From: Amphiscolops sp. MND2022
Taxonomy: Eukaryota
Assembly (NCBI GenBank): GCA_964187785.1
Contig: OZ076409.1
Location: forward strand, 69,690,001-69,754,000
Direction of reading: 5' to 3'
Length of the DNA stretch: 64,000 bases
The position numbers and the translations under genes are program-made. This document shows positions 1 through 64,000 of the stretch, piece by piece. The notes beneath the pieces are model-generated. The model worked only from the letters and a program-made list of their open reading frames with translations. It was not told the DNA's origin and ran no database searches. The number at the start of each line of letters is the position of its first letter. Positions within the stretch are counted from its first letter, which is position 1.

Positions 1-393
1 GTGTGAAAATGAAGTGACTGAACAATTGTGATAAGAAAGTTTTTGGTTAAACGCTACTAAAATTCCTCATTTTTAAAAAACATTCAGTTACAATTAACAA
101 CTTATACAAGTGCTACTCTTTTAAAAGGTTGGTCTGATTCCTCTGTCACGCTCTTGTGATTTCACGGGCATGGTTCTAATGTGGCTACATCAAAGAGCAG
201 TTATAGGGAGTAGTGCGCCAAACTTGGGTACCCGTGGGAGGACGCAAGCGGGTGCCAGTTAATTGTAACTGATTAAAAATTATTCCCATTGATAGAATTG
301 AATTGAGCAAAACGCGAATTTCAAATACACACTCACAAAAAAGTATTATATCAAAAAAGTAACAAATCAATGCAGCAAAAAAGTTCATTGTTT

Positions 394-1776
394 TCATCTA
401 AAGTTGGCGACTGCTCGCAAATGAGGCAAGACGTTCTCGAAAGTGTACCCAGTTTGTATGACTTGCATCTGTTTTTTGATTTTTTCATAACGGGGGCGCT
501 TGGAACAAACAATTCCAGTCGTCTCTTGAAGGTATTCAAATTTCTGCGTTTTCGAATCTTTCTCTAAATTCCGTAGGAGCAACCATTCGTTTGGTTGGGA
601 GCCAGTGAAATAAGCTTGGAGTCCATAATGCCATCCTTCTACGCTGTTAGTTGTCTTTGCCACTACTTCGCCAGCGGCCTCGAACTGGTTCCATAATTCT
701 ATTGGAAAAGGTGCCTTTTTCGTGACTATGGGGCCCTCTATATAGGTATTTTTAAAATAGAGTGCAAGTTCGTCCACTTTTTCGCTGATGGTGTCATCGA
801 ACGTCTCCTTATCGATGACTTCAGCAATTTCTTCTACTACCAATTCAAAAGATGCTTTTACATGACAGGGCGGGACATGGGCAAGCGCGGGAAGCATTCT
901 AAATGCCAAGTTGAAGTCCGGGCAATTTTCGTTAAAAACTTTTAGACCAATTTCGTTTATTTTACGGTTAAACGATTGTGTCAAGTGAAAGTAGCAGCAT
1001 GAAATGATCGCATCGGGAAATTTTTTGCTGAATGCGCTCAATGCTGCTTTTTTAAAATCTGCAAGGATGCGATCAGGTTTGGCGTTTGTTTCTTCGCAGA
1101 GCAATTCAAGCATTCGAGAATAGGTTTTTTTCTGTTTTGTTGGGTAGAAGTAAATAAACACAAGGGGGTGCAAAACCTTTTCACTCAAGGTGGATTGTGT
1201 ATATTTGGTGAAAATTGTCCGGTGATAATTTGAAAGTTCCATTAATCAGCCATGTTTTTGAAAAATTAAGCAAATTTTTCATTGTTGTGTCGCCAAACAT
1301 CAAAATTCGTTCGCTGTCATCTTTTCCGCTGTCTTTCAGAAGAAAGGTTTTGAACTCTTCGGGAATGTCAAAATGGCGATCAATCGGGGTTGGGGCGTCA
1401 GTTCTATTCTCTCTTTGTCGCTTGCGAAAAAATTTTCTTTTTTCGGCAATGAAAGCTGGATTGCATAATCGTTGGAGATTACCGAAATTTCACTTGCTAT
1501 GGCCACCGTTGGTGTCAAGGACTCTGACTTCTGTTTAATTTGGATAACAACTTCTTTCGCTTTACACTCGGAAGGGTCGCTTTCATGAGTGTGACTGTCT
1601 TTCAATTTAATGACCACGTTCTGGTTTGTCTTCAAAACGGCAGGGCATTTAATTGAATAGTATTTTGTGCATCTCCAAAGAATGCAACTTGAAGTGACTT
1701 GTTTTTGATTGTAACAGTAACCGTTGTGTACTGCAATATTGCCCCCTCTATTTGATTTCATGATTTGAATTAACAT
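394..1776 (-). pseudogene. Frameshifted FLYWCH-MULE transposase
   Basis: ORF 1336-1776 has FLYWCH-like GYCY..WRC..C..HTH. A middle frame reads DSGKDDSERILMFG..WLINGTFK (DGTF motif, D to N). ORF 394-1242 has ILADF, CYFH and TTNSVEGWH. At least two frameshifts. Confidence 0.85.
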
Positions 1777-1989
1777 TTTGAGCTTTGAGATTCAAAATTA
1801 TTGGACTTGTTGTGTGGACTAGTTACAATTCAGTTGACTTCGCTATTTAAACTATTAAAACGTTGCAAGTAATTATCACATTTCATAGTGTGAAAGATTA
1901 TTGTTAGTTGCTGGACCCTTTTTATAGCTTTACTAATTACCATAAAGGCTTTCATAATTAGCACGGTTGAGAGCAATTAGGTGAAAGTG

Positions 1990-2120
1990 TGAGAGATTGA
2001 AAATGCCGTAGGTTGAAATTGCAAAAGGTTGAAAGTGTGAACGGATGAAATTGCAAGCGGTTGAAATTGTGAACGGTTGAATTGGCAGCGGTTGAAATTG
2101 CATAGGTTGAAATTGCATAT
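1990..2120. repeat. Subterminal array of GGTTGAAATTG-type units within the MULE terminus
   Basis: About eight degenerate copies, mirrored at ~61170-61290 and ~63235-63360. Confidence 0.8.
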
Positions 2121-2493
2121 GACGAAATGTCCTGACACCGTTATTACCTAATAATTGCCGAACTAATTGTTTTTTGTTCTTAAAGAAAACAAGTTATTTT
2201 AATTGTGTTGATGCGTGTTGTCTTCTCTCAATTTTTGGTGTCCCTGACATTGTTCATAAATCCTGTTTTATAGCCAAACCAATCGTATGGTCTTATATTG
2301 GTCCTTAGAAAGCATAACCTCGTTTGATGCAAAATTTATGTCGATTCAGCACTTGGAGAAACCTATTTGATCTGCGTTTTGCTGGAATGACAACGTCACC
2401 ATTCAAACAATTGCTATTTTCGTATACTACCATTTTGTCATCAACTTGGAATTACAAACAAAAAAAGATTGATTCGTTACCCAATATGAAATT

Positions 2494-2680
2494 TGTTGAA
2501 ACTCTTATCAAGATCTTGCACTTTTCGACAATTTCCCGTTACTTGTTGAAACTCTTGATGACATCTTGAAAAATCTTGGACCCCGAGAAAGTTTTGAATT
2601 TTTTGACAAGAATTTTTTTTGCCAAGAAGGTCCTTATCTAAAAATTCAAAACTTGTGTGGTTAAGAAAGTTGTACAAAGT
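2494..2680 (+). mobile_element. Decayed fragment of MITE family A
   Basis: GAAACTCTT..CAAGATCTTGC..TCCCGTT.ACT matches the left part of the copies at 4235 and 26982. No termini seen. Confidence 0.55.
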
Positions 2681-5600
2681 TCAGCTTTCCTAGCTCCCTG
2701 TCCACATTTTCGAACATTTCAGTACTTGAAGCTCTGCGAATTATAGAAAAAATGGAAAACAGCGAAGTATTTTTGCATTTATTAGAAAATTCATTGCGTT
2801 TCTAGATTTTGCGGGCCGAAAATTGATATACAAATTTAGTCAAAAATGCGATTTCACATCTCAACTTGCAGTCATTTTTGGTTTAATTCTGCAGTTATTT
2901 TAGTCTTTATTCCAATGATTTTAAATCATATTCGTGTGTATTTAGATCTTGTTCCCAGTGATTTTAGATTCAATTCCTGAAAGTTTGTGTTTCAGATTAT
3001 TTTGCGGTGGGCTACATTGTAAACGGGAATCTTGCTTTTTACCGCTTACTCGTGGATTTTCCGGAGAGGTTTTTAAATGCTATTTTTCGTGTTCAACTCG
3101 TGTTCAATGAGTTGAAAACTTATCGATTTAAAGCATGTGGAAATTTAATCTTTTTAAATTCAATAAAAACGAAAAACGAATACAAATGTGTATTATATTT
3201 GCTAAAATTATTTGTTATCACGACACTTAGATCACATAGTTTGGAAAAATTTAGACTAAACGGCAATTTCGAAAAATACTTGCAAGCTAAAAACAGAATA
3301 ATGCGTCTTTCAAGACGGACAATTGTATCTATACGTGTTTTATCCAAGTCCGCGAACTGATATGATTGTGTTACGTAACCTCAAGAGTATTGGAAGGACA
3401 AAAAGAGCATATTTCCAAATAATTGACTGGTTTTTTGTTCATGCGTATTTAGAGAAAAAAATTACGGAATGGGGTAAGGGGTTAAAGTGAGGTGAGGAAG
3501 GAGGGTGAATTTCTGGGTAATGCTCATTGTGACCGTTTGAATGACGCTTCCCCTTGTTGTGCGAAGATGCTCCTTATATAGAAACAGGGGCATCGATTTT
3601 TGACAAGTGCCATTTAAAATCAATGCACGCGAGATAGGATTGTTCATTACAACCAGGTCTCAGCTATCAGTTCCTTGCAGCAACATTGATGCCACATGCA
3701 AGATGCAGGCATAAGAAAACTTTACTGACTCAGCTCTATGACACAAAATTACGTCATTAAGAAAAAGAGCTGACTCTCGAATCTGGTGTCAAAAATTTCG
3801 AAACTCCACATTATTTACTGACTTTCACATTTATTGCGAATCTGGATGGAAAAGAGCCCGCCCAAAAGGTCATCATACACGTTTAATCAATCATTTCACG
3901 AGCCCGTCAGCGGTTTTTAATCAATAATTCTACTAGCTTCCATTAATTTTCGACTTATCGAAATATGCCCTGCGTCATTCTTTTTGTAATACGTGCACGC
4001 TTATGGCAATTTTGATGCGGGGTGGGCATTTTGAACAAAAGTAAGAAAACTCCGCTGCATTTTATATGGTCATACATTAAGTTTGAATTGCAGGCATTTT
4101 CGCTGGTGGAAAATTATTTGAAGACTTTCACCAAAATTGAGTGCGTATTACTTCCATTCTATCTGTAGAAGATATCAAATCTTGGCGTGAAGACAGTTTT
4201 CAAGGTTTGTATCTAACGCCCATAAAAGAGGAACCCCAGTGAAAAAACTCTTGGAACTCTTGCCAAGATCTTGCATATTCTTACATATTCCCGTTTACTC
4301 TTGAAACTCTTGATAAGATCTTGTTTATTCTTGCTTCACACAAACCGCTTGAATTTCTTGATAGTATTCTTGGTAAGAGTCTTATCAAGAGTGTCAAGAA
4401 GTTGTAAAACAAACATCAATTTTGTTTACAAGTATTTTGCTGTTGTTCGCACTACCAGCTACACTATCATTCTTTGAAGTATTGAATATAGGACAACACA
4501 AAGTAGTGAATTTCAGAACGTGATAGCTTGGTTGGTAGCGCGAAAAGCTGCGGCATAAGAGGTACGCTGATCAAGCTGCAGTTGGCGTCGGTTTTTGTTT
4601 GTTTTCATTCACTTTTGTTAGTTCATCTCTTGAATTTCTTGACACGATCTTGCAAGATCTTGCAAATTCGTGGATTTCTTGGTAAGAATCTTGGCAAGAT
4701 TCTTACCAAAAAATTCAGGAATATCCAAGATTCTTATCAAGAGTTGCAAGACCCTAGGTTACAAGAATCATAAATCTTGCAAAATTCTTACAAGAATTCT
4801 TGTAAGATCTTGTAAGAAAATGCATTTTTAGAATCTAACTCTTGCAAAAATCTTGCAAGATTTGCATTTTTTTGCTCAGAATCTTACAAAAATTGCATAG
4901 ATCTTACAAGTTTCTGACAAAATTTGCAATTCCTGCCTCAAAAAATTCAACAGCTGCAAAAAACAGCTGAACGCGGAAATGTTACAATTCCCCAATATTG
5001 AAGCCTAACTATTCTAAATGAACAACCCTTCCTTCTCGGAAGCATATCTAGAGCATTCAGATCTCAAATCATTGGAACATGTTTCGGTGAATCTAGATCC
5101 TAAATTGTTGGAACTTTCGGATACTTTAAATTAACGGAATTTTTGTAAATTTTAGATCTTTTTTCACTTCAAATTCCAGTCACAAGCTGAACTTTTCTCA
5201 ATGAAAAACCTTTTCCCACTCTGAAATCTCAATCCAAAACAGCTTTAGAAAAAAATGAAACTTCAATTCCAGCAAGCATATAAAATCATACATCAAAATT
5301 TTTTTTTTCAAGAAACGCCGTTGCTCCTTCATTTCTTCCATAAGCATCCTTTTTGGGTTCTACAGGGCAACTGAGCAATAGTCAAAACTGGCATGTCAAC
5401 AAACAATTACAGGATAAAGAGCACCGTCTGAAAGATTAAACAATAAAAGAGACACTTGAATGTTCGATCAGAATTGAGATCCAAGAAAAAAGCACGTCAA
5501 TTTTTTCGAACACCTCTTTTTCAAACGTCCACTGACAAACTGAGAAACTGTCGAAACCAGCAGGTCCACCGGAGTGCAATGTTTGTTGAAAAGCATCGTT

Positions 5601-5915
5601 AAAAAAGATGGAATTGAAATTTGACTCTAAAAATACGTAATTATATCAAAAAAATTGAAATTTTTTTATGGAAAATCAGGAAAACATGGCAAAATTGCAT
5701 GGCACGTCGCTCCTCTTCGCTCCTGCATTTAGGGCACTGGGGGTATGTGAAGATAGCTGACGACGTTATAATAATCATTCCGACAAAATATGCAGGGACG
5801 ACACTAATATATAGGGGACCACACTTAGTAAGGAGAAATCGCTTGGGACCACACTTACTCAGGAGTACCGAACTAAGATCTAAAATCAATGCATTTTAGA
5901 TCTTATTCCCCTTCT

Positions 5916-6512
5916 CTAAATAGGATTGTCGTGAACGTTTAGATCGGGGTAATCTCCGTTCATTTGGTTCACATATTGTTCATTTCTTAAGCTACCTTTT
6001 GCGTTGAGATTTCGCTGAACTTCGGAATTCGGTTCTGGTCTCTCAACCGGAACGTCCCATCCCTTTCTAGTCCTGTGTCCTGATTCGGCCATTATAACAT
6101 TTTGGATTTGAGGAAGTACTTGAGTACTTATTGCATCGTTAATGGCTCTCTGTATTTGGACACTCACGGAATTCATTATCTCATCCATTTCTCGTGAAAT
6201 ACGAGAGTTCAGCTCGCTAGACAATCTGTTTATTTCAGCACTAGAATCACCTGTGATAGAATTACGATCACACTCGGCATACGTCCTAGGTTCAACATTT
6301 CCCCTAGATCCACTTCCGTTTCTGCCCTCATTATCAGACTCATTACTAGCAAAGCTTCTTGATCCTCTAGGTAGATTGCTATTCAGACTACCTTCTCTTT
6401 CTCGTGCACCAAAATGGTTTTCGCCTAACATGATATCCAGATTTTCAATATCTGATAACATCTCAAGTCCTCTAGACTTTCTAGCTTTCTTTTGCTTTCT
6501 AGTAGTTGGCAT
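5916..6512 (-). other. Duplicated N-terminal 195 codons of gag in the 3' LTR, stopping just inside flanking DNA
   Basis: Peptide identical to gag 19256-20971 up to NVHD, diverging at the LTR edge (5927). Confidence 0.9.
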
Positions 6513-7820
6513 TGAAACAATTCCGAATCAATAATGAATTAATCAATACGGAAATAACAGCGTAGCCGTTTGGAAATCAATCTTTTCTAGAACAGTACAG
6601 TATGAATTGTGTCCCGCTCAGGCTAAACACCGGTATTTATACCCCTGAGCGAGTGACACTCACATATTTTACATATTTTCATCTAAGATTGACGTCGTAA
6701 GGTATGTAATGCACTTTGATTTTTACATATTTCTGGTACATAACAAGTATGGTTTCGAAAAAGTTGCATCATAAGCATTTCCGTTTACATATTTTCCACA
6801 TCATCGGGAAACATCAATAACATATTTCTGTGAAATCCTGGTTGGGAGAGTTCCTGACATATTTGTCTCCCAAAATATAACATCAAACAATCAACATAAC
6901 GGTACTTCAAACAACGTATCTATTCTACATATTATTGCAATGTCAACAAATGTTAGCCTCGTTGTCGGAATGCGAGGCTCGTAACACTGGTATGTAGTGT
7001 TAGCACGTGCCACCACGTGGTTATAGGTCAACGTAAGGGGAAGCAAATTCAAATAATACATGTCTAATCTATTTAAATATCACTGCATCATTAAATAAGG
7101 GTATCTCTCAAAAGGGCCGAAATTGGCCAAATCCTGATTAATGGTACAATACTAGGGGGAGAAAGGGTAAAAGACCTTATTCGGCCTTTGATCAGCATTT
7201 AGTTTATTCGGTCCGTTGAGGGGTGCGTTGGTATTATTTTAATATTAAAACACCTTTGAAATGATCCCCAACTAATATGGTTAACTATAAAGTACAGATA
7301 ATACAGCATCACTCATTACATCAAGACGGCCTAAACCGGCCATTTGACCAAGGTACAAAACAATTCATGGACATTAAGTTAATTGGCCGTATTCGGCCGC
7401 TACCAAATCAAAGCTATATTGCACTTGTGAATTGAAGCGCTGTGATTGGTTGAGGGAATGAGCTCAAGTGACGTTTTTGGATTATCGCTGAGCGTCACTT
7501 GAACTCGTTTCCTATACCGCTTTACAGTTGTTTATATTAGTACTGCTTTCGATTCAATCGATTTACATTTTAACTGCACTTTCACAAAGTAGCCTAATTT
7601 GGATATCTCCAAATTGTACAATCTCTAACAGACTAATATTAACTTCATCCAAATATGAAACTGTTACATGAACATACAAAACAACAACTAATCGTTAAAT
7701 AAAACTAGTTTTTAAGGTCCATAACCTGTATTCAGTATATTGGTAGTGTACTCGGTGTCGGGTTTTGTTCTCCTGTCGCTGTAGTATAGTTATTTCCGTC
7801 ACAGGCGGCAGCCTGCGACA
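5927..7820 (-). repeat. 3' LTR of element 1 (1894 bp)
   Basis: Direct repeat of 20386-22281 with a few substitutions and one 2-bp indel; TG...CA termini. Confidence 0.96.
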
Positions 7821-8517
7821 CAGCGGGAGCAATGAAAAGTAGACAACCTGCATTCAGTCCATTTATGTACGCTTCTCGTCTCAATTTGGTGACAAATTCA
7901 GGTTCCCCGCGCGGCGTTGATCTCTCCATGTACCAATTGATCTTCTCGTTTTTAATCTCGTCCACTGATTTCCCACATACCATGCACCCAGTATATCTCT
8001 GACTGCTCAGATTGTCATGGGGTCTGGTATTTTGGATGTGGTAGGACGCATAAAACCCGCTCATTGGTGGTTGGACTAAAGGGGTATCTTGACTGGGCCC
8101 TCTTTCGTGGTCCGGCGGCGACATCGGGGACTCTAGAATCGGTAAGATTGTATTGCACAGTTCGATGCGTGACTTTTCCATCCTCTTAGGAGGGGCATAG
8201 CACCTTTCTAAGTCGAAGTACTTGTGATCCATTTTTGGCGTCTTCTCAGCATTTGCACCGGATGTGCTTGGTCCAGCCACTGACACATCTTCTTCAGGTA
8301 TCTCCGATGTCATTATCCTTCCCCCAATGAGCATAGGGCTAGATGTTACTTCTCTCTCTATCCGCGCTATCAGCTGTTCCGTGTCGGTGGAACAATCCGT
8401 CTCCCAGTCTGACGCTTCGCTCTCACTACTCGATATGTAGATTACAGATTTCTCAGAGCCGTCTGAGTCGAATTCTTCCAAGTCAAATAACTTCCTTGCG
8501 AGATTGTATTTACTCAT
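7732..8517 (-). CDS. ORF-X of element 1: 261-aa accessory protein of unknown function (acidic N-terminus, CxxC), ending inside the 3' LTR
   Basis: Homologous to 36578-37396: GGRIMT/AGRAMT, SPMSPPDHERG/TPLSPPPHEQG, CMVCGKS/CIVCGKS, LRREAY/LRRRNAF, VSQAAACDGN. Confidence 0.8.
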   Translation of the reverse strand: MSKYNLARKLFDLEEFDSDGSEKSVIYISSSESEASDWETDCSTDTEQLIARIEREVTSSPMLIGGRIMTSEIPEEDVSVAGPSTSGANAEKTPKMDHKYFDLERCYAPPKRMEKSRIELCNTILPILESPMSPPDHERGPSQDTPLVQPPMSGFYASYHIQNTRPHDNLSSQRYTGCMVCGKSVDEIKNEKINWYMERSTPRGEPEFVTKLRREAYINGLNAGCLLFIAPAVSQAAACDGNNYTTATGEQNPTPSTLPIY

Positions 8518-8884
8518 GATGGCTTTCTTCGCTATTTTGAAGCTTGTAGATGCAACTGTATCGTGATGAAGTTTTAGGGTAGAATGAATTTGTCAAATCC
8601 AAAAATTTAGCCGAGTAAGGTGTTTTCCCGAAGTTTCCAATTTGGCGGTTAGACCTTCGGTTAATCGTCCTGATCTGTCATAAACTTTTCAGAATAGAAT
8701 TCCTTGATTTGTCGGCTCCCTTTGATAACATGATGTTTACCCCTCATCAGTGTCATCACTAGAAGAGGTGTGAATGACTCTCAGCTTATGAATATCAACT
8801 ACACCCTTCTCAAGTGGGTAATTAACGGGTCGCTTGTAAGCAATTAGCGGCACGCGTCACCAAAATTTCTCGTAAAGGCTCCAT

Positions 8885-8967
8885 CCAATCAGCGTTGAGC
8901 TTTGATAAATTGTAAAATTAAATAATAAAATGGCGAAACTAATAAATCCAAATGATTCAAGATGGCG
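8885..8967. promoter_or_regulatory. Candidate internal promoter between the divergent ORF-X and antisense gene
   Basis: CCAATCAG followed by TTGATAAAT and AAAATGGC, also present in element 2 (~37793-37860). Two YY1-like AA(A/G)ATGGCG motifs. Confidence 0.4.
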
Positions 8968-9580
8968 AAAATTCTAACTAAGGGTAACTAGGGTAACTGA
9001 ACAAAACGGCAAGACAAAATAGGGTAAACGTCCATGTTTGGCCAATAACTAGATAAGCTGTAAATACCAAAGTCCTTTGTACACTTCGCTGGCAGACTCC
9101 ATGTACAGAATAAATATGTAGATAATTTCATAATATTAGTCTGGTAATAATCTTCAGCCACGAACTCCAACTTTCAATTTTTTACATTAAAGTTCCAACC
9201 CAATTCCATTTCTGATCATTCCATATCCGCTTCTGCTATTTGTACTTATCCAACTGTCATCCATCCTTGTGTGTCCACAACTACACAACTGCTTCCTCCA
9301 GCTCTTCTCTCCGGAGTGTCCCAGATTTCCTTCTGTCTCCGTCGTAGTCAATTCAGCTCTACAAACCCTTCTTCTCAGCACAAACAACTTCCGTTGGAAC
9401 AACAACACTGAGGGAACATGTCTTCGAACACAGGTTGGTCTGATTTCCGTATATTGAACTAATTTAGCTTGATCAAGGCTAGACTTTGTTCAAGTGGGCT
9501 TCCTATTTCCACTAAGAAACGTGTGATATCACGCTTTGTTCAAATTTAAAGTACTTCCGGAAGATTTCTGACGCGGTGAA

Positions 9581-12500
9581 ATGGATTCTTTTCAAGGAAG
9601 CATACCGCCTAACTTTATCTCTTTTCGTTTAGAGAATCAGACAACTGAAATTGCCAGCACATCAGCCAACCCTTCTACAACTGTCCCGACAGTTAGTCTT
9701 CCAACTGAGATGGGATCGCAAATCCCACATCCTGATACGTCCCAAACCACGCTCAGCATCCAACCTGACGAAAAGGGGAATGAAAGTCGACCCGATGAAG
9801 TCACCTCCATTCATAGTGCAGACAGTGACTTGGACGTGACCATTTATGCCGAGAGTATGGTCCGACAACTAGAGAGTTCTCAGACACCAGACCGAACTCA
9901 ACAAGAAGCCACACAGCTTGATCCAAGTCAGGGTACGGACCCTGGTGTCCAAGAAGATTCGTCTGCCTCTAACACTGGGGAGGCTAGGAGGGCAAGCACC
10001 CCTTTGGTTACCGAAAGGGGGGAGGCTCCAACTGCTGATTTGTCTGCCCTAGAGTCTGCGCTGCGAGTAGTCGAGAGTTCTGGGTCCCAATTGGCAGAAC
10101 TTGTGGATGTTACTCAACCCGATACCAACATTGAGGGTGACTCCCTGGCACATCAGGACTACGATGCCGCATCATCCATTGGCGACGCTCCCCCTCTTCC
10201 TGGAGGAGAATGCAAGATTCGGTATCTGACTGATCCCAGTGGGGACGAAGGAGCTACTGATCAATCTAGCGTGGTGGTTCCTGTGGCCTTGTATGGTTAC
10301 ACTCCCTTCGCGCATGCCTCTGAAACTGAAGGAGGAGATGAGACCGCTTCGGAACTTCCTGTCCCTGGTACTAGTAGACAGGCCCCTGGACAAGCTGAGT
10401 CCCACCGGGAACCACCCCACCTTTCAGGCAGGAGTCGAGCTATCCTCAAAGAATACTTTGACGAGTCCCCTTCTGTACGACTTCCTGTAGGTCATACCAC
10501 TGTGTCGTTTACTGAGCCACAGGTGAACCATCTCCTTAGAGTCCTCACCGACGAGACTCTCAGCCGGTCCTTTTCGACCATGGAACAAATGGTCACAGAT
10601 GCAGTTCGTGGGAGACCCACTGTCACCCCATCACGAACTGCTCATTTCTTTGCAGGGAGGCGGGCTCAAACACCGGGTCCCGGTAGTATTGGAGACTCTA
10701 GCGGGAGTGACTCTGAAGGGGAAGTCACGTCAAAGGAGAGGGTTGCCGGATCATCGAGTTCGGAAGACACCGGAGATTCCTCATATTATGGGGAAAGCGA
10801 TGATGCTACTGAGCTGGACTTGATAGCGAAGTCCTTCAAGAAACCCGCTGAGACACATGGTTCGCTAGTTCCGCAAGCGTCTGGCTTGGATTCTCAGGCT
10901 GATACTCCAGAGTACAGCAGTCAAGATGCCACGCTCCTTGAAGTCAGGGACCAGGTCCGAGAAGGTGCCGCTGCCGGTTCGTCCAAGTCCAAGAGGAAGA
11001 GAGGCAACCGGAATCTCTCCAAACGAGGTGTCCCTATGCGAGAAGAGTTCTTCGCAAAGATCGGATGGACAAGGTCCTTCATTTCAGGCCCTGCTGACCC
11101 ACTCCATAATCCTCATATGGTTTGGTGTCATATCTGCAAGAAGAACTTCTCCATCAAATCTAAGGGCCCTTATGAGATATTGAGACACCATCGAACGGAG
11201 CGCCATCTGCGACGCGATCAACGCTGGCGCTATGAACATTTGCGGAGCACGGATCCAGTGACAGGGAAGGTGCAACACAGAGTCAGAGGTGGCAATGGGA
11301 AGTTGTTGTCCAAAGTTGAGCTGGCTAAGGAGTTGCCCAAATTTATCCACGTTGAGATCGTGGACATAGGAGAACGCTTCCCCTTTTATGAGGATTTCGT
11401 CAAAGGGTCAACCACTGCTTTGGTTACCCCGGAATCTCGCACCAAGACTCAGCTCTGCCTGGTTGGGGATTTCATCAAGAGCCAAGGCGATCTGATGGTT
11501 CTGCGAAATCTGTGGTCCCGGATGGGGTCATTTACCAATCATCAGGCCACCTTCAACGACTTTGATTGGGGGGAAGAGAGATTGTCGGTAAGCATTTGTT
11601 TGTTTCATCCGCTTAGGTTCCATTCCTTCTAAGGTTTCAAAAAGGTTTTGTTTCTAGGCGATCTTCCAACACTTCTTCGTCTGTTGCCTTGAGGACATAG
11701 CAGAGAATGTCAACACTCAGCAGTGCTTTGCTCTTGAGTTCGAGACCAAAGGGGTCTACAAACACATGTCCATCAAGTTCTGGAAGGGCTCCGAGCTTTG
11801 TAGAGTCTTCATATGCCGCAGCTCACAGATCACTACAGACGTGACAGGAGAACTTGGGTCTTTGTCCCGACTCCTCTCTGCCATATCTACCAAGCCTGGA
11901 ATTGTAGCCTGTTCTGGATGTCACTCTGAATTACCCAGGGCCATCGACGGGTCAGAGTACTACAAACAGGGGGTTCAAAGCTGTCTGCGCTTCGAACACT
12001 TCAGCCTGCCCAATCTCATGCACAAGACGAGCTATAGTGTTTTTGGGAAGATAGACTTCTTCTCCGTCCTTCGAGCCTTGATGGTCTCCCTGGGTGGGTC
12101 CCTCATGGAGGATTGGGTTCTCCGCAGCCCAGAACTTACCAAAGTATGTAGTTTCCTTGCATTTCTCTCATCGGAGTCATAGGCTTAGGTAGGGCTCTTT
12201 CATCCTATTCGTCTGGAATCCTCATGCGGCTTTATTTTACTTTCCAGGCTGTGACCAGTTGTAAGCTCGAAGTGACAACCTTGCCTGTTCTTTGTCGAGA
12301 ACTCATCGCCGAGTGGAAGAACGTGGTGCGGTACCTGACCACACATGCGCCATTGCAAGAAGGTCAAGGATCCCGAGGAAGGGTTAGATCTCACCTTTTC
12401 TCCTTTGAGTCACATGGGAATATAGGTCAATTTTCTTCATCTAATCGGTAGGGTCCAGTTTTTACCACGGGGTTGATGATAGTCTTGTTCCAGGTGCAGA

Positions 12501-13807
12501 GCTTTGAGTGGTTGGTGATATGCGACGAATTCTTCGTCGTCAAACTGGAATTCTTCAGTAGGATCGTCAACGATTGTAAGTATAAACTGTCGCAGCCTTA
12601 GTGAGGGTCTACCATCCTGAATTGGACAACAGTTTTGTTTTCAGTCGTCACCAGTTTCTCAGTCAGTCTACAGTATCGACGCGATTCGTCCTTCTACTTG
12701 TGTGGGGAAGTAAGCCGATTTCTCAGCCTGCTCTGTTCCCGTATATACACCCCTGACACTGCGCCCCTAGCAAACGCTTGGTTTCTCCTCTTGCGCTTTC
12801 AGACGAGCGAGGCCACCTTCCTTTCAGGAGACGAATACCTTGTCCGGCTTAAGCTAGCGAGTAAGGTTTCAGCCGCATGCAAAGCAAGAGCCGAAGGTCT
12901 CCATTTCGGCAAGAAATCAGAGCGCGCTGCTATACAAGCTACTGCTGAGACGGTAAAGGCTGATTTCGTCAAGGACAGCCAGCATTACATCCAGTTTGTA
13001 ATCAATGGAATTCCTCAAAGAACTGGGCTCAGCACTAATCTGGTGAAGGGGCTTGCTGCTTTTGACCCCTTTATTATGCTGAAGAGGCCAATGGATGTGG
13101 CCTTACGACATTTCGAGGTGTTGTACAGCAGCTTCGCAGTCCGATCTTGGGTCGATGATTCAAATGAGTCCCAGTGTCGGGATCAATATATCCAGCTGTT
13201 GGATCACCTCCGAACCGCCTACGGACCTGATTTCGATATCACCAGTGCGTCCGCCGATTTGATCGAGTTCTTGATGGGGCTCGAGTTTCTCCATGAACGT
13301 TCCCATCTCCTATACCTCTTCAAATTGAGCTGTTTGTGCACGACCGTCACCAGTCCTAGCTATCCAGATGTCGTCTTTGGGGAAGTTACTACCGCTGGTG
13401 GACAGAGCCGGTTCACTGACCTGATCCTGCCTTGTCAGAGTTATATGGCTAATGTCATTGGTTCTGTCGTCCGGAGCAGCGAGGACTCCAATCTGGCCAA
13501 ATTTTCGACTCTCTCCACATCGTTTGGTCGTTCTGCCTTCTCTCCCGACTATGACCCTTGGGCCTATGTGGATACTTTCGGTCGGTCGGGAATTTACAAA
13601 TCCCTCTTGTCCACTTACCGCAAGGCTGACTCTGCTCTAAAACGGGTTTCAGTCCAGGAAGACTTGGGAGAGAGCAGTACTGTGTGTGATCAATCTGCTG
13701 TGAAGTTTCCCAGTAGTAAGAAGCGAAGGAGAGGTAGGAGCGGCTCACGATCGTCTGCTTCCTCTGTTGCTGGGAGCCCCAGTAAAGATTCCTCCACTAA
13801 GGCCTGA
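9581..13807 (+). CDS. Antisense spliced gene of element 1, ~1290 aa: disordered acidic N-terminus, BED-type zinc finger, hAT-transposase-like body. Exons 9581-11587, 11658-12143, 12248-12382, 12494-12575, 12645-13807; possible upstream mini-exon 9418-9433 spliced to 9633
   Basis: GT-AG introns with pyrimidine tracts join the ORF fragments in frame (3873 nt, no internal stop). Internal exon lengths 486/135/82 nt and phases 0,0,0,1 are identical in element 2. Confidence 0.85.
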
Positions 13808-14054
13808 TTCTGTACATATGTATTTATGTACTTACGAACTGTAAACTTTGTTGATTTTCTGTTTTGTTGCCATATTTGTATTTCCATTCTGTTTTCCTGA
13901 TTTCTTGATCCCGTTGTTTATTTTTCCTGGAAGGGATCGTTGTGAAATGTCCCATTATTTATTCAGAAAAAACTTTGCTTGGGACTGAAAAAAGAAAAAA
14001 TGAGAGTGAGAAGACACTATTCACTGCTCCTTTTCGAGCAGAATTTAATCTTCC

Positions 14055-17000
14055 CTAGTATCTGAAGTCTTCTGAGTAGTTTGGGTTAGGGTTAGGCCTG
14101 AGATTATATTTCCCTCCTCTAGGGCTCAGACTTTCATTTCTAGCATCGCTTTCGGATATTTCGGGCACGATAATATCATCCCCCCTTTTTGGAGAGTTTT
14201 GTGCATCGTTTTCATTCATTGAATTTCTTTCTGAAAAAATTTCATCATTTTCCGGTCCACCTGCCGTACTCGGCAAAGAATTTTCTTGGTTTTTTGGGGA
14301 AACGGCCGGATTCGGCCAATCAGATTTGGTATTTTCTGTCACTGCAGTAGCTTTATTTCTTTCAGTGACGTCATCATCTAAGCGTTTATTCCGGCTGTGT
14401 GCCGCGTTGTCGTTGTTTAATTCTTCTCGCGTGATTATGTAATCCGCTTCGGTCTCGTCTACGTCATTTGCATTCGTTTCCGCCGTGTTCGGCTGTTCGG
14501 CATTCGGCACGCTAGTCGGAATAGTCTCGCTGTCTCGTGTAACTAGCTGCTCTCCAAAATCTGTTTCCCACGCTATGACGTATAGGTCGTCTTGCGGGAT
14601 GACAATTTCTTCGTCTGGCTGCAGACGTTGTTCTCGGAAATTGTCCTCAAGCGGTTGATTGGGAATAAACCTTTTAAGGCGAATGCGATGCAAAATTTGA
14701 GTTTTGTTCGTATTGATCCTTCGTACTATGTAGTTTTCATTTGGCAAAACCTTTTGGACTACAAATGGTCCAACCCAACGGTAATCGCGGAATGGAATTT
14801 TTGATCCTTGATGATCCGCTTTCGGCTGTAAGACGAAACAGTAATCATTCTCTTTCAATGGAGCAGCTTTTGCTTTGCGGTCGTAATATTCTTTGTACTT
14901 GATGTACGACTGCATAATGTTCTGCTTCGTTTTGTCAATTAGGATTTTTGTCCGGTTTTGGATTTCTTCTGCAAATTCGGTTGTAGGGTTGATCTTTTCG
15001 TTTGGATTATTTCCAAGCTTGTGATCCAGAATGTTATAGGGAATTCTGCCATGGAATACTCTCGTTGGCTCACAACCAATACTGGCATGATAACTCGTAT
15101 TATGATTAAGTACTGCTAATGGCAAATATTTATGCCATTGTCGGCGGTATTCCCCACATGCCATTTTGAGGTTTGTCTTTAATGAGGCATGGGTCCGCTC
15201 TAATTTCCCAATTGTTTGCGGGTGCTTTGTCGTTGCACATTTGAGTGTAATGCCCAAAATTTGCGTAACCTCCGCAATAATCGTAGAAGTGAATGCAGTA
15301 CCCTTATCAGTAATAAGAGTCGTTGGCAGATATGCATGCTTGGTCATTATGTCAATGAGCGCTTTTGCCACATTGATCGCTGATGCGTCTGTAAGGGGAT
15401 AAGCGAATAAATATCTGGAGAAAACATCAATTGCCGTTAGGACATTTTCATACCCTCCACTTGGGGGAAGATTCGGCAATAGGTCAATCTGCATGGCGTC
15501 TTCAGGTCCAAGGTCCCATTCGGGCGAGTTGAGCAGCTCAGGTGTGATCGTTGCGTTAGGGACTCTCTTGTCTCTGGCACATTGTTCACACCCTTCTACC
15601 CACTTTTTGACGTGTTTAGCCATGCTAGGGTAGTAATACCTTTGTCTGATTTCCTGCAACATTTTTGAAATCCCGGGATGTTTATGCGCTGTCCCGTGAA
15701 GGGAGTGGAGCAATTCCCGAAGTAGGTGTTGCGGGAGCAAAATTTGATGGTATTTAACATTCCCTGTTTCATCAAAATATTGCCTCGTCAGGATTTCGTC
15801 CTTGAGTACAATTCGTTCCAGATTATTTGCATAGTGTCTATATCGGGCATCCTGTTGCAGTATGTTTTCTGAATAGTCTTCATGAAGGAGCTTTGCCTTC
15901 AATTGTTGCAATACTGCATCTTTGGACTGCTCGATGATTATCTGGTTTGTTTTCTTTAATCGGACTTGGATGCCTGGTTGTTGTTTGACCAGATTGGTTG
16001 ACAGAGTTTCTATGGTAACAGTGGGTTCATCAGTCATTGGATTTTTCCTGATTGCTTCTTTTCTTGCCCAATACTGTTCCTCTGTCTCGTCATCATCATT
16101 CGTATAGAATATTTGTTCTTCCTGTGATACCCCCGCAGATTGAACATTTATCTCAATGGGTAAAGTTTGCACGTCTTCACGGATTTTCATGACTAATTTA
16201 TCCTTCGGATCTGCCTCCAATCGGGACAAATAGTCAGCTGCTGTGTTCTGTGCTCCCGGGATATGTGCTATGACAAAATTGAATTGAATCACATAATGGC
16301 ATGCATTCCACAGGGCTGGGGGTATTATTTTCGTTTGGAAAAATCTCGTAACGGCTTTGTTGTCGGTAAGGATAATGACCGGTTTGGGCGCACCCCAGAA
16401 TATATGTCCAAATTCTTTGAATGCAAAGTAAATTGCCAGAAATTCCTATGCATATATTGACATTTTGATCTGGGCTGGGGTGAAGGTTTTTGATCCATAG
16501 GCCACCGGTGCGTAGGATTTTCGGAGAGATGTGAATTTCTGGTTTGGATCGTCTTCTATTAAGACCGCATATCCAGCTGCACCAAAACTTGCATCAGTCA
16601 TTAGTGCGATTTGTTTGTTCGGGATAGGTTGTTGTAGGGCTAAATCGCAACATTTGTCGAGTGCCTTGTTGATTTCTTCGAATTGTTGGACTAATTCTTT
16701 CGATACTAGGACCTTTTCGTCACTTTTGAGCATCTTGTAGAATGGAGCAAGGCGTTCGGATAGTCTTGGGACATAATTCCTGTAGTAGTTCAAGAATCCC
16801 AAGTAGCGCTGCAAAGCCTTTTTCGACTTTGGGACTTTGGTCTTTTCCAGAAAGTTTTGCACGTTCTGTTTCTGGGGTTTGACGCCTTGCGGGGTAATAG
16901 TCCGTCCGAGAAAATCAATTTCTTTTGCACCGAAGTGACATTTGTGCATTGTCAACTTAAGGCCTGCTTCCTGAATGCATTTGAATGTTGCTCTCAGGTT

Positions 17001-19265
17001 CGTCATGAGGTGGTCGACATCATTGGCTGCGATGCCGATATCGTCCACATACTGGGCGCACTGATCCGCTTTAATGACTTTGTCGAGGTATTCCCTCATG
17101 AAACTCGAGAATGCGGATAGTGACCGACTAAGGCCTTGTGCCAAGCGTCTGTACGCGAATGTACGACTGGCAAAATTGAAAGCCAACATTTCAATTGAGC
17201 GTTGGTCGGCCATTGGTAGGCAGTGGTATGCCTGCGAACAGTCTAATTTACAGAACAGTTTTTTGCCTGCCAAGTGTTGGGCAGCATCAACCAAGGTGCT
17301 AACAGGGTGATTATTGTTGATATAATCATCCGAGATGAGGTTATTGATTTTTCTCAAGTCAACCAAAAGTCGTAGCTTCCCATTTGGTTTCTTTTGGGCG
17401 AATATTGGGCTTGCATACTTTGAGAACGGTAGTGTGGTTATTATGCCATATTTGTGCAACATGGCTAATTCGACTAGGATGTCCTCCTTCAGATTGATAG
17501 GAGCTGGAAGGCTTTGACTATAGGCTGGGGAATCGTCCTTAGGTGTCAGTTTCACTTTGAATTCCTCGTTCATGCCTATATCAAATCGGTGTCGTGCAAA
17601 GATGTCATGGAATTCCACTAACAGTTCCTCAATTTTCTCCTTCTCTTCAGGAGTAAGGGTGGAATCTTTCCAGTCAAAGTTTTCTAAGAATTTTGCACGC
17701 GATTCTGCGTCTGTGGTGGGGTCGAGTGTCTCCAGGTCCTGTAAGGCCTGTAACTCGCGTAGGATTCGTTTTTGTATGGGTGTGTGTTCCTCAGGATTTC
17801 CAGGGTTTTCTGGAGTTGGGAACCAATAATTTTCGGAGTTTTGTGGATTTCTATTGGTTTTGATGAGACTGCTGACATAATGGGCTGCTTGCTCCTGGTC
17901 ATTCTGCAAAAGGTGCCAGGTTGATGCCGGGTCTACCGGTTTGACATACTTCATTTGTTCTGGCGTCATGACAGAGAAATTGGCAATATGTAGTCCCTTT
18001 TTGAGTTTATAAGGGTGGTCTGTGAAGTTGCTCACTGGTATCGATATATTGCCGTCATTCAGAGTGACCAAGGCTGGGCAGAATGTGATGTCGCCTTCTT
18101 CATGTAGAAGGTCGCTCGGTTGCAAAATTCCAGTGACAGCATTCTCAGGGTACAGTAGGGAATTGGTCCTAATTAGGACTCTATCATTTGGCGGAATGGT
18201 TATCTCAATGGGATTGAGAATTGGTTCTAAGACATTTGAGTATTTATGGTCAGCTGTTTTGAGCTGCATTGAGAAGAACGGGAAGTTCAGTATTCCTTGT
18301 CTCATGTCCAGAACTGTATGATTTCGTTGAAGGAACATTAGGCCGATAATCGGACCTGTCAGGTGTTCCATGACTATAAAAATCTCATGAAACTCAATGT
18401 CACCAACTTCAAATTTGAGCTCTATGGTACTCTTAGGAGTTTCCAATTGCCCATTAGCAACCATTATTTGGAAATTTGGAGGCGGACCTTCCCGGATGAC
18501 AGATTGTGGAGATAGAAGTCGAATTTTCCGGAGGTCCATTTCAGGAATTGCACTGGACAGCGCTCCAGTGTCAATAAGTCCGTCTATGGTCAATTCCCCA
18601 AAGTCCATGGGGAAGTACAACATGCGTTTTTTGCATTTGAGATTGATGTTGGTTGACAGTGGTATACAGTCTGGTTCACCGTCACTGGTGATTAAGACAT
18701 TCTGGAACTGCTTCTCGTCTTATAGTGATTGTGGTATGGGTTGAGCAACGTCTTCATGGGTCTCGGTCCCTAATGGGTTTGGGAACACTGGATGGTTGGT
18801 GCCATCATTCATTTGCCAGTTTTCAACTAGTGCTCTGGTCTTTTTATTGTGGGTGATTGGAGGGTTCTCGTGGACCGTTCTATTATAGTGCTCGATGTCG
18901 TCTAAGACATATTGGAATTGTAGTTGTTCCTGGTTGTAGATTTCTGTGTCCCAATAGGGGTCTCTGCCGTAGTCTGGATCTATGTAGGTAGGGTTGTAAT
19001 TGTCAACCAGGGGAATAGGCCTGAATCGGGTAGTGAAGGTAGTAGTATAATCAGGGTCCCAAACAGGAATTGGTTTCTGGAATAAATGGGTGTTATTGTA
19101 GGTGATGATGGTAGCTTTTTCCATCTGTTGCTGCCAGACAACAGAGGGATAGCCCATCAATTGTTGATTGTATTGGTGGAAAGTTTGCGTTGGAGGGTCC
19201 GATCTGATGTATTGTCGGACAGATATTAGTTGATTGTATTGGAGTCGTGACGAAGTTAGTTTTTT
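14055..19265 (-). pseudogene. pol: pol of element 1 (PR, dUTPase-like, RT, RNase H, integrase) with two in-frame stops
   Basis: Motifs LIDTGA, YVDD, TDASF, TDNK, H-H-C-C, D..D..E and WVGPF. One frame throughout, with TAA at 18720-18722 and TAG at 16446-16448 (Lys of SIYAKEF in element 2). Confidence 0.93.
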
Positions 19266-20971
19266 GACTCATCATTGGAAGATGAGGCCTGTGAGTTGGA
19301 AGATGTTGATTTGTTTTGTGGTTTCTGCGCCTTTGAATTGGGTTTACCGTCATTAGCGTCATCTGGTCTGGTGCGTTTGGGTTTGAGATGCGCACCAGCA
19401 CCTTGCCAACATCTTTCTTCCGGGTGGTTCTTTTTACCACAAGTGCCACACTCCGGAAACGTCTTTTTCTGAGTTTGTTTGCCTTGTTGGGCATCTTTTT
19501 CCTTTTTCTTCTTCAATTTTTCACAGTCTTTGACCATATGGCCCTTCTCCTTGCAGTAGTTGCAAGTGATGTCCGACATTTGCCCAGTAGTTAGAGGAGT
19601 CTTGGATTTTGTTGTCGAGGAGGTCATTGTGGCCATTGGTAGGTCGTCTGATTCCTCAAGGGCATTTAGTTCTAACTCTCTCTCTAAATGAGCAACTATT
19701 TCGTCATAAGAGCCGTTTTCGAGTCTGGCCATGTTTACAGACCGCTTCAGTTTTGGTGGCAGTTTTGCGTAGAGCAAACTGTCAATCATTTTCTGCGCGT
19801 GATCCCCGAATGCTTTTTCTGCCCCTTGATTTAATTCTTCAAGGAAATCTGGCAGTTTCATCGTGTTGGGATCGAAGACTAGACGGTGCCATTTATGTTT
19901 GGCAGTCGCCTGTGATTCGGGTTTGACGTATTTTCGTCTGAATATTACCAATACGTCCTCTAAAGTCTGTCTATTGCTCGAGCTGATGTTCCGGAAGGTT
20001 TGGAGAGCATTCTTCCTCAGCAGTGAGTGGAAGTGATTTATTTTCATCTGTTCCGTCATTTCCGGTTGCATCTTGATCATCGTGTGGAACAGGTCCTCAA
20101 ACAGCTCGAATTTTTCACTCTTGCCATCAAAAGTCATTGTGTTTGAATTGACTGGGCGTATAGTGAGTTGTTGGGCTGTCGGTCTATTTTGCATTGTGGT
20201 CAAGACGTCTGCCAGTCGGGTGATGGGATCGGAGTCGGCAGCCGTAGCAATTCTCTCTTGTGCTGGGATCGTCGTGTCGAGCAGGGGAAGGTCATCATTT
20301 GATCTGTTGAGATGACTGGTGGATGGTATTCGTCCCGTGAGAAACTCAGGAACTTCGATTGGAGATTCGTTTTCTCCTGTCACCATGTCGTGAACGTTTA
20401 GATCGGGGTAATCTCCGTTCATTTGGTTCACATATTGTTCATTTCTTAAGCTACCTTTTGCGTTGAGATTTCGCTGAACTTCGGAATTCGGTTCTGGTCT
20501 CTCAACCGGAACGTCCCATCCCTTTCTAGTCCTGTGTCCTGATTCGGCCATTATAACATTTTGGATTTGAGGAAGTACTTGAGTACTTATTGCATCGTTA
20601 ATGGCTCTCTGTATTTGGACACTCACGGAATTCATTATCTCATCCATTTCTCGTGAAATACGAGAGTTCAGCTCGCTAGACAATCTGTTTATTTCTGCAC
20701 TAGAATCACCTGTGATAGAATTACGATCACACTCGGCATACGTCCTAGGTTCAACATTTCCCCTAGATCCACTTCCGTTTCTGCCCTCATTGTCAGACTC
20801 ATTACTAGCAAAGCTTCTTGATCCTCTAGGTAGATTGCTATTCAGACTACCTTCTCTTTCTCGTGCACCAAAATGGTTTTCGCCTAACATGATATCCAGA
20901 TTTTCAATATCTGATAACATCTCAAGTCCTCTAGACTTTCTAGCTTTCTTTTGCTTTCTAGTAGTTGGCAT
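19256..20971 (-). CDS. gag: Gag of element 1 (571 aa, two CCHC zinc knuckles); starts inside the 5' LTR
   Basis: Capsid-like TFDGKSEKFELFEDLF region; CNYCKEKGHMVKDC and CGTCGKKNHPEERC; lies upstream of pol. Confidence 0.93.
   Translation of the reverse strand: MPTTRKQKKARKSRGLEMLSDIENLDIMLGENHFGAREREGSLNSNLPRGSRSFASNESDNEGRNGSGSRGNVEPRTYAECDRNSITGDSSAEINRLSSELNSRISREMDEIMNSVSVQIQRAINDAISTQVLPQIQNVIMAESGHRTRKGWDVPVERPEPNSEVQRNLNAKGSLRNEQYVNQMNGDYPDLNVHDMVTGENESPIEVPEFLTGRIPSTSHLNRSNDDLPLLDTTIPAQERIATAADSDPITRLADVLTTMQNRPTAQQLTIRPVNSNTMTFDGKSEKFELFEDLFHTMIKMQPEMTEQMKINHFHSLLRKNALQTFRNISSSNRQTLEDVLVIFRRKYVKPESQATAKHKWHRLVFDPNTMKLPDFLEELNQGAEKAFGDHAQKMIDSLLYAKLPPKLKRSVNMARLENGSYDEIVAHLERELELNALEESDDLPMATMTSSTTKSKTPLTTGQMSDITCNYCKEKGHMVKDCEKLKKKKEKDAQQGKQTQKKTFPECGTCGKKNHPEERCWQGAGAHLKPKRTRPDDANDGKPNSKAQKPQNKSTSSNSQASSSNDESKN
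19259..19265 (-). promoter_or_regulatory. -1 ribosomal frameshift slippery site A-AAA-AAC, element 1
   Basis: TCA AAA AAC TAA at the gag end. The -1 frame is open (KLTSSRLQYNQLISVRQYIRSDP...) and joins pol. Confidence 0.8.
20374..20385 (-). promoter_or_regulatory. Primer binding site TGGTGACAGGAG, element 1
   Basis: Starts with TGG directly after the LTR's terminal CA; the same 12-mer is present in element 2. Confidence 0.85.
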
Positions 20972-22281
20972 TGAAACAATTCCGAATCAATAATGAATTA
21001 ATCAATACGGAAATAACAGCGTAGCCGTTTGGAAATCAATCTTTTCTAGAACAGTACAGTATGAATTGTGTCCCGCTCAGGCTAAACACCGGTATTTATA
21101 CCCCTGAGCGAGTGACACTCACATATTTTACATATTTTCATCTAAGATTGACGTCGTAAGGTATGTAATGCACTTTGATTTTTACATATTTCTGGTACAT
21201 AACAAGTATGGTTTCGAAAGGTATTTGCATCATAAGCATTTCCGTTTACATATTTTCCACATCATCGGGAAACATCAATCACATATTTCTGTGAAATCCT
21301 GGTTGGGAGAGTTCCTGACATATTTGTCTCCCAAAATATAACATCAAACAATCAACATAACGGTACTTCAAACAACGTATCTATTCTACATATTATTGCA
21401 ATGTCAACAAATGTTAGCCTCGTTGTCGGAATGCGAGGCTCGTAACACTGGTATGTAGTGTTAGCACGTGCCACCACGTGGTTATAGGTCAACGTAAGGG
21501 GAAGCAAATTCAAATAATACATGTCTAATCTATTTAAATATCACTGCATCATTAAATAAGGGTATCTCTCAAAAGGGCCGAAATTGGCCAAATCCTGATT
21601 AATGGTACAATACTAGGGGGAGAAAGGGTAAAAGACCTTATTCGGCCTTTGATCAGCATTTAGTTTATTCGGTCCGTTGAGGGGTGCGTTGGTATTATTT
21701 TAATATTAAAACACCTTTGAAATGATCCCCAACTAATATGGTTAACTATAAAGTACAGATAATACAGCATCACTCATTACATCAAGACGGCCTAAACCGG
21801 CCATTTGACCAAGGTACAAAACAATTCATGGACATTAAGTTAATTGGCCGTATTCGGCCGCTACCAAATCAAAGCTATATTGCACTTGTGAATTGAAGCG
21901 CTGTGATTGGTTGAGGGAATGAGCTCAAGTGACGTTTTTGGATTATCGCTGAGCGTCACTTGAACTCGTTTCCTATACCGCTTTACAGTTGTTTATATTA
22001 GTACTGCTTTCGATTCAATCGATTTACATTTTAACTGCACTTTCACAAAGTAGCCTAATTTGGATATCTCCAAATTGTACAATCTCTAACAGACTAATAT
22101 TAACTTCATCCAAATATGAAACTGTTACATGAACATACAAAACAACAACTAATCGTTAAATAAAACTAGTTTTTAAGGTCCATAACCTGTATTCAGTATA
22201 TTGGTAGTGTACTCGGTGTCGGGTTTTGTTCTCCTGCCGCTGTAGTATAGTTATTTCCGTCACAGGCGGCAGCCTGCGACA
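20386..22281 (-). repeat. 5' LTR of element 1 (1896 bp)
   Basis: Direct repeat of 5927-7820; followed by the PBS on the minus strand. Confidence 0.96.
21093..21100 (-). promoter_or_regulatory. TATA box TATAAATA of the element 1 LTR (also 6634-6641)
   Basis: About 120 nt upstream of the gag ATG; the same octamer lies upstream of gag in element 2. Confidence 0.6.
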
Positions 22282-23088
22282 AGGATGTTAAAGAAATAAG
22301 ATCTAAAAAATTGCATCCCCATCCTGGCAACGGCTAGGAAATCTAAAATTTCAAAACGGGAATAAGATCTAAAGGAAATAAGATCTAAAAAAATTGCATC
22401 CCCGTCCTGGCAAAGGCTACGAAACCTAAAATTTCAGATAAAGATACGTAATCAGATCTGAAAAAAAAAAATTGAACGAATTTTTGGTCAAAATAATCAA
22501 AAATGAGAAACGCAAATTTTGTAAGAATTTTTGTATGAAGTACGCAAATTTTGCAAAATTTTTGCAAGAAATTTGCAAGAAATATTGTGCTATGTACCAA
22601 TCTTGCAAAAATTGCGATTTTCTTACAAACTTGTAAGATTCTTGTAAGAAATGCAAAGTTGGCAAGAATTTTGGAAGAATTTTGCAAGATTTGTGATTCT
22701 TGTAACCTAGGGGAGTTTTTACACTGGGACCACTTATTTCGAGGTTTTTTATATTCGTTATTTTAGTTCACTAATTTGAAGTTTTATTTTTAAAACCAGT
22801 TAGTTTTTTTTCGTGACATTCTAAACATTATATCAATTAATTGCCGAATTTTTACACTTTTTTCCATTTGAATGCTGGAAAATAATTTTCTTTTCATCTT
22901 ATTTTATTCTCACTTTTTGCTGTGATAAGGTTGGTATCAAAACTGTCACCGCCGTAAAGTTCATTTTAACAAAACAATATTGGTTTCGAAGAATTTATTT
23001 ATTTATGTTGACGTTGTCATGTGCTTCGATAATTCAATGTTTACATCAGCTGATAAGTTGTTATTATTAACTTATCAGCTGATGTATG

Positions 23089-24113
23089 CAGAGGTGTAAA
23101 AATTTATATTGTATTGCAATATATTGCAATTAAATACAATCAATATATTTATTTAGTTGGAGCAAAAATACAATATATTTATTGAAATAAGGCAAATATT
23201 GTCAGAGCTCTACAATATATTGCGCAAAAAAATTATTGCAAAATAGAAATGAAATTTCATTTAATATGCATTTTAAACGGACTAGAAGTGAAAGACTATT
23301 AAGGGAGATTTTGTGGACGAAGCTTTGAAAGAACTGGAAACAACACTTCTTGCCAACAAATTTGACTAGTAATTTCGAGAGTGTAGTCTTTATACAAATA
23401 AACAAGACGGGAACGTCCCAAGTCGGCGCCATATCTTAGGCTCAAAAATATTCAAGGAACAACTATTGTAAAAATTTGGAAAAAAAATTTTCAAAAAAAT
23501 TATTTTTGAAATTTTTTTTCGAAAAAAAGTATTTTTTAAGTCGCAAAATGCCGAAAAACTCAAAAAAAGGCCATTCAGGCTCATTCAACGTTTTCTACAA
23601 ACCGAAAATTTCAAAAAAATGCAAGGGGGTACCCTTTGATAAATTTCAAAAATTTTCGAAAAAAGTCGCATAGTGCCGAAAAAAACCCAAAGGGGGGACA
23701 CTTTGGTCTCACCTGTACTTTTGGAAGCATTAAAAAATTTATGGTTTAGTGCGAGAATCGAACCCACGCACTCCGGCTGGGTCGAAGATGGAAGATGAAC
23801 AAATATGAAAGATGAACAAATTGCAAGAAAAGTGGACCACTCAGAGTGAGATTGTCAACTGAAAAAAAACAAAAAAAACTACTCACTGTAAGAGTCGGGC
23901 TTTTTTCCTTAAGGGAAAAGGCGCCGACTAACAACATTGGGATGTTTGCCTTGTAAAAGAGTGTTTCTCTGCCCAATAAAATATTTCACAATCTATTGTT
24001 TTTCTAAAATATTGCAGGACAATAAATACAATATATTTATTGCTGAAATTGAATCAAACAATATATTTATTTTTTTGAAAAAATATATTTAAATACAATA
24101 TTTCACACCCCTG
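23089..24113. mobile_element. hAT-type MITE (CAGAGGTGT...ACACCCCTG) carrying a nested DINE-like element
   Basis: 8-bp TSD GATGTATG at 23081-23088 and 24114-24121; CAG...CTG ends; CAATATATT subterminal repeats. Confidence 0.8.
23401..23931 (+). mobile_element. DINE-1/Helentron-like non-autonomous element
   Basis: 5' AACAAGACGGGAACGTCCCAAGTCGGCGCC; internal TAGTGCCGAAAA and GGGGxCCC units; 3' hairpin AGTCGGGC...GCGCCGACT. Confidence 0.65.
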
Positions 24114-24546
24114 GATGTATGCACTGAATTATTGAAGCATATGCGAGAAGAACCTTGAAACTACTGCTGACCTCAATGGTATCAGATGATCGAAATAGTT
24201 TTGACACGTTTAGTGCTGAAACGGATTGAAATTCAACCGCCATTTCATAAAAGTTGAGAAGAGGACACTAACAGATTACAAAACGACAATCACATTCCAA
24301 TTCGCATTTAGTAAATCAAGTTTAGTGAATTACTTTAAGAAAATCCCAACCCAAGTTTGGTAAATCAATCAAAAATATATACGTCTCAACTGACAGAAAA
24401 TGATTTTGAATTGCTTGGAATTGCCGCGAATTATTTTCTCAACAGCATACTTGAAACTTAACCACGAAACTTGAAATTTGAGAAACATTTTGCACTTTTC
24501 AATGTGAGCAGGTTTGCAAAAAGTCAAGATTTATCATTTAGAAATA

Positions 24547-25480
24547 CCCGGGTTGACCCTCCATGGATATCTTAGTAAGATCTTGCCATCGTATTCATTT
24601 TGCCATGGTAAGATCTTATCAAGAGAGCCATGTTCCCAAGCAAACTTTTATTGTAAAATCCTATTTGGCCAGAAAAAAAATCTGAAAGGAAGTCAACAAA
24701 AATCAACATCTATGCAGATTTACATTTTTAGACATGACAATTTTTTGTTCCCAAGGTACAAAATTTGATTGAAGAGTCCTGATGATGTTTAGGAAGGCAC
24801 TGATTAAATTGTTCTGTCAATTGCAAAACTGTCGCCAACAACGGCGTCAGAAGAGCCTCGAGCTGAATCATTACCCAAATTAATTGCAATGACCGCCGTT
24901 TCTAACAGTACTAAGGCTGCTGAAATAGGCTCAAAGAAAGCTGGAGGTATGCATTGACAAAAATTTCCGGATTTTTAGTGTTTCCTGTGTAACTTTTCGA
25001 TAGTGGCTCTGGACGTTTGAGAGCATTTTTCTCCGTCTCTGGAATCGGCAGGAGTGATAAAGTTTTAAAAAGCCCTTGAAATGACCTTTCATTTGGTACA
25101 ATCGGCATTTTTCAGTCTTCAGGAGTTATTGGGATTGTTGTCAGAATTTCGGAATACTTTTCTTATTTTTCGCACAATTTTGCATGCAAAATGTTTTCAG
25201 CAGGTTGGAGCATTTTGATTATGAAAACGAGTAGAAATAGTCGTTGTTGGGTGAAATGAACCTTCAGATCGAGTCTCAGCTGCTTGTACCGAAGGTATGG
25301 TGTTTTTTATAATCTAAGAATTTTGTACATCGTGATAAGATTCGATCTTGGAATAATGTATTATCTTAGTAAGATCTTAGTATGAGTCTTGCCATGGGAT
25401 GCATGGTTGCCAAGTTGTACTAAGAATTTGGCAAGATCTTGCCATGGCATCCAAGAAGCTAGTACGAGGGTCAACCCGGG
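24547..25480. mobile_element. MITE family C (CCCGGGTTGACCC...GGGTCAACCCGGG)
   Basis: Perfect 14-bp TIR, 2-bp TSD TA, AAGATCTT subterminal repeats. Confidence 0.8.
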
Positions 25481-26114
25481 TATTCTATTCGTTTTGCCGT
25501 TGAAGATTTGAAAATTTGAAACTCCGGTTAACTTTTCCCTAAATTAAAACATACGTTACGAATCAATTTTTCTCATCGTTGAATTTCGAAGAATTTCTGT
25601 TCTTAGAATAAATAACAGAACATTGCGAAATGAGGTTTAACAAGAGGCCAGCTGAGTATTCCACCCTGACTTATTTCAGCGATCACATATTTTGGGGCTG
25701 CAGCGTAGCCAATGCTAAACAAAATTTGCACAAAAAATTTGTGAACCTGGTTTTTTTCGTCTTTGAATTCTGCAAACTCGATTCTGAAGCATGGGCGAGA
25801 AATATTAGAAAGAGATCTCAGAAACAAAGCGAAGCTGGTAGAATAATTCTTCTTTCCATATGAAAATTGAACATGAAATCGAAAATACGGTAGGAAAATG
25901 AGAATTCCCGCCACAAGTTTGGGACCATTCAAATAAAGTTTTGTCAAAATACTGGAGTGCATTTCCCTGTTACTGTAGTGTTCTGAAAGGACTCGCAAAA
26001 CAATAGGCACGGTGATACTGTGGGTTTTTTGTTTATACTTCTGAAATGCTTCTGAAAAGCATCGAAAGCTTCCAATTTCATTTTTGTGACCAACAGTCTG
26101 AATATTTTGAACGA

Positions 26115-26610
26115 AACAAGCCGGGAAAGGCCCAAGTCGGCTTCATATCTAAGGCTCAAAAATATTCAAGGAACAACAATTGGAGAAACTTGGAAAATTA
26201 AAAAAAAAGTATTTGGTGAAAAAAGTCGCATATTGCCGAAAAACCCAAAAAGAGACCCTTTAGGCTTATTAAACGTTTTTTACAAATCGAAAACTTCAAA
26301 AAACTCAAGGGAGTACCCTTTGATAGAATTCAAAAATTTTCGGAAAAATGTCGCATAGTGCCGAAAGAAAAACCGCAAAGGGGGTCTCGCCCTTTGGTCT
26401 TCCCTCTACTTTTGGAAGCATAAAAAATTTGTGGTTCAGTGCGAGACTCGAACCCACGCTCTCCTGCTTCTCAGACCCCAGAAAATCCGGGTTAGCCTCT
26501 CGGCCAAGAAGTTGAACAAATGAACAAAAAAGTGGACCGATCGCGTTGAACTGACAAAAAAAACTAGCCACTGTAAGAGTCGTGCTTTTTCTTCGAAAAC
26601 GCCGACTAAA
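26115..26610 (+). mobile_element. DINE-1/Helentron-like non-autonomous element
   Basis: Same 5' AACAAG..AGTCGGC and 3' CACTGTAAGAGTCG..GCCGACTAA ends as 23401-23931. Confidence 0.65.
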
Positions 26611-26981
26611 AACGAGGTCATGTGGTAAACCGCATATCACTACTGCTACATGATGATTCAATTGAAAAATTTTTTAGCTACTCCTTGGACTTCAAAAATC
26701 CCAAAAAAGTGCCCGACTAATACAGTGACCAATGTTTTTGTTTTATTTTTGTTAGACCACTTCATTTCAACAGAGTTTTTTTTCACGCCTCCAGTTTGTT
26801 CACGCAGTCAGGATGGACGTTTGCCAAGGAGACAGCCGTCGGCGCGATGTTTTCCGAGGACTTAATATCATTGAATACAAACACTTGCAGTGTCAAAGGG
26901 TCCGCTTTTGGAGATTTTGACACTGTGACTTTTTTCGACAGTTTTTTTATTCATCAAAGGGCCCATTTTCGTTTTTTTTGT

Positions 26982-27519
26982 CCCAGTGCAAAATATCTTG
27001 AAACTCTTGCCAAGATCTTGCATATTCTTATATAATCCCGTTTACCCTTGACAGCTATGGTAAGATCTTGTTTATTCTTGCTTGACACAAAACTCTTGAC
27101 GTTCTTGATAGGAATTTTGGTAAAAGTCTTATCAAGAGTGTCAAGAGAATGAATAGCTTGTAAAACAAACAACAATTTTGTTTACAAGTTTTTGCTGTTG
27201 TTCGTACTACCAGCTACACTATCATTTGTTGAAATATTGAATATAAGACAACACAAAGTTTTGAATTTCAGAACACGATAGCTTGGTTGGTAGCGCGAAC
27301 AGCTGTGGTAGATTAGGTACGCTGATCAAGCCGAAGATGGCGTGGGTTTTTGTTTGTTTTCATTCACTTTTGTTAGCTTTTCTCACCAAACTCTTGGCAA
27401 GATCTTGCAAGATCGTACATATTCTTGGCGCTCTTGATACGAATCTTTCCAACATTCTTACCAAGGGTTTCACGAAATTTTAAGATTCTTATCAAGAATT
27501 TCAAGCGTTTCTCACTGAG
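26982..27519 (+). mobile_element. MITE family A copy
   Basis: CCCAGTG...CACTGAG ends, TSD GT, shared internal core. Confidence 0.75.
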
Positions 27520-30500
27520 GTGTTTCAACTTCCAAAAGACGTTTTTCTAGCCTAAGGATTCTCATCTTTCAGTTTTTTGGCAGTGTGCGATTTTTTCAAA
27601 TTTTTCTATTCAATTCGGGTATTTTGCATGTGTTCATGAAGATAAAAGCCTTTTCCGAGGTAGCAGGTAGCCGGCCAATTGAATATTTTTCACCACTTAA
27701 AAAAGTTTGAAATTTTCCAAAAAGCAAACCCTGACCCTAAGGACTGTGATACTTTATATGTTCTCCTCTTTTTAAAATTTAGTTCATTACCCTTGTCGAT
27801 ATAGCTTGAACTTTTTACATGCTGCATGAAAAACATGCATGCTAATTTTTCATGAAAACGTGGAAAATCCAAGTAGCATGCATAGAACTATTTTGTTGGA
27901 TTAAAATGCACCTTCCAATGTCGTAATTAAAAGTAAAAAAATATCTACGTCTTCACCGTCGCAATCACTTTGTTTTCACGCTTAAGTTTCTCAAACAAGT
28001 AACTCATGTAATCACTGTTAGTCAAATAGCACACTAAATTTGCCGCTACATTGAAACTTATAATGTGACTGAAGTTTATTGGCATTGAAATCGCGGTAAA
28101 ATTATTGAGGTCACAGCTGCTTCAAAAATTAGAATGGAATCGTGATGAAACCTCGCAAAACTTCGTGTCTCGGAGTTGCCGCCAAATTTAGGATGCATCT
28201 TTTAGGCAGCTTGATAAAATTAAATTGAATCAGTGAAAATTTAATGCAAGGAAGTCTTCTTGAGAATTTTATAAAATCATAAAATATTAGCTTGGCACCC
28301 TACAAAAACTTGTAAAAAGTTCAAGCAGTGTCAACAAGGGTACTCTTGGTAGTTTCGCTTTGGAGCTATCAAGTTGGGTCAACATTTTGATGACGGTTTG
28401 ACTTTTCGTACTTGAAATTTTTTTCTTACATTAAATGTCGCTACCAGTAAAAAAGAGCTGAGAAACTTCACAACATCTAAGAACAGTTAATTTTAAAATC
28501 TCAATTTCCAAAATAATTAAAAAGGTAAATGTTCATACAAACTCAAATTATCACGGCTCTTCTTAAATTTAGTCATAACAACGTGAAAGCTTTCAACAAG
28601 GAACTAACCAAAAAGTACTCCCTATCTATTGAAAAGGTTCCACCAATTCCACATGAGAAAATACCAAATTTGTAATTAATATGTGCTGTTATCTCATTTC
28701 AAACAAATTACCAATAGTGCTTTGGCTCTCTCAAACACGATTGCTTTGAAGTTTTGTGTTGCAGTAAAAACTGTGTGTTAGATATGAAAATGATAGGCCC
28801 TAAACATTTCTCCGTTGATGAATTTTTTTTGACAGTTTTAAGTTCACTTTTTTGCATTTAACCTTGCCGGAAGAATATTGGAATTGCTTGAACTGCCGGT
28901 CCAGGAGAAGAACAATTTAATTTTTTTGGCTATTATAGAAAAAATGACGGATGATGAAATTTTTATTACTTCATCAAGAATTCACAAGCAGCATGTTCAC
29001 CAGGTTTCAGTTAACTCAAAGCGGGCAGACGTTGCCCAACACTTGGAATTTTACATGAATTTCCCAAATTTGTTTTTTTTTCTAGAAAGTCGTTCTTTTT
29101 CCAGCTTTGAGAAACATGATTTGAGAAAATTCAATTAATAGCTTAAACTAATTTTTTGAGAAAAGAACGAAGAATGCATAGTTTTCCACAATTTAATTCG
29201 AAAATTTAGGTATTCGAAAAGGGTCTCACTGATTCAGTACAAGGTTTGCTAAAAAATTATATTAAGATTTCTGATTATTGGTCAGCAGATTTTGTTGCAA
29301 GACCTGGGAAAACAATACATAGTGATGATATATTCAGTCAGGATCTTACAAAATCTTGAAAGAAACTCCTAATTCATGGAAGAAATTCTTTAGCATCTTG
29401 CAAAAAATTCAGACATTTTCTTCCAATATTCATCGAAGAATCTTGCACGAATTTTCTGCTTTTACAAAAAAAACGTTTGACCTATCAATTGTGAGAGGTT
29501 TGGTCAGAAATATAAAGCATTGGCGACCAAACGTTTTTTTTGTAAAAGCAGACAAGACAAGCAGACCTTTTAAGGTGTATGCAAACAAGTAACTGGATTA
29601 AAGATTACCATGTTTCGTTTTTAGATTGTAGATTTTCAGTCATTTTTTGACATCATTGCCTCGATCATTTGATGAGTCACCGTCTTTCCTGAAGAGATGT
29701 CTACTCTTGAGACTGCTGACGATTCATCCTCAGTTAATAACAATCAACTGATTCGCATCAATTTGAGACCACTTTAGCATTGCTTCATCAAAAATTTGTT
29801 CTTACATTTCGGTAAAATCAAAAATAAAGCAAAGCTTGTCACGTGATAAAAGGAAAAGCAGACTGAGTTTTTGGCTTTATAATTCGTTGCTTTGTTTCAT
29901 TTCGATTGATTAAAATTGTTTTTTATTCAGATTGTTTTTATTTCGTTTCTATTTAAAAAACGCGAATGGAAAAATAACCGTTTGTTTACCTGTAAATTTC
30001 TCATTAAAGACTTCCTGTTGCTACAATTTTTTTTCGTCTAATTAGTTTCAGTTCATTTATTCTCAACTGTTTTCGAAAATCGTTTTTTACTTGAAAGAAT
30101 TCACATGAATTACCGTTGAGTGTTTAAACGTTGAAAATATTCTGAAACGTGTATTGTGTTCTTATCCACGTATCATTGACATGGTGCTAACATTTAGTTA
30201 TTGAAAGAAATTTTATATAAATGATTTAGCTTAACCAATTGGAGTATTTTTGACAATTTTTAAAATAGCTAGCTATCTATTGAAACGTAATCCTGGCTCC
30301 ACACACACACCGTTATGTTGGGAAACAATCTCACAGTTTAATTTAATCCACAATCCACTGCGAGCACTCAAGCATATTTTTGCATTCGTTTATTTTCTAA
30401 AAATTAAACTACTCAAATACGTATTTATCTAATGAACTCAAGAAAGATGCAGGAATAAAATTTCTAATTTTCTAAAATTTCTAAAAAAAGAAGACTCTTC

Positions 30501-31109
30501 TCTAGTTTTGTAGGATAGTACGGAATCATAACAGAACGAAAAGCTATATGTGGTTGCTTGGACACCGGGCGACATTTTTCAGAAATTTTTTTCATTGCAG
30601 CATACTGTTACTTTTATGTTTTCTGTTTTAAAAAGCTCTTTTAAACGCAAAGGGTTTCTTTTCTGTAAAAGGCCATTTTGAGTCCTTTATGTAATTTTCG
30701 GTAATGTGAACCTTCTATCTTTCACAAAAGCAGCTTCCAACATGCTTGAATAAAATAATCAAAACTTTTTTCAGCCCAAATGCTCCTCCCTGTTAGTGTC
30801 TTTTGGCACTGTGAGACTGAGAAGTCCTACAAGAACAGTCCCTGAACGTTTTGAAGTATTTTAGCCCAGAAGTTTTGAAGCTTTTGGGCTTTGAGCGGTG
30901 CAAACTTATGCTGCTTCCAGCTTGTTTGTCTATTCTATAAAGAAGAATCCTTCTTGATAGAATAGATAAACAATCTGGAAAAAGGAATTCTCAGGGAGGC
31001 CACGTTCTCGTCGTGGGTCTCGTCAAGTGCGATACTATGTATCTCACTTGCTGAGTGTCTCCCAAAAAATACAGCATAAGGGTTTCGGCAAACATTTTTT
31101 CTCTTGAAC

Positions 31110-31283
31110 TATGGTTTCCATACTATGATCGTAGTATGAAGCATGATGGTCATAGTATGATCATACTATGAAACATGGTCGCAATTGTAAGATTTTGGCA
31201 AGATCATGATCATGAAATGACCATCATCATAGTATGATCATACTCCGATCATTGTATGGTGAGTATGTTCTGACAGCCTGGGG
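31110..31283. repeat. CATACTATGATC/GATCATAGTATG subrepeat cluster ending in GCCTGGG; likely one end of another MITE
   Basis: Repeated motif in both orientations; no partner terminus found. Confidence 0.4.
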
Positions 31284-31297
31284 AGAAGGTGTTATTG

Positions 31298-32015
31298 CCC
31301 AGTGTAAAATATCTTGAAACTCTTGTCAAGAATCTTGCAATTTCCTGAAACCCTTGGTAAGAATCTTGACAAGATTCTTACCAAGAGCTCCAAGAATACG
31401 TACGATCTTGCAAGATCTTGCCTAGAACTTCAAGAAAAATGCCTAATTTTTTTGACTGAAAAAACGCAGAAAAAGTGTTTTTAGTATAAAAACCTTCCAG
31501 GAAAAACGAAGAAACTTGTCAAGAAATCCAAAGAAAATCCAAGAAACGCCAAGAATCTTGCCAAGAAATCCGGGAAAATGCAAGAAATGCCAAGAATCTT
31601 GCCAAGAGTTTCAAGAGAAAAGCTAACAAAAGTGAATGAAAACAAACAAAAACCCACGCCAACTTCGGCTTGATCAGCGTACCTATTCTACCACGGCTGT
31701 TCTCGCTACCAACCAAACTATCATGTTCTGAATTTCAAAAGTTTGTGTTCTCTTATATCCAATACTTCAAAGAATGATAGTGTAGCTGGGAGTGCGAACA
31801 ACAGCAAAATCTTATAAACAAATTTGTTGTTTGTTTTACAAGTTATTTATTTTCGACACTCTTGATAATACTCTTACCAAGATTCCTATCAAGAATTTCG
31901 AGAGTTTTGTGTCAAGCAAGAATAAACAAGATCTTATCAAGGGTTTCAAGAGGTAAAGGGAATTTGCGGGAAAATCCAAGATCTTGGCAAGAGTTTCAAG
32001 ATATTTTACACTGGG
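31298..32015 (-). mobile_element. MITE family A copy with internal CAAGAA expansions
   Basis: CCCAGTGTAAAATATCTTGAAACTCTTG TIRs, TSD TG. Confidence 0.85.
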
Positions 32016-32372
32016 TGTGCTCTTGTAGGTGTTTTTTTTCACACTGAAAACAGCAACAAACTGCAAACAGCAAAACTGAAAAAAACCTTTAGTGCAACGA
32101 AAAAAAAATCCAAAAATTGCACAGTGCGATAAATCCGGAAGGGATCATTTCCTACTATCTAGCCTTTTAAATATAGATACGTTCTAGACTTACTTCACGA
32201 TATGAAACCACTAACGAAAGTCCAAAACAAAAAATGGATAATTCAATGTGAAGATGAAGAAATATTTTGTAACTAGTCACTGTAATATTCCGCGTTTTCT
32301 TCTAATAAATAAATAGTCAAAAGCAGACATACAATCTGGACGGAAGAAGCATTTGGTGCGATGACGGTTTTT

Positions 32373-32906
32373 TAGTCGGCGCTTTTCGAAGAAAAACGCA
32401 GACTATAGTAGTGACTTCTTTTTTTTTTAAGACCAACGAACTGACAGATTTTATAAATTTTATAAGTTGGTACTAAAACGACACTAACACTAAACTGTGT
32501 CACGCTACTTCACTGCCACCTGTCCACTACGGCTTTTTCGAGGTCTGACAAGCAGAATGACATGGGTTCGAGTCCCGCCATGACCAAAATTTTTTTGTGC
32601 AAATTTTTTTCGGCTTTGTGAGACTTTTTTCGCAAATATCTCCAAAGGGTCCACCCTTCATTTTTTGTCTATTTTGCAAAAGAATGGATGTTAAAAAACT
32701 TGCAAAGGGCCCCATTTTACATGTTTCGGCACTATGCGACTTACGGGAGACCAAAATTTTTTTTAAAATTTCAAAAAAAAATCGGAATTTTTTTTTCAAT
32801 TTTTCCTCAAACGGGTGCTGTAGAAGAGAATACTTGACACTTTGAAGTCCTTTTGTTATTTTTGAGCCTTAGATATGGCGCCGACTTGGGCCGTTCCCGG
32901 CTTGTT
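32373..32906 (-). mobile_element. DINE-1/Helentron-like non-autonomous element
   Basis: Reverse-complement ends TAGTCGGCGC... and ...GCGCCGACTTGGGCCGTTCCCGGCTTGTT. Confidence 0.65.
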
Positions 32907-32927
32907 TACATATTCTTGCTGCCTAAA

Positions 32928-33717
32928 TCCAGTGCAAAACTTCTTAAACTCTTCTTCATAAGAATCTTGCATTTTCGGGAAACCCTTGGTATTTAAGCGG
33001 CAAGAAAATGTACGATTTTGCAAGATCTTTCCGAGAGTTTCAGGAGAAAAGGTAATGAAAGTGAATGAAAACAAACAAAAACGACGGCAACTGCGGCTTG
33101 ATCAGCGTACCTACTAAGCCGCAGCCGTTCACACTACCGACCAAGCTATCACGTTCTGAATTTCATCATTTTGTGTTGTCCTATAACCAACACTTCAAAG
33201 AACGCTAGTTTAACCGGTAGAGTGACATATAGACGACAAAAAATAGAAAAAAGTCTCACAAAGCCAAAAAAGGACGGGAAAGTCTCATAGTGCCGAAAAA
33301 AATTGGAAAGGGGGACGCTTCTGCTTTGGAATGGGTTTTTAGAGGCTTTGGATGCGTTGAAAATCAAGTACTAAGTACTTTTGGTAAGAGTGCACAGTGC
33401 ACAAAAAGTGGTTCATACAGAGTGAGTTCTGTGGTCTGACGAAAAAAAAAAAAGAAAAAAACTAGCCACTGTAATAGTCGGGTACTTTTCACTATAAGTA
33501 CAATTAACAATAGCAAAGTAATTTCAAACGAAATTATTCATTGCTTGCAAGTAATTTGTTTTCTTGACACTCTCGATATGTCTCTTTTCAAGATTCCTAT
33601 AATAAAAGTCCTGTGAAGCAAGATTAAACAAGATCTTATCAAAGCTTTCAAGAGTAGACATGAATATGTAAAAATAAGCAAGATCTTGGCAGATGTTTTG
33701 AAATATTTTGCAATGGG
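32928..33717 (-). mobile_element. Degenerate MITE family A copy containing a DINE-like 3' fragment (~33240-33495)
   Basis: TCCAGTG...CAATGGG ends and the family A core, interrupted by TAGTGCCGAAAA..CTAGCCACTGTAATAGTCGGG sequence. Confidence 0.6.
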
Positions 33718-34873
33718 ATTTCACGAGAGTGTCAATATAAACAACTTAATTAACTCTTGAACCTCCTGCGTTAATCTTAGTTCATGAGCAGTTATATGAG
33801 TTTATGATGAGATTTGAATACATTCAAATCTCTTCCCTTTCCTGCGAAATGCATTTTAGACATTAAAAACATTCGATAAATTTCGGAGGGAAAATTTCCA
33901 AATTATTTCACCACCCATAATAAAGGTCTTTGATGGATTATTGCGCCTTCCCCCGTGAGTTTTCACAGAACCTGTAGCCTTTCACATCACGTGATTGAAC
34001 TATTTCGGTCACGTATGTGTGACGTCATCTTTTTGTTCTTTCTTTACTTCTTCGCGTTTTCTTTTATTATTTCATATCAAATCAATTTCACTCTCAACTA
34101 CCATTCACTTCACTTCATGCTCCGGGGACTGTCTTTTGTCCTGTTTTAAACCCCATTTCCAGGTGTACATATGGAATTATTGGCGGGAGATGGTAAGAGG
34201 GGTAAGCAGGTAATGGGGATAACTGATGGGGAGGGGAGATTGTTAAAGGCGTCCGTCTTTCATTCTTTTCACGTATTATTGTTATCCCTTATAACCAATC
34301 CCCCTCCTTGTTTGTTTATTAGATCGTACCTAGTCACTTTTCATTGTTCGACCTCCTTTTCCACATGACTGATTAAATCCGCGCCTAATTAATTCCGATA
34401 TTTGTTGGAAAAATTAATTTATTCCCCATAAACTATAAACACCGCTTGCGCAGGTAAGCCATGGCAGAATTACTACTAATAACCTCTGAAACTAATCACC
34501 CGTTTGAACCGTAGCGTAGTTTCCTGAATTATTAATACCGACAACTGTTACAAAGTACATACGTTTGACAGTGTTCATATTTACTCTCATTTTATACAGA
34601 ATGATACCAAGTTTCCTCAACCTTATAGCTAGAGGTACTTTATTTTTTATTGCGATTTTCATGGTGGTATTAGCACGATATACGCGTTTCATAATGCACA
34701 GGGGTTCACCAACCAGAAAGGTGAATCAGAGGTCAAATTGGTGAAAAAAAATAATTCAACATTGTCATTGTTTTCCATGGATCCGAATTGACCTCTATAG
34801 AAAAAACACCTAGATCATTAAAACGTTATATATAATAATGTGTGAAAACAGTTGATCCATACGATGATCAGAT

Positions 34874-35521
34874 TTAATTCAATAAATGACCACATAAAAA
34901 CACTTGGTACAAACAATGGCTATTGTCGTGACTATTGGTCATAATGTCTTCTTCATGACCATCGTCACTAGACTGAGAGTTCTCTGAATTTCTCCTAAAG
35001 TAGTCTTGTCGACTACTGGTTGCCATATTAAGCTTTGAGTTACCTTTCCAAGCGTTTTTAACGAATTTCGCTTCGGTGGTCCTGTTAAGTCCACTGGACC
35101 TCTGGCCCACTTCTTCCCGAAACACTGGATTTTGGTTGGAAACCAAGTTTCTAATATCAGGCAAAACCTTTTCAGTGATTGCTGAATTAATGACATCAAC
35201 CAGCTGAGAATTAAGTTCTCTTCTCAGTTCATCAATTTTCTTTGTAATCTCAGAATTAACGAGCCTCATAGTCTCAACCGTCGATTCACTATTTTCTTTA
35301 CTGTTTGAGTCTAAAAGTGACCTGAAATCCTCACTATTTTGCAGTGGGTCTCCTCTAGTCCTATCTGACCCTAGGTCTATTTCACCATTCCTATCAGAGT
35401 CATTTCCTAATTCATTTCTTGGATATGATCCAAGCATTACGTCTAAGTTTTCTGTATCAGACATGATGTCTAATTGCCTAGAGCGTCTTTCCTTAGCTCT
35501 TTGCTTTCTAGTAGAAGGCAT
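34874..35521 (-). other. Duplicated N-terminal 199 codons of gag in the 3' LTR, reading ~16 codons into host DNA
   Basis: Identical to gag 48477-50195 up to NSHD. Confidence 0.9.
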
Positions 35522-36669
35522 TGAAGAAATATTTGCTCAGGTAAGAGTATATTCGAGCTTGTATCAAATATCCCAACTTGAACTGAGTATTCAAACAATA
35601 ACAGAACGATATATCACTAAAGCAGTCTACTAAAGCGAAGGTTGACTTGTAGTCTCAAAATGATTAGAACACTGATGGTGATAGATAGCGGTGAGTTGTA
35701 GGTTTGTAATCATCAATAATCGTCAAGATTCATCCCTTGGGACTAGTGGTCCCCGTATTTATAGTCCTTGCATCATGACATGCAGTAATATGTATAGTCA
35801 TGTTACTAAAATTAGCAACTTATATACTAACGTCACTATGACGTAATGCTGTCAAACTAAATATAGACACAAGTACGGGCAAAAGGCCCTGGGAAGTTTA
35901 CGTCACATGTTCCTGTAATTCTAAAATTAGCATCTCTACGTGTATTAGATCTAAAAATAGATAAAGAGGAAGGAAAATGGGGGGGAAGAGGCAGTACGCC
36001 TTTCATATTAATGACAGCAAGACTTGTGCTGAGCTCATACTTATATGCACCAATAGTATTGCACCTAGTTAAGATTAATAATCATCAAAGTAAATACACC
36101 GACAATAAGTGGACCGGCAGTCTAATATGACTTGCGTCGCCGCAAAGGCCAGCAAGTAAGTGAATAAGAAAGCTCGCATGTGATTGGCTAATTAAGGTTG
36201 CGGACTACGCGTTCGAATTGACCAACGCGGCGGACAATTCGAACGCGTTTCCTTTACCTTGCCAGTTATCTTGATTATTACAGCTACATTTCATCGATAA
36301 TTAATACTTTCTGCACTACTGGTTTACATGTAGAATACACAAGCATAAAGACGTGAATATATATATAAAGTGTACATGCGCAGTGTATAAAATCAACAAA
36401 CAGAATACAATGAATGCTATATCTATGTAATGAATACTAAAATGCAATTGGTACTACAAGTCATACTAAGACCAGTGGACCTTCGGTCCGTAATAGCATA
36501 AATTCACATTCTAATTGTTTGTGAAAAAAATAGAAGTCTTGCACTAAGTTTCCCAGCAGATCAGCGGTATACGCGGCCTAAAGTGGCAGTGTTCCTGGCA
36601 TATATCTCAGGTCGTTCTCATTCACCATCACTTGGTAGCTGTTTCCATCACAGGCGGCAGCCTGCGACA
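34924..36669 (-). repeat. 3' LTR of element 2 (1746 bp)
   Basis: Direct repeat of 49598-51343; only one substitution noticed by eye (near 36308). Confidence 0.96.
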
Positions 36670-37396
36670 CTCCCCGGGGGATGACAGTAAACGAGCCTGC
36701 AAGCATTCCTGCCTGAAAGGCGTTTCTTCGTCTGAGTCGGGTATTGTACGTCTCACCCACGAGGTGAGTCTGCTCCAAAAAATTGAAGGTGATCTCCTCT
36801 CGTATTGTTTCAAAAGACTTCCCACACACTATGCAGTCCCCAAAGGCGACTTGGTTCGGCAGCCCACACACCCCGCTGTTGCTTATGGCAATCCCAGTAA
36901 TATGTGCGTTATTGGGCTGATAAGGGAAGTCATCATCTGACCACGGGTTGCCAGCGTTATTGACATTACACCCTTGCTCGTGCGGAGGTGGAGATAGTGG
37001 GGTGTCTGGAATTGGGCTAATTCTTGCACACTCAGCAATGGGTCGCTCCTGACTGAGTCTTCTGGAATAGCTAGGAGGGTGAATGCCCAATATCTGGTCT
37101 ACAAGGTCGCTAGGGGGCTCTGTGTCCGTCTTTATTGACCTGCCATACAATTCCTCCAGTAGCGTTAAGTCATCATCGTCCGTGAATTCAGTGGTCATGG
37201 CACGTCCCGCTATCCCCAGTGGTCGAGTGGACTGAGCCTCGCTGTAACAGGCGATCACTTCTATGTCGCTGTCATAACCTTTCTCGTCTGGGGCTTTTTG
37301 TGGATCGTCCACGTCCATGTCTTCTTCCTCTGAGGATAGATAAGACAGGCTAACCAAGGGGCTAATTAAATCTTCTACTGCAAATTGTAGAGACAT
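36578..37396 (-). CDS. ORF-X of element 2: 272-aa accessory CxxC protein ending inside the 3' LTR
   Basis: Homolog of 7732-8517 in the same position and orientation. Confidence 0.8.
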   Translation of the reverse strand: MSLQFAVEDLISPLVSLSYLSSEEEDMDVDDPQKAPDEKGYDSDIEVIACYSEAQSTRPLGIAGRAMTTEFTDDDDLTLLEELYGRSIKTDTEPPSDLVDQILGIHPPSYSRRLSQERPIAECARISPIPDTPLSPPPHEQGCNVNNAGNPWSDDDFPYQPNNAHITGIAISNSGVCGLPNQVAFGDCIVCGKSFETIREEITFNFLEQTHLVGETYNTRLRRRNAFQAGMLAGSFTVIPRGVSQAAACDGNSYQVMVNENDLRYMPGTLPL

Positions 37397-38867
37397 ATCT
37401 GTTTGAAATCTCTTTAGTAAGATTTTCTTAGCAATTCTTGAGTATGAAAGTGAGCTGCTGATTTGTAGATTGAGATTCAGAAGAATGGCTACCTCGGGCT
37501 GATCGACCTTAGGTCAGAGGGTCGAAACTTCGCGGGAAAATAAGTTAGGGAAAGTTTCCCTGCAGCCCTCTTTGGTTTCTTAACATTTCCTTATTAAGCG
37601 GGTTCCCTTCTCAATTTCGTTTTGATGATCAGCCGCTTGTAAAGTTGATAAGTGCTTGAGTTTGATCTCAAGTGGTTGTATTAACTATTGAAGAGGTGAC
37701 AATGGGTGATGAGATTGTTTATCATCACTCATTAACACTAGTGAAGTGTCATCAAAGACCGTCGGTCTCAGCGGCTAGCAAAGACCAACTGTCCAATCAG
37801 AGCGTGTTGATAAATGAATAAATAATTCTGAATGAATTTGAATGAAAATGGTAAAATGGCATAAATGGATGAAATTAATAATGGTAATGATGGTAACTCT
37901 AATACTGGAACAAAGGAATGGAAAAGAAATGATTGCTGAATGTACATCACTGGCAGGTTCTGTAACACTGAAGATCATAGTGTATAGGTAATTAAAAGAG
38001 CTAATAGCTTTGGTAATAATAAATGACTTGTATTTTGCCACGACGTCCTTTGATGTAAATGAAATAAACGTAAAATACGATTGAGTAATAATCAGTCTTG
38101 AGAGTCAAGTTGAACGGTAAGAAGTAAAACTTGTAAGTGAGACTTTCAGTCTAATTGCCGTAAAGCATAGTAAACCAGTTTGCTATATTTCACAGTTCAC
38201 AGTACGACTTTCAAATTATTAATCCTTTGTTACATTTTGCATTCCCAATTCTAATTCTATCATTCAACAGCAGTTTTAGATCCCCAAATCTGCACAAAAT
38301 ATTTCCTGCTTGGATAGTTCTTCTAGTTACATCTTCTCGTTGGACTTCGTTTCCAGGACTACTGGTCTAATTGTCCCTAGATCGACGTAGAGTCCACTTT
38401 TGAGACTTCAATCTCGGTTCAGAATTCTTCATCTAGTTCACCCTTCTTGTTTCTCCTAGACAACATTGAACTATTCTTCTACGAGTATTCCAACTTGTTG
38501 ACAGTACTCCCGTCCAAAGTTGTTCATTCCTCGAGATTCTACTAATTGGACTAGCAGTCTAATTGGCATAGGTCACCCTTCCAACAGTATCCGCCGTCTT
38601 ACGACTTTGTTTCAGTCTGCTCATCCTTCGCGTCACTACTCCGATTCGGACAGACCAAGAATCCTTTCAGTCAGCCACGTTTTGCTCCACCAATTCTGTT
38701 CTCCATTTGGATAAACATCAGGTTGGTTCTTTCAACTTATTTTGTCAATTTTGAGCTTGATCAGGGCTTCCCATTGACTAGTTTTCACTTCCTCCATCGT
38801 GAAATATTCAACCATAGGTATGAACAAATAATAAGCTTGCTTTCGAAAGTCTTTCAAACGCGATAAG

Positions 38868-41800
38868 ATGGATTTCTTTAACGGAAGTGGATCGCGAAAA
38901 TTTATTTCTTTCCGTTTAGGCAAAGAAATGGACGGCCAACCAGAACAAAACGTCACCGAACAGATGGAAATTGACTCCCCAACAGTTGGACAGATGTTAG
39001 AGTCTGAGAACAGAGGGTCGCCAACGGACATAAGATCTATAGTTGAGCTGTCTTCCAATACGGACACTGAAAGCTGCGAAGCCTACATCAGGCGTACAGC
39101 TGAGTTGCTTGAGAGCGCTGAGCAAGATCCCGCTAGTCGTGCAACTGAGATTCCTGTTGAGGCAAAGTCAAGTGTGAGTGAGTTGGTTGCTGTTACTCCT
39201 GCGCTGAATGAGATGATCCCCGAAGTCCAACTTACAGAAAGCGTCCCTAGAGTCGTCTTCCTGGACAAATCCGATTCGCAAGAAGGGACGAATAACACCA
39301 CCATCGGAAGACAGGACCTTACGTCAGCAAGCAAAGTAGTTGACCAAAGCCTTATGGCATCTAATCCTGAAGTCGGGGTTGTTGCTACTACCACTGAGGG
39401 CCCGTCTCAGCCTGCTAACATAGGGCTAGTGGAACAAGTCCTTGAGGAGCCGCAAGTTACTCCCAACCTTCAAGGAGCACAGGAAGAGAGACAAGAGATC
39501 GATGCTTCTGGGTCTGGTGATCCGCAAGTCAGCAAAGGGCCAATGGACTACCGGTACCAAACAGATGAAGACTCTTGCTTTGAGATGGAGACCGACACCG
39601 GATCTATGGCTAGGTCTACCTTGGGACAAGCGCTGTATTGCCCGGCAAAGGTTCGTGAGATTTCTTGCCGCGATGAATCTAGTCATGATTCAAACGTTGC
39701 CGATTTGCCACCCATCACTGATCCGCCACCGTTGTCAGGTACCAGCAGGGTTATCATCAAACAATGTTTCACAGAAACAAACCCTATCTGCCTTGATCCA
39801 GGACACCCTGTCATTGCGCTAAATCAGGATCAAATTACCAGCATCCTCAGAATTGTAGCAGACGAAAGTGCCCGAGCGTCTTTTGAGATGCTTAGCAGCG
39901 TAGTGGAACGGGCGAGCCGATTGAACTTGGGTAGTCCTGCAAAAACTGCTTCTAGAAGGCGTGTTCCTTCGATGTCTGGCCATGATACTGACACAGATAT
40001 CGGAAGTGATTCCGTAGCTACCTACTCCACACGTAGAGGCGGCGCAAGTTCAGGCATGACCAGTGAGGCTGAATCCCAACCGGACTTCCAATCAAGTGTA
40101 GCGATGCCTGCTCCTCCGACCACTGCCAGCAATCAACAGGTAGACTTAGAGACTGACCCACATTCTCCTGCCGTGTCCAGCCCTGGGGCTCAAACCCTCG
40201 CCAACGTGAGACAGGAGGCTATTAACGAGCAACGCCAAGCCCGGAGACAAACTTCATCTCGCACTCGACCTAGGGGCCAAGCACGACCCAGGAGACGAAT
40301 AGGCCGAGTGATGAAGGAGGAGTACTTCGAGACAATGCCTTGGACTAGAACTTTCGTGTCTGGGCCAGTTGATCCGAAATGGAACAAGCACAAGATCTAC
40401 TGCCAGATCTGCAAGTGCAATGTCTCAATCCGTGCAAAGCGTCCAAAGGAAATCCTGTGACATTTCGCGACGGAGCGTCATCTGCGTAAAGATCAGCGCT
40501 GGAGGTATGAGTACCTCACTATTGAAGACCCCCTTACTAAGCGACGCAGATACCAAGTGAGAGGTCAAGATGGTAAAGTGCTCTCCAATTATCAACTCCA
40601 GCTGGAACTGCCTCACTTCATTAACTGCGAACTAGTAGACATTGGGGAGAAGTTGCCATTCTACGACGAGGCAATGGCAGGCGTGGATTATATGGCATCG
40701 TCACCGCAAAATCGTGCCAGACTGCAAATTTCTGTGCTCGGCTGTTTCTTACCATTGTCTGGAGACGTCCAAGTCCTGCGTGGTCTCTGGCAACAAATTG
40801 GCATTGCACTGAATCATCAGGCCATCACCAGTGATATCGACTGGAGCACAACTAGACTCTCAGTAAGTAGTCTCTTCACGTCTGATTGACTTCTAGTCCT
40901 ATCCCTATATCATGCAAGCTTGACTAGATTTGATAAGTCACAGTCCATGATTTGAACAATAGTTCTTGAGTGGGCACATGTTCCGGTTCGTACTAATCTA
41001 AAGATGTGTTTAAGGTGTTGTTCCATCATCTATTCACACAAATCATTCCAATCATTGGCAATGATATCCTGACGTCCGGACAATTCTCTGTAGAATTCGA
41101 ACCACAGGGGGTTTTCCTCTTGCTTCACGTCAGGTTCTGGAAAGCTGACAAATTGTGCCGGGTCTACTTACTGCGAACCGGCAGGGCCAGTGGACAAACA
41201 TCAGCCGAAGTCAGCCTTGTGTCTACCCTTCTTGCAGCGATATCTGCTGAGGCTGATCTAGTATGCTGCTCTGGGGCTACATATGGCCTAGTCCATCTGT
41301 TAGATCGGTCCCCACTCACCAGACATGGGGTACAGCGACCAACCACTTTCGACGAGATTGCGATCAAGAAGTTGATGCACAAAGACAGTTTCTCCGTGTT
41401 TGGACGCATTGACTTCTTTTCAGTGTTACAGTACTTGGTTGTCTGCCTGAGTGGAAGTCTAGAGATGGAATGGACTCTCTTCACCCCTGAGTTGACTAAG
41501 GTAAGTCCCTCAGTCTACGTGCCTAGTACCGCCCGAAGCTTGGTCCGGTTTGACGTGGGGTTTTCAATTTAGGCCATTAAAACTTGCAAGCTTGACGTGT
41601 CCACAATCCCAAAATTGTGTCAGGAGTTGATGGCTAACTGGAAAACGGTGATCACCTACCTTTCCGAGCATTCACCTCAACAGCAAATGCAGGGAGTCAG
41701 AAACCAGGTTGGTCAATTTGCGACAGCTAGACTCATAGTCCCTAGTAGGGCAAATCTCGATGGCTTTCATTTCTTTTCAGCCCCAAAACTTCGAACGATC

Positions 41801-43218
41801 TGTCATTCACGATGACTTCTTTCCTTGCAGACTTGAGTTCTTTGGGAAGCTTGTCCGCGATTGTTAGTACTCTAATTCTCCTTGCACATTGGTTTCCACA
41901 TGGCTTCATAATAATTCAATAGGATGCATCTGACTGGAACTGGGCTGCGCCTTGTCGAATTTCCAATCTAAGCTTGACTGTCCCAAAATAAATCCTCTTA
42001 GTCCTAGTTACGACAATGGGACCATAGGTCTTTTAAGGCATAATCTGGTTTCATGGTTGATTCACTGTTTCAGACACCACCAACTTCTCACTCAGTCTCA
42101 GTGGCCGGCGAGACAGGGCCTTCTACTCCTTCCGACAGCTTTGTCTCTACCTTCGCAAATTGGCTAAGCGCGTTGTTCTCCCCACTGCTTTGCCTGCTGA
42201 AGAAGACATCGCGAGTATCTTGGACCTGGATACCACAACTGCTCTGGCCCTCAGCGTCCCCGTGTTTCTCAGCAGAACCAAATTTGGAGCGAAACTTGAC
42301 CATGCCTGCAAGTTGAAAGCAGAGATTGAGCAGCATGAACAGAAAGGAGAGAAGACGTCAATCGACACATTGAAAGAGAAGGCTAAGGAAGAATTTGGAC
42401 GTTTGGCCAGGAGTTACGTGACTCATCTGTTCAAAGAGACGCGTAGTCACTTCAATTTCACCACCAACATCGCCCAAGGTTTGGCCAGCTTTGACCTGGA
42501 AATCCTCTTGAAGTTGCCTCTCACTCTGGCCACGAAATGCTTCGGTCAGTTATTTACCGTCTTCCGTCTTCGTGGGTATTTTTCCCAAGAACAAGAGGCC
42601 CCAGCACATGAAGAGTACCTGTCCTTCGTCGACCAGTTGCGCATTAAATTTGCAGAGTTCGATCAACCTACACTATTGATCAAGGATACAATTGATTTCC
42701 TCATGGGCCAAACAACTCTGTCTACACGTCCATTGTTGTTTAGTTGTTTCAAGTTGGCTTGTCTCTGCATAGATGAGCCTTTTAGAGATCTCCCGACAGT
42801 CAAGTTCGGCTCTGTCAACACGGATGATCCTACCAGCAAGCTAGTGGACATAGTGCTGCCAGTGCAATCGTTCTTTAGCCAAGCTGTTAATCCAGTTGAG
42901 TCAGTGACCAGCGATGCCTCGATCTCCGAATTCCTCGAAATGGAGTCTACTTTCGGTCGCACTGCGCTTGGCGACACGTATGACCCGTGGTCGGGTTTGG
43001 ACAATTTCGGGAGGACTGAGATTTTGTCGAAGTTGGATCCTGAACGCAGACTTCAGAGCAAAGCTGGCAAGGTGGGCGCTTCCAGTACTGTCACAGTCCA
43101 GCAGTCCCCCAGTACCCTACAGTACCCTAAGAAGAATGTCCGTCCTACTCATCTCTTGTCAGATTCCGAATTGGTCCAGACTGCTAAGAGTCTGCGTCAG
43201 TGTGGCAGTAAAGACTAA
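38868..43218 (+). pseudogene. Antisense spliced BED-finger/hAT-like gene of element 2 (~1280 codons) with one nonsense codon. Exons 38868-40862, 41015-41500, 41573-41707, 41781-41862, 42074-43218
   Basis: Same intron positions and phases as element 1. TGA at 40458-40460 stands where element 1 has Arg (EILRH); the frame continues HFATERHLRKDQRWRYE. Confidence 0.85.
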
Positions 43219-43440
43219 TTGTACACAATGTGCACATATATAAACTTTAGACTGTAAACTATTTATCCATATTTTCTTTTGTTCTGCCAATGTTGCTTGT
43301 GGCTTTATTATTCGTCGCTAAGTCAGTTTGTCGGCACCTTATTAATTGTCATAAAGTGAAGTCAAAATAGTCCCAAGTAAAGAATACATGTCCTCAAGGG
43401 CAGAGAGAGAAAATTGGGACGTAGTAATTAAATGTTCTGA

Positions 43441-46400
43441 CTAGTATCTGTATTCTTCTGAGTAATTAGGGGTAGGGTTCGGACGGAGGTTATATCTCCC
43501 TCCTCTAGGGCTTTCATTTTCTACAATCATTTCGTCGTTTTCGCTTTCTGATACTTCGGGCACGATAGTATCGCTCCCCCCTGATGAAGTTTCCTCACCA
43601 GGAATTGAGTCATTATCGGAATCGGGCATGATTCGCTCAGGAAGAGTTTCTTCCGTCTCGTCATGTCTAGTGGACTGTAGGTCCACATCGGTCAAGATCT
43701 GATCTGGCTGGTCGAAGTTAGTATCTTCGCCGCTCGTAATTTCTGGTCGTTCAGTTGATTGCTCGTAGGTCGGTTGACGTCGAGTGGACGCGAAGTCCTC
43801 AAAGTTCGTTTCCCACGTGATTACGTAGAGATCATCTTGGGGAATGACAATTTCATCGTCTGGCTGTAAATTCCCTTCTGGGCGAACGTCCTGTAAGTCT
43901 GTATTAGGCTCATATTTTCTGAGACGTATTCTGTGTAAAATTTGCGTTTTGTTGGAATTGAGTTTGCGAACTATATAATTATCGTTTGGTAAAACTTTTT
44001 CGATAATGTAAGGGCCAATCCAACGGAATTCGCGAAATGGGATTTTTGATCCTTGATGGTCAGCTATAGGTTGTAGAATGAAGCAATAATCATTGAGTTT
44101 CAAAGGTGCTGCTTTGGCCTTTCGGTCATAGTATTCTTTGTACTTCAAATAAGACTGCATAATATTTTTCTTTGTGGAATCAATCAAAACCTGTGATCTA
44201 CGTTGGAATTCCTCAGCAAAGTCCGTGGTGGGAAGGACCTGTGGGTTTGGGTTGAGCCCCAATTTATGGTCTAAAATATTGTACGGTATGCGGCCATGAA
44301 ATATCCTTGATGGTTCGCAGCCCAACGTCGAGTGGTAGGACGTGTTGTAATTTAGGACTGCTAACGGTAAGTACTTGTGCCACTGACGTCTATACTCCCC
44401 TGAGGCCATTTTGAGGTTAGTCTTAAGACTGGCATGAGTTCTTTCTAGCTTTCCTATGGTCTGTGGGTGTTTCGTCGTCGCACATTTAATTTGAATGCCC
44501 AAAATTTGCGCAATTTCAGCTACTAACTTTGATGTGAAGGCTGATCCTTTATCGGTAATCAAAGTCGTCGGCAAATACGTATGTTTGGTCATGATGTCGA
44601 TAATGACCTTAGCGGTATTTGCAGCTGAAGCATCAGTAACTGGGTAAGCGAACAGGTAACGTGAAAAAACGTCCATGGCAGTAATAATATTTTCGTAGCC
44701 TCCGCTCGGCGGGAGGTTCGGTAATAGGTCTATTTGCATAGCGTCTTCTGGACCCAAAGTCCACTCTGGCAAATTGAGGAGCTCAGGAGTTATTAACTCA
44801 TTTGGAGTTCTTTTATCTTTTATGCAGGTTTCACATCCATTAACCCACTTGCGGACGATTTTCGCTATTCCAGGATAATAATATTTGGAACGAATTTCTT
44901 GTAACATTTTTGCAATGCCCGGATGGCGATTGGCCTTCCCGTGAAGGGATTCTAATAATTCAGTTACTAGGTGTTTTGGTAAGAGCACTTGGTTGTATTT
45001 GACAGTGCCAGTTTCGTCGTAATACTGCCTCGTGATGATTTCGTTTTGAATGGACAGTCGGTCTAGTTGGCGTAGGTAGTGCTGATATCTTGTATCTTGT
45101 ATCAAGATTGTTTCAGAATACTCTTCTTTTTGAATTTTGAGCTTAAGTTGTTGTAGTATAACGTCATTGTTTTGCTCTATAGTCACAGTGTTGGTATTGG
45201 CTAGTTTTTGACAAATGGGTAATTTTTGATAATTGCTGTGATGAGTGGTAAATTTTTGAAAAGAAATATCCGGTAATTGATTGGAAGGATTGTCTCGTGA
45301 TTTTTTCTTCCTTTGCCAGATTTGCTCTTCTGTCTCATCTTCATCGTCAGTATAGAAGATTTGTTCTTCTTCTGTGATCCCTGCTGATTGGACGTGAAGT
45401 TCAATTGGCGTAGTGGGAATATCTTCTCTGATGCGAAGAATCAATTTCTCTTTTGGTGATATTTCTAGGCGTGATAAGTAGTCTGCGGCTGTGTTGTTTT
45501 TACCGGGAATGTGTGCTATTGTGAAGTTAAATTGAATAACGTAATCACATGCGTTCCACAACGTTGGTGGTATTATCTTTGTTTGAAAAAAACGCGTGAC
45601 GGATTTGTTATCGGTCAGTATAATTACCGGCTTTGGCGTCCCCCAAAAGATGTGTCCAAATTCCTTGAAAGCAAAGAATATGGCTAAGAATTCTTTTGCA
45701 TAAATGGACATTTTCAATTGTGCGGGACTAAAGGTCTTTGACCCGTAAGCTACCGGAGCAAACGCTTTCCTCGTTGACGTATATTTTTCTTGTGGATCAT
45801 CCTCAATTAGGACTGCGTACCCAGCGGCCATAAAGCTGGCGTCGGTCATTAGGGCTATTTGCTTGTTCGGTAGCGGCTGTTTAAGTGCTAATTCACAACA
45901 GCGGTCAAGTGCTTTGTTGATATCGGTAAATTTCTCCAATAGGTCCGGTGTTACTATGACTTTTTCATCATTCTTTAATAATTTGAAGAATGGTGTTAGT
46001 CTCTCTGATAGCCTGGGAATATAGTTACGATAGTAGTTGAGAAATCCCAGGTATCTCTGCAGTGCTTTCTTTGATTTCGGGAATTTCGTGTTTTCTAGGA
46101 AATTTTGGACTCGTGGTCGCTGTGGACGTACTCCGACTGGCGTGATCGTTCGACCCAAAAAGTCGATTTCTGTCGCTCCGAAATGACATTTGTGCATTGT
46201 GAGCTTCAATCCCGCTTCGCGGATGCATTGGAAAGTGGCCCGCAGGTTCTTTATGAGTTGTTCGGCGTCATTTGCAGCAATGCCGATATCATCGACATAT
46301 TGAGCACATTGGTCAGCCTTAATAACTTTGTCAAGATATTCGCGCATAAAGCTAGAAAAGGCTGACAAAGCACGGCTGAGTCCTTGCGCCAACCTGCGGT

Positions 46401-48486
46401 AAGCAAATGTCCTGCTGGCAAAATTGAACGCTAACATTTCAATGGACCGTTGGTCCGCCATCTGCAAGCAGTGGTATGCTTGCGAACAATCTAGTTTGCA
46501 AAATAGTTTTTTGCCTGCCATATGTTGGGCTGCATCGGTCAGTGTACTGACGGGGTGATTATTGTTAATGTAATCATCCGAAATGAGATTGTTAATCTTG
46601 CGAAGGTCGACCAGCAATCTCAATTTGCCATTGGGTTTCTTTTGGGCAAAGATCGGGCTAGCATATTTGGAAAATGGGAGAGTTGTTATGATCCCATATC
46701 GTTGTAATAGCGCCAGTTCTACGAGGATATCTTCCTTGAGGTTAATAGGCGTTGGTAGACTTTGACTATAGGCCGGGGAATCGTCTTTTGGGGTTAATTT
46801 GACCTTGAATTCCTCGTTCATGCCTATGTCGAATCGATGTCTAGCGAATATATCATGGAATTCGACTAGCAAATTTTCAATGCGTGTAATCTCATCTGAT
46901 TGCAGCATAGAATCTGTCCAATCGAAGTTGGCCAGGAATCGTCGTCTGGACTCAGGGTCATCCTGAGGATTGAGCTTCTCTAGCTCTTGTAGATTCAGGA
47001 GTTCGGTGAGAATGCGCTTTTGTATCGGCGTATGTTGTTGTGGATCCCCGGGGTCTTCCGGAGTGGGAAACCAATAGTTTTCCCGAAAATCTTCTGGCTT
47101 AGAAGATTTAATCAAGCTGCTAACGTAAAATGCAGCATTTTCAGGATTGTCCTGCAAAAGGTGCCATGTGGTCACCGGATCTATAGGTTTGACATACTTC
47201 ATCTGTCCTGGGGTCATGACAGAGAAGTTGGCGACGTGAGAACCTCTCTTGAGAGTATAAGGGTGGTCGGTAAAGTTATTCAGGTGAAATTCAACTTGAC
47301 CGGAGGTCAATGTGACCAGTGCCGCGCAAAAGGCGATGTCTCCATCTTCAGTGAGGGCATTGCTCGGTTGTAATATGCCAGTAACGGTGGTATCATCGTA
47401 CATCTGGGAACTTAACGTGACTAGGTGTCTATCATTTGGTGGTATTGTGATGTCCTCCTGTGTACAGATAGGCTCCATGACGTTTGTGTACTTATGATCC
47501 GCTGTTTTCAATTGCATGGAGAAAAATGGGAAATTTAGAACTCCCTGTCTCATGTCCAGTATGGTGTTGTTTCGTTGCAAGAATGAAAGGCCAATCAACG
47601 GACTTGTTAGTTTCTCCATTACAATGAAAATTTCGTGAAATTCTATATCGCCGACCTCAAATTTAAGTTCGACGGTGCTCTTCGGAGTTTCCAGCTGCCC
47701 ATTAGCTACCATTATCTGGAAGTTGGGTGCTGGGCCCTCTTTGACAATAGACTGAGGGGCTAATAATCGGATTTTACGTAGATCAGCTTCGGGGATTGCA
47801 CTAGATAGGGCACCCGTGTCTACAAGGCCGTCTAATGTAAGTTCGCCAAAATCCATGGGAAAATAGAGCATACGTCTTTTGTATTTGAGTCCAAGATTGG
47901 TTGTGAGCGGAACATAATCTGGCTCGCCATTTCTGGTAACCAGTGTGTTTACAAATCTTGCCTCGACGGCTGACGTCAGAGAGACTTGTGGTCCAAAAGA
48001 ATTGAATTTGGTGTCTGGTTCTTCCTGTGTTGGTAGGACACAGGAATTGGTGTTTGCTTGCCAGGGGTCTACTAGAGCTATGGTCAAGGTATGGTTTAGA
48101 GCCCTGTCTGTCATGGGACAGTCGGGTTCAATTTCAGTTTGAGGTTTGTTAAAGTTTGCGTAAAATTGCAGCTCGTGTTGATTGTAGATTTGAGCGTCCC
48201 AGTAGGGGTCAATGCCGTAGTCGGGGTCAATGTAATAAGGGTTATAGTCAGGTATTAGAGGAAGGGATCGAATATAGTCCGTAGTCGAGGTAAGTCTGTC
48301 GGACCTGTGGTCCGAAGTGCAAAATTGAGTAGGAGTATTTCTCATTTGCTGCTGCCAGTCAGCCGATGAGGTTTTCTTTAGTGAAGAATAATATTCAATA
48401 TAAAATACGGTAGAAGGGTCAGAGATTATATACTGTCTAATTCGTAACTTTCCATTAAATTGGAGTCGTGGCAAATCTAGTTTTTT
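43441..48486 (-). CDS. pol: Pol of element 2 (~1680 aa): N-terminal extension, PR, dUTPase-like, RT, RNase H, integrase with GPY/F
   Basis: Single open frame with LVDTGA, YVDD, TDASF..E..TDNK, H-H-C-C, IDLL..TDKG..KLER and WIGPY. The listed start is TTG, not AUG, consistent with entry by frameshift. Confidence 0.95.
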   Translation of the reverse strand, partial: KKLDLPRLQFNGKLRIRQYIISDPSTVFYIEYYSSLKKTSSADWQQQMRNTPTQFCTSDHRSDRLTSTTDYIRSLPLIPDYNPYYIDPDYGIDPYWDAQIYNQHELQFYANFNKPQTEIEPDCPMTDRALNHTLTIALVDPWQANTNSCVLPTQEEPDTKFNSFGPQVSLTSAVEARFVNTLVTRNGEPDYVPLTTNLGLKYKRRMLYFPMDFGELTLDGLVDTGALSSAIPEADLRKIRLLAPQSIVKEGPAPNFQIMVANGQLETPKSTVELKFEVGDIEFHEIFIVMEKLTSPLIGLSFLQRNNTILDMRQGVLNFPFFSMQLKTADHKYTNVMEPICTQEDITIPPNDRHLVTLSSQMYDDTTVTGILQPSNALTEDGDIAFCAALVTLTSGQVEFHLNNFTDHPYTLKRGSHVANFSVMTPGQMKYVKPIDPVTTWHLLQDNPENAAFYVSSLIKSSKPEDFRENYWFPTPEDPGDPQQHTPIQKRILTELLNLQELEKLNPQDDPESRRRFLANFDWTDSMLQSDEITRIENLLVEFHDIFARHRFDIGMNEEFKVKLTPKDDSPAYSQSLPTPINLKEDILVELALLQRYGIITTLPFSKYASPIFAQKKPNGKLRLLVDLRKINNLISDDYINNNHPVSTLTDAAQHMAGKKLFCKLDCSQAYHCLQMADQRSIEMLAFNFASRTFAYRRLAQGLSRALSAFSSFMREYLDKVIKADQCAQYVDDIGIAANDAEQLIKNLRATFQCIREAGLKLTMHKCHFGATEIDFLGRTITPVGVRPQRPRVQNFLENTKFPKSKKALQRYLGFLNYYRNYIPRLSERLTPFFKLLKNDEKVIVTPDLLEKFTDINKALDRCCELALKQPLPNKQIALMTDASFMAAGYAVLIEDDPQEKYTSTRKAFAPVAYGSKTFSPAQLKMSIYAKEFLAIFFAFKEFGHIFWGTPKPVIILTDNKSVTRFFQTKIIPPTLWNACDYVIQFNFTIAHIPGKNNTAADYLSRLEISPKEKLILRIREDIPTTPIELHVQSAGITEEEQIFYTDDEDETEEQIWQRKKKSRDNPSNQLPDISFQKFTTHHSNYQKLPICQKLANTNTVTIEQNNDVILQQLKLKIQKEEYSETILIQDTRYQHYLRQLDRLSIQNEIITRQYYDETGTVKYNQVLLPKHLVTELLESLHGKANRHPGIAKMLQEIRSKYYYPGIAKIVRKWVNGCETCIKDKRTPNELITPELLNLPEWTLGPEDAMQIDLLPNLPPSGGYENIITAMDVFSRYLFAYPVTDASAANTAKVIIDIMTKHTYLPTTLITDKGSAFTSKLVAEIAQILGIQIKCATTKHPQTIGKLERTHASLKTNLKMASGEYRRQWHKYLPLAVLNYNTSYHSTLGCEPSRIFHGRIPYNILDHKLGLNPNPQVLPTTDFAEEFQRRSQVLIDSTKKNIMQSYLKYKEYYDRKAKAAPLKLNDYCFILQPIADHQGSKIPFREFRWIGPYIIEKVLPNDNYIVRKLNSNKTQILHRIRLRKYEPNTDLQDVRPEGNLQPDDEIVIPQDDLYVITWETNFEDFASTRRQPTYEQSTERPEITSGEDTNFDQPDQILTDVDLQSTRHDETEETLPERIMPDSDNDSIPGEETSSGGSDTIVPEVSESENDEMIVENESPRGGRYNLRPNPTPNYSEEYRY

Positions 48487-50195
48487 GAGTTTTTTAATAT
48501 TGAGGTGGATTGTTTATCCTTGGTCTCGTTTTGTCCAGGGGACGCTTCGTCTTGTTTGGCGTCCTCCAGTTTGAGGTTCTTGGGCTTGAGGTGGGCTCCG
48601 GCGCCTTTCCAACACCGTTCCGCCGGGTGATTTGTTTTGCCGCAAGTCGGGCATTTAGGATATTCTTTTTTAGTATCCTGTCCGTCGTTGCGCCTTTGTT
48701 CCTCCTTTCGTTTGAGTTTCCTGCAGTCGTCTTTGACGTGGCCAGGTTTTTTGCAATAATTGCAAGTGATATTGGGATCAATGCCCGATGAAAGGAGGCC
48801 AGTGCCCGGTCGTGTTGCTGTAGGGGCAGTGGACATTGTAGGTACTGGAATGTCGTCACCTCCCTCAAGTCCATTAAGCTCAAGTTCACGTTCTAAATGA
48901 GTGACAATTTCCTCGTACGATGCATTTTCAAGTCTTGCCATATTGACGGATCTTTTGAGTTTTGGAGGCAATTTGGCGTACAATAGGCTGTCTATCATAG
49001 CTTGAGCGTTCTCACCGAACGCTTTTTCTGCACCCTGATTCAATTCTTCAAGGAAATCGGGCAGTTTCATAGTGTTTGGGTCAAACACGAGTTTGTGCCA
49101 TTTGTGTTTGGCAGTTGCTTGGGATTCTGGTTTGACGTATTTGCGTCTGAAGACTGCAAGTACATCCTCCAAGGTCTGCCTATTAGCGGTGCTGATGTTG
49201 CGGAAAGTTTGTAGGGCATTCTTCCTCAACAAAGAGTGGAAATGGTTGATTTTCATGGTCTCGGTCATTTCCGGTTGCATCTTTACCATAGTATGGAAAA
49301 GATCTTCGAAGAGTTCAAATTTCTCCGATTTGCCATCGAACGTCAATGTAGTAGTGCTGACAGGTCTTACCATCAGTGTCTGCGTTGATGATTTGTTGTT
49401 CATTCCGACCAGCACATCTGCAAGACGCCTAATGGGGTCTGAACCATCGTTGACGTCTGTCTCCTGAACCGGAGGGACATTTTCTAAGGTTTGAATTCGT
49501 GGGGAATGGGAATTTTGTGTTTCTTCGCGGGAATGCATGGGCCGTCCAGTAAGGAATTCAGGAACCGTACGAGGGGTAGGTTTGGCTCCTGTCACCATGT
49601 CGTGACTATTGGTCATAATGTCTTCTTCATGACCATCGTCACTAGACTGAGAGTTCTCTGAATTTCTCCTAAAGTAGTCTTGTCGACTACTGGTTGCCAT
49701 ATTAAGCTTTGAGTTACCTTTCCAAGCGTTTTTAACGAATTTCGCTTCGGTGGTCCTGTTAAGTCCACTGGACCTCTGGCCCACTTCTTCCCGAAACACT
49801 GGATTTTGGTTGGAAACCAAGTTTCTAATATCAGGCAAAACCTTTTCAGTGATTGCTGAATTAATGACATCAACCAGCTGAGAATTAAGTTCTCTTCTCA
49901 GTTCATCAATTTTCTTTGTAATCTCAGAATTAACGAGCCTCATAGTCTCAACCGTCGATTCACTATTTTCTTTACTGTTTGAGTCTAAAAGTGACCTGAA
50001 ATCCTCACTATTTTGCAGTGGGTCTCCTCTAGTCCTATCTGACCCTAGGTCTATTTCACCATTCCTATCAGAGTCATTTCCTAATTCATTTCTTGGATAT
50101 GATCCAAGCATTACGTCTAAGTTTTCTGTATCAGACATGATGTCTAATTGCCTAGAGCGTCTTTCCTTAGCTCTTTGCTTTCTAGTAGAAGGCAT
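48477..50195 (-). CDS. gag: Gag of element 2 (572 aa, two CCHC knuckles); starts inside the 5' LTR
   Basis: CNYCKKPGHVKDDC and CPTCGKTNHPAERC; capsid region nearly identical to element 1. Confidence 0.93.
   Translation of the reverse strand: MPSTRKQRAKERRSRQLDIMSDTENLDVMLGSYPRNELGNDSDRNGEIDLGSDRTRGDPLQNSEDFRSLLDSNSKENSESTVETMRLVNSEITKKIDELRRELNSQLVDVINSAITEKVLPDIRNLVSNQNPVFREEVGQRSSGLNRTTEAKFVKNAWKGNSKLNMATSSRQDYFRRNSENSQSSDDGHEEDIMTNSHDMVTGAKPTPRTVPEFLTGRPMHSREETQNSHSPRIQTLENVPPVQETDVNDGSDPIRRLADVLVGMNNKSSTQTLMVRPVSTTTLTFDGKSEKFELFEDLFHTMVKMQPEMTETMKINHFHSLLRKNALQTFRNISTANRQTLEDVLAVFRRKYVKPESQATAKHKWHKLVFDPNTMKLPDFLEELNQGAEKAFGENAQAMIDSLLYAKLPPKLKRSVNMARLENASYEEIVTHLERELELNGLEGGDDIPVPTMSTAPTATRPGTGLLSSGIDPNITCNYCKKPGHVKDDCRKLKRKEEQRRNDGQDTKKEYPKCPTCGKTNHPAERCWKGAGAHLKPKNLKLEDAKQDEASPGQNETKDKQSTSILKNSKN
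48480..48486 (-). promoter_or_regulatory. -1 ribosomal frameshift slippery site A-AAA-AAC, element 2
   Basis: TCA AAA AAC TAG at the gag end; the -1 frame gives KLDLPRLQFNG, which is the pol frame. Confidence 0.8.
49586..49597 (-). promoter_or_regulatory. Primer binding site TGGTGACAGGAG, element 2
   Basis: Abuts the 5' LTR end; identical to element 1. Confidence 0.85.
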
Positions 50196-51343
50196 TGAAG
50201 AAATATTTGCTCAGGTAAGAGTATATTCGAGCTTGTATCAAATATCCCAACTTGAACTGAGTATTCAAACAATAACAGAACGATATATCACTAAAGCAGT
50301 CTACTAAAGCGAAGGTTGACTTGTAGTCTCAAAATGATTAGAACACTGATGGTGATAGATAGCGGTGAGTTGTAGGTTTGTAATCATCAATAATCGTCAA
50401 GATTCATCCCTTGGGACTAGTGGTCCCCGTATTTATAGTCCTTGCATCATGACATGCAGTAATATGTATAGTCATGTTACTAAAATTAGCAACTTATATA
50501 CTAACGTCACTATGACGTAATGCTGTCAAACTAAATATAGACACAAGTACGGGCAAAAGGCCCTGGGAAGTTTACGTCACATGTTCCTGTAATTCTAAAA
50601 TTAGCATCTCTACGTGTATTAGATCTAAAAATAGATAAAGAGGAAGGAAAATGGGGGGGAAGAGGCAGTACGCCTTTCATATTAATGACAGCAAGACTTG
50701 TGCTGAGCTCATACTTATATGCACCAATAGTATTGCACCTAGTTAAGATTAATAATCATCAAAGTAAATACACCGACAATAAGTGGACCGGCAGTCTAAT
50801 ATGACTTGCGTCGCCGCAAAGGCCAGCAAGTAAGTGAATAAGAAAGCTCGCATGTGATTGGCTAATTAAGGTTGCGGACTACGCGTTCGAATTGACCAAC
50901 GCGGCGGACAATTCGAACGCGTTTCCTTTACCTTGCCAGTTATCTTGATTATTACAGCTACATTTCATCGATAATTAATACATTCTGCACTACTGGTTTA
51001 CATGTAGAATACACAAGCATAAAGACGTGAATATATATATAAAGTGTACATGCGCAGTGTATAAAATCAACAAACAGAATACAATGAATGCTATATCTAT
51101 GTAATGAATACTAAAATGCAATTGGTACTACAAGTCATACTAAGACCAGTGGACCTTCGGTCCGTAATAGCATAAATTCACATTCTAATTGTTTGTGAAA
51201 AAAATAGAAGTCTTGCACTAAGTTTCCCAGCAGATCAGCGGTATACGCGGCCTAAAGTGGCAGTGTTCCTGGCATATATCTCAGGTCGTTCTCATTCACC
51301 ATCACTTGGTAGCTGTTTCCATCACAGGCGGCAGCCTGCGACA
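49598..51343 (-). repeat. 5' LTR of element 2 (1746 bp)
   Basis: Direct repeat of 34924-36669. Confidence 0.96.
50430..50437 (-). promoter_or_regulatory. TATA box TATAAATA of the element 2 LTR (also 35756-35763)
   Basis: About 235 nt upstream of the gag ATG; same motif as in element 1. Confidence 0.55.
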
Positions 51344-53929
51344 GCTATAAAGGAAAACATTTCAGTCAATGCATGACTATAAAATGTTCTTTTTTATGGC
51401 AACTAGTTTCCGTAACATTGTACGACCTAAGTGTTAGATCAACCCATGCATCATATGAATTGAAAAGCGAAATGATTGACAACCTTAATTAGTGGTGTAA
51501 ATAAACGTAATCCATTCCTGTTTAGTTTGAAGTACCTGCTAACTGTTTGCCTCAATATATCATTCCTATCGAACGCACTTTACGCTAAAGATAGTTACGA
51601 GTTAGCAATTGCATCAACGTCTTATTTCTTATTATTATCCTGAGAGCAAAGAACTCAACATGGCGCAGCCGGTTTATTGAAAAAACACCCAAAAATTATG
51701 AAATTCACTCAAAATATAAAAATGAACGGTGAAATGGACTTGACAAAAATAACAAAAATCTCGAAAGAGACACTACCTTAGTACAGAGATCCTAAATGAT
51801 ACTTGTTTTGATCTGGGCCCTTGATAAGACCGCAATGACGCAGATGACTCAGACTGTTCGTAACAGCGAACAGAACTCATTAGTATTGTACAGACTACAC
51901 GCCACTTTCAGGATACATTTTAACCCGGAACACAATGAATACCACAGCAGCGTGTACCTCTTCAACATCACACGGGAATCCGGGGTAACAGTCGCCGATA
52001 CGTAAAACCTCATTCCCAAAACCGAGAAAAACTGTGAGTTCGAGGTCAACGGTCTAAAGAAAAAAATAAAAAATATACGTCTGTGGATTTGCGAACCTTT
52101 AGACTTTGGTTCGCAAAATAGACTGTGCGAACCTATGTCGGTCAAAAAAGAAAATGAAACATATCCACCGAAAAACTATAGCTACAAGCGCGCAGGAAAA
52201 TATATTGTCTCTGGACAAAATCCATTTTATAAGAAGCACCGTCCATTGAACAACAAAAATACCCAGTGACGGCCAACCAGTCTTCACTACAACGGTCTTT
52301 GTCAACAACCGTTAAAGAATGCACTTCGCGATAGAGATATTTACGAGTTAGCAATTGAGTCTAATTCTTGTTTTTTTGCTATTATCTCAAGAACAAGAAA
52401 TTCAGCATGAACACAAAACGATGATCTTGTTTCCCTGCTCGTTGAATGTTATAAGATTCACCTAGTGAGAACATCCAAAGAATGTTTTCGGATTGTGCAT
52501 TTGTTCAGGTTGTACCACTGTCTGAGACGGACTGAAAAAGAATGAGTTGTAGACGTTTGATCGCAATTGTAAAGTTGGCGAAAGCTTCCTACGAATTTTT
52601 TGCACGAAAATAGAGAATAGCTCAAAACAATTTCAATCGTCTTACATTCTCTGAAGTTAGACAATCTGAAATTTTCTTGGTTTAGAGTTCAAGTTCAAAT
52701 CGAAACTAGAACATCCAGTTTTTTAAGCAAACCTCATTAGAGAAAAAATGTAGTTCCGGAAAGAAACAAGGAATTGGAAAAAACGCCAAAAAACGTCTGC
52801 ATATCAGGCAATTTTTGACTCGTCAAATAACCAGGAACGCTTCGCTGAAGCAATACGAACATTAAACCTCAAAGTGTTTTTTGTCATGATTACTGAAACC
52901 ACTTGTACGGTGATTCTACGAAAGCAAACAAACCTTGATCTTGAAAAAAATCAGCAGGGTTAAAAGGTTTTGTTTGAGCAACATATTAAAACGGCAACTA
53001 ACATCAGTTTCCATTTTTTCTAACCTCAGAGTACCAAAAATAAAAAAAACTTTGTAAGTCGAACGACAAAAAAATTAACGAGTAGATATCTGAAAATGAA
53101 AATAAAGTGGAGAAAATGAGGGCAATTGCTATTCCGCAGCGACTATAGTTCTATTTAATCATTCAAGTAACCATTGGAATCTTTCAGAACTTTTAGAAGA
53201 GGGTTACAAAAAATACAGTAGGTGGTGAATTTTACAGAAGTACATTGCATTTACCGCTTTTCAAAATAATACAGTAAATATTTCCCACTTCCCGATCGCG
53301 TTGTATCCACACTTCAATTTCGCACTAACTTTTTTGGATAAAACACCGCTTCTCCAATAGCACACCGAAGACAACGCTAGTTTACAGTTTAGATCGAGAC
53401 TAAAATTATTTTGCTTTTAAAAGTCTGAAACATTTACGACATCTTAGTTGTATTCAAAAGTCGAACTCTTTCATAGTGGAACCTGCAAAACTTTAGTCTC
53501 GGCTAAACAAAACGGCAAAACAAAATAGGGATGCTTCTTTCAAGCAGTTTGAAAAAAGACATCTACAACAGAAAAATGTAACGACAAGCTGCCTCGTAGC
53601 TTGAATGAGTTACCAGAAAAAGAGGAACCTGAAGGAATGGGCTATTAGCACAGAACGGGCTCGCATTTGCCCAAGAGTATATTTTGCTTCCGTAGTATAA
53701 AATACGTCTAGTGGGGTAGGAGGTTCCGCTTCAGCTGAATACTCACTGACTAGTCCTAGTCTTTTAGTGTTACGAGTAACGGGCATTACTTATTGCCTAA
53801 CGTCTCAGAATATCAACTCTAATAGACTCTAGAAACACGGCCGAAGAAGAAATAAGTTCATTATCTTTTTCCAGGGTAAAAGGTAGTAAGATTGATTTCA
53901 AGCGATAGCTCATGACCTTAGAAAACAAA

Positions 53930-54816
53930 AACAAGACGGGAACGTCTAAAGATGTCGCTATATCTAAGGCTCGAAAAGCGCAAAAGACTTTTTTGAAAAA
54001 AAACTTGAAATTTTTGATTTTTTTTCTATCAGAAAATGTCACATGATGCCGAAAAAAATCGAAAGGGGGGACCCTTTAGTCTCGTCCGGTTTTGTAGGTT
54101 ACGTTAAAATAGTTAAAAAATGAAAGGGGCCCTTTTGCACTAATTTCCGTTGACCGGACTTGGCCTTATGGTAGTAGTTATAGTAGTTTCGATTGTAAGA
54201 AAAGTGGCCCAATCAGAGTGAGATTGTAGTCTGACGAAAAAAAACAAGCCGAGAACGGCCAAAGTCGGCGCCATATCTAAGGCTCAAAATTGAAAAGGGG
54301 GGACCCTTCGGGCGTTGTGAAACTCCAGCTGGCTGTAAAAAATGAAAAAAAATTGAAGGGGGGACCCTTTGGGGACATGAAAAAATTTCCCCGAAAAAAA
54401 ATTTGTCACAGTGCCGAAAAATGTAAAAAGGGGGACCCTTTGCGATTTTTCGACATCCCTTGTGTTGCAAAATATCGACACAAATGAAGGGGTGACCCTT
54501 TGGTGCAATCCAAAAAGTTTCAAAAAGTCTCATAGTGCCGAAAAAAGTGGGGCTATGTGGGGATTCTTAGTGTGTTTTCGAGGTTCTGGACGTCTGTTTT
54601 GTTTTTTCTTTTCGTTTTGGACGCGCTTCTGAGGTTGGAGTTGAGGTTTGAAGTTGTTGAGGTTTGATGTTGTTGAACAAACGAACAAAAAAGTGGACCT
54701 TACGCGTCTAAAAAAACTACCTACTGTAAGAGTCGGGCACATTTTCTACTAAAATGCGCCGACTAAAAACTAGCCACTGTAAGAGTCTTTTCACTGTTCA
54801 CTAGAAATGCCCCGAC
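53930..54816 (+). mobile_element. Two nested DINE-1/Helentron-like elements (inner ~54243-54766 inserted in an A-run of the outer copy)
   Basis: Two 5' ends (AACAAGACGGGAACG at 53930, AACAAGCCGAGAACGG at 54243) followed by two successive 3' ends (CTGTAAGAGTC..CCGAC). Confidence 0.7.
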
Positions 54817-56489
54817 AAAAAAACAACAGATAACGACGTTATACATTGATTTGGCACGTGTCTAACGAAAAGGGTCTTCAAGCACCGACAAGGGAAGGTT
54901 ACCCAATATGACTCATTGTACAGCATTCACTACTTCGGGCGGCGTAATTAGGTGCCAAATTGGAACTATGCGTTAATGGAACTATGAACATGGAACAATT
55001 CGTTCAAATTGGAACTATGTTCTCTCCAAATCGATAGTTTTCCCTGCTTTATGCTGCTTTTTATGCGGGTCAGGTCTGTAGGTCAGGTTTCATTGAATTT
55101 TTAACTTTTTGTCAATTCGTGGATAATTAGAGCATATTTTTGCACGAACGTTTCTGTGAGAGCTTTAGAGAACTATAAAAGGTTTCTGGCAACTTTAAAA
55201 AACGTGCAATAAGATCAAGCACTTTCAACAAAGGTCTTCTCGTCATTCGAGCATCAGGCTAACACTTTGCGTCATCCTAAAACGTTTGAAATACGGGAAA
55301 GAAGCAACTTTCAACAGTTGGGCTCAGTCGTCAGTTTGTCATTTGGTCTTAGCAAGGTTTTTTCAGCCATCAACAATGATTTTTTCCGCTTTTGTTGTCT
55401 TAAGAGCCGAAACGTTTCAATTTCAGCCGATAAAGTTTTTACAAGTTCAGATGCTAGTCATATGCCACTTGGCTTGTTGGCCTTGGTGTTAACGTGATAA
55501 GTTTCTAAACGTGAGGAGAGAGTATCAAATGCTGCGATAGACAAGACGTTTAATTTCTTACAAAAACAACAAAACACCAAAGTGTCCTCTATGGGTTTCT
55601 TGTTGACATTATGCGACCTAATTTAGGCTTTTTTAACGGAAAGCACCGTTTAATTTTTGCAGCAACAAAGCGTTTTGCGAGCCCTCAGGTTTTTTGGGCA
55701 CTGTGCCACTCTCTACGATTTTGTCTTTCCAGCAGAGATTTGCTGCTTCTAACGTTCTGAGTTTTATCCATTTGCTATATTTTTCGAACAAAGTTTTATC
55801 TCGTGTTTTCCTGACATTTTCAGTTAGAAAATAGTTTTTTCACACTGAAAGGTGGCATCTTGAACATTTCTTTTTGTAACAGTAAAAAAACATCGCAGTG
55901 CCACTGTGCCTCTTGTAGAACACCGTTTTCACAGAAAATGTAATTTTTTGGCAATGAAACACAGATCCTGGAATCCACCGCCCCACACCAAAATCAACGA
56001 AATTTGCTCGATTTCAGAACTGTGTTCTCTATCGGCACTGATAAACTGTTTTAGTTTTTCTATTTCACCGAAAGTTTTCTTTTCTTCAAAGTTTCGTATC
56101 GGTCAATGCGTTTTTGAGCCTAAGGAGACCCCCTTTGGGATTTTGCGACCATCTCTTACTTTTCTCGAATTTTTTATTCGAAAAAATGTAGGGTTTTCCA
56201 CACAATTCTCCTCGAAACATACTTTTGAACATCCTTGAACTTTTTCAGACAAACGTCCTAATTGCCAAAATAGCAGGTGCTCCGAAGTGCCCCAAAAATA
56301 GCAGAAAAGTACTTTTCAATTTTTTACTACTTGAAACTCAAATGTTCACTTTCCCTAATACTGAGTGCCGATTCAGCCATTCTGTTTTCCTAAGACGATG
56401 CACTTTTTGAATACTATCCCCCTCAGTAAGCTATGGTACCATACTTTAATGGTACATCTACGTTTTTTAACATAACATACATAACTGGA

Positions 56490-56960
56490 CGAGGCTAAAG
56501 GGTCCCCCTTTTAATTTTTTTTGGCACTGTGAGATTTTTTTCGAAAATTTTATCAATGTCTCCAATGAATCTCCCATCAGTTTTTTCAAATATTTATTCA
56601 ATAAATTGGATGTTAAAAAGCCCAAAAGTTCCCCCTTTTACAGTTTTGGCACTATGAGTCAGTTCCTAAATTCTCTCTTTTGGGCTTACATTAGGTTTTC
56701 TCAAAATATATCCAACAATAATTTTTTTCTACACTATTCGAATTTTTGACGCTATAGCCGAACTATTCTGCATTTTACTTAAGAGGAGCAAGAGGAGGCG
56801 GAAGTTCGAAAACAAGCGAACATTCGTCCCAGCACGAAACGTCTGGCTGTTTCGACACGTTTATGTGAGTTTTTCGATAAAAAAGTTCTAAGCATATTTA
56901 AAAACTTTGCGCTTTCTGAGCCTTGGGTGGGGCGCTGACATAAGACGTTCCCGTCTTGTT
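56490..56960 (-). mobile_element. Partial DINE-like element
   Basis: Ends in GACGTTCCCGTCTTGTT; has AAAGGGTCCCCCTTT and TTGGCACT(G/A)TGAG units; left boundary uncertain. Confidence 0.55.
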
Positions 56961-57046
56961 CTTTTCTCCGCCGAATGCGTTTCTTTCAATGGCCATTTTA
57001 CTAAGCAAACGATCAAGGACTTCCTTAAATCCCAACAATGGTAAGT

Positions 57047-57115
57047 GGAGAGGAATTCAAACCTGATACCACCAATACAGAGCGAATGCTCTGAACACTA
57101 TATTACCCTCTGGCC
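57047..57115 (-). mobile_element. tRNA-derived SINE-like head (degenerate)
   Basis: Minus strand GGTAATATAGTGTTCAG...GGTATCAGGTTTGAATTCC (A/B-box spacing); related to 63831-63890. Confidence 0.45.
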
Positions 57116-60100
57116 GTTTTATGCAGCTTTTGAATGATTTCATGAGTATGAATATGTGTTCAACGACCTAATTAGTTAGCTACATGACTTATTTCATCAA
57201 AGAAATGTTTTTTATATTTTTAGAGAGGAAGCGTTCTGTCGAAACAATCACAAGGTTAAGAGCCAAAAAAAGTCAAAAGTTTTAAATTTTGGGACTTTTT
57301 GTGGAAGTTCAGCTGTGTATTGGCGGCGATCAAGCCCTAAAAACATGTCGTTAAAAGTTATTCAGTGCAAAAAATGTTCTGCTGCTCAGCTGGCGTCTTG
57401 TATTAACTTCCTGGTAAAGATGAAAAAAATTGCCACATACATTTTTCAACTTTCAGACAGCATATTCAGTTGTTATTTTCAACAGGCTTTGTAGTGATTT
57501 TTTTGTGAGAATCCTTATTACCATGATTCGAGATGAATCAAGAAAACGATGGCATTTGAATAAAAAACCTTCATTTGATTGTTTTTTCGTCCGCGTATCT
57601 TGATGTTTCAAAAATTCGGGTTGTTTCGACCAATTTTGAGGCGAAACAATCAAAGAATCCCATTGAAACAATCCCATGAAGTGCTGCCCAAACAGCGCAA
57701 TCACAACAATCTGAGGAAATCGTGAAAGCTACAGTAAAATAAATGGAAAAATGTTTGTTTCATGAAAGGAAAAGAATGTATAAATAATGGGCATTAGGAA
57801 ACAATTCGAAGTCTTTCGTTTTCTATGAGAAGAATCCGTCTGTTTAATATTTTATTTTCGCTTTATGTTTTGCAAAACTCAAAACTGTTGTATGGAAAAC
57901 AAGAAATTCTGTCAGTTAATTTTAATGTCATTTTGAGTTTAAACATTATGATAATGCAGAATTTGCATTCTTTGGGAGCTCGCTTTAAAACATGACAATA
58001 ATGGACCGTTTACAATCAAGATCAAAAACTGTCGTTCGTTTCATCTCTCTTCGTTAAAATATTGTCTTCCGTCTATTCTAGTGGATAGAAAAACAGACAT
58101 ATTGTAAACGTTTCAAGCGCTAAAATTATTTTTTTGTTCTCTCGCTCGGTGATTTATGAACAGGAAGTTCTTACTTGGAAGCATAATTATCATATATCTC
58201 TTAAGAAAAAAGAAAAAGCACCAAAAATCACAGTGCTTGAGACACCGTGTCTATTGGTTTTAATTGATAAAAAAAGGTCTTAATATTTTAACTTTTTAAA
58301 GGACACTCAAACTTACCCCCCCCCCCCTTCCTTCATTCCTCCTTTCCGATCTACCTGTTTTTACCCGCCGCGCCACGCCCCATAAAGTGCGCCAAAATCA
58401 ATGCACGGGTTTATTCATTTCATTCGCTCTGCAAATCGATGTTTATTTCTGCGCTAAATAGATATTCAATTTCCCCTGTGAATAAATACATTTCAAGCCA
58501 AGACACGCAAAATGCTTTAATGGTGTTTTCTTCCAGCTCAGGTATCAATTTCGCAATCATTATCACCAATTGCGCCCTTCACATTTTACCTCTTCCTAAG
58601 CCCCATTCTGGCTTATTCCTTTCTTGCGCAATCTTGCAAGTGTTATTCATATTACCCTTACAACCCCTCAATCTTTGAAATTTCAGATTTGCGTGGCGAA
58701 AATTGCGTTTTCCCCGCCAAATTATCAAGCTGGTTCCTACATTGACAAGACTGCAGTTAGACATTGCTTTATATTACCTTTGCCCGCGCCCGGCTCAATT
58801 AGAGGAGTGTCATTTGCAGTTTGTCGCCGGCGGGTAAGAGGAACAAGCAACAAGGTGACTTGAGAATCAGCAAGATATGCTCAAATTCACGACTGATCCG
58901 TCTGCTGCTGCCTCTAGTGCAAAGACCACCCTGGCAGCCGCGCAAAGCAGTCGCCAATCTAAGCGCTTCTCGAATTCACACCAATTCTTCAACAAGAACT
59001 CCAAGGGCTTGACCACAAGGGATGTTGGAATATATACGCTAAATATTGGTTTATACAAAATGTAAAAGTGAGTTATGTTCAATATACAATTTTCATGTCG
59101 TTCAAGTCATTTCGTTTTTGAAAACTTTGATGAATCAGCCATAAATGGGTATTTTGATAACAGAACATGAAACCCAATGCTTTTTGTCTGATAAGATTTG
59201 GGGAATCACATAATATGCGCTAGAAAAGTTACCTAGGATTGAGAACCAACTTGAGTTTATGACCGTTTGAAATAGTGTCCTTTCAAACGTCACACCACTT
59301 TCAAATAAAGCCAAAGCTACGTGCCACTAACTAATCATCGACACGTTGTGACGACATAAATAAGCCAAAGGGCAATAAGTGTCACGAAAGTACAAAAAAG
59401 GCTGAGGTATAACTAATTTTGTTTCACGACTTTTTTGCTTGAACAATTTTCAAGTTTCAGTAATAGTCGATCCAAAATTATTCGGAAACTCATTAGACAC
59501 TTTTTCTATAACTGTTTACCACATTATCGCGCCATCATTTTTCAGGCCATATCTGATAGTCTGATTGAAACTAGTGAAAACTAACTTTCGTTGGGCTTCA
59601 TTCGCGAAAAAGAAATTCATTAAAAAACAATTTCAGATGAAATTTTTTTTGACATTCCTCTGACACCCAGTCCTTCGACACCCGAATTTTCCCGCGCCCA
59701 CCTCTACGACTCATGTCATCCAGTTGCTTACACTGAGGACACCCGAGGGGTGATCTTGCAGCATGAACAAATCAGGCATCTTGTTGACAACACACACACA
59801 CCTTTGGGGTGACTCAAACGCATGGTGACTCGACAGGATAATTCTTAACAGGGAAATAGTTCTAAGCATGGGTGACCTTTCTAAATTATTGCCACTCGAG
59901 TCAGTTTTGTTTTTTATGTGGTTCAATGTTTTTGTTCCAGCTAGTGCACATTCTTTGGGTTGAAAGTTTTCAAAAGTTCGGCAGATGAATTTGCTAAAAA
60001 TAAAGTTTGAGACCAATTAACACTGGACAACAGCATTCAAAAAAGGGGTGAATGGAATAGAGTTCACTTGGTGATGAACGGGTGTGCAGTTCTTTTTTAT

Positions 60101-60153
60101 TCTTAAATATTTTTTGTGTCTATACTCGTGTTGTGAACAAAAGCCTTAATCAG

Positions 60154-60409
60154 GAACAGCAAAAGTGCGGGTAGGATAGTCGCAGATAATTGCGCATATC
60201 GCAGTGGGGATGAATTGTCGGGCGGTGGTAATTGCGGCAATTTTTACGAAAACAGTTTCGGCGGAGTGAACTTTGTGGCTAACGACCCATCGGCGGGTAT
60301 TTATCACGAAATTGGAATCCCCACGTCGCAAGAAGTACCCTTGTCACCTTCTACGGATGAAGGATTCGCGACTCCTACCCTCAAAGTACCTTTCAGTCAG
60401 TTTATCCAG
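60154..60409 (+). CDS. Possible host-gene internal exon, product unknown
   Basis: Locally GC-richer open frame bounded by TAATCAG and CAG/GTTAGA. No recognisable domain. Confidence 0.25.
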
Positions 60410-61147
60410 GTTAGAACAATAATTTATTCATATTTTTAATCTAATAATCTTCATATAATATTCATATTTGCTACATAAATAGACATTTCCTTTGCCTTTG
60501 TAGTTGGTTCATAGAGTTCGAGTAAACTGATAGGACATGATTTACATTCATAGATAACATATCAAATATATTATCTGAAATTTAGGTCGAAATTTTGAAA
60601 GTTCTTGATTTTTCTAATTTAGACTGAATCATACAAGAGTTTCATAGAGTTCAACTGTGTGGTGGATTTGATAGAAGTTCTTAAAGCATTGAGCATGTGT
60701 GAATCACTCACACACTTTCAAAATGATTTGTATGTTCTCTATTCTGCTTCTATATTTTAAGATGGGAATTTCACTAGATGGGATTCATTTTTCTGGGAAA
60801 AAGTGTTTTTTTTTCTTGCTAGCTTTGGTTCAACTAAATTTTTGCCACAACCGGCCTAGAGTTGCCCAAGCTTCGAAATGTGACTGCGTAAATCAATTAA
60901 ATCAGTTAACGTATCAATTTCAGCAAATGTTTTTCTTGCCATTCTTATTATTCACCTTCACTTTGGAAAAATAATTTATTAGTCAAGCAATTTTTCATTT
61001 CAAATCTGTTCATATAGTTTGTTCACCCCTAAAACTATCTGATCGATGTTTACTGGATGCAAAATTAGACAAGCTTCACAGTTTGTGTAAAAGGTCCTGC
61101 AACTGAAAGATTTTCACGCATTTCTTTAATGCTGAAGTGACAATGAA

Positions 61148-63383
61148 TGGTTACATGTCAGTTTGCCCTATGCAACTTCAACTTATGCAATTTCAACAGC
61201 TGTCATTTCAACCGCTCGCAATTTCAACCGCTCGCAATTTCAACTGCTCGCAATTTCAACCGCTCGCAATTTCAACCGCTTGTAATTTCAATTTATTTTA
61301 ATTAGTTCAAGGTCGCGCGTTCTTTGCGAATGTCCTAAAACTAATTGAACATAATCGAAGCGCGGCAAAATAAAAGCACACGAACTGTCACGACGCAAAA
61401 TATTAAACGCATTCGAAACTTTCGTTGCGCAAAAATTTGCAATGTACGAAAAGGACAGAATGATGTAATCGTATAACGCAATTTGAAAAAGCATTCAACA
61501 ACTTGATATTCGCGATCGAAAACTTATTATCGATGACGTCCATTTGAAAATGTGGAAGTGAAGTGACTGAGCATTTGTGATAAGAAGGTTTTTGGTTAAA
61601 CGCTATTAAAAATTCGTCATTAAAAAATTCATTTACAATTAATAACTTAGACAAGTGCTACTCCTTTAAAAGTTTGGTCCGATTCATCTGTCACGCTCTT
61701 GTTGTTTCACGGGCATGGTTCTAATGTGGCTACATCAAAGAGCAGTTATGGGGAGTAGTGCGCCAACCGTTGGTACCCGAGGGAGGACGCAACCGGGTTC
61801 CAGTTATTTGTAACTGATTAAAATTTATTCCCAATGTAAATATTGATTTGAGCAAAACTCAAATTTCAAATACACACTCACAAAATTGAATCATTACAAA
61901 AAACAACAAATCAATGTAGCAAAGTAGTTAGTTCATTGTTTTCATCTAAAGTTGGCGACTGCTCGCAAATGAGGCAAGACGTTCTCCAATTTGTAGCCAT
62001 AATGTATGACTTGCATATGTTTTTGATTTTTTCATAACGGGGGCGCTTGGAACAAACAATCCAAGTCGTCTCTTGATTGTATTTAATTTTCTTCATGTTC
62101 GAATCCTTCTCCCAATTCCGTAGAAGCAACCATTTGTTTGTTTCGAAGTCAGTGAAACAAGCTTGAAGTCCAAAATACCAGCCTTCTAGTGTGAAGGGTC
62201 GCTTTCATGAGTGTGATTGTCTTTCAAACTAATGACCACGTTCTGGTTTATCTTCAAAACGGCTGGGCATTCAATTGAATAGTACTTCGTGCATCTCCAA
62301 TGAAGGCAACTCGAAGTGACTTGTTTTTAGTCGGCGCTTTTCTGGTGAAAAGAGCCCGACTATTACACTGGCTAGTTTTTTTAGTCAGACCACAGACCGT
62401 ATCGTGTGTCTACCACTTTTTAGTACACACTTTACTCGGTTTACGGTGAACCCAGCGGTCTTTGGTTCGAGTCCTTGCTTCAGCCAGAAACTTTTTCAGG
62501 CATTTGTGAAAGCGGACGACACTGAATGGTCCCCACTTTCAAATTTTTTAGCACCGTGCGACTTTTTTTTGCCTTCAAAAGGTCCCACCTTCAAGTTTTT
62601 TTGATATTTTGCAGCAAACTAAAGTGCCAAATAACACAAAGGGTCTCCCTTTTTATGTTTTTGGCACTATGAGACTGTTCAAAATTCTCACTTCAAGTTT
62701 TTTTTCAAAATTTACAAAAAACTCGACATGAAAACAAATTCGAAAAATTTTTTGTCTCCAAATTGTTCCTCCATCGGTTTATTCGATATTTTGCAACAAA
62801 CTGGGTTTTCAAAACACCCGAAGGGTCCCCCTTTTACAGGTTAAAACATTGCGCTTTTTGAGGCTTGGATATAGCACCGATTTTAGACGTTCCCATCTTG
62901 TTGATTGTAACAGTAACCTTTATGTACTGCAATATTGCCCCCTCTATTTGATTTTGATTTGAACTAACATTTTGAGTTTTGAGATTCAAAATTATTGGAC
63001 TTGCTGTGTGGACTAGTTACAATTCAGTTGACTTTGCTATTTATACTACTAAAACGTTGCAAGCAGTTATCACATTTCATAGTGTGAAAGATTATTGTTA
63101 GTCGCTGGACTCTTTTATCACATTTCATAGTGTGAAAGATTATTGTTAGTCGCTGGACTCTTTTTATAGCTTCACTAATTACCATAAAGGCTTTCATAAT
63201 TAGCACTGTTTGAGAGTAATCATGCGGAAGTGTGATAGGTTGAAATTACCGTATGTTGAAATTGCAAAAGGTTGAAATTGTGAACGGTTGAAATTGCAAG
63301 CGGTTGAAATTGTGAACGGTTGAACTGGCAGCGGTTGAAAATGCATAGGTTGAAATTGCATAGGACGAAATGTCCTGACATCA
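61148..63383 (-). mobile_element. MULE copy 2: both ends present, internally deleted, with a DINE-like insertion
   Basis: Imperfect TIRs built from CAATTTCAACC arrays. Colinear with 1-2140 but lacks ~641-1570 of copy 1 (junction ~62190). Carries a 48-bp tandem duplication at 63067-63162. Confidence 0.85.
62327..62902 (-). mobile_element. DINE-1/Helentron-like element inserted in MULE copy 2
   Basis: Absent from copy 1, where the empty site reads GACTTGTTTTTGATTG. Has the family ends TAGTCGGCGC and CCCATCTTGTT. Confidence 0.75.
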
Positions 63384-63830
63384 CAATTGAAACTACCGAA
63401 GCTAATAAATAATAATTTTTATTTTTTAACCAGAATGAAAATGTTCTTTTAGAACGTGGAATCATTGTTTCTGGGTGCGTGCAATGAAGCACATCCTCGA
63501 TCGTTTCACTCTTTTCAAGTCCCAAATTTGTTATATTTGCCAACCTTTTGATAGAGATGCATTTGTTTCACTGAAAAGGTTGACAAAATTTGCTTTTTTT
63601 GCCGAAAAAGGAATTGATATCTATATTTTTCTTGTTCAAGTTCAAAGGAGGTTTCACCAACGTTTGTTGAATGTATACACATTCCTCTTCGCCATTCAAT
63701 TTTTTAAAGCAACGGCTTTTAGTATTTTAATCAACGGTTAGGGAGACTATAGACCTACAATTACAACTCTTGTCAGCCAAATGTGTTTTTTTGTCCACTG
63801 GAGATAGAGGACGCCAAACAATCTAGAGTT

Positions 63831-63890
63831 GAGAGATTCGAACCTGATACCGCCCTAGTGCAGACTGAAGGCTCCAAACACTACACCCTT
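63831..63890 (-). mobile_element. tRNA-derived SINE-like head
   Basis: Minus strand GGTGTAGTGTTTGG...GGTATCAGGTTCGAATC (A box, B box); related to 57047-57115. Confidence 0.5.
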
Positions 63891-64000
63891 CCTGATGATC
63901 ACAAAATGAAACAATCTAAATGTGTCCACACAATGGACCCGTACTGACACTCCATAGCAATCCGCCATTGACCATCCATGGCCCACCAAAGGCGATGGTG

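Follow-up and report, generated by a model that had tools for sequence, protein, structure and literature searches.

The window, a stretch of 64,000 nt in which no Rfam matches or tRNA genes were found, contains two full-length LTR retrotransposons, elements A and B, both on the minus strand and both arranged in the order LTR containing the start of gag, PBS, gag, pol, a convergent antisense gene, a spacer, ORF-X and LTR. Apart from the antisense gene, their features are as follows.

Element A, 5927..22281 (-): full length, 16,355 bp; TSD AGGAT at 5922-5926 and 22282-22286
A 5' LTR, 20386..22281 (-): TGT...ACA; contains the first 195 gag codons
A PBS, 20374..20385 (-): TGGTGACAGGAG, complement of the 3' end of host tRNA-Leu(CAG)
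A gag, 19256..20971 (-): DUF1759-like capsid region and CCHC knuckle; 3' end formed by an A-AAA-AAC slippery site and stop
A pol, 14055..19268 (-): -1 frame; PR, RT, RH and IN
A divergent spacer, 8518..9417 (unstranded): candidate two-way promoter; CCAAT-like box and GCTGGCAGAC motif common to 10/17 spacers
A ORF-X, 7732..8517 (-): 261 aa; acidic N-terminus, near-invariant H, invariant CxxC...CD; last ~30 codons in U3
A 3' LTR, 5927..7820 (-)
Element B, 34924..51343 (-): full length, 16,420 bp; TSD GCTAT at 34919-34923 and 51344-51348
B 5' LTR, 49598..51343 (-): contains the first 199 gag codons
B PBS, 49586..49597 (-): TGGTGACAGGAG
B gag, 48477..50195 (-): 3' end formed by A-AAA-AAC and stop
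B pol, 43441..48513 (-): -1 frame; PR, weak dUTPase-like stretch, RT, RH and IN
B ORF-X, 36578..37396 (-): extends into U3
B 3' LTR, 34924..36669 (-)

The original observation of two such elements is confirmed: both are real insertions of the lengths first given, with distinct 5-bp TSDs and near-identical LTRs within each (1894/1896 nt, identity 99.6%, in A; 1746 nt with one mismatch in B), and the shared layout, the start of gag within the LTR and the -1 frameshift signal upstream of pol were seen in both. Their non-coding DNA has diverged, as had been claimed, alignment of A with B at the DNA level being limited to parts of gag and pol (69-78%), and all coding parts align as protein. Both copies are damaged, A by two in-frame stops in pol (18720-18722 and 16446-16448) and B by a premature stop in the antisense gene (40458-40460). 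The order PR-RT-RH-IN found by domain search in both is that of Ty3/Gypsy elements (Metaviridae), with which the lineage also shares gag, TG...CA LTRs, a tRNA PBS (a 12-nt match to host tRNA-Leu(CAG)) and a TSD of 5 bp, the length found in both window elements and in 11 of 12 others. It differs from them in a remote RT (best matches to solved RTs, E 1e-27 for foamy virus and 1e-23 for Ty3), in the 103-199 gag codons held within the LTR across the lineage and in the usual absence of a canonical PPT. Close RT relatives among the matches listed were all ENA proteins without names, and three contigs of 1-3.8 kb were related to the integrase. A dUTPase was matched weakly in A (E 0.08) and B (E 0.004), and in 0/6 other PR-RT frames.

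The antisense gene converges on pol, with about 250 nt between their stops, and its predicted exons are as follows.

A antisense exon 1, 9418..9433 (+): ATG, phase-1 donor
A antisense exon 2, 9633..11587 (+): acidic low-complexity region, basic patch, BED-type zinc finger CxxC...H...H
A antisense exon 3, 11658..12143 (+): RNase H-like strands of the hAT fold; conserved acidic pair absent
A antisense exon 4, 12248..12382 (+)
A antisense exon 5, 12494..12575 (+)
A antisense exon 6, 12645..13807 (+): helical insertion domain and C-terminal part of the hAT fold
B antisense gene, 38920..43218 (+): coding exons 38920-40862 (first ATG 38928), 41015-41500, 41573-41707, 41781-41862 and 42074-43218

The model for A has 1,279 open codons and GT-AG introns. 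The five exons originally described are present as large coding exons, but a short 5' exon, which in B ends at 38721, brings the total to six. Because intron positions are common to different clades and some families have no introns at the same junctions, splicing is likely to be real, and we infer from these sequences that the gene is transcribed and spliced. ORF-X, for its part, lies upstream of the 3' LTR as proposed, but its last ~30 codons fall within that LTR. Its short, acidic, Cys-containing product had no env match in Pfam or the PDB, its alignment A6 gave only zinc-finger matches at E>0.7 in the PDB, and no relatives were found in viral contigs. The spacer is probably a two-way promoter; repeated motifs exceeded all 100 shuffles in only 3/17 spacers and were mostly within the shuffle range.

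It is very likely that the antisense protein is hAT-derived, maintained by selection and, probably, catalytically dead. When the protein of a natural, largely intron-free version of the antisense gene was folded, the model (pLDDT 85.8, pTM 0.75) contained the RNase H-like core and helical insertion domain of hAT transposases. The hAT transposase Hermes was the top structural match (Z 15.0, rmsd 5.2, 401 aligned; next Z 7.0), scored Z 13-15 across comparisons against 6-7 for the next best, and was the sole chain at Z>=8 among 48,161; Foldseek ranks 1-10 were all Hermes (E 1e-3 to 7e-2), and Atlas grouped exon 6 with hAT/FAM200 clusters (0.92-0.94). The BED ligands are conserved (C31 and C34 each in 28/28 alignment rows, H57 in 30/30). 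The hAT assignment rests on one predicted model and one Atlas result, since sequence methods and an Atlas query with the 726-aa antisense frame (nothing >0.8) see no hAT. Pfam gave nothing over the cut-off for any accessory frame, and beyond a weak zf-BED match (E 0.11-0.17) no hAT link by sequence was found with Pfam, hmmsearch or hhalign (probability 0.7%); PDB sequence searches with antisense alignments A1 and A4 returned 0 matches, and with exon 6 as query a word-index search of longer proteins gave no match. Exon 6 folded as a single sequence was uninformative (pLDDT 36.7). Compared with Hermes and other hAT transposases (PDB 4D1Q, 8EDG), the protein has in common the BED finger and the RNase H-like core with its helical insertion, but it is only 9-12% identical and the DDE residues are not conserved; TIRs and an 8-bp TSD were not seen, and the 25 longest inverted-repeat pairs listed (minimum 40 nt) included none flanking the gene. 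A hAT origin of the antisense gene was absent from the original prediction and is the main novelty of this study.

The DDE positions were placed by secondary structure, and at the positions so placed neither the triad nor CxxH is conserved. The end of strand 1 has E in 12/31 sequences and no majority of D, the end of strand 4 has G in 21/26 and D in four, and the last helix has no acidic majority; among clade-1 proteins, E is frequent where strand 1 ends, as is D within the last helix. Host hATs, taken as a control, gave plain D, D, CxxH and ER motifs. Catalysis thus appears to have been lost, as far as positions placed by secondary structure can indicate.

The survey sample consisted of 40 copies chosen by RT motif alone out of 5,869 in the genome. 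The antisense gene was found in 36 of the 40, spread over four deep clades, and in every copy of this set with a full-length integrase match, and the RT tree and the BED-exon tree gave the same main groups. Two findings that might have overturned the original prediction, absence of the module from most family members and neutral evolution, were therefore not obtained for this gene, its dN/dS being 0.04-0.19 in most estimable pairs, 0.05-0.11 within an intron-poor family and 0.06-0.12 in the spliced pairs L026/L029 and L033/L043; the A-versus-B ratio is unusable because dS is saturated or >2. The view of the accessory module as a selected part of the replicon, not passive cargo, is upheld by the lineage-wide presence of the antisense gene and a dN/dS far below 1. 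Co-occurrence of both accessory genes with the pol clade holds for the antisense gene but not for ORF-X, no equivalent of which was found in 4/4 clade-4 elements examined. No relatives of the BED exon were found in JGI metagenomes, and no RNA record containing the accessory region was listed.

The explanation that we favour, to which as a whole we give an even chance, is that a nested hAT was captured by a Gypsy lineage and domesticated as a DNA-binding regulator. An ancestral Ty3/Gypsy element would have received a hAT DNA transposon, reversed, between pol and the 3' LTR and kept its transposase gene, still moving by reverse transcription and its own integrase, as the 5-bp TSDs suggest. Because the captured gene faces the opposite way, its introns would outlast copying of the genomic RNA, and a two-way promoter in the spacer would drive both this gene and ORF-X. 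The BED zinc finger and the entire hAT scaffold would have been retained and the DDE triad lost, and the most likely role of the protein would be a nuclear one, that of a DNA-binding trans-regulator sustaining expression of the element by activation or anti-silencing. Such a role resembles that of Spm TnpA and VANC, which are TE-encoded regulators of DNA transposons, and we judge a regulatory function of the antisense protein to be a roughly balanced proposition. Dead transposases are described as sequence-specific regulators in a preprint (bioRxiv 10.64898/2026.08.24.746577). Strict family-specific pairing of protein and target is not supported: pairs with LTR identity of 93-96% or spacer identity of 85-95% have very different antisense alleles, and repeated motifs beyond all 100 shuffles are confined to 3/17 spacers.

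Of 29 copies selected by the antisense gene, 28 have the integrase beside it, an arrangement that would suit an integration cofactor that docks on chromatin or cDNA ends, tethers the integrase complex or aids its import, and steers the insertion site; the predicted DNA-binding finger and basic patches of the protein fit such a role, and nuclear import is proposed for antisense ORFs in PMC7264820. However, nearly identical integrases accompany antisense alleles that are 45-80% identical between families, unlike a tight protein pair, and inspection of 13 TSDs by eye revealed no strong consensus; we consider this role rather unlikely. Accessory dS is 1.2 to saturated, against 0.03-0.2 for the accompanying pol, and the accessory alleles are evidently far older than the pol that carries them and have been swapped as blocks. 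These old, exchanged alleles and the many canonical hATs of the host genome would suit a host-facing antagonist that binds and blocks a silencing factor or hAT-derived proteins of the host, its old alleles being kept by frequency-dependent selection, but the pairwise ratios show no sign of positive selection and no similarity of the antisense protein to sampled host hAT sequences was found, which leaves this reading improbable to a like degree.

The replication signals bear on a further possibility. In 26/27 distinct junctions, purines occupy only 4-11 of the 15 positions preceding the 3' LTR, and in the other one they occupy 14/15; A, with purines at only 4/15, for this reason has no canonical PPT. 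Short G-runs in some junctions may act as a PPT substitute. Most copies, which have no normal PPT, carry at the start of U3 a hairpin with covariation, placed in the two elements as follows.

A hairpin, 7799..7818 (-): LTR nt 3-22, start of U3
B hairpin, 36648..36667 (-): start of U3

The conserved hairpin in copies without a canonical PPT, the conservation of the full hAT fold and the acidic residues of clade 1 might point to an altered nuclease or strand-transfer activity kept for replication, for example to provide a plus-strand primer where the PPT is missing. Yet none of the three inferred positions has an acidic residue shared by the clades, the 5-bp TSD is integrase-like whereas that of hAT elements is 8 bp, and one clade-4 copy with a canonical PPT still has the gene, so that we hold this to be quite improbable. 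It is more doubtful still that antisense RNA, not protein, is what matters, through self-limiting double-stranded RNA: the gene does converge on pol, and an RNA role is discussed for plant elements in PMC7264820, but there is purifying selection at the protein level with synonymous sites saturated, the predicted fold is conserved, and RNA as the sole function is largely refuted by a dN/dS well below 1. A nested hAT still mobile on its own, or passive cargo, would explain the hAT fold, but is scarcely credible for a gene of identical place and orientation in four clades, whose tree agrees with that of RT in its main groups, which is almost never away from IN, and which has no conserved triad and is under strong selection.

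Capture and domestication of a hAT can be set against what is known of comparable genes. Antisense ORFs in plant Retand/Tat elements (Grande gene23, RIRE2 and Retand TRP28) are described in PMC11963269 and PMC7264820, where TRP28 resembles no other TE and a nested-transposon origin of antisense genes is called unsupported because none resembles another element. The gene described here differs in its full hAT fold, its length (~1,280 aa in A), its shared introns, its sense ORF-X partner and its animal host, and no TRP28 (PF04195) match was found in the exon frames or the 726-aa frame. The earlier statement that extra or antisense ORFs belong mainly to plant Tat/Retand/Ogre elements stands for plant Retand but must be widened to Boty-like elements of the fungi Botrytis and Sclerotinia, with their antisense brtn (Zhao et al. 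2011, cited in PMC7264820 and PMC8365987); since fungal elements too have antisense genes, as PMC7264820 indicates, the layout alone is less new than was claimed. Boty-like elements are likewise non-plant Gypsy elements that carry an antisense gene in the interval from pol to the 3' LTR, but they are fungal, and a transposase origin of brtn is not stated in the available passages of PMC7264820 and PMC8365987. Bdelloid ORF3s (PMC5408684) and planarian Burro (PMC6431247) are animal Gypsy-like LTR elements with extra, non-env accessory genes and a dUTPase-like stretch between PR and RT (weak here), but theirs are env-like, GDSL, DEDDy or polyprotein-domain ORFs, and the word 'transposase' is absent from PMC5408684. 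Domesticated dead transposases have also lost DDE and kept the scaffold, and Spm TnpA and VANC are further regulators encoded by TEs, but here the domesticator is a retrotransposon and not a host or the transposase's own DNA transposon. No published report of a hAT-derived antisense gene in an LTR retrotransposon, or of this layout, was found in searches of the main texts of open-access papers.

This lineage offers a traceable case for the question of where the antisense accessory genes of LTR retrotransposons come from and what they do, and known hAT biochemistry makes direct tests possible, namely of BED DNA binding, dimerisation and absent cleavage. The long stretch of gag in the LTR, the absence of the PPT with a covarying U3 hairpin and recurrent intron loss from the antisense gene are each testable departures from the standard replication model. 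The conserved hAT-derived gene suggests that one kind of mobile element has made another its own regulator. In that case a mobile element, and not only host genomes, would have domesticated a transposase, which may help to explain why a lineage with at least 5,869 RT copies has been so successful. At its fullest, the proposal is of an undescribed animal Ty3/Gypsy complex retroelement, with thousands of copies and relatives in at least one other genome, that would have domesticated a class II transposase as its own trans-regulator or anti-silencer, keep an ancient pool of exchangeable alleles, encode a second, zinc-binding accessory gene and prime its plus strand from a U3 hairpin instead of a PPT, a combination to which we assign somewhat less than an even chance. 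If true, one transposon class would here have domesticated an enzyme that belongs to another, in what would be a first clear instance.

Self-comparison of the window recovered both insertions of the original prediction, with their differing TSDs and lengths, and these elements, A and B, are Ty3/Gypsy judging from their pol order, their LTRs, the PBS and the TSD:

5927–22281, minus strand: element A, 16,355 bp; LTR pair 5927–7820/20386–22281, 99.6% identity; TSD AGGAT
34924–51343, minus strand: element B, 16,420 bp; LTR pair 34924–36669/49598–51343, 99.9% identity; TSD GCTAT

In both, Pfam searches placed gag features and the pol order PR-RT-RH-IN on the minus strand, and the proposed gag start within the LTR and frameshifted pol were borne out: 195 codons (A) and 199 codons (B) lie inside the LTR, gag then crosses the PBS and terminates at A-AAA-AAC plus stop, and pol is in the -1 frame relative to gag. 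Two stops interrupt pol of A. Over 12 nt the PBS complements the 3' terminus of a tRNA-Leu(CAG) gene of the host, a tRNA being called at one of the four loci scanned in this check. The antisense gene lies on the window plus strand, its frames 28–52% identical between A and B. Its spliced layout, with predicted GT-AG introns, was upheld, although the predicted model has six exons and not five; in A the model is open throughout its 1,279 codons, and in B the gene has one premature stop. ORF-X is a sense frame of about 260–270 aa that extends into the 3' LTR. At the start of pol, 18720–19268 (A) and about 47950–48513 (B), some 180 residues from frameshift to protease, with a conserved PDYGxDPYWD, had no Pfam match. 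A GCCAC(G)-like motif, which may either stimulate the frameshift or belong to the pol coding sequence, recurs directly 3' of the gag stop in most elements read. Residues 349–432 of B pol, between PR and RT, gave a weak dUTPase-like match (E 0.004) that was not seen in six other elements.

The PPT that serves as a Ty3/Gypsy criterion was generally not found, a canonical tract (14/15 purines) occurring at only one of the 27 distinct U3 junctions that 34 copies provided. Across these 27 junctions we saw a U3 hairpin from LTR nt 3 (window 7799–7818 in A, 36648–36667 in B), in which on average 5.5 of the 6 positions pair; 500 shuffles gave 4.3 ± 0.13 (at most 4.7), and start positions outside nt 1–5 gave 3.4–4.8. 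The sequences are interrelated and overlap ORF-X codons in three clades. Hairpin pairs 5–8 switch type between clades, i.e. they covary, and the hairpin is predicted in clade 4 too, in which no ORF-X turned up; any part of the hairpin in plus-strand priming is conjectural. The tRNA-Leu 3' end pattern has 808 matches genome-wide, and most of those listed fall in a long tandem array of units of ~300 bp (contig C8, 35,587,798 onward), which may supply the primer tRNA for the lineage.

The window also contains other repeats:

394–1791, minus strand: two frames, a FLYWCH-like zinc finger followed by a CYFH-containing core, recognized by eye
near 61600–63400: related copy of these frames
4223–4751, 26981–27505, 31308–32027, 32952–33720: dispersed repeats with internal short repeats
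23400–23778, 26114–26468, 53900–54800: second group of such repeats

The first two resemble a Mutator-type transposase; both dispersed groups are probably non-autonomous DNA elements.

The host genome, of 1.07 Gb, has genes for Wnt ligands, which marks the host as an animal. Across this genome, the RT motif common to A and B had 5,869 matches (control, 0) and the 22-nt LTR start 3,601. The first 40 RT-motif matches by position, all on contig C1, were taken with 10 kb downstream of each. One suggested check was whether both accessory genes accompany this pol clade, and for the antisense gene this held: its frames fell within one BLAST-connected cluster in 36/40 loci, a profile found pieces in 37/40, one further locus has a fragment, and in 28/29 loci chosen by the antisense gene it is adjoined, convergently, by integrase. 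The two loci without any antisense match (L012, L020) look truncated, since their integrase match is partial or absent. It did not hold throughout for ORF-X, which was found in none of the four clade-4 elements examined; the ORF-X proteins of clades 1 and 2 are homologous, with CxxC, G, R and CD invariant, and the clade 3 equivalent is reduced to an acidic frame plus a tail crossing U3. An RT tree of 36 rows, made up of A, B, an outgroup and the 33 loci of the 40 that remained once any with over two stops had been excluded, gave four main groups and an L017 branch; the same main groups came out of a tree of the BED exon, built from 27 rows by a quick search only. When 12 further elements were checked at both ends, 11 had a 5-bp TSD, the same PBS, LTRs 99.2–100% identical and lengths of 14.8–19.2 kb, the 5' LTR of the other being interrupted; in all 13 scorable elements 103–199 gag codons lie within the LTR. 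Three clade-4 elements of 19.2 kb (L018, L019, L042) have ~2.5 kb extra between pol and the antisense gene, with additional upstream antisense exons. The exon 6 profile matched 1,392 representative proteins, the 10 looked up being ENA entries; for one of these (P0013) the best match among 100 candidates scored in this genome was only 40%, which suggests that the lineage is also present in another host.

The claim that the module does not evolve neutrally was supported by pairwise Nei–Gojobori dN/dS values well under 1, at 0.05–0.12: in an intron-poor family, 0.08, 0.11 and 0.08 where dS is near 0.5 and 0.05 where it is 2; in the spliced pair L026/L029, three exons at 0.07, 0.06 and 0.12, ORF-X at 0.08 and pol at 0.07; and in L033/L043, 0.08, 0.06, 0.12 and 0.09. 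The input was stop-to-stop frames in local alignment and may include slight intron sequence. Higher values were 0.44 in one 99% identical pair and 0.24–0.53 in several very distant pairs, where dS near or above 1.8 makes them unreliable; dS was saturated in many pairs, including most A versus B comparisons. Several pairs share a nearly identical pol (dS 0.03–0.2) while dS between their accessory genes runs from 1.2 to saturation; DNA identity falls from ~96% to ~75% or below at the pol end and recovers in the spacer or LTR. Old accessory alleles are therefore swapped onto common pol backbones.

The splice model is supported by intron absence at shared junctions: the intron after exon 3 is absent in clade 3, that after exon 2 in L031, and in one family exons 2–6 are fused as a single frame (62 matches, 70–100% identity). 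These losses imply that spliced antisense RNA may have been copied back. An intron-free main antisense frame characterizes the family of L017 and L051–L065, and a second intron-free group is formed by ENA proteins P0284–P0296 (about 49% identity). By sequence profiles, hAT similarity was detected in the BED finger alone, weakly, and an Atlas search with the long antisense frame was blank; Atlas independently grouped exon 6 with hAT clusters. The fold predicted for a natural 716-aa frame from a 96-row alignment (pLDDT 85.8, pTM 0.75) placed Hermes transposase at the top of all three PDB searches: Hermes occupied Foldseek ranks 1–10 (E 1e-3 to 7e-2), gave Z 15.0 over 401 residues (rmsd 5.2) against Z 7.0 for the runner-up protein, and was the sole chain among 48,161 at Z of at least 8 (Z 13.2). 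The best viral-library match was a hAT-domain protein (E 4e-4). The BED zinc ligands are conserved, and no conserved D or E was found at the end of strand 1, the end of strand 4 or in the last helix, the positions of the hAT catalytic residues in Hermes, placed here by secondary structure; in host hATs the catalytic motifs are plainly present. The TSD length of 5 bp suggests that insertion is carried out by integrase and not by a hAT enzyme.

The antisense layout is of a known kind already, since plant Retand/Tat and fungal Boty elements, like A and B, carry an antisense gene downstream of pol and ahead of the 3' LTR (PMC11963269, PMC7264820, PMC8365987); the view that antisense ORFs occur mainly in plant elements thus stands for Retand/Tat but must accommodate Boty. 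Extra ORFs in rotifers (PMC5408684) and planarians (PMC6431247) are animal but, in the portions available, of other types. Both plant papers (PMC11963269, PMC7264820), as far as their available text goes, state that a nested-element origin of antisense genes lacks support. No LTR element carrying a gene of hAT origin turned up in the open literature searched; a database-level description may exist, as in Repbase Reports, or one in subscription journals.

The simplest history would begin with a single ancient insertion of a hAT element, reversed, followed by loss of hAT mobility and catalysis, with the protein of the former hAT element being retained. A transposase that is catalytically dead but keeps its DNA-binding finger intact is the known starting point for a regulator with sequence specificity (bioRxiv 10.64898/2026.08.24.746577, the available part of which leaves LTR elements unmentioned). 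The motif GCTGGCAGAC and a CCAAT-like box, each in 10/17 spacers, are candidate targets or promoter parts. The exchange of alleles beneath near-identical LTRs and spacers argues against strict pairing of one family with one target; it is compatible with the less likely alternatives of a host-facing role, in which the protein acts on host factors, or a role in integration. The module is real, selected and lineage-defining, and the chances are about even that its antisense protein regulates the element or counters its silencing.

Follow-up and report, generated by a model that had tools for sequence, protein, structure and literature searches.

In plant Ty3/Gypsy retrotransposons such as Retand (TRP28/PF04195), Grande and RIRE2, an antisense open reading frame lies between pol and the 3' LTR, is near-universal among the copies and has a proposed DNA-binding regulatory role (PMC11963269). 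In plant DNA transposons, VANC (VANDAL) and TnpA (Spm) are anti-silencing factors that work as accessory sequence-specific activators, and the DNA-binding domain of TnpA is transposase-derived (10.64898/2026.08.24.746577, PMC13547354). Transposases also activate their cognate copies, and domesticated ones lose the DDE triad (10.64898/2026.08.24.746577). Host genomes have reused hAT transposases in a comparable way, for roles other than cut-and-paste transposition: CGGBP1-like proteins, ZBED, PRKRIR/THAP12, ZMYM1, GTF2IRD2, FAM200 and SLEEPER combine a finger with a hAT-like body. The finger and dimerisation domains of hATs bind DNA sequence-specifically (PMC8097297; PMC10368747), and the CGGBPs have independent origins and varied binding motifs (PMC8097297). 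The transposases themselves (Hermes, Ac, the Tip100/PRKRIR type and hAT-19) run from a finger through dimerisation helices, RNase H core and helical insertion to a C-terminal helix, a domain order that the protein described below would share.

The antisense gene described here, from a Ty3/Gypsy element of Amphiscolops sp. MND2022, has the place and orientation of the Retand-type frames but differs from them in its six predicted exons, a BED-like finger, an apparently whole hAT scaffold and an extra sense ORF. The plant-only PF04195 domain of the Retand type is absent from it by Pfam, and the main text of the Retand paper (PMC11963269) makes no mention of introns. Whereas host-domesticated hATs are fixed host genes, this gene travels in many copies as cargo of a mobile retroelement, and its family lies at a greater distance from hATs than hAT subfamilies do from one another. 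VANC and TnpA have different folds and belong to plant DNA transposons, whereas the present gene sits in an LTR element; retrotransposons are not mentioned in the main text of the preprint on these activators (10.64898/2026.08.24.746577). Unlike active hATs, which have inverted repeats and 8-bp duplications, the gene is flanked by LTRs with 5-bp duplications, and a minority of its copies lie within an EnSpm-type element, where the duplications are of 2 bp. Its protein also differs from active hATs by an acidic N-terminus of ~470 aa and an extended C-terminus.

The window (the whole 64-kb stretch of DNA analysed) contains two carriers, E1 and E2 (Table 1). Both have TG..CA ends, 5-bp target duplications and one common primer-binding site, and in both Pfam recovers the Ty3/Gypsy order of gag, then protease, reverse transcriptase, RNase H and integrase, with no chromodomain on pol. 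No clear polypurine tract was found in E1. In both, the region from pol to the 3' LTR holds a + strand gene plus a short sense ORF3. Stop codons at 18720-18722 and 16446-16448 interrupt pol of E1, and pol of E2 is an open frame of 1,690 aa. The carriers belong to a large, recently active LTR retrotransposon family, of which E1 is a young member. In E1, ORF3 and the antisense gene stand head to head; ORF3 ends within the 3' LTR and has no Pfam match. The spacer that separates the two genes is a putative bidirectional internal promoter, judging only from its position.

Table 1. Coordinates of the carrier elements, their genes and the predicted exons in the window.
Feature	Position	Strand	Basis or remark
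E1, Ty3/Gypsy LTR retrotransposon	5927..22281	-	TG..CA ends, 5-bp target duplication AGGAT, Pfam
E1 3' LTR	5927..7820	-	99.6% identity with 5' LTR
E1 ORF3, second accessory ORF	7732..8592	-	sense strand; 286 aa stop to stop
E1 spacer, ORF3 to antisense gene	8593..9417		position
E1 predicted exon 1	9418..9433	+	ATG plus 13 nt; donor CAG|GTTGG
E1 predicted exon 2	9633..11587	+	acidic low-complexity region to 11026, then zinc finger and predicted helices
BED/TTF-like finger, W..C-x2-C-x16-H-x5-H	11066..11206	+	near-invariant ligands
E1 predicted exon 3	11658..12143	+	predicted helix, three strands and helix of RNase H-like core
E1 predicted exon 4	12248..12382	+	45 codons; start of inferred helical insertion domain
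E1 predicted exon 5	12494..12575	+	82 nt, ends in phase 1
E1 predicted exon 6	12645..13807	+	all-helical region, family-specific C-terminal extension with basic tail
E1 pol (protease, RT, RNase H, integrase)	14055..19268	-	Pfam
E1 gag	19256..20986	-	initial ~200 codons within 5' LTR
E1 5' LTR	20386..22281	-	
E2, same architecture as E1	34924..51343	-	target duplication GCTAT
E2 LTRs	34924-36669 and 49598-51343	-	pair 99.9% identical
E2 antisense gene	38920..43218	+	exons 38920-40862, 41015-41500, 41573-41707, 41781-41862, 42074-43218

The antisense gene of E1 (9418-13807, + strand) has six predicted exons with 1,278 codons plus a stop, and lies between pol and the 3' LTR on the strand opposite to the element. 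E2 holds the second copy in the window, which is 30-41% identical to that of E1 in exons 3 and 6 and has an in-frame stop at 40458-40460. The sequence-only reading had given the extent as 11030-13600, which was too short and overlooked two small exons. The motifs that it quoted are present on the + strand of both elements, namely the finger, FALEFETKG..MSIKFW / FSVEFEPQG..LHVRFW, LAAFDP / LASFDL and the pair HLLYLFKLSCLC / PLLFSCFKLACLC, as are the basic patches (KSKRKRGNR / RPRRRIGR), each in its respective element. The start is the least certain part of the gene model: the exon 1 donor of E1 recurs in 33/35 loci, 20 of these 33 also having an in-frame ATG no more than 22 nt away, and position 9581 offers an alternative in-frame ATG start in E1.

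Is this a genuine gene of the family or an accident of one element? The named relatives of the hAT transposons in the host genome point, weakly, to an invertebrate animal. Searches of this 1.07-Gb genome gave 7,889 (finger exon) and 6,618 first-look candidates; 150 were scored in each, and 142 of the 150 scored finger-exon matches were stop-free. The exon 6 profile has matches in 813 clusters defined at 50% identity. None of the 10 divergent exon 6 relatives checked for names was a named protein, and a search for long fused or intron-free exon 6 relatives (677-2000 aa) returned none. From the ranked lists, 69 loci were hand-picked to span the diversity, making 71 together with E1 and E2, and in 64 of these 71 the fetched stretch includes an integrase on the opposite strand, with the antisense frame between pol and the 3' LTR as in Retand. 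For the 69 loci in which all five scored exons are present, donors are GT/GC in 244/252 and acceptors AG in 254/259 (498 of 511 junction ends together), against backgrounds of 11% and 6.6%, respectively; introns are precisely absent at seven junctions in six loci. Among 14 pairs, dN/dS is 0.02-0.22 wherever dS is measurable, the other pairs being saturated in dS. The antisense gene is real, far beyond chance, and under purifying selection. A chance ORF on the back of pol is rejected because the gene does not overlap pol, and an independent hAT insertion in the E1 copy is rejected since the position and exons are common to deeply diverged lineages. Furthermore, integrase and exon 6 distances are correlated over 52 loci (rho 0.74, permutation maximum 0.145), which fits a single old capture.

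The N-terminus had been read as a long acidic and disordered region. Its acidity was borne out (D+E 74 against K+R 38 in 464 aa), but it holds one conserved island of ~75 aa near 10406-10640. A basic patch lies near 10985-11026 in E1. The finger that follows keeps its ligands in almost every locus (C 68/68, C 67/68, H 68/68 and H 66/68), aligns with the finger of CGGBP1-like hATs at E 0.02-0.025 and finds its best matches in the fingers of three hAT profiles, at scores under Pfam thresholds. It qualifies as the N-terminal CCHH finger of BED/TTF type that the hAT fold calls for.

Beyond the finger, evidence for the hAT scaffold proposed by the sequence-only reading comes mainly from predicted folds. 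Two non-overlapping parts of the protein retrieve Hermes independently, in collinear order and spacing: the exon 6 region, predicted to be all-helical, matches Hermes 364-609, and a separate earlier part matches residues 176-237, each with a weak score. No single fold match is significant, and unrelated chains top every list. Language-model atlas neighbours of both parts are hAT-related, and 4 of 10 hand-picked segments place collinearly on the PRKRIR/ZMYM1 profile. A hAT origin is likely, but it is not established, because the Pfam, HMM, HH-align and calibrated global profile tests are not significant beyond the finger. Pfam identified no hAT family in the window ORFs or two alignments, and family HMMs run against the ORFs of 37, then 20, hAT loci of the same genome gave nothing significant. 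PF14291 and PF18658 had no match in this genome either, a blank that carries no weight given how the control behaved. Outside the finger, HH-align scored no better than reversed controls. In the global profile test, hAT subfamilies separate at z 5-11, whereas the antisense family reaches 0.2-2.0, and -1.0 to 0.4 without the finger. Four alignments searched by sequence against solved structures brought up nothing relevant. Foldseek with the exon 6 model showed no hAT among the matches listed, and a wide structural search with the exon 2-3 model gave only generic helical bundles among the matches listed. The sequence-only reading had expected matches to the Hermes/hAT RNase-H-like fold, zf-BED and Dimer_Tnp_hAT; the Hermes fold was retrieved collinearly, though weakly, and beyond the finger Pfam and HH-align stayed blank.

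These blanks, obtained in profile tests whose positive controls worked, could also be expected if a BED-like finger had been joined to a different RNase H-like fold or to a novel helical one (from a Mutator- or P-type transposase or a lost host gene, for example), as could the weak structure scores and the ranking of integrases above Hermes when the core is searched. Such an origin is nevertheless improbable in view of the collinear retrieval of Hermes by two parts and their hAT-related atlas neighbours. In addition, the profile tests cover PRKRIR, CGGBP1-like and Ac-type families, a set that excludes the likeliest donors, ZNF862/C17orf113 and Buster/FAM200.

The protein had further been described as catalytically eroded, with its DE and ERxFS residues missing. 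The catalytic residues of Hermes are D180/D248/E572, and the structural register puts model residue 235 in line with the first of the catalytic Asp residues, in Hermes as in integrases. This column is Glu or Asp in 60/61 loci; the sequence register favours a Glu two residues on, kept in 51/62. An acidic residue is kept under either register (in E1, Glu at 11736-11738 or 11742-11744), so the claim that DE is missing was partly wrong. The remainder stands: under the inferred register, Ser occupies the second-Asp site in 63/68 loci (E1 11913-11915) and Pro the third site, that of the catalytic Glu, in 95/112 (E1 13364-13366), while ERx[FW]S, present in 110/120 true hATs, occurs in 1/150 family proteins and there at another site. 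Mapping the DDE positions, as had been suggested, yields a triad that is not intact but whose first position is still acidic. Exons 3-4 contain no conserved CxxH or TRW (with the W319-equivalent tryptophan); in hAT transposases CxxH is needed for hairpin formation, and a role is described for that tryptophan (PMC4763223). Catalytic erosion is supported on this register, with the first acidic site kept as Glu, and since the second Asp, CxxH, TRW and ERxFS are all absent, cutting appears very unlikely. An active transposase is rejected, there being neither a DDE triad nor CxxH/TRW, nor terminal inverted repeats with an 8-bp duplication.

Other Cys, His and acidic residues are conserved that have no relation to hAT catalysis. 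Together with the fast turnover of the gene, suggestive of an arms race, they could belong to a protein that binds RNA or counteracts silencing by small RNAs, with an inactive RNase H fold as its basis. The finger and the NLS-like patches point to DNA and the nucleus, however, and no positive sign of RNA binding was seen; a post-transcriptional role of this kind is the least probable of the alternatives weighed here.

The antisense gene evolves ~5x faster than integrase and shows no tight linkage to the LTR. Pairs of elements with an integrase dS of 0.09-0.32 carry antisense alleles at saturated dS, and one locus (L101) matches E1 at 92-97% in pol but only 61-73% in the antisense gene. By these comparisons, the gene is swapped between lineages as a cassette. 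This bears on the targeting role that the sequence-only reading had offered as one option, in which a dead transposase would tether the integration complex to selected host DNA or bring it into the nucleus. The proximity of gene and integrase in those 64 loci, the DNA-binding finger with its basic patches and a pol without a detected chromodomain would suit a targeting factor. Swapping independent of integrase, seen both in the near-identical integrases paired with saturated alleles and in L101, somewhat weakens this option; moreover, an antisense, separately made protein would presumably not be packaged within Gag-Pol. Targeting is judged quite unlikely. Fast evolution and cassette moves speak more for an arms race than for a partner of integrase, and they do not discriminate between activation and repression.

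Deeply diverged alleles on near-identical pol backbones might also be expected of a repressor that limits the copy number of its own element or excludes competing lineages, with allele diversity acting as a label of self and non-self. Domesticated hATs do include repressors, but a long acidic region such as the one found here is commoner in activators. Repression, favoured by the regulatory antisense proteins of HTLV (PMC11963269) and opposed by the great abundance of the family in the first-look searches, is given a low probability.

Retrotransposons are not the only carriers. Among the seven loci without integrase, three led to an EnSpm/CACTA DNA transposon of 35-38 kb, which has a CACTA-type ORF as well as inverted repeats and 2-bp duplications. 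Of 25 loci from the clade to which these copies belong, 14 have integrase, eight a DNA-transposon arm and none both, three being assigned to neither. Two antisense-gene alleles, saturated at synonymous sites, occur in these transposons. For the first, amino-acid changes number 19-21 in a decayed versus 5-9 in an intact copy, resembling the non-coding arm (84 versus 18); for the second, they number 7 versus 5-6, with almost no synonymous change. A polarised test for selection on the gene within EnSpm/CACTA gave no sign of it, so the gene may be passive cargo there.

The preferred account is that of a conserved antisense gene, likely a disarmed hAT transposase, acting as an activator or anti-silencing factor of its element through sequence-specific binding to DNA; as a whole it is held tentatively, a little short of probable. 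If hAT ancestry is granted, an activating role is mildly favoured. An ancestral Gypsy element would have captured a whole hAT transposase gene, once, after which cutting would have been lost and the finger, dimerisation helices and fold kept. Transcription would start from the putative promoter in the internal spacer, and the antisense orientation would spare the gene's introns when the unspliced sense genome is reverse-transcribed. The basic patches would carry the protein into the nucleus, where the finger would bind motifs in element DNA and the acidic N-terminus would recruit transcription or chromatin machinery. A search of 12 elements for arrays of a cognate motif brought out none that was general; in E1, seven AATATGT copies lie upstream of the TATA box. 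The broadest version is rather doubtful: that an animal LTR clade domesticated a whole DNA transposase as an intron-containing, sequence-specific anti-silencing factor whose alleles pass between lineages as a cassette, and that giant CACTA transposons acquired the gene on two occasions, so that it would be a portable module for escape from silencing, common to different transposon classes.

The open-access literature yielded no description of an antisense gene of hAT origin carried by an LTR element, although supplements and Repbase-type reports may hold one. Domestication of transposases is known for hosts; here, a retroelement appears to have done so and, across a family whose candidate copies number in the thousands, to have retained under strong selection a hAT scaffold that is complete yet disarmed. 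Because the protein has a recognisable DNA-binding module and occurs in many natural combinations of allele and LTR, direct tests of binding and activation are feasible. Should it prove to be an anti-silencing factor, counter-defence of the VANC/TnpA type would extend to retrotransposons outside plants.

The antisense gene is also carried by a DNA transposon of EnSpm/CACTA type, in two alleles. The first allele lies intact inside a 35.3-kb element that retains only the tip of pol and whose copies are 99.6-99.8% identical to one another (see table). This element has long terminal inverted repeats beginning with CCCCAG and 2-bp target duplications, and its 654-aa ORF matches DUF1258 above the cut-off and, weakly, Transposase_21 and DUF4218. 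A 29-base piece of the inverted repeat has 169 matches in the genome, and, among the first 100 listed, seven antisense-gene matches are flanked by facing repeats. Two further ORFs of the copy at L302, which match SET domains weakly, are possible spliced chromatin-modifier cargo.

The second allele, found at four loci (L237, L313, L314 and L325), is enclosed by EnSpm/CACTA-type ends that are 94% identical to those of the 35.3-kb transposon, and synonymous sites are saturated between the two alleles. Since both transposon-borne alleles fall within one Gypsy clade and are separated by synonymous saturation, their sequences suggest that the transposon captured the gene twice. A test for selection on the antisense gene within this transposon gave no sign of it.

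Features located in the LTR elements and in the DNA transposon
Feature	Position	Remarks
35.3-kb DNA transposon	G000:C2:29298732-29334034 and C2:56408257-56443517	loci L236, L292, L293, L297, L298, L302-L305
ORF3	window 7732-8592 (E1) and 36578-37513 (E2)	second accessory gene
gag portion inside LTR	window 20386-20986 and 49598-50210	
two ORFs with weak SET-domain matches	L302:4328-5218 and L302:6593-7132	E 0.075 and 0.015, below cut-off

The LTR elements themselves are mosaics: when E1 is compared with L101, L096, L103 and L092, separate histories emerge for pol, the antisense gene, ORF3 with U3, and the remainder of the LTR. Upstream of the E1 TATA box, AATATGT occurs seven times (window 6640-6930), and LTRs of the E2 clade repeat a CTAWWTTTAG-like motif similar to a MEF2 site. 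The gag frame starts within the LTR, 128-242 nt downstream of a TATA box present in 11 of 12 elements, and runs through the primer-binding site. ORF3, which has no Pfam match, ends within the 3' LTR and in E1 stands where a clear polypurine tract would be; it has an acidic N-terminus, a CxxC motif and hydrophobic-then-acidic stretches that look like SUMO-interaction motifs. Several dispersed repeat families with inverted copies lie between E1 and E2 (recorded at window 23400-33720 and 53900-54500).

Introns are precisely absent at seven junctions of the antisense gene (L255, L256, L261, L271, L081 and L262), which confirms those exon joins; the losses may record recombination with spliced antisense RNA. 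In a count without a shuffle control, 55 of 69 loci have TGTA no more than 14 nt from the stop, and 36 of the 69 have TGTAHATA at a distance of up to 45 nt (window 13808-13850 and equivalents); the motif is similar to a Pumilio or cleavage-factor site.

The genome also encodes Ac-type, PRKRIR/ZMYM1-type and many CGGBP1-like hAT transposases with long open frames (L104-L110, L118, L156-L235); among these no donor of the antisense gene was detectable. The exon-6 profile matches 813 clusters (clustered at 50% identity). Because the best own-genome identities of two proteins, P0135 and P0173, are 41% and 31%, relatives probably occur in other hosts.

Follow-up and report, generated by a model that had tools for sequence, protein, structure and literature searches.

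Family descriptions usually take the LTRs of retrotransposons to be non-coding, and the same assumption is made when insertions are dated by LTR divergence. In the retroviruses, the HIV nef, MMTV sag, and foamy-virus bel2 ORFs run into U3, and in the copia element Ty1 gag overlaps the LTR by approximately 40 nt of its roughly 334 nt. For Ty1 of Saccharomyces cerevisiae, excerpts of published work place the PBS inside the GAG frame (PMC4974528), the transcription start in the LTR at +238 (10.1101/176248), and an unstructured part at the N-terminus of Gag (PMC4599808). The ICTV profile of the Metaviridae gives non-coding LTRs, a U5 of 75–250 nt, and a PPT of about ten purines (PMC7879559); the non-coding LTR and the short U5 describe typical members rather than demarcate the family, and the two elements described below depart from them. 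In the literature searched, no report was found of a gypsy LTR overlapped by gag over several hundred bases, although Repbase, GyDB, or supplementary files may note such cases. No such overlap appears in the portions consulted of PMC4402516, PMC4350172, PMC3095310, PMC5408684, PMC6317226, PMC2774666, PMC10309623, and PMC4202319, and the supplements of PMC6317226 could bear on the question.

The window analyzed here, a 64,000-nt stretch of Amphiscolops sp. MND2022 (contig OZ076409.1, positions 69,690,001–69,754,000), harbors two full-length LTR retrotransposons of approximately 16 kb each, E1 (5927–22281) and E2 (34924–51343), both on the minus strand. Their LTRs, likewise read on the minus strand, measure about 1.9 kb in E1 (5′ LTR, 20386..22281, 1896 nt; 3′ LTR, 5927..7820, 1894 nt) and 1.75 kb in E2 (5′ LTR, 49598..51343; 3′ LTR, 34924..36669; 1746 nt each), and begin with TGT and end with ACA. 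The two LTRs of E1 differ at 8 of 1896 positions (99.6% alike) and those of E2 at 1 of 1746, and the elements are flanked by the 5-bp target duplications ATCCT (E1) and ATAGC (E2). Given these near-identical LTR pairs, termini, and duplications, E1 and E2 are recent, normal integrations. Two direct LTRs, TG...CA ends, and a target-site duplication are also Metaviridae features, as are the protease–RT–RNase H–integrase order found by Pfam in E2 pol and a Gag that combines a retroviral-type capsid with a CCHC nucleocapsid. By pol order, Gag, and LTR structure, E1 and E2 are Ty3/gypsy (Metaviridae) elements. Placement in the Pseudoviridae (Ty1/copia) was rejected because the integrase does not precede RT, and the best match to a solved structure is Ty3-G Gag-Pol (E 8e-46).

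The pol gene of E2 (43441..48345, minus strand) is open and encodes protease, RT, RNase H, and integrase, with a weak dUTPase-like match (PF00692, E 0.004) at residues 293–376, between protease and RT. In-frame stops split the pol region of E1 (14055..19157, minus strand) into three ORFs (18720–19157, 16446–18623, and 14055–16190) despite an open gag and 99.6%-alike LTRs; this could reflect a recent hit or a copy mobilized in trans. In both elements pol lies in the −1 frame relative to gag, and the heptamer AAAAAAC is found just 5′ of the gag stop. Heptamers of this kind are an established basis for inferring −1 frameshifting, and Gag-Pol is predicted to arise in this way at AAAAAAC.

The gag frame of both elements opens inside the 5′ LTR. 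E1 gag (19256..20971, minus strand) encodes 571 aa, residues 1–195 of which are LTR-encoded, and E2 gag (48477..50195, minus strand) encodes 572 aa, with residues 1–199 in the LTR. The start codons at 20971 (E1) and 50195 (E2) correspond to LTR positions 1311 and 1149, and an in-frame stop precedes each by 18 nt. From gag start to LTR end there are 586 nt in E1 (195 codons plus one base; 20386..20971, minus strand) and 598 nt in E2 (199 codons plus one base), approximately the first third of Gag. The last LTR base and the first two bases of the putative PBS then form an in-frame ATG (20384..20386 in E1, codon 196; 49596–49598 in E2; both minus strand) within the shared sequence HDMVTG. The putative PBS itself (20374..20385 in E1 and 49586..49597 in E2, minus strand) abuts the LTR as 12 nt that begin with TGG, are identical in E1 and E2, and are translated as gag codons; its primer may be a Leu-type tRNA. 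Self-priming was considered and dropped, as neither element contains a complement of at least 9 nt. The first-pass annotation had described a gag whose start codon is about 590 nt before the LTR end and whose frame continues across that end and the PBS, with 195 and 199 LTR-borne codons, an ATG formed by the terminal A and the PBS TG, and the N-terminal motifs MPTTRKQ..SDIENLDIMLG (E1) and MPSTRKQ..SDTENLDVMLG (E2) in the LTR-encoded part; the mapped LTR borders and translations bear out each of these points.

All four LTRs in the window keep this frame open. The 3′ LTR of E1 carries an ORF (5916..6512, minus strand) for the same 195 Gag residues plus 3 from flanking DNA, that of E2 an ORF (34874..35521, minus strand) for 199 Gag residues plus 16 from flanking DNA, and the two differences between the E1 LTRs that fall inside the frame are both silent. 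When the bases of either LTR part were shuffled 20,000 times, no shuffled sequence was free of stops (mean 13–14 stops), and the five other frames contain 5–37 stops. Like Ty1, E1 and E2 thus have a gag frame that starts in the LTR and contains the putative PBS. In contrast to the copia element Ty1, these are gypsy elements in which the overlap spans 586–598 nt, more than ten times the approximately 40 nt of Ty1, covers a third of Gag including a conserved predicted helix, and is joined by coding sequence at the U3 end. With canonical Metaviridae they share the order of LTR, putative PBS, gag, and pol, the PR–RT–RH–IN order, the CCHC nucleocapsid, and the capsid fold; they differ in their coding LTRs, a predicted R+U5 of 680–810 nt, and, in E1, the lack of a purine tract.

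Substitutions between E1 and E2 indicate that the LTR part of gag is under selection as protein. Across the whole LTR part pS is 0.78, that is, saturated (0.74 in shuffled sequences), and pN is 0.45, whereas 300 alignments of codon-shuffled controls made in the same way gave a pN of 0.58 ± 0.03 with a minimum of 0.52. Constraint is concentrated in two blocks, residues 1–33 (pN 0.25) and 90–140 (pN 0.42), with pS of 0.83–0.84 in both; the linkers 34–89 and 141–192 show little or none (pN 0.67 and 0.55). For the capsid core the values are pS 0.85 and pN 0.08, and silent sites are saturated throughout, the junction excepted. The same blocks are visible in 102 full-length homologs, with mean identities of 0.88 and 0.83 for the two blocks, 0.51 and 0.53 for the linkers, and 0.97 for the capsid. 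When neutral decay to 55–65% identity was simulated, only 3–13 of 600 frames stayed open and no block structure appeared. At the DNA level, blastn between the E1 and E2 LTRs yields no more than four brief alignments (34, 26, 47, and 20 nt), of which the strongest pair lie at the coding 5′ end of the LTR and at the gag ATG, while tblastn aligns residues 1–140. The first-pass view that the LTR-encoded N-termini are conserved as protein is therefore upheld by pN/pS.

The E1 Gag can be divided into a basic tip, a predicted helix (residues 88–144), a capsid (about residues 275–440), and a zinc knuckle (residues 469–483). Residues 275–440 match the capsids of Arc, PNMA2, PEG10, Copia, Ty3, and retroviruses (Z 9–10). 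The zf-CCHC domain falls below the Pfam cut-off in E1 and E2 and is detected in 16 of 48 aligned relatives, and the whole Gag matches CCHC and Gag clusters in the ESM Atlas. Because the capsid lies wholly downstream of the junction, the LTR supplies an N-terminal domain in the matrix position and not the shell. Neither Pfam nor the ESM Atlas returned a usable match for LTR-encoded residues 1–195, most of which are predicted to be disordered. A fold model built from 48 sequences contains a 57-residue helix at 88–144 (pLDDT 85–92), with residues 1–87 and 145–245 at low confidence; a first model from 2 sequences (pLDDT 40) had been discarded, its structural matches being meaningless. The fold matches of the helix are generic long helices only, and no clear heptad period was found in it. 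This predicted helix would likely serve in oligomerization. The basic tip would likely be involved in nuclear or RNA targeting, for which a model, by analogy only, is the Gag N-terminus of Schizosaccharomyces pombe Tf1, where a short stretch drives nuclear import (according to a portion of PMC7175516).

The layout is found well beyond this window. Among 8000 candidates, E1 Gag has 3009 homologs (clusters); the best 120 are all ENA proteins, and 102 of them align from within the first ten residues onward. For the 198-aa product of the E1 3′ LTR there are 1036 homologs among 1136 candidates. In 105 of the best 120 the likeness to Gag ends right after D195; of the others, 10 run on into gag, 3 carry a different residue at this place, and 2 stop before it. 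In 104 of these 105 proteins the residue following D195 is N, T, S, K, R, I, or M (background 0.44, P ~2e-36), which is explained if its A-initial codon starts with the terminal A of the LTR. By this signature, the short homologs that stop at D195 come from 3′ or solo LTRs whose frame runs on into host DNA. Because ranking favors intact ORFs, counts from these ranked searches are not intact fractions. An unranked sample of 154 members from 11 clusters comprised 60 full-length proteins, 37 products of 3′ or solo LTRs, 26 cut internally, 4 cut in the LTR part, 17 that start later, and 10 short at both ends. Of the 77 members intact to the C-terminus, 74 include LTR-encoded codons, 60 begin at M1, and 10 are called from M18.

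More divergent relatives show the same arrangement. Capsid start motifs are found in 48 of 150 representatives at 50% identity; 29 of the 48 have at least 60 residues ahead of the motif, and 20 of these contain MVTG. A capsid tree was built from 24 of 25 hand-chosen sequences, of which 15 have a residue before the junction Met, 6 start at it, and 3 lack the motif. The preceding residue is D, H, or N in all 15, as an LTR ending in xAC-A requires, and the six that start at the junction Met are scattered among extended relatives. Starts at the junction Met or M18 may stem from the choice made by the gene caller, from copies that are broken, or from lineages that truly start there. In distant subfamilies (capsid 47–86% identical), where the LTR border is deduced from the protein sequence alone, long representatives carry 114–223 residues before the junction motif and have basic tips with 4–8 K/R among the first 15 residues; some of these extensions can be aligned with E1 and others cannot. 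Judged from these protein comparisons the coding-LTR layout is family-wide, and it is real, selected, and lineage-wide, a variant of a layout known on a small scale in Ty1. In five related Gags (P0247, P0343, P0278, P0273, and P0262) the junction motif is present two or three times in tandem, which suggests duplicated att/PBS units kept in frame. The viral contigs searched contained no relative, and a metagenome scan returned one 1162-nt contig that begins downstream of the junction and is therefore uninformative.

A likely TATA box, TATAAATA, is located 129 nt 5′ of the gag ATG in E1 (21093..21100, minus strand) and 242 nt 5′ of it in E2 (50430..50437, minus strand). Of the 6 copies of the motif in the window, 4 are at this LTR position. 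No ATG separates TATAAATA from the gag ATG in E1; in E2 two upstream ATGs intervene, opening frames of 6 and 27 codons. The context of the first gag ATG is weak in both elements (T at −3, C at +4). A hairpin around the TATA box was significant in E1 (z −3.5) and not in E2 (z −0.7), and was dropped as a candidate. The reading frame inside the LTR, together with its conservation as protein, makes a Gag start there likely, and we consider it probable that the frame opening about 590 nt inside the LTR is translated from its first ATG on an RNA that starts approximately 30 nt past the TATA box. Transcription would then begin near window position 21070 in E1 and 50405 in E2. The leaders would measure about 100 and 210 nt, respectively, and R+U5 about 680 and 810 nt. 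On this placement of TATAAATA, 86% (E1) and 74% (E2) of R+U5 would be coding; this and the protein-level constraint on the LTR part are in line with the first-pass suggestion that R/U5 is largely coding. Scanning ribosomes would produce one Gag with an LTR-encoded N-terminal domain of basic tip, acidic linker, and long helix, and Gag-Pol would follow by the −1 frameshift. Since reverse transcription would copy U5 into both LTRs, every 3′ or solo LTR would inherit the promoter, the start codon, and 195 codons reading into host DNA.

Of what had been proposed earlier, a second, shorter Gag from the junction ATG found no support. Such a protein (~375 aa, capsid plus nucleocapsid) would be made alongside the long form through an internal promoter, splicing, shunting, or internal entry, and we regard this as unlikely. 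The junction ATG does have a strong context in both elements (purine at −3, G at +4), M196 is retained in 119 of the best 120 homologs, the downstream position of the entire capsid and the tandem junction motifs of some relatives are compatible with a separate product, and Ty1 provides a precedent in p22, made from an internal transcript (described in a portion of PMC4599808). However, codons 194–199 carry no silent change between E1 and E2, and this identity at the DNA level amid saturated silent sites indicates that the Met is fixed by the integrase att site and by tRNA pairing. Across CA|TGG, a stop closes one of the three frames, and ATG necessarily appears in one of the remaining two. As the Met is forced by att and PBS DNA, its conservation is no evidence for a second isoform. 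Leaky scanning to this codon is implausible, given the 16 (E1) and 12 (E2) ATGs that lie between it and the first ATG, three per element in strong context. No internal TATA box or splice acceptor ahead of the junction, and no splice pattern across it, was found to be common to E1 and E2, and none of the 154 unranked members is called from M196, which counts for little since callers prefer long ORFs. The junction Met would instead be a by-product of the integrase att site (..ACA) meeting the tRNA-complementary TGG, and may mark the ancestral start from which gag was extended upstream.

A different position for the RNA 5′ end would also alter the protein. Around the gag ATG, 24 of 26 nt are identical between E1 and E2 (20950–20975 and 50174–50199, minus strand) despite silent saturation elsewhere, which hints at a cis element, possibly a start site. 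Were transcription to start at or just after the first ATG, with TATAAATA acting mainly as a poly(A) signal, translation would begin from M18/19 or M28; the LTR would then lack the basic tip in its product but remain coding. The conserved bases include four upstream of the ATG that resemble an initiator, the 10 members called from M18 would agree with such a start, and a dual TATA/poly(A) role has been proposed for some elements (in a portion of PMC3601003). Yet codons 8–17 of the basic tip differ silently while its protein sequence is conserved, the tip recurs in distant subfamilies, and residue 18 is Met in only 52 of the best 120 homologs, so that we hold a start this late to be very unlikely. 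The idea that the open LTR frame is a neutral by-product or an assembly artefact and that gag truly begins at the junction could appeal to the predicted disorder and the missing Pfam and Atlas matches of the LTR part, but is barely credible and largely refuted by the shuffles and decay simulations, by the pN/pS contrast with codon shuffles, and by a frame that is open in four window LTRs and about a hundred listed relatives.

A candidate poly(A) signal, AATAAA, is present in E1 (20688..20693, minus strand) within gag codons 93–95. It is absent at the matching place in E2, which has only variants such as AGTAAA, and 114 of the best 120 homologs have EIN at this site, a sequence compatible with AATAAA. 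Either R would extend approximately 400 nt into the transcript, with the 5′ copy of the signal needing suppression, or TATAAA could also act as the poly(A) signal, in which case R would be tiny and the LTR part of gag would fall entirely within U5. This latter arrangement would explain how U5 could become coding.

The opposite end of the LTR is coding as well. A 3′ accessory ORF in each element reads through the PPT position and into the 3′ LTR, by 89 nt in E1 (7732..8517, minus strand, 261 aa) and by 92 nt in E2 (36578..37396, minus strand, 272 aa). With about 90 nt of U3 read in this way, both LTR ends are coding, and coding bases total 675 of 1896 in E1 and 690 of 1746 in E2 (36–40% of each LTR). 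The two proteins are 30% identical over 227 aa and have no Pfam match, and the motif that crosses from the PPT position into U3 is found in 94 of the best 120 homologs. An envelope gene, as in Errantivirus or other env-bearing elements, was considered and rejected, the best 19-residue hydropathy being 1.5 and 1.05 and Pfam returning no match. The frame resembles nef, sag, and bel2 in crossing the PPT position into U3; unlike these retroviral genes, it has no Pfam match and enters U3 by only about 30 codons. No canonical polypurine tract precedes the 3′ LTR (7821–7850 and 36670–36700, minus strand), there being none in E1 and six purines in E2 at a site that is coding. Plus-strand priming nevertheless works in some way, as both elements integrated with normal ends.

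Coding constraint thus extends over more than one third of each LTR and affects both of its ends, in a lineage that has been very successful (3009 clusters matched). With such a layout, U5 and the strong-stop DNA would be unusually long, and poly(A) addition and plus-strand priming would be arranged in a non-standard way. Solo LTRs scattered through the genome would each carry an intact Gag-fragment frame opening into host DNA. The LTR could be a self-contained cassette of promoter, start codon, and 195-residue Gag N-terminal domain, expressed by 3′ or solo LTRs as fusions to the following host sequence; the truncated Gags would use the long helix to bind full-length Gag and so damp transposition at rising copy number, and new LTR–host fusion genes would be seeded across the genome. 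We put this forward as a doubtful proposal drawn from sequence. With intact frames in solo LTRs, LTR-borne restriction or gene birth is testable with ordinary RNA and ribosome data.

Other features of the window lie between or outside the genes discussed above. Long antisense coding regions are found between pol and the 3′ ORF in both elements (9581–13807 and 38868–43218, plus strand). They are alike in several frames over approximately 3.7 kb, at 31–50% identity, have no Pfam match, and include a Cys/His zinc-finger-like stretch near the end of the first antisense ORF; the region is probably a spliced gene. A MULE-type transposase fragment (PF10551) is located at 394–1242 (minus strand), with a related stretch at 61551–62188. 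A dispersed repeat of approximately 500 nt, present in both orientations and 75–90% alike, is found at 4223–4751, 26982–27505, 31312–32027, and 32952–33718.
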